Below are positions 1 through 64,000 of a stretch of 64,000 bases of DNA, piece by piece. The notes under the pieces are model-generated. The model was not told the origin of the DNA. It made no database searches and was given only the letters and a program-made list of their open reading frames with translations. The stretch's first letter is position 1; every line of letters starts with the position of its first letter. Origin of the DNA: Pocillopora damicornis (taxonomy: Eukaryota); contig NW_020847100.1 of NCBI RefSeq assembly GCF_003704095.1, forward strand, positions 434,001 to 498,000, written 5' to 3'. A program made the translations under genes and the position numbers.

Positions 1-82
1 CCATTTAGACTCTCTTACATTCGTTTCAATTACTAATTAACCAATAAAAACATTTTTTCTTCCTTTTGTCCGTTTTCTTCAG

Positions 83-335
83 CAAGTTCCGCACAGCTTT
101 AAGTTGTTCCAATGGTGTGCAAAAATCCTTTTGTGAGTTTGATGAAAGCGTTGTTGGTATGATTCAAAGATCCTACTCATCGTTTTGCGTGGATGGAACC
201 AGCACTGGTGGAGAGGGCCGTAACAATACTGCATCTTCTACGTCAGCAAGCTTTGCTTTTTTATCTGCCTTTGTTTTTCAAGTACCGATGTTATTGGATG
301 CCATCAACTCCATTTTGTTTTCTGTACAGTATTGA
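83..335 (+). CDS. Gene A, terminal exon only: Cys-rich modular surface protein with a GPI-type C-terminus (rest of gene lies upstream of the window)
   Basis: Acceptor ttttcttcag at 73-82. Phase-2 exon reads KFRTALSCSNGVQKSFCEFDESVVGMIQRSYSSFCVDG, then a small-residue linker (GRNNTASSTSAS) and a hydrophobic tail. The C-x8-C-x-F-D...(S/P)FC-x-D-G pattern and exon start match the last exons of genes B and C. Confidence 0.75.
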
Positions 336-1552
336 TTTCTGTAACGTATTATGCCGTTAGGAATTTTTCTCCAACTTGCATATTTACCACAGTCGCTTTT
401 CTGATCGATGTCTTTTCATTTGTTGTTCACCTTTTTAGTGCGGCCTGTAAGTCTAACTTGAATTAATATTTTATTGTTCGTGAAACTTTTCGAAGACCTT
501 GTGTTATTTTCCTTTGTTCAGTATCGTTCCCCCCTGGGAGGGTAGGTCAGAGGAGGCGAGGGCGGGGAGGGGCGGAGATTAAAGACAATCAGATTTTATG
601 CCCGCGGAAACATAGTTGCCTGCCAGATCTTTTGCTGTCTATATTGAAATTTTGAAGGTGTTTATATAGTCTATAGTTGCTGATAGCTGTAGGAGTTCCT
701 AACTATGTGTTCTTGACTATGCGAAGTCGCTGTTGTTTTTTCAGATATTTTATCCCTACACAGTTGATTGAGAATTAAGAAGACAGGAAATTGAAGAAAG
801 ATAAAACAAAGCGAAAAAAAAATATTTTATTCATTTGATGGAGCAAATGACGAAAGTAGGAAGAAAAGCAACCCTTCCAACTAATGATGATTTTTTTTCT
901 GATCTGTTTGGATTCTTCTTTGCTTATAAGGATTTAATTGAAATTAAGTAAATACGTTTAACAAAACTGTTGTAGTCAATTTAATGTGTGCCACTTATCA
1001 GACAATTTCACTCAGTACTACTAGACTGACGTCTTTCTACAAAGTGCCAAACTGTATTTAATGTATGGTTCAAGGGTATGCTATGTTAGCTGTAAGATGT
1101 CAGATATTTGGAGTCTCTTTGTATATTCTAAAATGTTCGCGTACACACACTCATAGGTGCTCGGGCACTTCCCGAATGGGCTACAAGGAGATGTTCCTCC
1201 CAAAAGGAACTCCATTTTCTCACGGTGTCAACGAACATCCTAGCAGCAGTTAGGCAAAAATGAATGAATTTGAATGATCAATCATGTGTCGAACGTTTCG
1301 ACAAAGAGAGTGCACTAGAATAAGCAGAAAATTTCCCCAAATCATGTTTTTTTCTTTCTTTTTTGTTTAATAGTAAATTCTATGAAGGTTATTTTGCGTC
1401 TGATCTTTTTCGGCTTGTGTTTCGCGCGGTCTCGAAGCAGATTTACACTTTAAGTTTTCCTATCGATGGCATTACCTCTATTCACATAAGTTCATTAGGG
1501 TGAGAACAAACCGCTGGTCGAGTTTCATCAAACGAGAGGCAGAGGAGTGCAT

Positions 1553-4500
1553 TTATTTTACTGAAAGAAAGAGAAGGAGCGGCACAAGGCTGGCAACCAA
1601 CTGGAGCAATGCACTTGAATGTTTGGTGTTGCCATGAGAACAGAAGGGATTATTTATGGTGGCGGTGGTGTCGAGAACTTCCTGTTGAAAATTGCAGTGA
1701 ATTTTTCGAGCATTGTTGATACATTCCCGGGCTTCCTGATAATCATTCATATAGACGCTGTAACAGGACAACACAAAAGTACAATAAGTAGAAACCAGTC
1801 ATTATTTATCGCTCTGCGGGGAGGGAAGGGGGTTTATAGGACTTTTTTTTTGGGGGGGGGGGGAACTGAGGGGAATCAGTCGTCCTTAACAGAGTTGAGA
1901 GGAAGGAGCATAGAAATTTAATACCTATGAAAGGGGGGGGGGGGTCAGTAGATCATTAGAGAGCCGTCTGGGAGGAGTAGGAAATTTCATTGTGACCTAA
2001 TCCTGCGAACTCTTCCCCCCCCTCCTCCACTAGATGATAAATAGTGGTCATTAGCGAGATCTGGGCAATTCGAGATCTTATTTTCCTTATCCACTCACCG
2101 ATATTTATACAGTTTTCATTTGTAACATGCTGCAAAATCCGAACTTCGATAGATTTAAGTAAGGATGACTAAGAAAGCGGGGGTTTGATGACGAAATCTT
2201 TTACATAGAAACATTATTTAAGCATTTGTTTAGTCAATGACTCTAATCAAACAATCATGAAAAAATCAAATTAGGAGAAAAAGTAACTACCGATGAAGTG
2301 CACAAACCTGCAAGTTACTCCGCTTTGCCGGTCCGCCGTTGTTGAAGTTTGATAGGTATTACGAAACGTTCTAGCGCAATTTTCTGCCTCGTTAAAGAAC
2401 TCGTCATCACAATCCACAAGGGGTAACACACTAGGATGCAGCTCGCTCGTGTCCAGGCTCACGTTGTTGCAAAACAGGCGCTCATTAGTCAAAGTCGCTT
2501 GAAGAGCTTTCTGTGTGTCCTCTATATTTTTCATAGTTGTCCTGCAAGTGCCAAGTCTATTTTCGAGGCATTTTCTGTTCCTATCATTCTCTTTGCTGCA
2601 AAATAAGGGACATTACGTTTTTTCTCATACACAGACACGTTTATGATGAATTTGCACTAGCGAGGTCAAACGTGACATTTACCACAAACGTCTCTCAGCT
2701 GCTTTCACCTCAAACTCACATAAATTTTAACCATTTTACACGCACGAGAACCAACAGGGTGTGTCTCCAAAATATTTCCATAACTATATTGACTAGGCCA
2801 CAGAGTTATTTACGATAATTTATGAGAAATACAGTAAATCCACACGGTAATACACTTTATCTGTTTTTATGGTACTTCGCTTTAATATGTTTAGAATTAC
2901 ATGTCATTGGTAAAGGAAACATCTTGGTAAGAATCCTCATAGCTCATGAGTCACTTCTCTAACCCTTTTATACTTCATGTTGATAACCTTGCTGTCGGCT
3001 ATGATCGGACAATTGAGGCAGCCAATTATAATAAGTCCACTTAACTAAATCCACCAATCACAGAATTGATCACAATAACCATAGCAAAAACCACTTTAAA
3101 AAAAAAAACAAAACAAAAAACTGGAGAATTTCCAAAATGGAAGAATTATTAAATCAACACATTATTGACCCAAGACACTCCACCGGAGATATTTGTTCTA
3201 GGTGTATTTGTTTTTTCGGAAATTAATCGGTAACAGGACTTCTTGTCGTCCAATTCTGTCTGTTGTGATGCGGGTGATAAACAAAATCGGACTCCCGCTC
3301 CGCGGTCGTCCGATCCTGTTAATTACAATAACTGCTCATAGGACTCCACTCAGTCCTATTACCATTATTAATCATCATGGTGGTTTCATTTTCCACGTAG
3401 AATCCTGTTTTTTAATTCTCTAATTTGAAGGCATCTCCTAAATAAGAATTTCATTTTCTTTGCAAGGAAAAATTATGGAAATGAGAAATCATTTTATTTT
3501 TATGTTGGGAGTTGAGGAAGCTTTTCTACGTGTAAATGATTTCCGCATTCGCTGCTTATAAGAAATGGAACATGTTTTTTGAGCCACGTTTGGTTATACG
3601 GTTCCAACTTTGAACAGCGAATCTTCGCTATCATACAATCGTTACTAACCAGAATTTTCAACCCCCAAATTCCCGAAAATTTAGGACGTCATTTCTACTG
3701 ACTTCTGTTGAAATAGCAAACCCATCATAGTCAATCCGGTCATTTCCTTATTAGCCTGGAAGTACAACCCCCTCCTCCTAGGGATTGAGGACTGTGTTAG
3801 TGCCCAACTCACCTACAGGTGTGATCACCTTCATTGGCAAATTTAGCAGCTCCTTCATCTTCACATTCCATGGCCTCTTCATAAATAAGCGAGATGGGGC
3901 ATTCCAGTTTAGCGTGAAGATCCGTGCAAGCTGCGAAATGAGATCGCGAAAAAAAGGAAAGTGTTGTATAAACTAACGAATCAATCAATCAAGAGAAAAG
4001 TTACATTTTGCTCATGAGTTTACATAAATGGAGTGAGCAATTGAGTCGGACAGGCAAACGGACGACCGAGAAAGCAGATTGAGCGAGAAATCTGTACAAA
4101 TGAACTTAAATTGAAACACACAATGAAATCGGCTTAGATGAATCTTTTGGGGCCATTAACTTTTGATTTCCCTCATAGAGGATCAGTAACGATATTATCG
4201 TCACTGTCATCATCCTCATTATCATCATTAGCAACTGAACCTTTCTAATTTCGAAAGAGTTGTCGCATATCGATTCTTTGTCGGTATGAAAACAAAGTCT
4301 TCTATTAATAAAAACAGACTTACCTGACTGGTTGGTGCCGCTAACCGGGTCTTTGAAATTGGGAGCACAGAAGGGGTTGTAATCATCTATTTTCAAGTAA
4401 TCGCAGAGTCCTTCACACGCTGCTCTAGCCACCGTATTGCAGTCCTCTTTCGCTTTGGCGTAGGGTCTTCAAAGATTAGACATTGAGGTTATAGTAGGTA

Positions 4501-5844
4501 GTAGCTTGGTAATGAGTGCGGTTTGTTGCAGTTACGTTCGACTTTTTTGAGAAGATCCTTTTTCGATAATATATATTATCATATCATGTATCAGGTTTTG
4601 AAAGCGCCAGCAAACCTTCTCACTAGTATGGGGTTAGACTCACACCCCTTAATCATTGAGGTTGGGAATCCCCTTGCTTGCTATGATAGGCTGCATTAGT
4701 AAGCGAGGAGATTCTAAACATATCTTCAATCTTTCTCATTGCCTTGCTGATTTCTGATCATTTAGGTTTGATCAGCTGGGTGGCGTGGTCGCGGAAGGTT
4801 CTCTAGGTCCGGAGTTAAAACGAATCGACTCTGAGACCAAGGTTTAGGAGGTTTATGGAGGTTTCACCCCACTGCAAGTTCGCCCCGTACCAACTTTGCA
4901 AGTTCGCCGCATGAAGTCAAGAGAGTTCGCCTCCCACCTTTGCCAGTTCGTCCCTGACTCTTTCATTTCGTATGAATACGGCAAACCTTATTCTTTCGCT
5001 ATGGAAATCGTTATTTCTTTTAAAGATATTGTAGTGAATTGGTTTAGGTGTGCTCAAACGTATTATCCCTAAGGGGGGCGATCTCGCTGAGGTGGTAGGG
5101 GTAAACTCAGTTGCAGTCTACGGGGACAATCCTACTTACCTGCATGCGTTAGTAACGTTATTCCTTGATTGACTAAACACAGAGTGGAATTCTCTCCAGC
5201 ACTCGTAAGCTTTCTTCAGACGTTCTGGTGCGCATTTGGTGATGAGCCACAAGAATGGGCCAATATTACCGGTATTGACTTCTTCGTCCCCACAATTGTA
5301 CGCATACAAGAGCATGAAATCGGTGATTTGATCCGCCATGTCCTTCAGAACACTGTCGTCTTTTACGCAACGATCCACGTGTTTACGAAGGCATATTTGC
5401 AGTTCACTGCGGCCAAGGCTAAGGAACAAAATAATGAAATACGTCCTTTAGCGTAACAAATGAGATCTATAGGTACCTTTGCCACACACGTTCTTTAAAG
5501 CTGGCTCAGGAAGGGCTAATAATATAATTCAAGTGGGAAAATGTGCTAGAGAAGACACTTCTTCACTGTACCACTGGTTTAAAAACGATGAAAAAGAGAA
5601 AAATCCGTAATTCGTCGCACATGGAGACAGCTACGTAAAAACTGTAGAGGCAAAACCGCAAAAAAAGAGCAAACAATCAGTGCCTGATTAAAATTTTTGC
5701 ATTAAAGTGGATCTAACCTGCAAGACATAGAGGGCCTCTGCTTCAGTTCTATCATCATTGCCCGTTGACAGGCTAGCCCTCCATTAGTAAAACTTCCTAA
5801 AGAACATTTTCCGATGTTCACGCCTTCTGTTTGAATCTGTATAA
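1553..5844 (-). CDS. Gene B: uncharacterised Cys-rich protein, four six-Cys modules, GPI-type tail, about 395 aa
   Basis: Exons 5718-5844, 5140-5406, 4324-4466, 3813-3930, 2308-2595 and 1553-1757 have GT-AG ends and phases 1/2/2/1/2/2, giving one open frame. Motifs: IGKCSLGSFTNGGLACQR, YNCG, ECWREF, DDYNPFC, NNPFC, and a hydrophobic end (SALLQLVASLVPLLLFLSVK). Candidate first exon 6223-6267 is uncertain. Confidence 0.85.
2990..3372 (-). repeat. Dispersed repeat, intronic in gene B; homologous to 62468-62985
   Basis: Ends with ggactccactcagtcctattaccatt. Internal segments are reverse-complement matches to 62470-62880, and a similar terminus occurs at about 51760-51790. Boundaries approximate. 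Confidence 0.6.
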
Positions 5845-8800
5845 CTAAAAGTGAAAAAATATAAGGTAAGTTCTAATCAATTAATCAAAGATCAGCGGCA
5901 TATCGTCCCCGTTGTCTCCGAAAACAATAACGAGACGATATCGGTATGATGACAAAGAAACTCTGTCCAGAAGATTGTTGACAGCAGCGACGATCGGCAT
6001 TAACTCGAATTTAATCGAGTCACGATCATCGCAGTCGAATAGGTCGTTAGTAATCATTCATTTTGGTTTCCCTTACAGTTATTCTGGAACGTGTCAGACA
6101 GCCCGGACGATCCGAACGATAATATGGAGCTTTTTTTCATCTCTGGGTGAAATCAATTCGTTAAGGTAAAGGTGTTATTGAAAATTTTCCCTTTGGACGC
6201 TTTGAGCTAGATAAAGACAAACCTACAAAAACAAAGCAAACAAGCGAACAACAGGCTCAGTGAACATTGTTAAATAATCCAACGATCTTGTTTTGGGAAT
6301 TATTCAACAATTTTAGCCAACGGTGGATAATTTTAAAATATATTTCTTTAAGATAAATTTAAGGAAACCATAAGGAAATCAAAGAAAAAGGATGATTACG
6401 CAAGCTACTGGATGGTTCTGAACTCGCAATTTTATGTAGCTGGAGCACTAAGTCAAGTTAGTGGTCTAATTTTTTTTCAGTGATAACACTTTCAGGTCCA
6501 TTTGGCAACAGGTAAACGTCGTAAAGACGTTTTTGTCTTGTTAACAATATGCAGAATGACATTTGATTTAAGCGAAGCGTTTGACGGAGAATTTGCCCAA
6601 CTCTTATTTCAATCTAACATTCTAATCCAATCCCAAAAAAGACCTGGAAGAAATATGGATATAGTGATATGTTTGCGCAGGTGATTGATCGATCTAGATT
6701 TTTCAACTCGCGTGTTTATCGGTCATGTAGCCCCAGTATGCAGATGTTGACGCTTCAAGCACGCGAGCAGTGTTTCAGAGTGATCTCTTTGGCTTTAAAT
6801 CGAACACAGGCATTATCTGTAGCAGCATGATTCCAAGATAGGGTTATCATATAAAACTATTGGCTGAAATGTTTTTTTCTTAGAATCGCTTGAAAGCGAA
6901 AGACTTTCATCAATGCGACTTTAATCGAATTACCACGCACTCCTTCGACCGATGATAAAACTGCAAGTAGACCCTAATTTTATCAACTTGGCACGATTAT
7001 AATAAAGATAAACAGCTTTCTTCGTAATTACAAAAACTTTCTAACGTGAGATAACTACATTATGCCATAGTTTGTATTTCACTGGGCTTGCTAGGGACTT
7101 TCTTTGAAGCTTACTCAAAATATCTGTGAAATAATGTACCCACCTGCCATTATAAACACGAAAGAAGTTCCTTTGAAAGGGTCATTCATCCTCTTAGAAA
7201 TTTGGGTCTACAAATTTTGAAACTACTCAGTAACTTAAACTCCCTCACGTTCGAAAGTAATTAAAAATATTCTGAAATATGCTTACAATGTCATTTGGTG
7301 ATAAGTAATGTATGCATGATTGTTTAGAAAATAACAGCATTAATTTCAAAGAGGGAACACAAATAATTTCCATAATATCTGCAGGGGTCGTTCTAGAAGC
7401 TGTACGATTACGTGTTTCTCAGTTTTCCCAGTCAGATGTCCATTATTGGAAGCAAATTCAGGGTAAAAGTTTGCACGAGGTCTCAGAAACTAAATATCTT
7501 AAATGATTTTCAGTTGGGTTTATCAACAGGAATACCTAATTTTATATCACATTTCTGCTTGGATATGTGTTCCGGTTGGACAGGTTTGAAGTCGAGGCAG
7601 ATTTCTAACAGTAGACGTTCCTTGTTACGTCAATTTCCCAGCGCAGTCAGCGCCGTCCTTCCACATACGTCGTTTATCTATAGTTTCCCAGGACTGACCA
7701 GCAGAAATAATTTTAACTGACACCATGGTGTATTAGTGTATTTTATGAAGAGTTGGAAAGGTGCCACAATGAACCAACGTTTTTCGAAAGACTGTTCTAG
7801 AATGTTTTAGTAAACATTTTGCTTTAGATGCTCTTGACCTGTTTATCAATGGACATAGCAACCAAACAGTGATGCACTCAACTGGCATTACCGCATTGTG
7901 AATGATCAATCGTTTGTCAAACTTAATAACGTCACATCTGAGCTCATCAACACTGGTCACCCATGACTAACCTTCGATCCTTATAAATTAAGAAAGGGAC
8001 TACATAGGAATAGATGAAAAGTTTTTGCAGTACGTTCTACGGGGATGTTCCGCCCAAATGAGGAGCCATTTTTCCCCGGTAACACTGAATATCCTGCTAC
8101 AACGGAAGGCAGAACTCACGCACTCTGTTTTAGAGATAAACACAGTAACTGAACCGTGAATCAATCAACTACTCTAGTGGTCTACATAGTTTATCATCAG
8201 TCATGTGTCAAACTCCGATCTCGCTTACAACACAGGCTGCTCAGTACCTTCACGAGAGCCCACGAATTCCATTAAAGAAAGTGCACGGGAATAAAAAAAA
8301 TCCAAATCAGTTCTTTCAAAGATAAGAAATACGAAATGAGAAAACGTGAGTTTGTGTGGTGTCTTTGAAGGCTATTGCCTATCAAACTGACTTTATTAAA
8401 AATACTAGGCAAGATTGAAGTGATCACCCTTTAAACACTAAAGAATAAGGATGAATAGATATATTTCACTGAAAAAAAGAGTTGGAGTTTCATTTAAGAT
8501 TGTATTAAATGGGCGAATATAAATACATGTTATCCCGGCTAAGATTTGCGACAAGAATCGAGAACAGAAAACAAATTATGCATGGAGCGTCAAAGGAAAA
8601 CAATCAAACAACCAGAAATCAAACGATATACAAACGAAATTTAAATAGTAAAGCAGTTTTTGACCATGAAAATAAGTTTTTTAACGATTCTTTTTGTCGT
8701 CATTGTTTTTCGTCCTAATATTTTTCACACTTTTCTCTTCTTTTATTTACCCGTTTGTTTTGTTTTGATTTGTTCGTTTGTTTTGTTTTGATTTGTTCGC

Positions 8801-8936
8801 TAGCTTTCTTATTTGCTTCCTTAGTTGACAATAGTTACATTTGTGCTTAAGATCTGGCTCTCCCCACTACCATTTTCCATTACCATTAGCGTGCATCATA
8901 CAATTATAAGTGTCTGGTTAGGGAGAAATCTTGATC

Positions 8937-11900
8937 TCAAGGTCCAACTAAAAACGCGATGCTGGTAATGAACAGAAATAGTATAGTCCCTTGACCACCA
9001 TTTACTCCACTCCTTAATGGATCTTTACCATTGTCACAAAAAGGGTTATCGTCACCAAACATGGTCGCCTTTAATGAGCTTTGGTCAAAATTACAACTTT
9101 CCTCGTGTGCTCTGTTGAGACACTTCTTGGCATCTGCAAAAGAGCTGAAAAGTAGAAGAAATATTTCCGTTACTACAGAGGGATATCAAGAACAATCTAA
9201 AATAAATCCAGCCCATTTCTTCCCCCAACTTAGAAATCAAATGGATGGTTGTAACCAAACCAAGAAAGAATTATCGGTGGGGTGACACGAGAATAAACAG
9301 AAAGGAGATACCTTTGAAAGGGGACAAATGCTACCGGGGTTGATCCCGGTTTCTTCACCATTTTAAAGTGTTACCAATCTTCTTCTAAAAGGAACGCCTA
9401 TTCATCACAGACACTCTCTTCTCCTCACCCGCCCCCGACATCACCTTATGAAGGCTGACGAAACTCGCCAGATAATCGCTATCTTGTTGCGAGATTTCTA
9501 CAAAACAAACTATTATCCACCGGAACCCAGCAGATAGTGATACATTCCCTAGACAGCGTGACTCACTTGTTGTGAGTACCCAGTTGCATAAGAACATAAA
9601 TCAAATGAAATTGAAGTGTAACCATATCGATACTTCTGCGTATCATATACTCACGAGCAAACTTCTTGGGACTTTTTCTTCACCGAATTTTCATATATGC
9701 TTCTGAAAGGCTCCGCACATTTCTCAGCAGCGGTGAAAAACGCCGGCTTACAATCACCTGTCTTAACGCTTTCATGAAGTGCGGCCTTGTCCAGAGTCAC
9801 TTTGCCACAAAAGAACTGCTCCACCATCAGAGTTGCTCGAAGAGTCTTCACACTGTCCTCAAAAACTTTATCATCTCGCATGGAAGAGCACTGCGTAACC
9901 AACTTCTCTCTCAAGCAATTCTTATTTTTCAAAAGGACCATGCTATAGGTAAATATATTTAGTGAGTAACTTTTAATTGCGTTCTACAAACTACAGGGGC
10001 AGGGTATTTGATCCCGGAAAGTAACACTGCTTTGCTTGCCTTAGTCAACAATCGTGCACGTATTAGCAGAGGATTAGATTGCTAGACTGAAAAAAAAAAA
10101 CTAAATGAGGGGTAAAAAAATTACTAAGCGATTAGTAATTCCTGTATAGAAAGTATACAATTACCAGATAGCTCTTTCAAAGGTCGTCTGTACCGTAATA
10201 TTATACAGGTCAAAGAAAATTAATGATCTGACTTTGCACCTTGTAAAGAAGATGGAGTTTTTGTATTCATGATTTTAAGTCAAACGTACATCCAAATTGG
10301 ATTCTGTCATCATTTGGATTATCTAAGTACTAACCACTGCGCAATCACTGGTGTTATGGTGTGCTGCCCCTTTTTCAGTAGCAATACTTTTCCTTTACTT
10401 CATTTACCAAGGTAGTCTATGCTTTGAAATCATGATTTATGAGTTTCGCAGTTCACTAGCGTAAAAGTATATCATACGTCTGGCGCTAAACTTACTATAG
10501 TACACGTTCGCCCTGGTTGTATTGTTGTAACAGGAACCTGTCCTGACGCTCTTACCTGCAATTGTTCCCGGAAGCAAAGTCTTTAAAGCTCTCTGTATCA
10601 CACCTCATTGCATTATCGTAAACTACATTATTTGGGCAGAGGAGGGGGAGAGGATTACAGTCTGAAAACAGGAAAAAATGTTGATATAGAGAAAATGGAG
10701 ACGGCATGCTCAGTTGTACGTTACCAAAGTTGGACAAGAATACCAACTCATTTGATGATATTTTGTTATGGAAATAAGTGTGGATGACTCGCGCGAAACG
10801 TCTACCAGCAATTTTAATTTTAAAAAAAATTTTTTCATCGTTAGACAGTTTAAGTGATATCGAACGAAGGATCCAAACGCCAATTATGAAACTGGTAAAG
10901 ACGTGACCCCAATGCAGAAAGGAAGACACATTATTGGTATGAGCTTTTCATATAAGAGAACCTTTTTTCTAGTTGGATGTGGTCATAGTAAACTATTGAG
11001 AGGAAGAATAAAATTTAAACGGCATAAAATGTTTACCAAACAAGGTAGTCTGTGTTGGAGGGTCCATTCCGTCGGCACAGAATGGATTATAGTCGTCTTT
11101 GGTGATGTATTGGCAGATATCTTTACACGATTCTCTTGCCCCGTTGGTGCATTTTTGTTTCCCTTCCGCATATTTACTATGTTCAAAAAAATAGGTGATG
11201 ATACACAATTAGCGGCCTAGAAGTCAATTGGAAACACAATTTCACAGACTCGCTAAGGAATCAGTCAATCAGTGAATGAATTAGGCAATGAATCAATGAA
11301 TCATAAGTCAATCATAAATCAATTAATCAACTAGTCAAGTCAAGTACTCAATTAATTGGTCAATCAATCAAAAGAACCGACTAATCAATTTTTTTGTAAA
11401 TGAATGAATTAATATATCATTTAATCAATCATCAATCAGTCTGTCAATCAATCAATTAATCAACCAGTCATGTCAATTACTCAATTAATCAGTCAACCAA
11501 TCAAAACACCAAATTGACCGGTTAATTCGTAAATGAATGATTGAATCAATCAATTAACCAATTCTCAATCAATCAATCAGTTAATCAAACCGACTACTCA
11601 ATTTATAAATCAATAATTCAAGTAATCAATCAAAAAAATTAAAAGTCAGTCAATCAATCCATTAATCCGCCAATCCATTAATCAATCTTTCAAGAGTAAA
11701 TAAATGGCCATACAGAAAGTAGTTAATTTTTTTTTTCAGTGATGCTCTCTTGTCGATGATCATAGAAATTGTTATCTGCGGTGGTAACCTACCTGCATAA
11801 TGAGGAATCGTTCCTGCTTGCGTTAAAAGTAGTACGGAAATCATCCCAGCAGCCAACCATCCCTTCCAGTTTTCCTGCATCGCAATCGACTTGACCGAGG

Positions 11901-12442
11901 ATTAATGGGTTTATTCTTGATACCTCAAAACTCAGCTTTCCGCAGTGATAAACTAGCAGTTCAAGCAGCTTCACTATCTCACCTTTAAACGCGTTTAACA
12001 GCGGAACACCATCCACGCAACTACTGACATGACCATTCAAACAGATAGATTGCTTTTCGTATTCAAAGCTGCCAAGAAAACAAGCGTAACAAGCAAAAAC
12101 ATCAAACAAAGGAATTAAATCAGTAAATGTTTTTAATTTTTGATAGTGACATGCTTTTCCAATAACATCTTCTTTTTTTTTCTGATCAAGTTTTATTTTG
12201 CAGCTTCCAAATTCCATGACCATAAAGGAAATGACTTGTAGTGGTAAACACATTGAAATTGATGACAAAAGAGAGGCCACTGATTTTCGCTGAAGCTATA
12301 ATCAAACCTCCAAACCTGCAATTCAAGCTGGCGTTGTTTTTCAAGTTTGAAATCAGAGTCCTCTGGCATTGCTGTCCTCCCTTCGTGAAAGTGGTCAGAT
12401 TGCATTTCCCGATATCTTGGCCAACAGCGTGTCTAAGTAGCA
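8937..12442 (-). CDS. Gene C: paralogue of gene B, four six-Cys modules, GPI-type tail, about 395 aa
   Basis: Exons 12316-12442, 11793-12068, 11037-11176, 10556-10661, 9655-9942 and 8937-9144 are in frame with the same phases as gene B; two exon lengths (127 and 288 nt) are identical to B. Motifs: IGKCNLTTFTKGGQQCQR, YHCG, GCWDDF, DDYNPFC, DDNPFC. Tail SGVNGGQGTILFLFITSIAFLVGP. Candidate first exon 14541-14579 is uncertain. Confidence 0.85.
11255..11705. repeat. Degenerate (AATC/AGTC)n tetranucleotide array in a gene C intron
   Basis: Dense aatc/agtc/aatt units over about 450 bp. Confidence 0.8.
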
Positions 12443-12586
12443 CTGTGGGGGAAACATTTTAGAGAACTCAGTTAAATTGGGGGGACTTAGCAGAGATCAG
12501 GGCCGAAAAAAGTACAATTCAGCAAAAGAGAAACGCGCTGGACACATCAAAAGAAAAAAGACTACGAAGGTCATGGCTTGGTAATA

Positions 12587-12735
12587 GACCTCGCTCACCG
12601 TATGATCTCGGTGGCTCTGTGACTCAAAGGAATTCCGAAGGCCTGAAGTTCGATTCCTCATGGGAACACAGAAAATTTTTTCTTTGTTCCACGCTCGTTA
12701 CAAGACGAAAAAAATTTTGCTCTGTTTCACCAAAA
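12587..12735 (+). mobile_element. Degenerate tRNA-derived SINE-like repeat
   Basis: A-box-like tggctctgtg (12612-12621) and B-box GTTCGATTCC (12648-12657), followed by a non-tRNA body and A-rich end. No intact cloverleaf seen. Confidence 0.5.
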
Positions 12736-13926
12736 ACATTTTTGATCGTGATGCTGACTGGCTAAAAAGGAGAAAGCAACCTCGTGAGCGTGAGCATGCT
12801 TTAAGTTGCAGTTTATCACACTTTGAAATAAATTCGCACATTCCAATCGTGTCAAATAATTCTGGGCTAAAGGTGTTTTGCTTTGCCTTTCCCTACTTTT
12901 GATGGTTTGTCTAACCGTTTTGCTTCAGCATGGTTATGTTTTTCTCGGTATTGTTTTTCATGCTGTTTTTGTATTTGTTTTGTTTTGTTTTTTTTTTTTC
13001 GTGTGTGCTGTTGCCTTTACTTTTTTCTCTTGCTTCTCTCTTTGTGCCTCTGTTTTTATTCGGTTCTTTTGGTTGCCAGTGTGTTTGTTAGTTTTTGTTA
13101 CTCTCACTTTTAGATTGGTCGTTGTGAAATGTTTCCACGCAAAAATTGATTTCCTAGATTTATCATGAATTTAATTGTGTATTAAGTGAGTTGTAATTTC
13201 GTTATCGTTAAAGTACAGTCAACGTTATAATTAGAAGTAGCATGTAACTGGGAGCGGCATAGGGTAATCAAATGAGTTCTGCGAGCAGTGATGTATGAAA
13301 TTAGGCATTTGCAGGGCATTTAAGCGCGTAGGAACTTAGCAGCATGATTGTCAAAAAAAACCATGTTTAAAAGGAAATTAGTGCCCACGAATCGTTGCAA
13401 AGCGTGAGCGAATCTTGATATCCCACACGGAATTACGTATCTGGGTGTGGATTTCCTCAGCTAATAAATGTAACATTTTTGTAGCCCTAGGATAAGATTG
13501 TAATAAAGTAGATAGATCGCAGAACGGAACGTGCACTGCTGAATTGTCGTCAATAAAGCCTGAATCAAAAGAAAGTATACAGTCCAAGATTACCGAACCA
13601 GCGCGTGCGGAATTCTCAGCAACAAAAGTGGGAAATTCTGCGAAACTGGTTTAGAAATCCGCGCGTTCGAAAAGTTCTCTGACAGAAAACAACATGCTTA
13701 TGAAATTTCATAAATGTGATTTTCAGTCAATTATTCGTAAGCTAATCCTTATTCGCTCCATTTGCTTTAGTCTCCTTGTTATGAACTGTTAAAATAACCC
13801 AGTCATGCATATTTGTGTAGGCAATATAACTCATTGAAAACAATGCAGCGAAGAAAAAGAGCAGTCGAATATGAAAATATGAATAGGTTAATTTCAATTA
13901 AGCAGGGCATGCGTCAATTTAATATT

Positions 13927-14065
13927 AGGTAAAATTTCCGCACAGCCCCATACTATTGTTAAAAAAATCTGTTTTCCCAATATCCATGTATTGTTTTTGT
14001 CGTTGTTTTCTCTCTTCAAAAACTGAATGCATAATGTGGTATGGGGCTGTGCGGAGACTTTACCT
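13927..14065. mobile_element. MITE-like element, 139 bp, with 27-bp terminal inverted repeats
   Basis: aggtaaaatttccgcacagccccatac ... gtatggggctgtgcggagactttacct, 25/27 inverted match. Confidence 0.75.
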
Positions 14066-14322
14066 TTTTCGGTCATGTTATCCGACAAATGCAGTTGCTT
14101 CTTCTCACAATGGAAATCTTGTTGAAAAGAAACGACCGCTCCCTTGTTCTTTGTGGCATACAAGAACTAACAATCTACGTTTGTACAAGGACCAAAAGTC
14201 AACGTCGTTCTAATTACCGATTTCGACAAAACTTTGCATTTCTAAAGCGCAAACGAATTCGATATCCTCGATGACGACGCAATTTATTATACGTCTTCGA
14301 CTGAGTCTGAAAACTTTCGATA

Positions 14323-14455
14323 GTAAAATTTCCGCAAAGCCCAATACTATTGTTAAACAAATCTGTTTTCCCGATAGCCATGTATTGTTTTTGTCGTTTT
14401 TTTGTATCCAAGAACTGAATGCATAATGTGGCATGGGCTGTGCGGATATTTTACC
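14323..14455. mobile_element. Second, more degenerate copy of the same MITE
   Basis: Direct-orientation homologue of 13929-14064 (gtaaaatttccgcaaagcccaatac ... gcatgggctgtgcggatattttacc). Confidence 0.7.
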
Positions 14456-16139
14456 CTTTCACTCTCGCTTTGACCCTTGGAATGGACAAATGGCTGCAAG
14501 AGATCTGATCGAAAGGAATCTCGATGTTTATCATACTCACCTGCTACAAATATAATGTGGATGCACCTTTGCAGCGCATGATATCATTCGATATACGACT
14601 TCAAGGGACGCAAACTATAAGAAGTAGAGGTTTACTAAAACAGAGTAATCACTAACTGTGAAATAGAACTGACAGCACTCAATCTTCAAGTTTTGGTACG
14701 AATTATGCAAATATTGTATCCTTGCGGTAATTTAAAAAATGGAAATTTTTCATCACAATCGAGGGTAAACCAATGAGATCGAAGTCATCGTTTATACAAA
14801 CTTTTTTGACGAAGACGATCTTAGATGAGGGATGAAAATAAATCATAAAATTTGGACTATTGAGTGGGAATTATTTGACGACAATTTCAATTCTTTGCAT
14901 TTTCACGACTGAGTCGCAAAGTGACCCATTATCACGGTAATGTTAGCCTTGCATCATTGTTCTTTGGTTGAGTGAATCCATTTTTTAGCGGAGTGTTATT
15001 AAGTCAGCATGTGGTCTAGTATCTTCAGGACATAACAAACTCCTCAGCTCATGGCAAGCACGATGATGTATTAACCGACCTTTCCTTTTAACAATCGAAC
15101 AAAAAGCACATGTACATGAAAATTAGCCGACTTGAGCCTGTACTCGCTCTTTCCGCGCCACAGAGCATGAAGATGTGTCAAGTTTGGGGCCGACCATATA
15201 AATTCCGTTTAATTACTTGAAAACACAGCTGTTCTTACCTAAAAAAATAGCCAAAGGGGCTCTCAAGCCTTGAATATAAAGGGACGAAAGTGAACTCTTA
15301 CGAGTGCTCATTCCCCCTCTGTTCTAAAACTATTAGCTTTTATCAATGTTCATCAGGATTATCGATATTGATTGTTTTTCCTGCATTTCAAATATGTAAA
15401 ACGAGATGCTTACAAGTCCAGCATAAGTGATGCAGCACGACTCCACACTCCACAATGATCATGTCCCTGTTTTGCATTTTAAGCAGTTTTTCGCTTTACA
15501 ATCGAATGAGCACTCATCATGGCGGCGATGGCATCTCTTAATGTAGCTACGATCAGTTTTCCAGTGATAAGTTCCTTCGCAAGGCTATGATCATATCCGA
15601 AAAAAGCGAGGTGGTCGTTTTACGACGTGATTTACGATGAAAGCAATGTTGTTGCTGCACAGGACTTGGGTTCTTACCGCAAGTTTGGCGAGTGAGTTTG
15701 TTAAACAAAGATAAACTTTATGGACACTCCATCCACATACACTGAATATGAAGAGAAAATCAACGAAAAAATCCTAATCAATGAATGTCAATGAAGTATG
15801 AGGCCGAGCCTCTTTCTTCTTAGAGAGACTAATTGTCGTAGAGAAGAAGAGGAATATCATGACAAGCATCGTGCAAGTTTTTTTACTTATTGAAGTCGCG
15901 TGTTTCTAACGTACTCAGCATTGCCAACAACAAATCGACCTAGCAAATATGACGAACTTTCTATTTAATGATCTTGCAGTTCTGCTAGCGTGAAAATGAA
16001 TGACCTGTTCACTGGACTAGATTTCACACTCAAACGAGCTCTTATTTAAAGCGAGCACTAAATTCTTTTTATTTTGTCTTCCTTTTATCTAAATAAGAAA
16101 TTATTTGAGTCATGTAACATATTTATTTTGCAGAATCGA

Positions 16140-19100
16140 ATGTATAAATCGCATTGGCTGTAGCTTATCACGACTCAGTTTTCCCTGATGTGCTTGATAA
16201 GTTAGTTAATTCTGGGACATGAAAACAGCATTCATAACAACAACAACAACAACATCAAAAACAACATTGTCTCCTTTTGAAATTACCGCCATGGGAAAAA
16301 GTCAGCTAATTCTGGATAATTAAAAATTGCCTAATGTTTGAGATGAAATTAGATTAAAACTTCCCTCCTCATTGGAGACTCCTACATCGTATAAAGTAAA
16401 CTAATCTGTGTTTTTCTTGTATCCTTCCCTCGACAGCTCTTCATGGCTGCGTGGCTGATCCAAAGATTGGTGAATGCAACATGACCTATTTCATAACAGG
16501 AGGATTCAGTTGTCAGAGGAAAATGGTGTCTGATTTAAAACACAAACCAAATGCCAACTGCAGGTACTAGTCGATTTTCAACCTCATGAGAAACGTTCGT
16601 ACTGCACTGGCTGATTTTCTATCAGGACATCGTGAACGGCCCTTATTATTTCCTAGTGGATGATTATTTCAAAAATTCTGCAGTCTTTTGCAGAATTAAA
16701 GCTCCTTTTCTTGGTAATTCATTTTTTGTTCAAAGTCAGCGTAAGTTTTTTATTTTAATTTTTTTTATGACAAGTAATATCACACTGCTAAGCTCCGAGT
16801 CTCTCCGATAATAAGACACTAATTCGTATTAAGCTTTAAAGAAGCAACCTGACGGTTAAATTCCATTATTCTGGAGAAGAAAATACAATGCAAAAACAAA
16901 AAGACAAAAAAAACAAAACAATCATTATCATGCCAATGTAAAAGGCTATTGCATTTTGAAATAACCAAAAACACCATTGGGCCAGTTCCAGAGTGCATTC
17001 TTACTCATAAAGTGTAACGGTCTTAGTCTGGAATCTTACGTTAACCTTATTTTTCGATACCATTTAGACTTTCCGACTTATTTTGTTTCCTTCAATCTCT
17101 TTAGTGTTGAATATCAAGATCAGACCTCATGTCTGGTTGATCATTTGAAGTCTTGCTTGACTGGTCTTTTTGCTGGTTTTGTTCCTGCCGTCACATCGTT
17201 GATAAAATTACTGTTATACCATTGTGGGGATCTTAAAGTGGATCCGGCGTTGATAGATCAGTTCCTGCTTAATCAAATCCAGTGCAAGGGTTCAGTTTTC
17301 GCGCAAACTGTGGAGTGTTGGAATGATTTTCGGGAGAGGTTGAACAGAGACAAGACAGATCCGAAGCTCTGCAGGTATAAAACTCACTTTTACCAGCTGA
17401 TCTTGAACTTGAATTGTGGAGTTCTCTCAAAACAGAGATTTATCGGTGATGGTCAGCTATCTCAGGCTTGAGCTTTTAAATTATATATTACAACATGTAT
17501 GTACTTCCTCTTAACACGGTCATTTGAGAAAAACTGTTTGTGCTAGTTCAGAATGTTTTTATTTTTCTATTACTCAGTAATTTATCTCGGAATCCGATCT
17601 TTTTATTATCTTAAACAGTGGATTGTGTCCGTCTAGGAAAATCTTGCCGCAGTCAAATATTATACAAAAAAAATTAAATAAAATAAACGTGTAGATGGGG
17701 AATAAAGCCTTTCACCTCCATAGAAGGCTTACCACCAGATAAAATGAGTTGCCATTTGCTTCCATTTGTATCTTCACAGCGACTACGCTGTTGCAAAGGA
17801 ATGCGTGACAAGAGAGGCAAAGACTGGTTGTGCAATCGGACAGTACGTTAATAGGGACTTGTTTAACCCTTTCTGCACATACAACACAGATCCACCGTTG
17901 AACAGTTCTGGTAAGATAGGCATGATTTGCTCCACTTGAACACTATGCTTTAACAGTCATCACAGTGACTACGTGGGTAGCGACTCATCATCATCACTTT
18001 CAGTTTTGGCCAGGAATCCACTGGTCAAAAAGCTGATCAACACGGTATAAGCACTATCGATGGCTTGAGTTAATTTAAAACTTTATCTTTAGCTAATCTG
18101 GAAATTTTGCTCATTTTGTGGTTCATATCCTTTCTATTTTTGTGTAATATTCGCATCAACTATGTGGTATTGCTTTTTTAAACATTATTTTTTTACCATT
18201 TGCAGAACCATCAATCTATATTGGAAGTTGCACCACCCAGACGTTCGCTACGTCGGCATATTCATGTCAACGCAAGATGATTACAAACCTGGCGAAGAAA
18301 AATAGCCCGACTTGCCGGTAACCCACATACCTTAATAAAAAAAAAAGGGCAAAAATGATATGTTGTATTAATTTGTTCTGTTTCCGCTGNNNNNNNNNNN
18401 NNNNNNNNNNNNNNNNNNNNNNNNNNNNNNNNNNNNNNNNNNNNNNNNNNNNNNNNNNNNNNNNNNNNNNNNNNNNNNNNNNNNNNNNNNNNNNNNNNNN
18501 NNNNNNNNNNNNNNNNNNNNNNNNNNNNNNNNNNNNNNNNNNNNNNNNNNNNNNNNNNNNNNNNNNNNNNNNNNNNNNNNNNNNNNNNNNNNNNNNNNNN
18601 NNNNNNNNNNNNNNNNNNNNNNNNNNNNNNNNNNNNNNNNNNNGCCTTCAATCAGTTTTGCTACCTGGGGCAAACTAGGATGGTCACTTCAATAACCAAT
18701 TCTTAGAAATGAGTTTTATAAAGGTGGCTCCCACTTGGGGGGAATATTTTGATAGCTCTTACAGTAATTGTAAAATGCGGTTTGTGTCATATATAGAAAA
18801 GTTCAGGACCGTTTACAGAAGCTTTTTGGAATATTCTCCTCTCAAACTTGATTTCTCCTTTCTGTATACAGGCAGGAGTATAATAACCTAAAGCTTTGTT
18901 TGTCAGCGACTACGGATAGTTGTTTAACAAATACAGCGCTCTCTCCATTCAAAGACGAAGTTCAACGACTTGTACGAACACTTTTATATCACTGTGGAGA
19001 TCTCAGAGGGAATGAGCTATCTATAAGCCCTTTCCTGTTGGAGGCATTGAACTGTAACAAGAGTATGTTTGAGACTTCCGTGGGATGTTGGGATCAGTTT

Positions 19101-20899
19101 CGTCTCCGATTGATCTTAAACAATGAAGACAGGCAACTTTGTGTGTAAGTAAAATTTCTCGTTCTGTATAACTTACTAATGAACAATGAATCTATCTCCC
19201 CGACTGTAATCGTTTTTATGAATGCTCCAATGTTACGTCAACCAGTCTTGCTGAAAGAGGAGGGAGTGGGGGTGGGAAGGAGAAGCGATGACGGAGTTGA
19301 ATTATTTGGGAGAAGGATAAAGTCCACACAGATTATTCTTCTGACAGCGTTTCACTTTAATGACTTTTATTAACGTTTTTATGACAGTAACCTTCGTTTT
19401 GATAGTATTTAGTTCAATTTCTACAGAGATTACGCTAGGTCTAAGCAATGTATCTCGATGGCTGTACAAAATGGTTGTGCCATTGGAGATCTCATGGAAG
19501 ACGACCTTTACAACCCATTTTGCGTGGATGGCATCGATCCACTTGCCCTTCCATCTGCCTCAGGTGAGTTGGATTGGCTCAATGGGAAACTTTAAAATGC
19601 AAATTTTTTCCTCCGCAAGGGTCCTGCATTCCGAACACCACTATTCTGTTATCAGCTTGTTGGCATTCATCAGTGTCACTACTATTGCCATCATCATTAT
19701 CATTACTATCATTTTTCATCATAAAAGTTGTCAAAAAAATATCAAAAATAAAAATATTTATCATGGTCATCATGTAATTTAACATAATACTTGGCATTGA
19801 TGTCTTGATTAATGCATGTTTTGCTTTCTTGCAGCTCTTATATCTGGACGGTTTACATTTGTGTGCGGAAACGATTTCTTTTACAGAAAGGGAATTGAAT
19901 GTGAAGACCATTTCCTCACAGCCATCTATTCCGCAGAAGGAGATGCCAATTGTGGGTAAGCATTAAAAAGAAATAACTACATAATTTTGATTTTAGATCA
20001 TGTAATCGCGAGTCCCAGTTTGGTAGTTCAAATGTTTTTCTATCTACAAGGAATTAAAATGAAGTAAGTTCCTTTGCATTTTTCTGGGAATCAAAATCCC
20101 AGCCATAAAACTTTGAGCGTACAAAATATTTCTATAAATCACAACTTGAAATGTTTTGCGATTTTTTGGTGGTCTTGATTTTGGATAATCGAACCCAAGT
20201 TATTTTACAATTCCTTCGACTTATTAGCTTTAAAGAAATAAATTACCTTTACTCGACTCGTACTGAAACATCCACTGATGGGTGGCAGTATCTCTAAAAA
20301 ATATATACGGACGTTTTCAAATATCTGTGTGAAGTGGTGTACCTAGCAAGGTGTACTTGACTCTATTGTCATTACATAATGTTTATCATTTCAGACGTCA
20401 ATCTGAGTCATTCTTGCGCTGTTTAAAAGAGAATTTTGAACCTTGCATCGAACCATCTCCGAATTCCATTCTATTGGAATCGCTCAGCATCGTAGTTCTC
20501 CAAAGCTTACAAGGAACACAACTACTTTGTGACTCGTCTGTGTATCAAATTGCTTGGGATGATCTTCCACCTCTTCTACGAAAAGTAGCAACTTGTGACA
20601 ATGATTATTCAGCTGTTGTCGCTGATTGTGGTAGAACGTTCCGTTCCAAGTTTATTCCCGTTCCCTCGCCCCTGTGTGAAGAATTCGAGAATGGAAAATC
20701 TTGCATCGATGAGGCAAGGCAAACACATTGCTCCTTTGATGTTCAAACCCTGCGAACTCTCAAGGGTAATATAAATCCATTCTGTGACAACAGAACTCGA
20801 CCTTTATTTAGAGACGTCGGCAGTTGTCAAAGTATAAACCAGAAACTGGCTTTTGCCGTGCTTATTTTTAGTGTCATGAGCTGTGTTTCTTGCAGGTAG
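16140..20899 (+). CDS. Gene D: paralogue with six six-Cys modules and a hydrophobic C-terminal tail, about 578 aa; putative leader exon carries an in-frame TAG
   Basis: Exons (16140-16200), 16437-16563, 17105-17374, 17780-17910, 18206-18317, 18872-19144, 19427-19563, 19835-19955 and 20395-20899 have consistent phases. YHCG and CW-x-x-F each occur twice, NPFC three times. Tail QKLAFAVLIFSVMSCVSCR. Confidence 0.85.
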
Positions 20900-22175
20900 C
20901 TCTCCACATATACAGATAGCTCATATATGTTAGACCTGCAATAATCATTGACATCTGGTCTACCTTTTGGTGATGTAAATAGAGACGCATTCTTTTTGTA
21001 TAGATATCGCTACCGTGGATACTGAGAGAAACAACTTTAAATAAAGAAGGGGCTCGAGGGATGATAATTTTCAGTTTTTTAAACAAATCTCATCTCAACT
21101 GCATCATTTCTTCTCAACTGCGTATGAATTTTGTTCATCTTCTGGTAAATAACAGGTCCTTCTTACCTTATAATCCCTGCGGTAAATGAATGAATTTGAA
21201 GAACTGTAGATATATTCACGCCCGTTTTAGACCAGGTAACCGTTTTGGACTTCTACTTTTCTAAATCAGAGCCAAGCTAAGTTAACCACTAACTGCATCT
21301 ATTACCTCAGCAGTCTTCTGACCTTTAATTTTCATTGGGGAAACAAATGTTGAAGGAATCAAGATTTTTGCCCTGGGCATTTACTCGAAATATATTGATT
21401 CACAAAGCGATGAGATTTAAGACTCCTGAGGAAGATTTAGCAGAAAAATGCCCTGGTTATGTCGTTCCATTCATATCATATCGCAGAAAAGTACGTTATG
21501 TATGACAGCGGCAAGTGAGGTTTTTGCCACCAAATATGACTTCCCATTGTAAGCAACAATAAACGTCATCGTCACAACATTGCACAACGTAAACTGTTGC
21601 GGTAAACTTAGCGAAAAATGCTTTCTTTGAATATGATTAGGAGTTCTATCACGGTCTTATAGCGAATTTCGGCTATTAAATGACTGTGCAGTGTCTTCGC
21701 TTGTTTTCGGTCAGTTCATGGTTAAGTTAATTACTACAAATCAAAGTCCTTGTGTGATATCGTAAACGGAAGGGGTCTAGATCGAGATTTGCTCCTAAAA
21801 TAGAAATAAGCATGCCAAATTTTACAAAACTTTATACATGCCCGGGGAGTTGTTACGCTGTTTATTAAAAGATGAAAGCCAGCCAACTGTGTTTTAACCA
21901 ATGAATCTTATTTGTTAATCCCCTCCCTACATGGAGTAACCATACCAATGTATTGTTTCATACTTTATTTAACTGATGATTTTAAAACATTCCATTTAGG
22001 GAGTGATCTAGAAAAGACCTCAACTGCTTTACACAAGAGCGCTGGTTAAAAATTTATCATCTACCTTACCATTCGAAGAAGTTTCGGTGAAGAAACTGTT
22101 AAAGGCAGAGTCAATGCTTTTAAGTTGGCGATAGACAGATAAAATTGTGTTTAAAACTTCCAAAATCAAGAAAGT

Positions 22176-22345
22176 ATGCAAACTTTAACATTTCTTTATG
22201 GAGCGAAGGTGAGTTTTCTGTTTTCAAAGTGCGAGAATTGAAGTTTCGCCGGATCAAATAAAGAAAAATATGAAATAAGCTTTCGTTGGACTTTTCAAAC
22301 TTTTATTTCATATTCAGCTGCTCGTCAGATTAAGTTGTGCGTCAG
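22176..22345 (+). CDS. Tentative signal-peptide exons of polycystin-1-like copy 1
   Basis: 22176-22208 (MQTLTFLYGAK|gtgagt) plus 22318-22345 (LLVRLSCAS G|gtaaat) splice in phase to exon 25812 (DSDDVPDEC). Based on splice signals and phase only. Confidence 0.35.
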
Positions 22346-22734
22346 GTAAATAACCACAATGACCTTCGGTATTTCATTTTTAGGAAGTGGCTCTTTTCAT
22401 TTCCCTCAGATCAATGATAGTGATCATGAATGCTGCCATCAATAACGCAGGTTTGTCTACGATTTCTTGTAAATGCGCTATATCCATGAAACATACTTAT
22501 CTCTTTTTTCCTCCATGTTTTTGTTATTAATGTTGAAACATATTAAATCCCTAGAATAATCTTTACAGAAAGTACTATGTTAACCTTGGCTGTTTGTATT
22601 GGTATCTGGGGCTTCACTTCCACTTAGTGTTTGTTTAGTTTTCATACGCACCTTGTCTTAATTTGCATAGGATTACTTCAATTTTCCATGATCATTATTA
22701 AAACGACGAAAGGTTCGGCACTAATATTCGCACC

Positions 22735-25247
22735 TCCTTTGCGGACCAAATTTATTTTCAAAAAGTTTCCAAATTTTCAGTGAGTTCTCTTTTTGATCTC
22801 TAAAATTATTTAACATGCTTTGATAATTCTTGTACTGGTTTACTTGTAATTAAATTTTAATTCTTAAAAACAAACATGTGATTTCAAAGAACGTCACTAT
22901 GATGTCATAAGACTGGTTAATATTTAACCAGAAACAAAACCTTGACTAATTCTCCTATTTTTCCATGAAAATAAATGAAAAGTGATAAGCTTGAAAAATT
23001 GATTTTATGGCCAATTCTTTTCTACAGCTCCTGACTATTCATTTGATACCAAATACACTAAGTATATACATATATAGAGAAGTAAAACTTGCACTTTTTC
23101 CGAACAGGGTCATCGTCTAAAAAAAACTGAAAAAAGAGGTAAAGCAATACAAGAGCTGAATATTTTTTTTTGTCATGTGTTTTTTAATCTATACTTTCAA
23201 TTAACATTAAAATGATCAGATGCACAAAATCTCACTGATTGGAAGTATCCCCGTCCTTTTGTTAATTTTGCTGGTGATAAATTTGACAGCATGGGGCAGC
23301 AAATAATCCCACATCACAATCAGGACAATAAAAATTAGTTTTCCTCTTTGTTATGTTGGTTGTGCATACTATGCACCTCCTTTCAAATCTCTTCCCACTT
23401 TCGTTGCAAGGAAGATAAGAAGGAAGATATCTTTCCACAAATCTGGCCTGAGGCTATTTAAGGGATGCTCTACCCCTCTTCTGACGAGCTGAAAAACTGC
23501 CAATCAGATCTTTCACCGAAAATAATCGAAAGCTATTTAGTTCTTTCTTCCCATGGTTTGGCAATTCATTATGGAGAATAAGGCTATTTTAGATAGCCCT
23601 GTCTGTGAGGTCAAATGACAACCTCGTCCACCACATCTTCTTGAGATAGAAAGTTGTTAATATGACTTCATCTGATCATTTTTGTTGACCCGACCAATAT
23701 ACTTGTTGTACATCAATACTATGGATGGGTATGTCACTGCCTGCAAGTTTCCATCCTTAGCCCTCCTTTGTACTTCTGAGAGATAAGCAGGAGGAGTATG
23801 TAGAATGGAGCCTTTCATTCTTCACAACGCACCAACCCGAGGCAAAATCTTTATTGTGATCTTGTGGAATAGTACACAGGGAAATCCCTTTCCGTTTTGT
23901 CGGACAGTTCCACAACAAAGTGCTTTTTAACTGTACAGGTTTCCCATAAGTTTTCAAGAAGTAAAGAAATTGTAAAAAAAGACAATACCATTTGCTCGTC
24001 ATGTTTTCCCAAAGACTCCACACAACAGTGTAGCCCAAGCCATGCTGAACTCTACTAGGCTGTTTACCTGTATAAACATCAAATGCACACAAATATCCGG
24101 TTATGCTGTCTGCTCGACACCATAACTTGATGCCTCTTTTGATGGGGTTCAATGACATGTATTGCTTCAAAGAAGTTATCCCTTTCTGTGTCACCATCGC
24201 GTTATCAACAGCGTGCTGCCGGTGAGGTTTCTATTACATTGACCCAGCAGCTGACATTTTTTAGTTGCCATCTACATGCATGTTGTATAGCAAATCAAGA
24301 AATCGTGTTCGAGTCATTAGCTTTGTGAATGCAGGCATGCCAAGAATCCAATCTTCACTCCTCAAATCTTTCAATGAAGGTAGAGAGTGGAAATTCATTG
24401 CAATAAGAGGCCCTAAGAATGCTTTTACTCCTGTCAAATCAACTCGTCTTCAAAGTGATGAGTCTTTCCCAGACTCTTCCAGCTTTTGTTTCGCATATTA
24501 TTTTGTTTGTTTCAAGAATGATTTTGTTTAGCATCGTAATGCATTAGGACAGCGGTAGTTCGCAAATGTATCCGGGAACTTAAAGTATGTGCGAAATTAA
24601 GCGTATGCCTTTTGGCGTGCATTTGCTTCACCACAATACAAGCATCCTGTCATCCACTAGCAAGGAGAAAAGTCTTTTGCTGTAGCGTTAGTAGGGCCGA
24701 CACGACTTCTTGAAATTCAGGAATATCGAACTAACTCCTCTCATCACTCCACTCAAACGTGCCAGAAGGCCACGCTCTCTCCCTTCTTTAGCAGAATCTC
24801 CGTTGTTTTCATCAGAGTCATCGTCTTCATCTTCACTGTTGTATTCAGGAAACCGTGGCAAATCGTCTTCATCCTCTTCCTTTGGAATTGAATCTAAGGA
24901 CTCTGCCGCGTCAGAAAGATCGTCTTCGAAGTCTTCGATGTCCAATCTGGCTCCGTCACAAGGAATATCAAAGATTCCCTCGAAATGGTCGATAAAATTT
25001 TGAGTAGTTTACATTATTCTCCTTCATGACATGTTGTAAAAATGTCACTGAAGATCAAAACCCAGCAAATATTGATAATATTTGGTAATAATGAAAGAAT
25101 CACGAAAATGCTCGCAAATGAAAGCTGCAGGCGTTGTAAACAAAAAATAACCGTAGAGGCCTGGTAACATTTATTTAGGATAGCCGCTGAGAGAAAAACT
25201 GCAGTCACGCAAGATATACTATATATCGGACATTGGTCAACAAAGGG
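22735..25247 (-). mobile_element. Decayed piggyBac DNA transposon
   Basis: The right end reads TTAA|CCCTTTGTTGACCAAT inward (TTAA at 25248-25251). A degenerate left TIR tcctttgcggaccaaa lies at 22735-22750 without TTAA. The element encloses transposase remnants. Confidence 0.75.
23262..25013 (-). pseudogene. piggyBac transposase (PGBD / DDE_Tnp_1_7-like) pseudogene
   Basis: Acidic N-terminus at 24688-24945. Core KQYMSLNPIKRGIKLWCRADSITGYLCAFDVYTGK...GLGYTVV at 23757-24197. C-terminal Cys-rich domain RRCIVC...KTNFYCPDCDVGLFAAPCCQIYH at about 23270-23385. Multiple frameshifts and stops. Confidence 0.9.
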
Positions 25248-25339
25248 TTAAAAACTTGGCGGTTTGAGGAAGGTAGAGAAAACTCGGAAAAAATAAAAAG
25301 ATGATGACAAACAAAGACCAAATTCTCAGCGAAGGATTT

Positions 25340-25520
25340 TAATAATAATAGTAATGGTAATAAAAAATGATAATAGCACCAGTGATAGTGATAGTAATAA
25401 TGATACTAATGTTGATAACAATGACAATGTCGATTTTGATAATGACGATAAAATCAAAACGACTACTACCAGAGATAATAAAAATGATAATAATATCAAG
25501 AACAACAATAACAGAAACGA
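25340..25520. repeat. Degenerate (AAT/GAT/AAC)n microsatellite
   Basis: Trinucleotide runs; the source of the spurious low-complexity ORFs at 25326-25620. Confidence 0.8.
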
Positions 25521-25811
25521 CGGCATTAACGTAAATATTATTTGCAAATTGACTAAGGCCAGGCTTAAAAATTGGCAAACTTTCTCACTCCATACCTGCG
25601 CAGAACTCTTTTTGCATTAGTGAAAATGGCTCAACAAGTCCTCGAGATCTCTAAAGCTGAGTTATTCAGGTATACACATATAAGACGCCTAAATCGGAAC
25701 AGATCTAACTTGGAATCTGTTTCTTTTCTTACTCTGGAGACATATTCTGAAATTGTCTCTTTTAAAAGAAGCTTTAGTTGAACTGGGTCATTTTAAATTA
25801 CTTTTCCTCAG

Positions 25812-28800
25812 ATTCTGATGATGTCCCAGATGAATGTACATCGTACAACGTTTTCAATGAGCCGGACAGATATTGGAGCAGTACTGGACATTCTATGATA
25901 TGCGATAATAATCTTGCCAGTGATCATGACGGTTGGTACCGCTTCGAGGGTGCTGCTGGAATAATGATGGCTACTCATTGTATTCCAATACAAAGTTGCA
26001 ATAGCCACATGGCGGGTTGGATCGGTGGTGGTGATCACCCCTCCTCAGCTTACCAGAAGGTGACGAGAACAGCGTATATGCATTACGGCTCAAGTTGTGA
26101 AAATGTGGCTTACCCCGAGACGGAAATACGTAACTGTAGTGGATTCTACGTTTACAAACTGCAATCAGTTAACGGCTGTTACCAGCGGTATTGTGGTGTT
26201 AATGGTAAGTGTCACATCAAGAACATCAGGTTTTCTTTTTAAAGAGCTGCACTGCATTGAGCAGCTTTTCTGTAAATATTGTTCACCAGCCTTGTGTCAT
26301 TGCTGGAGGTCGCCTGTGGGGTAGATCGCTACTTTCTCGGCCACCCCGTTTTCAATGTTGTTAAATACTTTGGAGCGGGGCGGAAGGGGTGGGGGAAAAA
26401 TAATGAACAAAGTTCGAGAAAGAAATATGGTTCGATGGGAAATTAAAAATCATCTAATTAAAAAGGTCACATCGACGCAAGAGGTACGCACCCAAAGATC
26501 CAGTGACATGGTAGATTTTTCTTTATAAAGAATTATAAAATGTTCCACTTTATGCAGTTTCAATTGGTTCTTGCGCAAATTGATGAATAAGTGCGAAGCA
26601 TAAACAACCTTAGTGTCCTAAGCTTTTTTATAGAATTTCTTCCAATAATATTAACATAGGACTATCAATATTAAAAGAAAATCTAGACATATTTTGTTGT
26701 GGTAAGAGTTGAAAAAACCTTGATCAATACTGATTTGGTATGAAAAAATGAAGCACTTCTAATGTTTGTGGGTACACGTGAGCGCTGTAGTGTCTGGTTT
26801 ACTCATGATTAGTTGGGCATTAAGCCATTAAGTCATTTCTTAGTCAGAATGATTTCGTCTTCAACAGATGAGAACGATGCATGTCATGCCAATCCTGGCT
26901 CAGCTGCATGTACCTGTCCATCTGGTTATTCAGGCACTCCTTGTCAAGGTACGTGTGTAAAATTAATTGATGGTAATCACTTACACTCCTTCATAGAACT
27001 TTAGTGTAGAGCCTTATCGTTCAGAAAAAAATAGAAAAGGTGTTTTTCTCCCTCTCATTTGCTAATTTGTTTTTTGTTTTCGTACTCAGTGCAAATTTGA
27101 GTAAATCTTCTCATTTTAGATTTTAAGTCAATCCTAGTGAAGCGAGAAAGTTTGATCTTTAATGACGATAAAGGACAAGAGGCAATGGCCGTTGTGATTG
27201 ATTTCTTCCCCGAATAAGGTTGTGTTCGATACCGATTATATCCCAATTTTTCCAACCTGTGGATTATATGAGTTAAAAAGATTATTGAATTCCCGCCGTT
27301 AAGAATTCACATAATTTCCCCACCAGTTTTTTTAACTATTCACTTTGGCCACGTCATGGTAAGGACAAACTTTTAATTGGTTGGTTGTATTTTCCGTGTC
27401 ATTAGATACCGATGAATGTACCTCAGGAGGCCATAATTGTCACTCACAAGCCATATGTTCCAATACTCCTGGCACATTTACATGCTCTTGTAAAGCTGGT
27501 TTTACTGGCGACGGTGTATCTTGTAGCGGTTAGTGTTTGGGCATCTCTTGCATCTTTTAAGGTTCTTTAGAGAATCAAGCTTAAAATGGTAGTGAGGTCT
27601 CCCCACATGCGTATTCATCAACAATTCATATTTGGACAGGAAATAAGTAAAAATTGAAAGCTTGAAAAAGGTGATGGCAATCACTGGTGTTACAGCCACA
27701 CATGTCGAGAAATCCAAGAATTTTGGTAGATTAAGCTGATTAAATGAACGGTGCGAGATGCTGAAAAAAAGGAAACTAGGAGATATCGTGAAAAAAAATG
27801 ACGAAGGGAAAGAAGAGATTCTATATATTATCGGCTTCTGCTGTGGTGTTATCTTTCAGAGGATTGTGGTATGTCCGAAGGTGAAAATGAACTTCTCTCA
27901 TATGGGAGATCAGGGATTGATTGCCTGTAGCCAAAAGCGAGTTCTTCGGCCGGTAGATGGGAAAGATTGTTCGAAGATTGTTAATAATACTCAACCAAAA
28001 CGAACGGGTGGAACTAAAAAAAACCCACTTATAGCAGGACTACATTAAGATTGGTTGTTTGCTTATTTGCTGAATCACTCAGAGCTGTCAATTCGTGCGT
28101 AAATAACAACTGATAGCTAATAAATGGTCCACTTATGCTTAAGAGTAAAAAAATAGTTTTGGGGTACGTTATTATTCCACTCTATTCATCAAATTTCTTC
28201 TTTTAATGCAGAGTGAGTGGTAGGCTGTAAACTGTTTATTAAAGACGTCATCATTCCATCGAATAGATATTTATAAGAGAGGTATTAGCAATATAAACTT
28301 ACATAACCCTTGTTCTCATTATCTAAGATATCGACGAATGCACTAATGGTGCCCATGACTGTCACCAAGATGCTGATTGTGAAAACACAGAGGGTGTATT
28401 TACTTGTAGTTGTAAACATGGATTCACAGGAGATGGACGTCAATGCACAGGTGATAAATTCATAACTTTTATTCTCTCTCCCAATATAGGGCACTTGCAT
28501 ATCTTTTGATCTTTAATGACTGAAAGGGAAAAAAAAAACCAAATCAGCAATTTCTCCAGTTGGAGGCCGATGGCAACAGTGTATTTTGCAGTTACTTAAA
28601 GGTTTTGAAAACGTTAAAAGGTCGATAGATAACCTCTTAGTAGCAAATCTTGATCCTAGATCTCAAAAATCTCTGAAAATGTTGATTCTTTCCTTCGATT
28701 GCCACACAGAAAGTCAGAGTTACAGAAGTGTTATAGTTTGTGTGCACGGGCTGATTATATCTCCTTGGCGGTAGATGTTGATGAATGCACAGATGCCTCG

Positions 28801-31800
28801 CATAACTGTCATGCGAAAGCAGATTGTAGTAACACTCAAGGCTCTTTCGGCTGTGCTTGCATTCAAGGATATTCAGGAAATGGTGTTACATGTACAGGTA
28901 TGATAGCATAAGAAAATTATTCTTTAACTATTACGGTCCGCCATTTATGCGCAACTAGTTTATTTGCCTGTAACGCGGTATATTGACTTTTTTCCTCAAT
29001 TAATCTGAACCTTAAGCAGACTACACTGGCGACGTCAACAAGGAAATGGGAAACAATCAAATTAATTGGGTGGAACAATGGTTCACCTCGTGCTTTTACA
29101 ACTTTGTAAACTTGTTAGCCGTTCTTTGAAAAACAACACCGTGAAATCAACCAAATTTTCGAAGGGAAACCCCCGACCAAAAGTTATCTAAGTTTCCACT
29201 TGAGAATCAATGTTGCTCTTACTTGTTTTGGTGAAGTTGAAGAGTGCCGCCTTACGAGACACATAATTCTAACAAAGCATATACATTTATTTTTCAATCG
29301 TCTTACTCGGTATTGCTGTCCAGATTGCTTAAGATACCCATTGATTAAGGGGAAACATGTGCCTACTGATCGCTTTATGTGTCCCGCTTTCCTCTCTCCA
29401 ACCCGGAAACATTAAAATCACCGGAATATGTCTCTTTATAACTTCAGATATCAATGAATGCACCAGCAGCATTGATGACTGCCACACAGACGCAGAATGT
29501 TCCAACACCGATGGTGCGTTTACTTGTAGTTGCAAAGGAGGATTTTCAGGAGATGGTCGACAGTGCGCAGGTGCGGTATCCTCGTATTTTCTTTCCATTT
29601 TCATCATCTTTTCTTTTCGTATTTTTTCTTTTTTTAATCACTATCGTAGTAAACATTGTAGCAACAATATCATCGTTATAGTCTCGCTACGCGCTAGACA
29701 GTGCACAGGTGTGAAATCCTTAGATTTTATATCCATTTTTGTACTTGTTTTTTATTACACTTTTCCTTCTTATCATTTTCGTTTTAAGACACTGTAGCAG
29801 CATTATCATCGCGTAAATTTCGCCCAGCCCCAACTGATATTAAAAACCTGGATATCACCCCGATTTACATTGTATTTGGCGTATAGAGGGGAAAAAATCA
29901 GCAAAAACGAAATAAAACAAAACAGGACCACATTTTATTTGATAGGTATATTTAATTATACTTTATCCATGTTAACTAAAAATTCCCAAATAACCAAATG
30001 TACTAAGCAGGCATTGCAGGTACCGTTTCTCTTTTGAATGTCTAATTTTGTGTAACGAGGTAATGCTGTGTCTGATTGCTTCAGATATTGATGAATGCAC
30101 AGATGCAACTCACAACTGCCATTCAAATGCGGATTGTTCTAACACTTATGGCGGGTTCAACTGTACTTGTTTTCAAGGATATTCAGGAGATGGTGTTACA
30201 TGTACTGGTATGAAAGTTGTTATAAATATTCTCAATCTACAGCCGTACAGCCATACACAGTGTGCCTTAATATTTTTGATCGAGATCTCTGGATACTGAA
30301 AGTCTTTGCGGTCTAGAAGCCGCAGTTAATATCTACAATTACCGAATGATCACCAGAACAAGCGGAATAGTAAGCTATATGAAAGAAACAACATACAAAC
30401 AAACAAACAAACAAAATACGATGAGCGAAGGAAAACAAACATAAAAAAAAAATTTACCGTTTCCATCGGCATAATTTATAACCAAGTTTTCCTTCTACCT
30501 TGCTCACGATACTGTATGGTTTGTTGTTATGAATTAAAACTTTGAACTAAACGATACAATCTCACAGATATTGATGAGTGTGCCACAGCAACTCACAACT
30601 GTCATGGTGTTGCTCACTGTTACAATAATGATGGATCATTCACCTGTGAGTGTAGGACTGATTACCAAGGCGACGGTATTTCTTGTGAGCCCTTTGGTAA
30701 GTGACCTAGTTCTTCGTTTGATCACCATAAACTACAATTGATAATAACCCCCCACAAAAACTTATGATATATATAATATATACTTTAGTTCATGCTACAC
30801 AGTTTATCTACTTTTCTCCTGATTGATTCATAAGAATACGTTTAACCCGTCCATTGGATCTTGTTTTACAGGAGATTTCTCTGTAACAATTAAAAACATA
30901 TCCAAGGATAAATATTTGGCAACTACTGTCAAACGGTCTGAAAAAAGTATCCATCAGGCAATCATCGAAGATCTTCCAGATAAACCTGTGTTGGAAAGTG
31001 TCATGGAATGGCGTTTAATTAGTGAACAGGAGCTGGCAGCTTCTGAATCACCAGTGGGAACTTTAGTCAGTCAAGGAACTGCACAGTGGACCATAAATAG
31101 GCGATCCGTACCTTCTGGAAACTATCAAGTAAAATTTACTGCGTCTATTAAATTCGGTGATTCAGTATCCTCAGAAACTCTCAAGGCTTTTGATTACGGC
31201 TTTATCAAAGTTATTTCAGCTCCTTTGCGAGCCATAATCGATGGAGGAAGTAGCGTTCTTTGGGGCTCTAAAGACACTGTTACAGTGGATGGATCCCTTA
31301 GCTATGATGGAGATATTGGTCCTGGAAACTCTAGTGGGCTGAAATCTACCTGGTCCTGTTATCGTCTTGGAGATAATACTTCCTTCAGCGACAATTGCTT
31401 TGGTTCTTTCAAGGGAGACGTAACTCTAACATCCATAGACATTATCCCTGGTGGGCTTGATATTGGAAAAAAATTCGTTCTCAGACTAACAGTGTCCAAG
31501 GATGATCGAAGTCATTTTGCCGAAATTATTTTTGAGATAGCAACTGGTGTGATACCTCAAGTTAGCTTAAGGTACTTTAAAATGATTGTTTTATTCAATT
31601 CTTCCTCTCTTACAGTCATCCTCTATACACAATCATTCTGTTTTGTTGAAACATTACAAAGTAGTGATTGCAGTGGCTTTGTTCTACCTTCAACCAATCA
31701 CACGCAAAGCTGAGGCTTTTCTAGACTTGGCCTCAAGCAATGTTGAGTGCGTCAGGAATGTGACCCGTCTTTCATATCGTTGTTGTTGTTATTATTGTTG

Positions 31801-34800
31801 TCTTTTCCTCAGATTAATGCAAAATGAATTATAAAAATCGATCTATTTTAATTCTCTTATTTTCATGCAGGTGTTTTGTAGATTGTGGTAAAATAGTCTC
31901 TGCTTCGAATAAGTTTCGAGTAACATCAGAGTGTCTCAATTCCCCCTGTATTGGTTCAGAGTATCTATGGCAATTAATGAGATTCAATGATGATTCAAAT
32001 CAACTGGAACTCATAAATATTCTACCCAATATGACATCGACTGCTATAAATGCAACCAACATGATTATCAAAAAGAACTCCTTGCAGTCAAGCTCGAAAT
32101 ACACTCTGAACTTAACTGTGATACCCCCCGGTGGAACAGCTGGATTTGCAGTGCTCGAGTTTGAGACAGCTGGGCAGCCCCACAGTGGCTACTGCGTGCC
32201 ATCAGCCGTTGTAGGTTTCTCTTTGGAAACAAAATTTTCATTTGAATGCTTTGAATGGCAAGATAAAAGTACACCACTATCTTACGAATTTCGTGTTGGG
32301 GACGAGCCAATATCCTATGGCACCTCTGCTAAATCTGTTTCGACAGTCTTGCCCTCTGGATTACCGGAAAACGATTATCAGCTGTCAATCAACATTATTA
32401 TCAAGAATGCTGTTGGTGTGGCCCTTGTGGAGAAGCTCTCTGTGAAGGTAATGATAAAAACTGTATGCCTCTGACGGTTTCTCTAAAAGGTCTATGGAAT
32501 CTATCCAGTGTCACATGAGCACAACTATGATTGATGCGTATAGTTGAATAGCGTACAAAGTCCTGACGGATTGTTGCACCCTCCGCACCCAAGTATTAAG
32601 AAAACACAGACGTAGTCGGCTAAAACGGGAAAAGTTTCACCACTCCGAAATTAAAGAAGGAAAAGAAGAATCGAAGCAAAACAATCAAGAAACGAGTAGT
32701 TTGCTGATTTAATAATTTTAGTGACCACTTTTGTTTCAAGTACAAGTGAATTTGAGCAAGATGAGATTGCTTTAGTAGTCGAAAGGCGCAAAATAGTTTT
32801 ATAAAAAGTAAACTTTCGTCCGCCACCTATTAAAGCTTTCAAACATTTGTTCTGTTTTCCACAAGGTGGTGCCATCGTCCCAACTCGATCCTTGCCGTTC
32901 ATCGGTAGAAGAAGTGTCTAACAAATTGAAAGGTTTCGTAATTGGGGACGACAGCGACTTGGATAAATTTCTAAAGAAGGGTGAAATTAGTCAAGCCTCT
33001 CAACTTGCTATCACTGTTCTCAAATCAGCCAGCGAAGAAACGGAGTGTGGGCAGACGCTCAGCAAAGATACCAAAACACTAGTGGGTCCACTTACTGTAA
33101 TTTTTTTTTTTTATAAGCGGTGGAGAGCTGTGTGTTTGTTTGTTTGTTTGTTTGCTTGATCATTTGTTTGCTTCTTACGCCATCCACAAGAGATTATCTC
33201 ATACATGTATATAAAAATTCGTTGTTGTATACCTGATATTCATCTGAGGTAACAGTTTCAAAATTTTTTACTCCTTGTAAGCTTCTTTTAGCTCCCAAAA
33301 ACTTTAGATATTTCATTTACTGGCGTAGATTTCAAGTACGTTAGTGGAAAAGTTCACCTCCATAAAGCCGGAGGACCTTCAGATGTCCCGAACTGTTATG
33401 GGTGTAGTCAAACTAGCAGGTGGTAACCAAGACGCTCAATCTTGCAATGACTGTGGAAATTCTGCGGTAAGAATCTAGCCTTCTCTTCTCTTACACAAGA
33501 ACAGCAAAGTATCACAAAATACATGTAAACTGTTTTGATCGTAATCAAATGCCTTTCTTTAGAATGAAACTATGAAACTAACGGATGCCACAACAGAACT
33601 ACTTAAGTCTGTCCTTGGTGACTTAGAGGAGCCATTTTCTGATGAACTGGAAGAATCGGCTGTCGGTATCACCACGTGTCTAAAAAACGTTCTAAAGTCT
33701 TCCCCTGAATCAAGCAAAGAAAGTGGAGATTTAAGAAAGAGCACTGAATCTGAGAAGGTATGACAAAATTTGATTCACGAAATTAAGTAAACGAGAGTAA
33801 CTCATATTATGTTATCCTGTACATATCAAGGAGTTTCACTGAAATGACATCTTCTGTAATTTAACTGCTCCAATTGTTTGCACGGAGATGAGGGTGTTTC
33901 TATCAAGATGACATTTTCTGACCAAATTAAAATATGTGAGCACTAAACATTAGCTACCACAGACAGTATCAAACAAATAACGATTGCAAATTCCTATTCA
34001 AGAAATTGATTATCGCTCGGAAATTGCATTTAGTAGAAAATTTTAACAGAAACTCTTTTTTACCACAGGAGAGTGTGAAGCAAGCTGCTGAAAAACTGGA
34101 CGCTATGAACGACGCATTTTTCGCACGCCTGGTTCCCTCTGAAAATCTTGTCCTAAAAACTCCTGGCTTGACATCGACCCTTAAGAAGGTATCTGCTGAC
34201 GGTATAAAGGGTCTTAATATGGAAGATGGACCAACAAAATTTAGACTACCAGGAAACCTAGGGAATATGGCTGATGGAAACATCAATGCAAAGGTATGAA
34301 GTTTTAAAGCGTAGATATACAACAAACCTGGCATTTTCAAAATTGAATGTCATTAGCAACTATCTGTCAACGCTTTTGACGTTTAGCGTTGCATCAAAAG
34401 TTTGAACCTTTTATTTAAAATTACTCTCCTTACGTCACTTATTGCTGCGAAATTGTATTCGATCCAATTGCTTTGATGACTAAGCGTTCCGAAACAATTT
34501 TTTTGTGTTTCTCAGTTGCAATGATGGCTTACACATTCTTTACTGCAGTATTGTAGAAAAGTCATACACACAAACTTCGAAATGTTTCTCCAAATATATT
34601 TTATTTTCAAAGAATACGTGCTGGGTATATCACAGCAGAACACTGATTCTCAAGGTGTGAAACTAGAGGCTTGATCAACTGAATTGGCCACCTCAGACAG
34701 TTTCTAAACCTGACTTTTCGAGCGTCAGCCCTTCGTAAGAGCGAATAGTCTCGTTAGTAAATTACGCCTTTTAGTTGAAAAAGTATATCCTCTGTGTTCT

Positions 34801-35200
34801 GTTTTTGCAGATGAAAAGTGCTGAGTTTAATCCCTTCTCTTGGGACAATAGCAGCAAGAAAGTCCAGTCCAGTGTCATTAGCCTCGAGCTTCAAACGGAA
34901 AATGCAACAAAACTGAATGTTTCAAACCTCGATAGTAACATTGAGATAGTTATACCTATTTCCACCCCACCTTCAAATACCAGCAACGGATCAGAGCATT
35001 ATTTTCTAAAGCCAAACCAATTGACTATGAGGAGCTATTACGCCGACCTAGCAGATGTACCTGTTTCCATCAGCCTGGGTGTGGCAAAAGAGGAAACATT
35101 AGTTAAAATGTTTGTGAAATTTGGGTCAAGACCTTCCACAGAGGACTCTGACCTCAACTTTACGCTAAAGCTCACGTCAAAGTGCGGAAATGTGACAAAG
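25812..35200 (+). CDS. Polycystin-1-like (PKD1L2/PKDREJ-type) protein, copy 1, extracellular part: D8C - EGF - 6x calcium-binding EGF - REJ - GAIN; cut by a gap
   Basis: Exons 25812-26204 (D8C: CD...GWYRF...C...GW...[12 protein letters not shown]...RYC), 26868-26948, 27406-27528, 28328-28450, 28775-28897, 29448-29570, 30085-30207, 30568-30696 (D-I/V-D/N-EC cbEGF), 30872-31571, 31871-32447 (REJ: [23 protein letters not shown]), 32866-33081, 33329-33466, 33563-33757, 34069-34293 and 34811-35200 (FNPFSW). All junctions GT-AG and in phase. Confidence 0.9.
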
Positions 35201-35300
35201 NNNNNNNNNNNNNNNNNNNNNNNNNNNNNNNNNNNNNNNNNNNNNNNNNNNNNNNNNNNNNNNNNNNNNNNNNNNNNNNNNNNNNNNNNNNNNNNNNNNN

Positions 35301-36696
35301 CGCTTTACTGAAGACTGACATCCACAAATGGCTGTCAGCTATCTTTCTCCCAAAACGCGATCTCACCTCCGCCGAAAAGGATGTAGCTGCTTTGCTTTTT
35401 ACACTAATTTCTATCTGCCCATCGTCTTTTTCAAGTGCAAGCCATCTATTTATGGGGAACACCCAGCGTTCTTCTGTCTGTCTGTCTCTGATTACCACTG
35501 TTTCTACAAACCAAGATGGATTTTCGCCTGAATTATCTTGTTCCAAAGTTATTTCGTTTAGATTTCCTAATGAATCGTTTGTAACCAGTACAAAACCGTT
35601 TATACTTCCTCGACCAAAAATTTCCTGTAAATCACCATGTTTTTGAAGAGTAATGAGATCATGTTCATCGTTGTCTCCTTTAATGCTCATCGTTACGTTT
35701 GCCGTTGTTGCTGAATCTTTCCAGACGCCAGTGCTGATAACCATGTCGTAGTAGTATGTTCCTTCTTCAGCAAGATTTATCTGTAGCGGTGAGAAAATCT
35801 GCGAAAACAAGTAAACATAACATAGTTTACCTTGTTAATATGGTAGTGGTGCCACAAAAAGAGTAACGTCACTGAGCTGATGATGGGAGACCGAACTTTC
35901 GATTATTTCCCCGCTAAATAATTGAAATGTCCAGCGAAAACACCTCCTTAACTTAAAAAGACTGTTTCAATTTGATTTCACATTGCTTGACACATTCTTT
36001 CATTTCTTTGGATGTAAGAGACAATAAAGAAGAAAGATACATTTTGGTATAGAGTAAAAATTGGAAAAGGTCATATTTCTCATCGTAAGCTCTTAACTGT
36101 ATTACTACTGCGGGATGATTTGTACGTAAATATTACATGCAATACTTAAATTCATACCTTGCTTTCATCTCTTTTGTCAGCCCTCCTTGCAAATATAAGA
36201 GCTACAAAGTAAATAAGGAACGCACATGCAATTGTCACGAGCACTGAAATGTTGCCCGACTCGCTAAGTCGAGCAAACTCCGTGAAAACTTTGTCGAAGT
36301 CAATGGGATTGGGAGCTTGAATGAAATTTCCGCCGAAAGACGTCAGATGGTTGCAGAGGCATTTGAGATGTGTGGTGTTAGAGCCCACGTCGACCTGCCA
36401 TGGAAATATAAAAAAACACCTGCCATCAGTATATGTCGATAGATTTCCTTCTAGGATTTAGCTCACCTTGTAGGGTAATATGGCTGGTTATCCTGTTTTC
36501 TAAGAATTTTTTTGAAATCATGATTTTATTGAAACTTACTTTGCAACCATCGGATGTCCACTTTTCCTCATCTTCAGACCAATACAAACAACTTGATTGG
36601 GTTATAGTAAACGTATAGTTGACATCAGTTTGTGGGTTATATTGAGGTACAATCGTCTGAAGGATCCCTTTCGGAGGTGGATCTTTGACGCCAACG
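35301..36696 (-). CDS. Polycystin-1-like fragment, inverted contig: GPS - TM1 - PLAT/LH2
   Basis: Exons 36540-36696 (CLYWSEDEEKWTSDGCK), 36158-36394 (CLCNHLTSFGG, TM1, RRADKRD) and 35301-35798 (Y...ISTG...ATTANV...GENPSWFVE...FPINRWLA). Bounded by N-gaps. Confidence 0.9.
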
Positions 36697-36796
36697 NNNN
36701 NNNNNNNNNNNNNNNNNNNNNNNNNNNNNNNNNNNNNNNNNNNNNNNNNNNNNNNNNNNNNNNNNNNNNNNNNNNNNNNNNNNNNNNNNNNNNNNN

Positions 36797-37993
36797 CGTG
36801 ACAATTGCATGTGCGTTCCTTATTTACTTTGTAGCTCTTATATTTGCAAGAAGGGCTGACAAAAGAGATGAAAGCAAGGTATGCATTTAAGTATTGCATG
36901 TAATATTTACGTACAAATAATCCCGCAGTAGTAATACAGTTAAGTGCTTACGATGAGAAATATGACTGGAAAAAATCAGTAGTCTCGCGTTCTTTCTTCC
37001 TTTCTTTTCTTTTCTTATTACGCTGTATACCAAGGTGCAGCTTTTTCTTAACACTTATCTCTTTATTGTCCTCACATCCAAAGATATTGAAGATTCTGTC
37101 AAGCGATGTGAATTGAAAATAAACTGTCTTTTATGCAGGTGTTTTCGCTGGACATTTCAATAGTTTGGGTGGGGAAAATAATACAAAGTTCTATCTCCCA
37201 CTATCAGCTTAATGATGTAACTATTTGTATGGGACCACCACCGGATTAACAAGGTAAGCTGTGTTGTAATTACCTGTTTTCGCAGATTTTCCCAACGCCA
37301 CAGATAAATCTTGCTGAAGAAGGAACGTTCTACTACGACATGGTTATCAGCACTGGCGTTTGGAAAGACTCAGCTACAACGGCAAACGTACTGATGAGCA
37401 TAAAAGGAGACAACAATGAACATGATCTCATCACTCTTCAAAAACATGGTNNNNNNNNNNNNNNNNNNNNNNNNNNNNNNNNNNNNNNNNNNNNNNNNNN
37501 NNNNNNNNNNNNNNNNNNNNNNNNNNNNNNNNNNNNNNNNNNNNNNNNNNNNNNNNNNNNNNNNNNNNNNNNNNNNNNNNNNNNNNNNNNNNNNNNNNNN
37601 NNNNNNNNNNNNNNNNNNNNNNNNNNNNNNNNNNNNNNNNNNNNNNNNNNNNNNNNNNNNNNNNNNNNNNNNNNNNNNNNNNNNNNNNNNNNNNNNNNNN
37701 NNNNNNNNNNNNNNNNNNNNNNNNNNNNNNNNNNNNNNNNNNNNNNNNNNNNNNNNNNNNNNNNNNNNNNNNNNNNNNNNNNNNNNNNNNNNNNNNNNNN
37801 NNNNNNNNNNNNNNNNNNNNNNNNNNNNNNNNNNNNNNNNNNNNNNNNNNNNNNNNNNNNNNNNNNNNNNNNNCAAGGCTGTATGCTGCCATATTTCTGT
37901 GTATACATCGCTTGGTTTCTCTGCTTTGTCACCACTATAACAGCAGCAACATTTACGTTATTTTACAGTTTAATGTGGGGTAAGGAAGTCGCT
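36797..37993 (+). CDS. Polycystin-1-like fragments: TM1 end, PLAT start, TM4 region
   Basis: 36797-36878, 37286-37450 and 37874-37993 (GCMLPYFCVYIAWFLC), separated by an intron and gaps. Confidence 0.8.
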
Positions 37994-38093
37994 NNNNNNN
38001 NNNNNNNNNNNNNNNNNNNNNNNNNNNNNNNNNNNNNNNNNNNNNNNNNNNNNNNNNNNNNNNNNNNNNNNNNNNNNNNNNNNNNNNNNNNNN

Positions 38094-39198
38094 AAAGACA
38101 ACACGACGCTCTTTGCACACGCGTGAATGTACTACTGCACGCTTTACCAAAGACTGACATCCACAAATGGCTGTCAGCTATCTTTCTCCCAAAGCGCGAT
38201 CTTACCTCCGCCGAAAAGGATGTAGCTGCTTTACTTTTTACACTAATTTCTATTTGCCCATCGTCTTTTTCGAGTGCGAGCCATCTATTTATGGGGAACA
38301 CCCAGCGTTCTTCTGTTTGTCTGTCTCTGATTACCACTGTTTCTACAAACCAAGATGGACTTTCTCCTGAATTATCGTGTTCCAAAGTTATTTCGTTTAG
38401 ACTTCCTAATGACTCGTTTGTAACCAGAAAAAAACAATTTACACTTCCTCGACTAAAAACTTCCTGTAAATCACCATGTTTTTGAAGAGTGATGAGATCA
38501 TGTTCATTGTTGTCTCCTTTTATGCTAATCGTTACGTTTGCCGTTGTAGCTGAGTCTCTCCAAACACCAGTGCTGATAACCATGTCGTAGTAGTACGTTC
38601 CTTCTTCAACAAGATTTATCTGTGGCGGTGGGAAAATCTGCGAAAACAAGTAATTACAACACAGTTTACCTTGTTAACCGGTGGTGGTCCCATAAAAATA
38701 GTTACATCATTGAGCTGATACTGGGAGATACAACTTTGTATTATTTTCCCCACCCAAACTATTAAAATGTCCAGCGAAAACACCTACATAAAAGACAGTT
38801 TAATTTCCATTCACATCGCTTGACAGAATCTTCAATATCTTTGGATTTAAGGGCAATAAAGAGATAAGTGTAAAGAAAAAGCTGCACTTTGGTACACAGC
38901 GTAATAAGAAAAGAAAAGAAAGGAAGAAAGAACGCAAGACTACTGATTTTCTCATCGTTAGCTCTTAACTGTATTACTACTGCAGGATGATTTGTGCGTA
39001 AATATTACATGCAAAATTTAAATGCATACCTTGCTTTGATCTCTTTTGTCAGCCCTCCTTGCAAATATAAGAGCTACAAAGTAAATAAGGAACGCAAATG
39101 CAATTGTCACGAGCACTGAAATGTTGCCCGACTCGCTAAGTCGCGCAAACTCCGTGAAAACTTTGTCGAAGTCAATGGGATTGGGAGCTTGAATGAAG
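38094..39198 (-). CDS. Polycystin-1-like fragment, inverted: TM1 exon and PLAT exon
   Basis: 39030-39198 (FIQAPNPIDF...TM1) and 38094-38637 (PLAT...HLWMSVF...FTRVQRASCCL). Confidence 0.85.
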
Positions 39199-39298
39199 NN
39201 NNNNNNNNNNNNNNNNNNNNNNNNNNNNNNNNNNNNNNNNNNNNNNNNNNNNNNNNNNNNNNNNNNNNNNNNNNNNNNNNNNNNNNNNNNNNNNNNNN

Positions 39299-42013
39299 AC
39301 ATGAAAGCAAAGCTTTGTATGCCAAAGAGCTATATCTAACTGCAGACAGTACAGTATATATAAAAAAATATCTTTCTGTTATTTAATTTGGTGACCTCTA
39401 TTGTAACTGCAGATAATTTCCATGATCTAAGCCACTCTAATTACTGAAACACGAAATTTATCTAACATGTTTCTCACGTTGCGATAGTTTGATTAAAAGG
39501 AAGACAAGCTAGAACAAAAAATATCATAATTAAAACTTGATGACAAAGAGAGGCTTAGGATTCAACAATAAAGACATGCAAAAAATTTGAGATAATACAT
39601 GGTTTTACATCTCAGACCATGTTTGAAATGTCAATCCGTAATAAGTTATCTGGATTGGGCGGGGTGTGCGTGGGAATAGGCTCTCTTATCTGTATCATTA
39701 ACTTGCTAATCGCTCCTGTTGCAAATGTTTTGATGAGGTTGGGCTATCAGGACAAAGGAATTGAGGATTTTTATAGGCGGTGACTTTTTTCAAACCTGGA
39801 AACTATCATCGTGAAAAGCCAAACTTGTGCCTGGTAACTTATTCTTATTCAGATAAACTAGTTTTAAGGATACAATGTTTTATTAAATAACGGATGTATA
39901 GGCTGTGCATAAAACTTTAATTTGACTATACTTTTATAGCCAATTTCAAACCTAACACACAATAAATTGTTAGTAGGATCAGAGGAAAATTGATGTGCGA
40001 TACATCTGCAGGAATTCAGGTAATTATTTTAGTTACATGAAGATTAACTGATACTAGGAGACCTAAGAATATTCAGAAGAATATAAAATTTGGTTGAAAA
40101 ATCAGAATTCGGCACAGGCCGTATAAATAAGATTCTCAGAAAAGTAAATCTGCATTAATGAAAAAGCCAAATAAACTTTTTTAACACCTGCCAGTATTTG
40201 TATCGCACGTAGTAGAGTCATTTGACATATTGGTAATCCTGGTTTTAATTTTGAAAACCCACGCGCATGCAGATTTACTACAAACCTGTAGTTCAAGCCT
40301 GCAGTGACTACATATTTTTGATGCACACCTCAAAAGGAGAACAAATAAATTTCAAGTTTCTATTTATTCAGTTTTGGTGAATTTGAGTCAAACATTCATA
40401 CGACGACAGATTCAAGAAATTTTCACAGCTAATTTACAGGGTTAGCCTACCTGGAACAATAACTTTCACGTACAAATGAAATCCCTGTTTTGCAAGAAAA
40501 AAATAATCAAGAGTTGGTAGTTATCAACAACCCAGGGTCTGCCTTTAATTTAAAACTTAAGAGAGTGCTTAAATATAGAAATTTGCTCATGCGCAAAGGA
40601 ACAATCTGTAATAAGAGAGCAGGCTCTCCTTGCTTCATTTAAAAAATACCGAGGTTATCATCTTTCCACAAGGTCAGTGGACAATAATGAGAGTGAATGA
40701 GACTGATAGTGTCTATGTTATTTGAGCAAATATCCAGAGGAGGTTTAAAAGTAAGATATGGTCTGCATAACTCTCCTATTTTAAGTTAATTATGAACTTA
40801 TAAAGCTAAGACATTTATATTCTTGCTTTGTGCATTATGTGGTCATATGCCTTGTGACGAATTCCTCCCATCAAAGTTATTTTTGGTATAAGCAATGGCA
40901 AGAAACACCATGCACTGTTACTATTTGAGCAATTTAATGCAATCTAAATAATAATATTAAATGTTACAATGTGGTTACTTACACAGCCAAATTATATAAT
41001 AACACAATTTCGAACGAAGGAAGTCAGGTTATTGACTCACCTGCTTCAACTTTTGAGTGCTTAAGGTGCAGACAAATAGATACGGTTAACAATTACACTT
41101 AATACAAAGCTGAAAGTTGAAAACCTAAAAGACACACATCACAATCATCAAACCCTATGCATCCTAGCGAAAATAGGGTTGTTAAGCGAAGAGGATGTGG
41201 CTCCATGCTTTGTGAGACAAATCATTTCCTGAAGCTCGAACGAATCGAGTAGAAAGCATTAAAATATGGCGCTGAAAAGTACCATGACCAAAAAATGAAA
41301 TTCACTCCTCCCACAGTAGGGCTAATACAATTTTATCCGTCAGATATTTTGCACCACACACTTGAGGTCAGTAATTTAATTCTCAGATTTTTGACGGGTT
41401 CTCACATGAAAAATTGACAAACACAAACAACCGTGCTATAATTAATTTAAAGATGAACATCGCTGACTCAATCTAATTTTCCTTCAATTTTAGGAAAGGC
41501 CATTACTTCGGTCTTAGGGTAAAACACACATCTTCGCTCCGCTGGTATCGTTGCTTTGCGAGTTGATCATAGATTGCAGAATACTGAGAATTACTGTTAA
41601 ACTACAACCTCACTGGTTTGATTTCTTGCTCAAAATATGGGTTACAAATTATTTTCTTAAGCGGCTTACATCTATCACCTACGCGAGGCCTCCGTGTTAT
41701 ACCTAGCTGTGTGGTACGCTGCAATAAAGTTTAGCGTTCGAGTATGCTTACTTTATTATCCTTTGCCGGTGTCTCCTGGCGCACGCTAATTGGGTATCCA
41801 AGTTACTCACACAATCGCGCCTGCGCATTACCTTCTCCTTCACTCTTCCATTACGTAATGGCTAATGCCGTTCTCCGCGCATATGAAAAGTAGCAAATTG
41901 TTCAGTCGGTCGTTCGGTCGTCATAAGTCCAAATTTTTCGGCCTGATGGGTTACTAATCCTACTATTTCCGATAATTATAGGGCTACGCTGCGCGCACTG
42001 TGAGCTCAGCTAT
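39299..42013. mobile_element. Intronic insertion over 2.7 kb; non-autonomous, possibly Helentron/HINE-like
   Basis: Ends ...gggctacgctgcgcgcactgtgagctcagctat just upstream of exon 42127. Absent from the equivalent copy-1 intron (33758-34068). The other end is probably at 54043. Confidence 0.55.
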
Positions 42014-42126
42014 TACGACAAACATTATTAAACAAATAACACTTGCAAAGGCTTAGTCAAGGCTTAGCTAATTCCTCAGACATCACATTTAGTGGAAAAT
42101 TTCATTAGGTTTTTTTTTTACTACAG

Positions 42127-42971
42127 GAGAGTGTGAAAAAAGCTGATGAAAAATTGGACGCTATGAATAATGCATTTTTCACCCGTCTTGTTCCCTCTGA
42201 AAATCTTGTCTTGAAAACTCCTGGCTTGACATCGACCCTTAAGAAGGTATCTGCTGACGGTATAAAGGGTCTTAACATGGAAGATGGACCAACAAAATTT
42301 AAACTACCAGGAAACCTAGGGAATATGGTTGATGGAAACATTAATGCAAAGGTAAGGATTTTTAAAGTGTAGATAAACAACAAACCTCGCATTTCCAAAT
42401 TGGATGTCATTTGAAAATATCTGTCAACGCTTTTAGCGTTGCATCAAAAGTTTGAACCTTTTGTTTAAAATTACTCTCCATACGCCACTCATTGCTCAGA
42501 AATTGTATTCGATCCAATAGCTTTGATAACTAAGTGTTTTGTAACACTATTTGAAGTTTCTCAGTTACAATGAATAGCTTACACATTCTCTACTGCAGTA
42601 CTGTGAAAACGTCATGCACATAAACTCTGAAATGTTTCCCAAATACACTACATTGTCAAATAATACGTGGTATATATATATTGAAGCAGGTTAAGGTTCT
42701 CTTTTGATAAATTTCGTTTAATATTTTTGCCTTAAATCAGCAGGATATTGATTCTTAAAGTGTGAAAATACTGGTTTAATCAACTGAACTGGTAACCTCG
42801 GGGAGTTTCTAAAGCGGAGAGTTTCTAAAGCTGATTTTTCGAGGGTCAGCCCTCCGTCAGAGCAAATAGTCTTGCTAGTAAATTACGCCTTTTACTTGAA
42901 AGAGTATAACTTCCGTGTTTTTGCAGATGAAAAGTGCTGACTTTAATCCGTTCTCTTGGGACAATAGCAGC
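42127..42971 (+). CDS. Polycystin-1-like GAIN-region exons, second version
   Basis: 42127-42351 (ESVKKADEKLDAMNN...) and 42927-42971 ([15 protein letters not shown]), homologous to 34069-34293 and 34811 onward. Confidence 0.85.
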
Positions 42972-43071
42972 NNNNNNNNNNNNNNNNNNNNNNNNNNNNN
43001 NNNNNNNNNNNNNNNNNNNNNNNNNNNNNNNNNNNNNNNNNNNNNNNNNNNNNNNNNNNNNNNNNNNNNNN

Positions 43072-43907
43072 GCTGCTATTGTCCCAAGAGAACGGATTAA
43101 AGTCAGCACTTTTCATCTGCAAAAATACGGAGGTTATCCTCTTTCAACTGAAAGGCGTAATTTACTAACGAGACTATTCGCTCTGACGGAGGGCTGACCC
43201 TCGAAAAATCAGCTTTAGAAACTCTCCGAGGTTACCATTTCAGTTGATTAAATCACTATTTTCACACTCTAAGAATCAATATCCTGCTGATTTGAGGCAA
43301 AAATATTAAACGAAATTTATCAAAAAAGAAACTTAACCTGCTTCGATATATCTATCACGTATTATTTGACAATGTAGTGTATTTGGGAAACATTTTGGAG
43401 TTTAGGTGCATGACGTTTTCACAATTCTGCAGTAGATAATGTGTAAGCTATTAATTGTAACTGAGAAACACCAAATAGTGTTACAAGACACTTAGTGATC
43501 AAAGCTATTGGATCAAATACAATTTCTGAGCAATGAGTGNNNNNNNNNNAGTAATTTTAAACAAAAGGTTCAAGCTTTTGATGCAACGCTAAAAGCGTTG
43601 ACGGACATTTTCAAATGACATCCAATTTGGAAATGCGAGGTTTCTTGTTTATCTACACTCTAAAACTCCTTACCTTTGCATTAATGTTTCCATCAACCAT
43701 ATTCCCAAGGTTTCCTGGTAGCTTAAATTTTGTTGGTCCATCTTCCATGTTAAGACCCTTTATACCGTCAGCAGATNNNNNNNNNNNNNNNNNNNNNNNN
43801 NNNNNNNNNNNNNNNNNNNNNNNNNNNNNNNNNTCAGAGGGAACAAGACGGGTGAAAAATGCATTATTCATAGCGTCCAATTTTTCAGCAGCTTTTTTCA
43901 CATTCTC
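43072..43907 (-). CDS. Polycystin-1-like GAIN-region exons, third version, inverted
   Basis: 43674-43907 and 43072-43116; a diverged reverse-complement of 42127-42971. Confidence 0.8.
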
Positions 43908-44020
43908 CTGTAGTAAAAAAAAAAATCTACTGAAATTTTCCACTAAATGTGATGTCTGAGGAATGAGCTAAGCCTTGACTAAGCCTTTGCAAGTGTTATT
44001 GTTTAATACTGTCTATCGTA

Positions 44021-46010
44021 ATAGCGGAGCTCGCAGTGCGCGCAGCGTAGCCTTATAATTATAGGAAATAGTAGGATTAGTAACCCATCAAGCCGAAAAA
44101 TTTGGACATATGACGACCGAACGACCGACTGAACAATTCGCTACTTTTCATAAAGAACGGCATTGTGGGCATTATCTTATCCATTACGTAATGGAAGAGT
44201 GAAGGAGAAGGTAATGCGGAGGCGCGATTGTGTGAGTAACTTGGATACCCCATTAGCGTGCGCCAGGAGACGCCGTCAAAGGACAATAAAGTAAGCATAG
44301 TCGAACGCTAAACTTTATTGCAGCGTACCGCACAGCTAGGAATAAAACGGAAGCCTCACGTAGGTAATATATGTAAGCCGCGTAAGAAAATAATTTGTAA
44401 CCCACGTTCTGAGCAGGAATTCAAACTAGTGAGGTTGTAGTTTAACAGTAATTCTCAGTATTCTGCAATTTATGATCAACTCTCAAAGCAACAATACCGG
44501 CGGCGCGAAGATGTGTGTTTTACCCTAAGACCGAAGTAATGGCCTCTCCTAAAATTAAAGTAAAATGAGATTGACTCAGCGATGTTCATCTTTAAATTGA
44601 TTATAGCACGGTCATTTGAGTTTGTCAATTTGTCATGTGAGAACCCGTCAAAAATCTGAGAATTAAATTACTGATCGCAAGTGTGTAGTGCAAAACATCT
44701 CACGGATAAAATTGTATTAGCCCTACTGCGGGAGGAGTGAATTTCATTTTTTGGTCATGGCACTTTTCAGCGCCATGTTTTCATGTTTTCTATTCGATTC
44801 GTTCGAGCTTCAGGAAATGACTTGTCTCACAAAACATGGAGTCACTTCCTATTCGTTCAACAACCCTATTTTTGCAGGGATGCACAGGGTTTGAAGATTG
44901 TGATGTATCTTTTAGCTTTTCAACTTTCAGCTTTGTATTAACCGTAATTGTTTACCGCATCAATTTCTCTGCACCTTAAGCACCCAAAAGTTGAAGCAGG
45001 TGAGTCAATAACCTGACTTCCTTTGTTTGGAATTGTGTTAAACTAGCTGTGAAAATTTCTTGAATCTGTCGTCGTATGAATGTTTGACTCAATTCCACCA
45101 AAACTGAATAAAAAGAAACTTAAAATTTATTTGTTCTCCTTTCGAGGTGTGCACCAAAATCATGTAGTCATTGCAGGCTTAAACTACAGGTTTGTAGTAA
45201 ATCTGCATGCGCGTGTGTTTTCAAAATTAAAACCAGGATTACCAATATGTCAAATGACTCTACTACGTGCAATACAAATACAGGCAGGAGTTTAAAAAGT
45301 TTATTTGGCTTTTTCATTAGTACACATTTCCTTTTCTGAGAATCTTATTTATCCGGCCTGTGCCGAATTCTGATTTTTCAACCAAATTTTATATTCTTCA
45401 GAATATTCTTAGATCTTCTAGTATCAGTTAATATTCATGCATTAAAATAATTACCTGAATTCTTGCAGATGTATCGCACATCAATTTTCCTCTGATCCTA
45501 CTAACAATTTATTGTGTNNNNNNNNNNNNNNNNNNNNNNNNNNNNNNNNNNNNNNNNNNNNNNNNNNNNNNNNNNNNNNNNNNNNNNNNNNNNNNNNNNN
45601 NNNNNNNNNNNNNNNNNNNNNNNNNNNNNNNNNNNNNNNNNNNNNNNNNNNNNNNNNNNNNNNNNNNNNNNNNNNNNNNNNNNNNNNNNNNNNNNNNNNN
45701 NNNNNNNNNNNNNNNNNNNNNNNNNNNNNNNNNNNNNNNNNNNNNNNNNNNNNNNNNNNNNNNNNNNNNNNNNNNNNNNNNNNNNNNNNNNNNNNNNNNN
45801 NNNNNNNNNNNNNNNNNNNNNNNNNNNNNNNNNNNNNNNNNNNNNNNNNNNNNNNNNNNNNNNNNNNNNNNNNNNNNNNNNNNNNNNNNNNNNNNNNNNN
45901 NNNNNNNNNNNNNNNNNNNNNNNTCTTTGTCATCAAGTTTTAATTATGATATTTTTTGTTCTAGCTTGTCTTCCTTTAATTCAAACCATCGCAACGCGAG
46001 AAACATGTTA
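44021..46010. mobile_element. Inverted second copy of the intronic insertion
   Basis: Starts atagcggagctcgcagtgcgcgcagcgtagcc. Reverse-complement homologue of about 39460-42013, lacking the segment at about 40433-40999. Confidence 0.55.
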
Positions 46011-46346
46011 GATAAATCATATCAAACTCATGGGGTACAAATAGTCTTAANNNNNNNNNNGTGACCACGCCCACTTCAACACCCCACTCAAATCGAATGT
46101 AATTTTCGAACGTTTTACCATCGTGCGGATTCTCTACGGAAAAAGAACTCAATTTACCTCTGAAATATTAAACTATAATATTGTGGCTTTCTATTTCGCT
46201 NNNNNNNNNNNNNNNNNNNNNNNNNNNNNNNNNNNNNNNNNNNNNNNNNNNNNNNNNNNNNNNNNNNNNNNNNNNNNNNNNNNNNNNNNNNNNNNNNNNN
46301 TGTTATAGTTTGTGTACACGAACTGATTACGTTTCCCTGGCGGCAG

Positions 46347-49300
46347 ATGTTGATGAATGCACAGATGCCTCGCATAACTGTCATGCCAAAGCAGATTGTT
46401 CCAACACTTATGGCAGGTTCAACTGCACCTGTTTTGAAGGATATTCAGGAGATGGTGTTACATGTATTGGTATGATAGTTGTTATAAATACTTAATCTAC
46501 AACCATGCAACCATACACAGTGTTCCTTAATATTTTTGATCGAGATGTCTCGACATTGAAAGTCTTTGTGGCTTTGCCGATACAGTTAATGCCCACAATT
46601 ACTAAATGATCACCAAAAAAAGCAGGATAGCCAGCCGTATAAAAGAAACACTTATGGCAGGTTCAACTGCACCTGTTTTGAAGGATATTCAGGAGATGGC
46701 GTTACATGTATTGGTATGATAGTCATTATAAATACTTAATCTACAACCATGCAACCATATACAGTGTTTCTTAATATTTTTGATCGAGATGTCTCGACAT
46801 TGAAATTATTTGTGGCTTTGTCGATGCAGTTCATGCCCATAATTACTAAATAATCACCAAAAAAAGCAGGATAGCCAGCCGTATAAAAGAAAAAATAAAC
46901 AAACAAACAAAAAATGAAGAGCACAAAAATACAAACAGGAAAAATAAATTTTTTTTTTACCGTTTACATCGGCATAATTTCCAAGGAGGTTTTTACCACC
47001 CCTTGAGTTTTCCAGGACAACCATTAACCTTACCCATGATACTGTATGGTATGTGGTCACGATTTAGAACTTTGAACTAAAAAAATACAATCCCACAGAC
47101 ATTGATGAGTGTACCACAGCAACGCACAACTGCCATGGTGTAGCTCACTGTTACAATAATAATGGATCATTCACCTGCGAGTGTAGGACTGATTACCGAG
47201 GAGACGGTATTTCTTGTGAGCCCTTAGGTAAGTGAGATAATTCTTCGTTTGACCATCATAAACTAGAACCGATAGTAACCCTATATAAACGCCTATGAAA
47301 AGAAAAAACCTTCGAGGCATACAGGTTATCTCGCTTTAGTGTGATTGACTCATAAAAATGCGTTTAACCAGTTCATTGCATCTCGATCAACAGGAGATTT
47401 CCCAGTAACGATTAGGGATATATCCAAGGACAAATATTTGGCAACGACTGTCAAGCGGTCTGAAAAAAGTATCCATCAGGCAATCATCGAAGATCTTCCA
47501 GATAAACCTGTGTTGGAAAGTGTCATGGAATGGCGTTTAATCAGTGAACAGGAGCTGGCAGCTTCTGAATCACCAGTGGGAACTTTAGTTAGTCAAGGAA
47601 CTGCACAGTGGAACATAAATAGGCGATCCGTACCTTCTGGAAACTATCTAGTAACATTTACTGTGTCTATTAGAGTCGGTGATCCAGCATCCTCAGAAAC
47701 TCTCAAGGCTTTTGATTACGGCTTTATCAAAGTTATTGCAGCTCCTTTGCGAGCCATAATCGATGGAGGAAGTAGCGTTCTTTGGGGTTCTAGAGACGCT
47801 GTTACAGTGGATGGATCCCTTAGCTATGATGGAGATGTTGGTCCTGGAAACTCTAGCGGGCTGAAATTTACCTGGTCCTGTTATCGTCTTGGAGATAATA
47901 CTTCCGTCAGCAATAACTGCTTTGGTTCTTTCAAGGAAGACGTAACTCTAACATCCATAGAAATTATCCCTCGTGGGCTTAAAATAAGACACCCATACGT
48001 TCTCAGACTAACAGTGTCCAGAGATGATCGAAGTCATTTCGCCGAAATTATTTTTGAGATAGCAGCTGGTGAGATACCTCAAGTTAGCTTAAGGTATTTT
48101 AAAATTATTGTTTTATTCTATTCTTCCTCTCTTTCAGTCGTCTTCTATACACAGTCGTTCCGTTTTGTTAAACCCTTAAGAGTACATTACAAATTGCTGA
48201 TTACAGTGGCTTTGTTCTACCTTCAACCAATCACACGCAAAGCTGAGGCCTATGTTGACTTGGCCTTATGCAATTTTGTAGATCATTGTTGTTGCTACTA
48301 TTGTTTTCTCCTCAGATCGATGCAAAATGAATTATAACAATCAATCTACTTTAATTCTCCTATTTTCATGCAGGTGTTTCGTAGACTGTGNNNNNNNNNN
48401 NNNNNNNNNNNNNNNNNNNNNNNNNNNNNNNNNNNNNNNNNNNNNNNNNNNNNNNNNNNNNNNNNNNNNNNNNNNNNNNNNNNNNNNNNNCAATCAATCT
48501 ACTTTAATTCTCCTATTTTCATGCAGGTGTTTCGTAGACTGTGGTAAAGTAGTGTCTGCTTCGAACAAGTTTCGAGTGACATCAGAGTGTCTCAATTCTC
48601 CCTGTATTGGTTCTGAGTATATATGGCAATTAATGAGGTTGAATGATGATTCAAAACAACTGGAGCGCATAGCTATCTTACCCAATATGACATCAACTGC
48701 AATAAATGCAACCAACATGATTATCAAAAAGAAATCCTTGCAGTCAAGCTCGAAATACGCCCTGAACCTGACTGTAATACCCCCCGGTGGGACAGCAGGA
48801 TTTGCAGTGCTGGAGTTTGAGACAGCTGGACAGCCCCACAGTGGCTATTGCGTGCCATCAGCCGTTGTAGGTTTCTCTTTGGAAACAAAATTTCATTTGA
48901 ATGCTTTGAATGGAAAGATAAAAATAAACCACTATCTTACGAATTTCGCGTCGGAGACGAGCCAATATCCTATGGCACCTCTGCAAAATCTGTTTCAACA
49001 GTCTTACCCTCTGGATCACCGGAAAACGATTATCAGCTGTCCATCAACGTTATCATTAAGAATGCTGTTGGTGTGGCTGTTGTAAAGAAGCTCTCTGTAA
49101 AGGTAATAATAAAACTGTACGCCTCAGAAGAGGGTTTCTCTGAAAGGACCGTCAAATGTACAATAGGTACAGGTACAATAAAGTTGATGAACCACGAGTA
49201 CTGGGAAAAGCACAGACGTAGGCGGATAAAAAGGGTGGAAGAAGGAAAAGACGAATCAACGCAAAACAATAAAAAAAGTAGTTTTGTTGATTTAGTGACT

Positions 49301-50059
49301 TTAGTGACCACAATTCGTTTTAAGTATAGGTGAATCTCAGCAAGCTGAGATTGCTGAACCAGTCGAAAGGCGCAAGATATTTTTGTAAAAAGAAAACTTT
49401 ATTCCGCCATGTATTAAAGCCTTCTACACTTGTCCTGTTTTCCAAAAGGTGGTGCCATCGACCCAACTCGATCCTTGCCGTTCACAGATAGAAGAAGTTT
49501 CTAGCAAGTTGAAAGGGTTTGTCATTGGGGATGACAGCGACTTGGATAAGTTTCTGAAGAAGGGTGAAATTAGTCAAGCCTCCCAACTTGCTATTACTGT
49601 CCTCCAATCAGCTAACGAGGAAACAAAGTGTGGGCAAACGCTAGGCCAAGATACCAAAACACTAGTGGGTCTACTTACCGTGTGTAATATTTTTTTCAAA
49701 TTAGCTGTGGAGAGCTGTGTATTTGTTTGTTTCTATGCTTTTTTTCCCGATAATCTGCTTGTTTTTTTAATGTCATCCACAAGTAAGCATCTCATACACT
49801 TATATACAAATTAGCTGTTGTATAGTTGATATTAATCTGAAGTATCAATTTCAAAATTTAGTTATCCCTTGTAAGCGTTTTTAACTCCTCAAAACTTTAG
49901 ATACTTAATTTTCCGGCGTAGATTTCAAGTACGTTGGTGGAGAAGTTCACTTCCATAAAGCCGGAGGACCTTCAGATGTATCGAACTGTAATGAGTGTAG
50001 TAAAACTAGCAGGTGGTAACCAAGAAGCCTCATCTTGTAATGACTGCGGTAATTCTGCG
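46347..50059 (+). CDS. Polycystin-1-like copy 2: cbEGF x2 - REJ - GAIN start, with a 1-nt frameshift in the second REJ exon as assembled
   Basis: Exons 46347-46469, 47099-47227, 47394-48093, 48527-49102 (576 nt vs 577 in copy 1), 49449-49664 and 49922-50059. Confidence 0.85.
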
Positions 50060-50226
50060 GTAAGAATTTTCACTTTTCCTCTTTTACACATAAACTGCGA
50101 CGTATCAGAAAACACATGAATATTGTNNNNNNNNNNNNNNNNNNNNNNNNNNNNNNNNNNNNNNNNNNNNNNNNNNNNNNNNNNNNNNNNNNNNNNNNNN
50201 NNNNNNNNNNNNNNNNNNNNNNNNNN

Positions 50227-52100
50227 AAGGTGAAACAACATCATGATGAGGTAGAATAGCACCATTGCCAAGAATAAAAACTGGCAAATGAGATAAAACA
50301 TGAGAGCCCCCGACTCTGTGCTGTACAACTCAAGGGTGTCCACTCTCATAACTGTGTAGGCTGCACCAGCTGCAATCATTTCGTAGATAAACGTAGCAAT
50401 GCTAATTAAATTTGTATTGATATTGAACGTCGCAAGCTCCACAATTACTGATCGAGTACTTCGATCAAGCCATCCATGGCCAATGGTTTCATCTAAAACG
50501 CCACGTGCTGTTTNNNNNNNNNNNNNNNNNNNNNNNNNNNNNNNNNNNNNNNNNNNNNNNNNNNNNNNNNNNNNNNNNNNNNNNNNNNNNNNNNNNNNNN
50601 NNNNNNNNNNNNNNNNNNNNNNNNNNNNNNNNNNNNNNNNNNNNNNTGGCCGCCAGCCTGGAAGACTCAACTCTGTTGTGTCCTCTATCTCTGGAGAATA
50701 ATCGTAGTAGCAGTCTCGTATAGTTGCAGGAAGTGACTTACAATGACCTTCAGGACACGAAAAAAAGGAATCAGACGTTTGAAACGAATCGTAATAAAAT
50801 TAATCGTATAAAAATAGTATTATAATTGAGTCAAATGTAATTATCATCAAACGTACTTTTAAGAATTCTTAACTGTCGCATCCAAGGCATGCCAATCAGT
50901 ATGGACATCTTATTGGCGATGTAAACATCATTTGGTTCTTCGAGGCCATTATACCAGTCCTGGTTGTATACGTTTGGTAGAAACTTCTCTGCCAGCCATC
51001 TCGACAGTCTTCGCGAATCAGTCACCTTAACACGGAACACAAAAGTAAGTTCACATAATTAGATTGAGGAACTAAATATTGACTTGTATTGGGTTAAGTT
51101 AAGTTAAGTAAAAGGGAGTGATTTATATGTTATTCAGAAACTTAACATAACCAAACTTCTACACTGCATTTAGTACTGCCGCCTTTACTTCGTTTGGCCT
51201 AATAAAAAGATGAATGAAAATGATAAGAACTGTAGAAGGAGGGAACTAAGATCATCATTAGCAGGCTTCATCAGCCTTATCTGATCGAGTCCCACAAAAA
51301 CCCGTTCCAAATACACTGCGACTACACCATTCCCTACTTCACTACAACACTCTAACTCATTATGAAATAAATCTCATCATGATCATTGTAATCAAGTCTA
51401 TTTGTAACAGAACGATCGAACGTGATTGATTCTCATCATCCCGGTCTGGGTATTAATTAGGACAATGTAAGTGCCATGCTTTTAATTGCACAGTTTTTTT
51501 ACCAGTGTGCGCGCCTTGCCTGTGTAATTAGATAGCACTCGTCATATGTGCACGCCATTGTCGCGCATTTCGTCAGAAAAAAATTGTTTGCTTGTCTGTT
51601 TGTTTGTTCATTTTTTTTTTTGAAAAGCAATCATAGATGCCGTGTTTTTCTCTCAAAGTTAGTCATAGTTTGAATTCTGCTAACAAAATTTTATATCGCC
51701 CAATTCACTCAGTATTAATACTGGTAAGCAATAAATCACTCCTTGATTACAAACCGAATTGGACTCCACTCAGTTCAGTTGCCATTACTAATCATCGTTA
51801 TCGTTATTTCTATCATTATTATCACTATCACTGTTATCGTTAATGTTATCGATTTTCAATTTTAAAAGATATAAAAACAAAGTGGTTCATACCTGATCAA
51901 AGCTTGCGAAAATATTTTTCATCTCTGTTGTCATCAAGAAACGATTCTCATTCTTGTTGCCATAACAGACTACAGACAGCAGAAACACAAATAATAAATG
52001 GAAGACAATTTCCCTCGCTTTACTTGCTAACTGAGCCTCTTTTCTGCTTCGTATGCGCATTTTCTCCATGAGGCTCTGTTTAAAGCGTTGTTTAGGATTA
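50227..52100 (-). CDS. Polycystin-1-like fragments, inverted: TM6/S1, TOP domain and channel start
   Basis: 51893-52100, 50857-51025, 50647-50747 and 50227-50513 (GWLDRSTRSVIVELATFNINTNL). Confidence 0.85.
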
Positions 52101-52200
52101 NNNNNNNNNNNNNNNNNNNNNNNNNNNNNNNNNNNNNNNNNNNNNNNNNNNNNNNNNNNNNNNNNNNNNNNNNNNNNNNNNNNNNNNNNNNNNNNNNNNN

Positions 52201-53874
52201 TTAAGAATGCTGTTGGTGTGGCTGTTGTAAAGAAGCTCTCTGTAAAGGTAATAAAACTGTACGCCTCAGAAGAGGGTTTCTCTGAAAGGACCATCGAATG
52301 TACCCAGAGGCGCAAAAGCACAACTAGGATTGGTACGTAGCGTTGAATAGGCTACAAAGTCCTGGGGAATGGTTATGCCCCCCGCACACTAGGTACAATA
52401 AAGTTGATGAACCACGTGTACTGGGGAAAGCACAAACGTAGGCGGATAAAACGGGTGAAGTTTTCACCAGTCTTAAATGGAAGAAAGGAAAAGACGAATC
52501 AACGCAAAACAATAAAAAACAAGTAGTTTTGTTGATTTAGTGACTTCAGTGACCACGATTCGTTTTAAGTACAAGTGAATCTCAGCAAGTTGAGATTGCT
52601 GAACCAGTCGAAAGGCGCAAGATATTTTTGTAAAAAGAAAACTTTATTCCGCCATGTATTAAAGCCTTCTAACGCTTGTCCTGTTTTCCAAAAGGTGGTG
52701 CCATCGACCCAACTCGATCCTTGCCGTTCACAGATAGAAGAAGTTTCTAGCAAGTTGAAAGGGTTTGTCATTGGGGATGACAGCGACTTGGACAAGTTTC
52801 TGAAGAAGGGTGAAATTAGTCAAGCCTCCCAACTTGCTATTACTGTCCTCCAATCAGCTAACGAGGAAACAAAGTGTGGGCAAACGCTAGGCCAACATAC
52901 CAAAACACTAGTGGGTCTACTTACTGTGATAATATTTTTTTCAAATTAGCGGTGGAGAGCTGTGTATTTGTTTGTTTCTATGCTTTTTTTCCCGATAATC
53001 TGCTTGTTTCTTTTAATGTCATCCACAAGTAAGCATCTCATACACTTATATACAAATTAGCTGTTGTATAGTTGATATTAATCTGAAGTATTAATTTCAA
53101 AATTTAGTTATCCCTTGTAAGCGTTTTTAACTCCTCAAATCTTTAGATACTTAATTTTCCCGCGTAGATTTCAAGTACCTTGGTGGAGAAGTTCACCTCC
53201 ATAAAGCCGGAGGACCTTCAGATGTCTCGAACTGTAATGAGTGTAGTAAAACTAGCAGGTGGTTACCAAGAAGCCTCATCTTGTAATGACTGCGGTAATT
53301 CTGCGGTAAGAATCTTCCCTTTTCCTCTTTTACACATAAACTGCGACGTATCAGAAAACACATGAATATTGTTTTGATCGCAATCAAATGCCTTTCTTAA
53401 GAATGAAACTATGAAACTAACGGATGCCACAACAGAACTACTGAAGTCTGCCCTTGGCGACTTAGAGGAACCATTTTCTGATGAACTGGAAGAATCGNNN
53501 NNNNNNNNNNNNNNNNNNNNNNNNNNNNNNNNNNNNNNNNNNNNNNNNNNNNNNNNNNNNNNNNNNNNNNNNNNNNNNNNNNNNNNNNNNNNNNNNNTTT
53601 TCCTCTTTTACACATAAACTGCGACGTATCAGAAAACACATGAATATTGTTATGATCGCAATCAAATGCCTTTCTTAAGAATGAAACTATGAAACTGACG
53701 GATGCCACAACAGAACTACTAAAGTCTGCCCTTGGCGACTTAGAGGAACCATTTTCTGATGAACTGGAAGAATCGGCTGTGAGTATCACCACGTGTCTAA
53801 AAAACGTTCTAAAGTCTGCCCCAAGGTCGAACAAAGAAAGTGGCGATTCAAGGAAGAGCACTGAATCTGAGAAG
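52201..53874 (+). CDS. Polycystin-1-like fragments: REJ end and GAIN-region exons (allelic or duplicate versions)
   Basis: 52201-52247, 52695-52910, 53168-53305, 53402-53497, and again 53680-53874. Confidence 0.8.
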
Positions 53875-55080
53875 GTATGACAAAAGTAAATTCACGAAAT
53901 TAAGTAAACGAGAGTGAGTTGTATTATGCCACCCTGTACAAGCCAAACTTAACTTCTACAATTATTTGCAGGAGGATGAGAGTGTTTGTGTGAAGATGAA
54001 ATTGTGTGATCCAAACAAAAATATGTGACCCCTAAAAATAAGATATAGATTTAGCCAAGCCTAAAAGGGGAGCTCTTGTTAATTTATTTTCCATCCCTTC
54101 GTTACCATAAAAACTGTAATAAAACTCTTCAGCATAGGCTGTAGAAGAGTTTCTTCAAGGGGATTTAGGGACCAGTCCGGGGGGGGGGGGGGGNNNNNNN
54201 NNNNNNNNNNNNNNNNNNNNNNNNNNNNNNNNNNNNNNNNNNNNNNNNNNNNNNNNNNNNNNNNNNNNNNNNNNNNNNNNNNNNNNNNNNNNNNNNNNNN
54301 NNNNNNNNNNNNNNNNNNNNNNNNNNNNNNNNNNNNNNNNNNNNNNNNNNNNNNNNNNNNNNNNNNNNNNNNNNNNNNNNNNNNNNNNNNNNNNNNNNNN
54401 NNNNNNNNNNNNNNNNNNNNNNNNNNNNNNNNNNNNNNNNNNNNNNNNNNNNNNNNNNNNNNNNNNNNNNNNNNNNNNNNNNNNNNNNNNNNNNNNNNNN
54501 NNNNNNNNNNNNNNNNNNNNNNNNNNNNNNNNNNNNNNNNNNNNNNNNNNNNNNNNNNNNNNNNNNNNNNNNNNNNNNNNNNNNNNNNNNNNNNNNNNNN
54601 NNNNNNNNNNNNNNNNNNNNNNNNNNNNNNNNNNNNNNNNNNNNNNNNNNNNNNNNNNNNNNNNNNNNNNNNNNNNNNNNNNNNNNNNNNNNNNNNNNNN
54701 NNNNNNNNNNNNNNNNNNNNNNNNNNNNNNNNNNNNNNNNNNNNNNNNNNNNNNNNNNNNNNNNNNNNNNNNNNNNNNNNNNNNNNNNNNNNNNNNNNNN
54801 NNNNNATTCCAACCTCCTCTGATAAGCTTAGAAAATTAAAAACAAAAATCATTTTCCACTTGTGTTTGAACCTGTCATTTTTTTACCTTTTCTCTTTCTG
54901 AAGACTTCTGATATGCGGCTATTGATTATTACACCTCGTATACCTGNNNNNNNNNNNNNNNNNNNNNNNNNNNNNNNNNNNNNNNNNNNNNNNNNNNNNN
55001 NNNNNNNNNNNNNNNNNNNNNNNNNNNNNNNNNNNNNNNNNNNNNNTAAACTATGTTGTTATGATTAATTGTTTTCACAG

Positions 55081-58000
55081 ATTTCCCCACCGATACAGAT
55101 AAATCTTGTGGAAGAAGGAGCATACTACTATGACATGGTTATCAGCACTGGCGTTTGGAAAGATTCAGCAACAACGGCAAACGTAACGATGAGTATAAAA
55201 GGAGAAAACGATGAACATGATCTCATCACTCTCCAAAAAAATGGTGATTTAGAGGACATTTTTAGTCGAGGAGGTATAAATAGTTTTGTTTTGGTCACAA
55301 ACGAGTCATTAGGAAATCTAAACGAAATAACTTTGGAGCACGATAATTCTGGAGAAAGTCCATCTTGGTTTGTAGAAACAGTGGTAATAAGAGACAGACA
55401 AACAGAAGAACGCTGGGTGTTCTCCGTTAATAGATGGCTTGCACTAGAGAAGGACGATGGACAGATAGAAATTAGTGTGAAAAACGAAGCAACTACTTCC
55501 TTTTCAGCAGAGGTGAGGTCGCGCTTTGGGAGGAAAATAGCTGACAATCATTTGTGGATGTCAGTCTTCGGCAAACCGTGCAGTAGTACATTCACGCGTG
55601 TACAAAGAGCGTCTTGTTGTCTTTCAATTCTCTTCAGTGCAATGATAGCCAATGCCATGTTCTATAATGTTGGCGGGGAATCAGCGGGAGCAATACAAAT
55701 TGGACCTTTCAAGTTTTCCTGGAGACAAATAGTGATTGGAGTACAGAGTGCTATAATAGTTGCACCTGTAAATATACTTATCGTGTTTCTGTTTAAGTCT
55801 AGTAGAAGAAAGAAGAGGAAAGAGGACAAATATAAGGAATCCTTTCAAACAGAACAACTCGTCGATGAAATAAACGGTCAAGGCTGTGTCCTGCCATATT
55901 TCTGTGTATACATCGCATGGTTTCTCTGCTTTGTCACCACTATGACAGCAGCAACATTTACGTTATTTTACAGTTTGATGTGGGGTAAGGAAGTCGCTGA
56001 GCAGTGGCTAGCGTCCATTCTTATTTCCAATGGACAAGACGTTTTTGTTATGCAACCAACAAAGGTCATGTTAGCAGTTCTTTTAGTTTCCTTTCTTTTG
56101 AGTAGAAACAAAGAGGATGATGGGGAAGAGGGAGATGTCAAAGAGGGTAAACTCCAAGACAATGACTTAGATTTCCTGAGTGATAATCCTAAACAACGCT
56201 TTAAACAGAGCCTCATGGAGAAAATGCGCATACGAAGTAGGAAAGAGGCTCAACTGGCACTCAAAACAAAGGAAATTGTCCTGCATTTGGTATTTGTGTT
56301 TCTGCTGTCGGTCGTCTGCTATGGCAACAAGAATGAGAATCGTTTCTTGATGACAACAGAGATGAAAAATACTTTCACAAGCTTTGATCTGGTATAAAAA
56401 ATTTCGTTTTTATATTTCTGCGAATGATAAAGATCAATATAAGAAATTATAATGCGATACTATTGATGTGAAAGTGACGTTAGTCATGGTAATGATAATA
56501 TAAATGATAATATTAATGATAATATAAATGATAATGGTAATGATAATGGTAATGATAATGACAATGACGATGATAATGATGTAAATGACGGCAACGGCGA
56601 TAATAATGATGTATGATTTAAAACGACAAAGCCACGTCATAAGTAGGCAGTATATTTCAATTGGTTATTTGAGGGGCTAAAACTGACACATGTAATTAAG
56701 CCTGCTGATGATGACGGTAGTTCTTGCGATTTCAAATGAAATGATACGTTTTCATTCTTTGAATCATTAAGAGGCCTTAGCTTAAAATAATAGAGGTCAA
56801 GGCGTGAAATATAACTGCAGTGTAGAAGCTGGGTTTTGCTCATCTTCTAAGAATACGGTGGAGCGTAATCAAAACAAAATCTTTCATTCCAATTTAATAA
56901 ACAAAACGGGTTAATATTTTCAGATAGGCTACTGTAGAATGTTTGGTCGATGGAACCTTACTTACCTCCAAAATTACGTGCAGGAAGTGAAAAAGATTCA
57001 CGAGCATGATATTCAGTAAGCTATTCTCTCTTCTTTTTCGACTTTGAAGTATCCTGATAGTCGTAAGATTTTTTATATGTTGGACAATAATGGATATCTC
57101 TTGGTCGAAAAATTCAGTGTATTTTTACGTCAGTTAAAACAAGTGAATATCCAATTTATCAATGCAGTTATTTGAACTCATCGCGTTTGTGCTCCGTGAT
57201 CAGGTTACTGACTCTCAGCGACTGTGGGGATGGCTTAGAAAGCAGTTTCTGCCAAACGTATACAACCAAGACTGGTATAATGGCCTTGAAGAGCAAAATG
57301 ATGTTTACATTGCTAATAAGATGTCTATTTTGATTGGCATGCCTTGGATGCGACAGTTAAGAATTCACAAAAGTACGTTTGATGACATTACGTTGTTTTT
57401 ATTGGGTAAAGTGTAACAATGATCCGTTTCAAACTCTAATCATTCTTTTCATCGTGTTTTGAAGGTCGTTGTGAATCACATCCTGAAAATATACCAGACT
57501 GCTACTACGACTACTCTCCAGAGATAGAGGACACAACAGAGTGGAGTCTTCCAGGTTGGCAGCCTCTTCCCTACAATACATCCTGGCCAAAGGCACTTCG
57601 AATTTGTCCAAAACCCTGGCGTTATCAGACAGCTCAGACGCTAGACACTTATCCTGTGAAAGCCGTGTACAACACTTATGATGGAGGTGGATTCGTAGCC
57701 GTTTTGGGATATGATGAGCATACAGCAAATCGTAGCTTAGGTGAGACTTTTGGCAACGGGTGGCTTGATCGAAAAACTCGTGCTGTAATCCTGCAATTGG
57801 CGGCGTTTAACATCAATACGAACCTTATTAGCATTGTCACATTTATCTACGAGATGATCGCGGCTGGTGCAGCCTACACAGTAATGAGAGTTGATACCCT
57901 CGAGTTGTACAGTACGGAGTCGGGAGCTCTCATGTTTTATCTCATTTGTCAGTTTTCATTCTTGGCAATGGTGCTATTTTACCTTGTCATTATGTTGTTT

Positions 58001-58915
58001 CACCTTTACCGACAACGGATGGAATTTTTCAAGTCTGTCTGGAATATGGTTGATTTCTTGATGATCACCTCTTCTGCAATGTCTGTAGCGTGCTACATGA
58101 TGAGATCCAAGAAAATCTTAAACAGCATCAATGCAATTCAGAAAAATCCGTTCGAAATAATTCATTTTCATTCTGCTCTAAATTGGGCCAGCTGGGAAAA
58201 TTCTTCAATCGCTCTCGCGATTTTTATGGTTACTGTGAAGCTTTTAAATCTTATTCGCTTTAATCCATATGTCATATATTTGTTTTCATCTTTCCGCCGG
58301 TCTGTGGGCTACCAGCTGTCCTATTTTGTTTTCTTTGTCATAGTATTTAACGCGTTTGTTATATCAGGAATGGTGCTTTTTGGAGGCGTAGTTTATCATT
58401 ACTCTAGTTATCTGCACGCTGTCATATCGCAATTTGAATTTCTGTTGGGAAAAGCAGTCCCAATGGCTGATCTTCGCAAAGATAAACCTTTTATCGGTCC
58501 AACGTTCGTTCTTATGTTCATGTTAATGATGACGATATTTCTTATGAATATGTTGGTGTCTGTCCTAAACGAATCCTACACTGACGCTAAGGATAACGCA
58601 GAAGAAAGTTCAGAAGAGCTTGAAATGGCGCGCTTCATCGTGGAACGTTTTATGGACTTATTCCAAAAAGGAAAAAGGCGACCTGAGTTTAAATTATTTT
58701 GTGACGAAACAACTTTTGATAACATGTGTCGCTCAGACGCAGAACCATTCTGTGTAAATTCTCAAAGTATACTTCAGTGCACAGAAGAACGGTTAGAGAA
58801 CTTAGATAAAAGAATAAGCGCACTCATCAGACGCACGGACAACATCGGCGGTGATGACCAAAAAGAGGAAGAAGAGTTTCTCTCTCTCCTCAACTCAATA
58901 ATCCTTTCTCATTGA
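55081..58915 (+). CDS. Polycystin-1-like protein, intact C-terminal half: PLAT - TM2-6 - TOP - TRPP-type channel domain - coiled-coil tail
   Basis: Exons 55081-56391, 57204-57372 and 57465-58915 are in frame. Motifs HLWMSVF, FTRVQR, MRQLRI, YDGGGFV, WLDRKTRAV, WNMVD, KLLNLIRFN, IGPTF, FLMNMLVSVLNESY. Confidence 0.93.
56480..56615. repeat. (ATG/ATA)n degenerate microsatellite, intronic
   Basis: gataat/gtaat/gacaat runs. Confidence 0.8.
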
Positions 58916-59097
58916 TATTAAGATGGCTTCTGTTTCCATTTTGTTCCGAGTTTGACACGAACTTACCATGTGAATTATCGATTCTTCATTGCTTCGTTAC
59001 TACTACTTTGATGGTGTATAGGATTCTCTCCATTAAAGTTGGCCTTTAACATTTCTGTCATTACAAAGATGCGATGGAGTCCAAACCAACTCGTTAA

Positions 59098-59290
59098 CCT
59101 TTTGCTACCGAGCATCAGTATGCACACTCTCCATACTTTTCTCTACAAAGTGCTGACAAAGGCAAGTTTTTAATAAAAAAAGAGCTTTTTTAGTCTGTGA
59201 TTATTTTTCATTCTCTCGACCTTCATGTTTGATTCAGGGGTGATACTGTAGGCAAAGATTAAATGCCAGGCACTCGAAAAAGTTGAGGGG
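59098..59290. mobile_element. Short TTAA-flanked MITE (non-autonomous, piggyBac-like ends)
   Basis: ttaa|ccttt... at 59094-59097 and ...gagggg|ttaa at 59291-59294. Confidence 0.5.
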
Positions 59291-60262
59291 TTAACGTGCC
59301 TTTGGCTATGATTCAGTTCCTTATCCAGCGCAAAATCACATCGCTGCGATATATTTAATTGTAGTAAAATATGAAATTGAGCAGAAGCGGACCTTGTGTT
59401 AAAAATGCCTTTTTAATGGCAGTTAATGTTATGTTGAGTAATAAACAACATATTCCGAAACTGGTTTTATTTCATGCATAGTGAACAGACAACACTGTGA
59501 AAACACATCGTTCGTTCAATCAGAAACACGAACAATGGTACTTCACAGTGGAGGGCAACAAATGGCTTCCAATCCTTGAAGTGTGTCGGTCAGTAAGAAC
59601 AAATTTCAGTATGCGTGAAAGAAAAACATCATACCATGGGAAACGCGCTCGAAGGATTTTTATTCACGTTGCGATGCATGAAAGACTAATTCGTTCGCAG
59701 CGCTCATTCGTTCGCTTTACATATATATAACAAATTGTGAATGACAATCGTTCATATTTGCGATGTGAACTTATTTCCCCCCTCCCTCCCCGATCATAAT
59801 TTGACAGCAGGAGTCTTCGGCCCACTTAATTTGAACATCAAGAGTCCCAGGGATGATGGCTCTTTTACTCGATTCTTTTTAAGTTGCAGGCCTTGTTGTG
59901 AATATTTAAATTAACTTCTGATTCGACAATTCGATTTTGAAGTTACGTTTTAGTACTACCTACTTCGTGTAGCTAAATAATATATATGTTTAGCTAATCT
60001 TAAAAGCGGAGCTCTTGTTAGTTTATTTTCCAGCCCTTCATCATACCAGGAGCCCATTACTGGCGTTCAACTGCCCTGTTCTTTTGTCACGGCGTTTTCA
60101 CAGACTAGTTTATATTTAGTTTGAATTTACCGCGAATTAGGACTCCCCACGAGAGCACATCGNNNNNNNNNNNNNNNNNNNNNNNNNNNNNNNNNNNNNN
60201 NNNNNNNNNNNNNNNNNNNNNNNNNNNNNNNNNNNNNNNNNNNNNNNNNNNNNNNNNNNNNN

Positions 60263-61050
60263 TCAATGCAATTCAAAAAAATCCTTTCGAAATAATTCAT
60301 TTTCATTCTGCTTTAAATTGGGCCAGCTGGGAAAATGCTTCTATTGCTCTCGCGATTTTTATGGTTACAGTGAAGCTCCTAAATCTTATTCGTTTTAATC
60401 CTTACGTCATATATTTGTTTTCATCTTTCCGCCAGTCTGCAGGCTACCAACTGTCCTATTTTGTTTTCTTTGTCATAGTATTCAACGCGTTTGTTATATC
60501 AGGAATGCAGCTTTTCGGAGGAGTAGTTTATCATTACTCTAGTTATCTGCATGCTGTCATTTCGCAATTTGAATTTCTGTTGGGTAAAGCAGTCCCAATT
60601 GCTGATCTTCGCAAAGACAAACCTTTTATCGGTCCAACTTTTGTTTTTTTTTTCATGTTAATGATGACGATATTTCTTATGAATATGTTGGTATCTGTCC
60701 TGAACGAATCCTACACTGACGCTAAGGATAACGCAGAAGGAAGTTCAGAAGAGCTCGAAATGGCGCGCTTCATTGGGGAACGTTTCATGGACTTATTTCA
60801 AGAAGAAAAAAGGCGACCAGAATTTAAATTATTTTGTGACGAAACAACTTTTGTTAACATGTGTCGTTCCGAGGCAGAACCGTTCTGTTTAAATTCTCAA
60901 AGTCTTCTTCAGTGCACGGAGGAACGGTTGGGAAAACTAGATAAAAGAATAAGCGCAGTCATGAGACGGACAGAGAACATCGATGGTGATGAACTAGAGG
61001 AGGAGAAAGAGTTTCATTCTCTGCTCTTGTTATTGATTAATTCTCATTAG
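60263..61050 (+). CDS. Polycystin-1-like terminal exon, second paralogue (channel S3-S6 and tail)
   Basis: Collinear with 58127-58915 but with many substitutions, a different C-terminus (...LLLLINSH) and a rapidly diverging 3' flank. Confidence 0.9.
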
Positions 61051-62467
61051 TATTAAGATACGTTCACCTTCATTTTGAGCCGATTTTAGAAAGAACTAAC
61101 TTTGTGAGATCTCGATTCTACAAAGCTTCAATTCTTTAAGTTTGAAATAGTGACAAAAGTTTTGTCAGTGGACAAGCACGATCATCTCCACAACAGGAAC
61201 CTAGAACAAGTTCGAGTTTATTGATTCTTCATAATAGGGTGCTTTTGGTTCCCGAACAGTTCTGGCTTATCCGGCTCACAATCGCAACGTTACTTATGGA
61301 ATTCCCAAATGATTTTTCAGATTAGATATAGGAAATCTGAAACTGAGTAAAGCAGGTCCATGCTCGACGAACACAAGGCGTATAAGTAACAGAACACACA
61401 TAAAAAACGATCTCGTCATGGCGCGCATCCCCTCCAAGACCTACTTCCTGTAAGATATGAAAATTCATGCAAAACTTTCGTAATCGCAAGAACTTCCTGA
61501 GTGTATTTTCACCAATGAAACCTAAGTTTTACCGCATTGTCTTTTGTTAAATATCATGACGTCTTTTGATATTGTGTCAGCAAGCTATGTATTCAATGTT
61601 GAGGTTTTTTAAATTTATTTTAACTAAGCGTTTAAGGAGTCGATTCAGTCGAAATAGTAATGAAAAAATAGCTGAATTAGGCAAGAGATGAAGGGAAATA
61701 CATGCTTCTGATGGTAGACTTGCCCATTTATTTGTAGAATTAATTATCAGAAAAGGTTTTGCCCTTATTAAGCCTAAAATCGACTATCGCCCTGGACCAC
61801 GACCACCTAACACATTCTACGATAACTCGTAGTGTTGACTGCAAAGGAGATTATAAGACTAATCAGCCAGAATTGGAGGTGAAGCAGGAAATTTAGACCC
61901 TAAAGGTTTTTTCATTTGTTTTGCTTCGTTTTTCTGGTTAGCCTTTGACTTTAGATTATAACGAAGTACTTTTCTTTCTTTCCTTTTTTCCTCTCTTTTT
62001 TTTGCTTCGTGGCATAAATGTTATGATATCAAGTAATTTAAGACTTAAATGTTAAAAGCTTATTGCAGAGGGGCAAGTTAAGAAATTAGCGCCTTCCTCT
62101 CAATAAGTTGGTTCCATCGGTGAGTAAGAAGGTGGCCGATCTTCAAATTGAGGGTGCTCTTTCGAGATGTTTCCAATCTGTATATCACGCAAGAGACGCA
62201 GAAAATTTTTTGTTTCATCGGCCGATGTTGTCCTTTATTTTTTTTTTCTCTCAGTATATAGTTAGACATGCATCATTAGGTCCGATGATGTAAATGATTT
62301 TAAGATGATCATTTACTTTCAATTAATGTTACGTCATCAGTAATATGGTAACTAAATATTACGTAGTGATCGGTAACATTGTAAATTAGGTAACTTAATT
62401 AGAGACACTGCGTAAGTATTTTATCGTAGATTGTATTAGTCTCATATATTCCGCTTTATAAATAGTT

Positions 62468-62985
62468 TACAATGGTAATAGGATCGAGTGGAGTCGAAAT
62501 CGGTCTGATTATTAACTGATCATCATGAGTGATTAATTAAATCGAGCTATGAGTTCAAATGTGATTACAGATAGAATTGATCGATCTTATGAGTAGAATC
62601 GAACTGATGAGTTCGAGCATGATTTCAGATAGAATCGGACGACACGAATTATCATAATTAATTATAACCGTTACAATTTTAGAAAAAAAAAACAATATAT
62701 TTAGGCCAAACATCTCCAGTAGAGTTCATGTTTAAAGTTAAAAATTCCCCTTTTTTTTTAGAACAAGTATTTGCTGCAATGGTTATTGAGTTCAATTCTG
62801 TGATAAGTAGATTTAGCTGAGAAGACTTGGCGTGATTGGCTGTTTCAACTATCCGATCACAGGTGTCCGATTACAGCCAACAGTCCGATTACATTGTCCG
62901 ATTACAATTATACAGAATGATTAGCGAACAATAAAGCAGCTAAAGCACCATTCACATTTGAGGAAATTGTAATGGTTAGGATTAG
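62468..62985 (+). repeat. Dispersed repeat, same family as 2990-3372
   Basis: Begins aatggtaataggatcgagtggagtc; internal matches to the reverse complement of 2990-3372. Confidence 0.6.
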
Positions 62986-64000
62986 TTTTATAATTGGTAT
63001 TTCCCATATGCTAAAACCTCAAACACATTATTTGTTCAGGTAGGATGAGGTCTTGCCTATTGGTTTATTTCACTCTGAAGATCGTTTAGTGAGTAAACAG
63101 GTCCATTCATTGGGCGCACTGTACTACATGATCCAGATTGCCTTACGGAAAGGAAAACAAAAAGTTTTATCTTGACTTATTTGCACCCCTAAAAGAAAAC
63201 TAAAATTGAAGGCATTGGAAGTTAATTTATCTAATAATCTGTCAAATGTTTGAATATTAACATTTAATTTGAGCTCTGTCAACGTGATCCTTGTACCAGC
63301 TAACTTTTTCTCTGCCATGTTTTCAATGTTCTTTCATAAAGGCATATTGATAAAAGCTGTCAGAAAAAAGGCACAGAAGGAGGAGAACAAGAGAAGAAGC
63401 AAGGCAAAGGGAACGGGAAATGATGATATTTTTTTCATGGTGGCATGGGTTCAGGGTGTGTAATTTTTCATGAAGCACTTTTGTAAAGAGCACGGACTCA
63501 ATGAAACGATAGGATAAAGTATTTCGGCAAGAAGAAGAATGGTTAGAGAAGTTTTTCAGGAGCCAAAGGATTAGATAGTTCAATTTTGGAGAAGGGGAAA
63601 ATAATAAAAAGAGACCAAACAAAAGCTACGGAGGCAAATGGGAAGAGATGTTTACAACCTTTGTAATATGTTAGAAGCTGCACTATTAGCATTTTGCTAG
63701 ACATTTATCCGAAGGAGAGTGAACTTCCACCGTGGATTTTTCCGCCATTTCCCGATCTATAACCCTCCACAACTTTCATATGTAGAGTATCACGAGGCTT
63801 TAGACAAGAAGGGCTACCATGAATACCAGTTTTCAAAGGAGTTGAATAACCATTCCACAGATTGGAGTCTGCAATGTTGTATTTCTATCAAGGATTCATT
63901 CACCAGTTCAACCAGAGGAAACAGAACAATACAATTGGAGTATTTCAATAGAAATTAACTGATTTCATTTTGGGTAGTTTTTCCAATGATAATTAGGGCA

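Follow-up and report, generated by a model that had tools for sequence, protein, structure and literature searches.

In vertebrates, the PKD1 family comprises PKD1, PKD1L1-3 and PKDREJ, which are partners of TRPP proteins and share REJ, GPS and PLAT domains, an 11-TM body and a TOP domain. The ligands and the activation of these proteins are still debated. In sea urchin, the invertebrate PKD1 family has been expanded to SpREJ1-10. As far as the accessible part of the source goes, their variable heads consist of C-type lectin, SUEL, PKD or WSC modules, with one EGF in SpREJ1, and neither D8C nor a cbEGF array is found among them (PMC1934368). Two cnidarian REJ-GPS-PLAT multi-TM proteins are also known, i.e., a hair-cell polycystin-1 of Nematostella and a skeletal REJ protein of Acropora, both with a head of WSC and PKD repeats. 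To our knowledge, a function of the D8C/D10C domain is established only for uromodulin (UMOD) and GP2 of vertebrates. There, the ligand of the bacterial adhesin FimH is a high-mannose glycan on N275 of UMOD or N65 of GP2, held in place by a beta-hairpin and the D10C domain (PMC8930769).

The window discussed here is a stretch of 64,000 nucleotides from the stony coral Pocillopora damicornis. This draft sequence contains a PKD1-type gene in two or more tandem paralogs, one of which (gene A) has a head of D8C and cbEGF domains. LRR, WSC, C-type lectin, PKD repeats and SUEL, known from vertebrate PKD1 proteins, were not found in the coral type. The original prediction drew this contrast with vertebrates and overlooked the head variety already known from sea-urchin REJ1-10, as described in the available text (PMC1934368).

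Layout of the locus

The features of the window are listed in Table 1. All domains named in the original prediction (D8C, EGF, cbEGF, REJ, GAIN/GPS, PLAT and channel) are genuine. Their proposed in-phase splicing from D8C to channel holds as far as the beginning of GAIN, on a gap-free contig (18644-35200), and is not borne out from GAIN/GPS over PLAT to the channel at 58915. A single plus-strand transcript over 25812-58915 is ruled out, as this interval is crossed by 18 N gaps, has its GPS exons on the minus strand (36541-36696, 36159-36395 and 39031-39197) and contains interleaved copies: a second EGF-REJ paralog (paralog B) between gene A and the intact C-terminal half, with three to four PLAT copies and three channel copies in the window. 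The interval thus consists of pieces of several duplicated, poorly assembled gene copies instead of one in-phase gene. No contiguous sequence in the window joins the D8C exon of gene A to any channel exon.

Table 1. Features of the window (positions from its first letter).
Feature	Position	Strand	Evidence or remark
Gene A, leader exon 1: ATG and beginning of a probable signal peptide	22176..22208	+	
Gene A, probable leader exon 2: hydrophobic stretch, phase 1 at end	22384..22450	+	homology
Decayed piggyBac-like transposase in gene A intron 2	23262..25008	-	PF13843, two broken frames
D8C/D10C exon, phase 1-1, 8 Cys	25812..26204	+	Pfam, phmmer, Foldseek
Short 4-Cys EGF-like exon	26868..26948	+	Pfam 22.2 bits (cut-off 21.5 bits)
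Six cbEGF exons, starts 27406, 28328, 28775, 29448, 30085, 30568, all phase 1-1	27406..30696	+	EGF_CA
REJ module, two exons, 30872-31571 and 31871-32447	30872..32447	+	PF02010, E 2.7e-27 and 6.6e-26
Four exons between REJ and GAIN, starts 32866, 33329, 33563, 34069	32866..34293	+	Stylophora P0010 residues 623-882; no Pfam match
Start of GAIN-region exon, frame open at N gap	34811..35200	+	P0010 residues 881-1010, 78%
Contig 3, in reverse: GAIN exon (end), GPS (H-L^T-SFGG) with TM1, PLAT exon (start)	35301..36696	-	Pfam GPS halves, motif
TM1/PLAT, two more copies, on contig 4 (plus) and contig 6 (minus); short piece of TM on contig 5	36797..39198		
Paralog B: stalk exon and GAIN start, two near-identical copies in opposite orientation	42127..43907		97-98% alike
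Paralog B: final two cbEGF exons, then those of REJ and stalk; present in part as two haplotype-like versions	46347..53874	+	
Further TM/TOP/channel copy, in reversed fragments on contigs 15 and 16	50227..52100	-	79-91% to contig 20
Intact C-terminal half (contig 20), three exons	55081..58915	+	976 codons and stop, Pfam
Third channel/tail copy (contig 21)	60263..61050	+	90% to contig 20

The 5′ half of gene A comprises 17 exons and 1253 codons without a stop, all 16 introns being GT..AG, and ends at the N gap at 35200. Two leader exons are followed by the head exons (D8C, the short EGF and six cbEGF), then by REJ and the first part of GAIN; the head exons have the order of those in the orthologue P0151, exon for exon (55-83%). 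Gene A begins at 22176, upstream of the start previously placed at 25812, as the leader exons had been overlooked. These two exons rank first of 16,734 in-frame leader chains compared with the N-terminus of P0151 (score 55 against a mean of -12 with an sd of 10). The alignment extends over 33 aa without a gap, and the donor is AAG^GTGAGT. The second leader exon has a best 9-residue hydropathy of 2.4, compared to 1.9-2.9 in relatives. Within intron 2, the transposase remnant matches PF13843 (E 2.7e-11 and 1e-7) and one TTAACCCT-type end lies near 25245; paired terminal repeats were sought around the remnant and none were found. A second D8C exon upstream, as in Oculina, was searched for with five tblastn queries (E up to 1), none of which matched before 25787. 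A Cys-rich family is also present upstream. The short EGF does not fit the cbEGF consensus, while all six long EGFs satisfy the calcium-binding consensus and lie above the EGF_CA cut-off of Pfam (37.7-45.6 bits).

Beyond the gap, residues 1011-1172 of the Stylophora orthologue, a span that takes in the entire GPS, are unmatched on the plus strand throughout the window, and residues 1011-1068 on both strands. Contig 3, when reversed, enters the coding frame at P0010 residue 1069, 58 codons past the end of contig 2, and we infer that it is the best candidate for a mis-oriented continuation of gene A. Its H-L^T motif at the GPS recurs in 8/8 full-length relatives, and the sequence that follows it aligns with the start of the human PC1 stalk. 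Contigs 4 and 6 share 94-96% identity with each other, and each is 84-85% identical to contig 3 in the intron.

The C-terminal half on contig 20 consists of a PLAT-TM exon (55081-56391), a TOP exon (57204-57372) and a TOP/channel/tail exon (57465-58915), with Pfam matches to PLAT, Polycystin_dom and PKD_channel and no internal stop. Nothing within the window ties it to the D8C-bearing copy or to any one paralog. Hydrophobic segments number 1+5+5 in the window pieces and 10 or 11 in the two relatives scanned. A C-terminal coiled coil is putative, as a crude test gives a weak signal (hydrophobic a/d positions 6/8 in the best 28-residue window). The channel filter reads L-L-G-K on contig 20, and L-G-K in both window channel copies, with Lys at the position aligned to the Asp of PKD2 and PKD2L1. 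In full-length relatives, this position is K or R in 6/8, T in 2/8 and Asp in 0/8. PKD2/TRPP pore subunits are recognized by an L-G-D filter and a short N-terminus, whereas the coral copies have L-G-K, with PLAT and extra TMs upstream. A filter of this kind would be expected of the single PKD1-type subunit in a 1:3 channel, and a non-acidic residue is also present in vertebrate PKD1L3 (Lys2069, PMC8357825). The coral Lys may be analogous to K2069, which sits three residues past the filter Gly of PKD1L3.

The head of paralog B falls in a gap, and 1 nt is missing from its REJ2 exon. The repeated exons are not all alleles: gene A and paralog B are 85-96% identical in exons and only 81-86% in introns, which rules this out for the pair. 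The two versions of paralog B, 97-99% alike in exons, are likely alleles. Along most of the length of P. meandrina P0001, paralog B is 97-99% identical to it. Against these two N-terminal paralogs stand at least three C-terminal sequence groups in the window.

Relatives and origin of the head

A PKD1-family protein headed by D8C and cbEGF, as originally predicted, does exist as a full-length model. Oculina patagonica P0014 (2651 aa) unites four D8C with EGF, REJ, GPS, PLAT and channel in a single model. It shares with gene A the succession of leader, D8C, short EGF, cbEGF and REJ and goes on through GAIN/GPS, PLAT, TOP and channel, as do the pieces of the window taken together; identity is 60-68%. 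Its PKD1-family body (PLAT after TM1, 11 TM, TOP, channel) is in one chain with the ectodomain, while in the window the parts are on separate contigs. P0014 differs in having four D8C and two cbEGF domains, compared to one D8C (8 Cys) and six cbEGF in gene A. It is an NCBI automated model on a 38-Mb contig, annotated as 'polycystin family receptor for egg jelly-like'; no described protein was found in our searches and no paper on an Oculina genome or atlas in the literature searched. Partial models of the architecture occur in Desmophyllum and Porites. A representative search at 50% identity gave 11,397 matches; among the best 150, 13 had REJ, 50 had D8C and none had both, so that no new full-length example was obtained.

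Close relatives are stony-coral proteins only in one search (9/9) and nearly so in another (13/14), and the nearest anemone match, P0019, is only 28% identical in REJ/GAIN. In contrast to vertebrate PKD1, the coral GAIN contains a paired basic motif (8/8 relatives). In the PDB, the orthologue is matched best by polycystin-1 (E 2e-49). Among eight full-length relatives, only one has a D8C head, and the other D8C-REJ models (P0003/P0004, P0005, P0009) end ahead of the membrane part. Sister paralogs carry discoidin or LamG/pentraxin-like heads on the same body; such domains are often glycan binders. In a REJ tree of 18 proteins, 8 rows of which have unknown or other heads, D8C heads need two changes and discoidin heads need two. 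Repeated independent head swaps are not demanded by this tree, as its well-supported branches force only one change, and a single group of D8C heads is not rejected by an AU test (4 versus 6 rows, p 0.272).

From the phase 1-1 head exons and the other heads on the same body, the D8C-EGF head looks like the product of lineage-level exon shuffling, in agreement with the lineage-specific shuffle originally proposed. Its novelty is reduced, as the architecture is already in automated annotation, D8C is promiscuous among anthozoan proteins and head shuffling in invertebrate PKD1 proteins has been described, at least in the accessible text (PMC1934368). Tentatively, a single PKD1-type gene may have been multiplied in stony corals into tandem clusters of modular receptors, in which a common REJ-GAIN-channel body is combined with a stalk of 1-16 cbEGF repeats for reach and with swappable heads (D10C x1-4, discoidin x1-3, LamG/pentraxin), each ligand directly controlling a TRPP calcium channel; D10C might then be older as a ligand-binding receptor domain than its decoy role in vertebrates. 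Paralogs that share a body but differ in their heads offer a natural head-swap route to the ectodomain gating of the polycystin complex.

The D8C head and the bacterial-decoy reading

The D8C match in gene A (25814-26203) is marginal in Pfam, with 29.1 bits against a cut-off of 27, but phmmer against GP2/uromodulin chains gives E 2.6e-14 to 1.1e-13, and a structure model (pLDDT 65) has a Foldseek E of 1.8e-7 with all top 11 matches being UMOD or GP2. The head thus has sequence and fold homology to the D10C of GP2/UMOD, and the C1-C8, C2-C9, C3-C6 and C4-C10 cysteines are aligned. It lacks the C5-C7 pair, both residues being replaced, so 8 Cys remain of the ten-Cys, five-disulfide pattern; the modules of relatives have 10 Cys in 9/9. 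A ZP module is absent, and the D10C of gene A is on a receptor whereas that of uromodulin is on a filament. The coral paralogs offer a non-decoy setting for D10C.

The original prediction that the head could bind microbes as a FimH decoy is not supported. A sequon at the position of UMOD N275 or GP2 N65 occurs in 0/10 coral modules, the one of the window included, where the aligned residues are Lys and Ser. Moreover, of 30 long D8C proteins listed, one contains a PKD channel and one more REJ, while the partners in the others are ZP, EGF arrays, CUB/FN3, Ig, VWD, TSP1/VWA and 7TM receptors. Judged from these sequences, D8C is a promiscuous anthozoan module and no special marker. That the protein is a bacterial-contact sensor with a uromodulin/GP2-like decoy head is very improbable, in spite of the common fold, of another sequon (NCS) in 5/10 coral modules including that of the window, and of the discoidin and LamG/pentraxin-like heads of sister paralogs. 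The alignment to GP2 furthermore begins at D61, leaving the glycan-shielding beta-hairpin unmatched, and a disulfide-tied hairpin was sought before D10C, where no Cys lies ahead of C1 in the D8C exon or predicted leader.

Working model and alternatives

On balance, gene A probably arose with at least one other paralog by recent tandem duplication of a stony-coral PKD1-family gene; its 3′ half would be scrambled in the draft, and it would encode a GPS-cleaved 11-TM receptor subunit of ~2,400 aa that partners PKD2. The contrary reading, that it is a truncated or decaying duplicate making a secreted D8C-EGF-REJ ectodomain or nothing, with the channel exons belonging to other paralogs, seems rather unlikely. 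It would account for Oculina P0003 and P0004 (one D8C-headed locus), which end within GAIN near the point where contig 2 ends, for Desmophyllum P0005, which stops in the stalk, and for signs of decay such as the 1-nt gap in REJ2 of paralog B, a frame shift in the second cbEGF of P0151, and the missing disulfide pair and transposon remnant in gene A itself; urchin SpREJ10 is also without a predicted TM, according to the available text (PMC1934368). However, the 1253 codons are stop-free with the frame open at the gap, contig 3 reversed resumes in frame 58 codons on, the C-terminal groups outnumber the N-terminal paralogs, and the Stylophora orthologue is full length.

A calicoblast-expressed receptor that senses or attaches skeletal matrix, the shed head of which joins the skeletal organic matrix, is unlikely. 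PKD1-like proteins are present in coral skeletal proteomes, for which GPS shedding has been proposed, but the Acropora protein has the different WSC and PKD-repeat head (PMC4890752). A 'PKD protein 1-like 2' was found in Desmophyllum skeleton, the main text giving no gene ids that link it to these loci (bioRxiv 2026.03.24.713908), and the main text of a spatial Pocillopora study does not mention polycystin; the restriction of close relatives to stony corals would fit. A role in gamete recognition, with variable heads reading egg-coat ligands as in sea-urchin REJ1/REJ3 or mammalian PKDREJ, is quite improbable. Lectin-headed sperm REJ proteins do have heads under positive selection, as far as the source is available (PMC1934368), and the coral cluster combines tandem duplication with variable heads, but the D8C head is barely more divergent than the body (60% versus 63-68% to P0014) and, in the main text on Euphyllia gonads, the sole PKD1-like gene named is ovary-up and none is testis-up.

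In the preferred reading of gene A as a PKD2-partnering receptor subunit, the leader, recognized by homology, would route the protein to the cell surface. Self-cleavage at the GPS, suggested by the precedent of PKD1 and urchin REJ3, would leave head, stalk, REJ and GAIN attached to the membrane part. The last six helices would form one pore with three PKD2-type subunits, a basic residue replacing the Asp of PKD2. The calcium-loading behaviour of cbEGF domains is the basis for reading the array as a spacer that sets reach; always loaded at seawater calcium, it would not act as a calcium sensor. The D10C head would contact host matrix, mucus or a cell-surface partner, and its binding, pulling or shedding may gate the channel or a G-protein output. 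The favoured prediction is an apical or ciliary contact or flow sensor, and for coral biology the family is a candidate for contact, flow or matrix sensing. As precedents, an N-terminal fragment of PC1 activates PC1/PC2, according to the available text (PMC7728438), and Nematostella polycystin-1 is required for gentle touch (bioRxiv 2024.11.20.624413). The Nematostella touch gene belongs to another subfamily, with WSC and PKD repeats.

The 5′ half of gene A and its probable continuation

The window is AT-rich animal DNA in 21 contigs with 20 N runs between them, and comes, judged by its REJ matches to Pocillopora meandrina, from the fragmented draft assembly of a stony coral that is Pocillopora-like. 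Gene A, the D8C-headed gene of the polycystin-1/REJ type, occupies contig 2 with gap-free, in-phase splicing from D8C through a short EGF, six cbEGFs, two REJ exons and four stalk exons to the start of GAIN (Table). As the D8C exon opens in phase 1, the gene starts further upstream. Its head is matched exon for exon (55–83%) by the orthologue P0151. Among 16,734 possible in-frame leaders compared with the first 33 residues of P0151, the tabulated pair ranks highest, with strong splice sites and an ungapped alignment. Spliced across 16 introns, all GT..AG, the 17 exons give an open frame of 1253 codons. Intron 2 harbours a decayed piggyBac-like transposase; the element spans 23262–25251 and has one terminal TTAACCCT end, and a matching other end was looked for and not found. 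A segment of 28 nt between the leader exons (22318–22345) is bordered by canonical splice sites and is possibly an alternative exon.

Coordinates of the features of gene A and of the upstream Cys-rich family
Feature	Position	Strand	Remark
Leader exon 1 of gene A	22176–22208	+	match to P0151 N-terminus
Leader exon 2 of gene A	22384–22450	+	match to P0151 N-terminus
D8C exon	25812–26204	+	begins in phase 1
Start of GAIN in gene A	34811–35200	+	contig 2
N-P-F-C exons	1651, 4378, 9047, 11088	-	shared motif
N-P-F-C exons	17865, 19512, 20774	+	shared motif

The original prediction described a single in-phase gene at 25812–58915. A Pfam profile search retrieved every domain it named, and its exon chain stands from D8C to the start of GAIN; beyond 35200, where 18 gaps follow up to 58915, it could not be upheld. 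The window contains four copies of PLAT, which form three groups, and three copies each of channel sequence and of several stalk exons, with orientation varying among them. Gene A and a second EGF-REJ copy, B, share 85–96% identity in exons and 81–86% in introns, and can be regarded as paralogs by this divergence. B itself is present in two versions, 97–99% alike in exons, a difference that is haplotype-like in appearance. Compared with the same Pocillopora meandrina protein (P0001), the REJ exon of gene A is 88% identical and copy B 97–99% over most of its length. In an 18-protein REJ tree, gene A clusters with P0001 and the Stylophora orthologue P0010 (support 100/100). The REJ2 exon of B (48527–49102) lacks 1 base compared with that of gene A and with the length expected from the P. 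meandrina protein; either the allele is broken or the assembly is wrong at this point.

Residues 1011–1172 of P0010, GPS included, have no plus-strand match anywhere in the window, and residues 1011–1068 have none on either strand. Because contig 3, when reversed, opens in frame 58 codons past the end of contig 2 and carries GPS, TM1 and PLAT, it would be the simplest continuation of gene A, inverted by the scaffolder. The intact C-terminal half at 55081–58915 could be that of gene A, of B or of a third copy.

The architecture in stony-coral relatives

At family level the architecture is real: the predicted combination of D8C, EGF, REJ, GPS, PLAT and channel occurs in one chain in the Oculina patagonica protein P0014, with four D8Cs, EGF repeats, REJ, GPS, PLAT, TOP and channel. 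It is already in automated annotation; among the open-literature matches listed, no description of a D8C-headed polycystin or of this coral family was found. Word-seeded, length-limited searches returned nine proteins for the REJ exon of gene A, all from stony corals, and 14 when the REJ-GAIN portion of one Oculina hit served as query, namely one distant protein from an anemone (28%) and 13 from stony corals, eight of them full-length. This suggests, but does not prove, that the family is confined to stony corals.

We consider it reasonably probable that gene A encodes a PKD1-type protein of full length that senses contact or flow, its head being tethered to a partner of the host. Against this reading, neither contiguous DNA nor RNA links the D8C exon of gene A to any channel exon, most D8C-headed REJ models end ahead of the membrane part (one does so in each of the two annotations of a chromosome-scale assembly), and paralog B has its 1-nt gap. 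D8C-EGF-REJ models with no membrane part come from Oculina (P0003 and P0004, which appear to share a locus), Desmophyllum (P0005) and Porites (P0009). A broader reading, in which a single PKD1-type body carries interchangeable heads in stony-coral tandem clusters and so forms a modular repertoire, we hold to be rather unlikely. Discoidin (F5/8C), discoidin plus LamG, and LamG alone do occur on the same body, with 1–16 cbEGFs, the head not being resolved in three full-length models; sea urchins, too, have PKD1 bodies with variable heads (PMC1934368). The same 38.3-Mb Oculina contig is listed for eight of the 14 hits, and close locus tags point to clusters in Oculina and Desmophyllum. Repeated head swapping found no support across the REJ tree (18 proteins), a single grouping of the D8C heads not being rejected by the AU test (p 0.272). 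In the P. damicornis model P0008, TM/TOP precede LamG-EGF-REJ, as if one paralog's tail had been joined to the head of its neighbour; this points to copies in tandem.

The D8C head

The D8C of gene A is homologous by sequence to the D10C of GP2 and uromodulin (UMOD), which Foldseek also matches to its model (pLDDT 65, moderate confidence). It keeps eight of the ten cysteines; the missing two are the C5–C7 pair of the GP2 structure (PMC8930769), and their loss as a disulfide pair fits the fold being kept. The glycan to which FimH binds is of the high-mannose type, sits at UMOD N275 or GP2 N65 and is clamped between a β-hairpin and D10C (PMC8930769). Gene A has Lys and Ser at these positions, and the preceding hairpin has no matched counterpart in its alignment. 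None of ten coral D8C modules has a sequon at either position, and the suggestion of a FimH decoy that binds microbes is not supported. The head may nevertheless display glycan, because another sequon is present in five of the ten modules. Among 30 long D8C proteins returned by search, one has a PKD channel and one more REJ; in the others its partners are ZP, EGF arrays, CUB/FN3, Ig, VWD, TSP1/VWA or 7TM receptors. D8C is, on this survey, a general module in anthozoans. Coral 7TM receptors bearing D8C are P0193 and P0195 (Porites lobata and Oculina patagonica models).

Proposed working and surroundings

The cbEGF array of gene A would best be read as a rigid spacer, permanently Ca2+-loaded in seawater. 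REJ and the GPS motif H-L|T are present in the window, the latter also in all eight full-length relatives, and 10–11 hydrophobic segments in both relatives scanned (n = 2). The protein would cleave itself at GPS, as described for PC1 and urchin REJ3 (PMC4890752, PMC1934368). The filter Asp of PKD2/PKD2L1 corresponds to Lys in both window copies and to K/R (6/8) or T (2/8) in the relatives. In a putative 1:3 channel with PKD2, this subunit would, in analogy to Lys2069 of PKD1L3 (PMC8357825), supply a basic guard. The ectodomain would activate the channel (PMC7728438), or the output would be through G proteins (PMC13061903). All eight full-length relatives (P0010–P0017) have two close multibasic furin-like sites, cysteine-flanked, inside GAIN and ~70 residues before GPS; the counterpart in gene A falls within the gap at 35201–35300. 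A second cleavage at such sites could free the ectodomain.

A cnidarian precedent for a sensor role is the touch gene of Nematostella, a polycystin-1 with a head different from that of gene A (bioRxiv 2024.11.20.624413), and in planarians, sensory neurons express pkd1-like genes together with pkd2 genes (PMC11448475). The main text of a spatial Pocillopora study names no polycystin, and a Euphyllia gonad study names one PKD1-like gene, ovary-up. A Desmophyllum skeleton preprint (bioRxiv 2026.03.24.713908) lists a PKD1-like 2 protein for which no link to the coral loci here could be established; its supplements may bear on the idea of a calcification role.

Upstream, at 1650–20900, at least seven exons with a common N-P-F-C motif belong to a repeated family of Cys-rich proteins. 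None of ten exon frames scanned in this region reaches the Pfam cut-off; the last plus-strand exon has a hydrophobic tail and ends at 20899.
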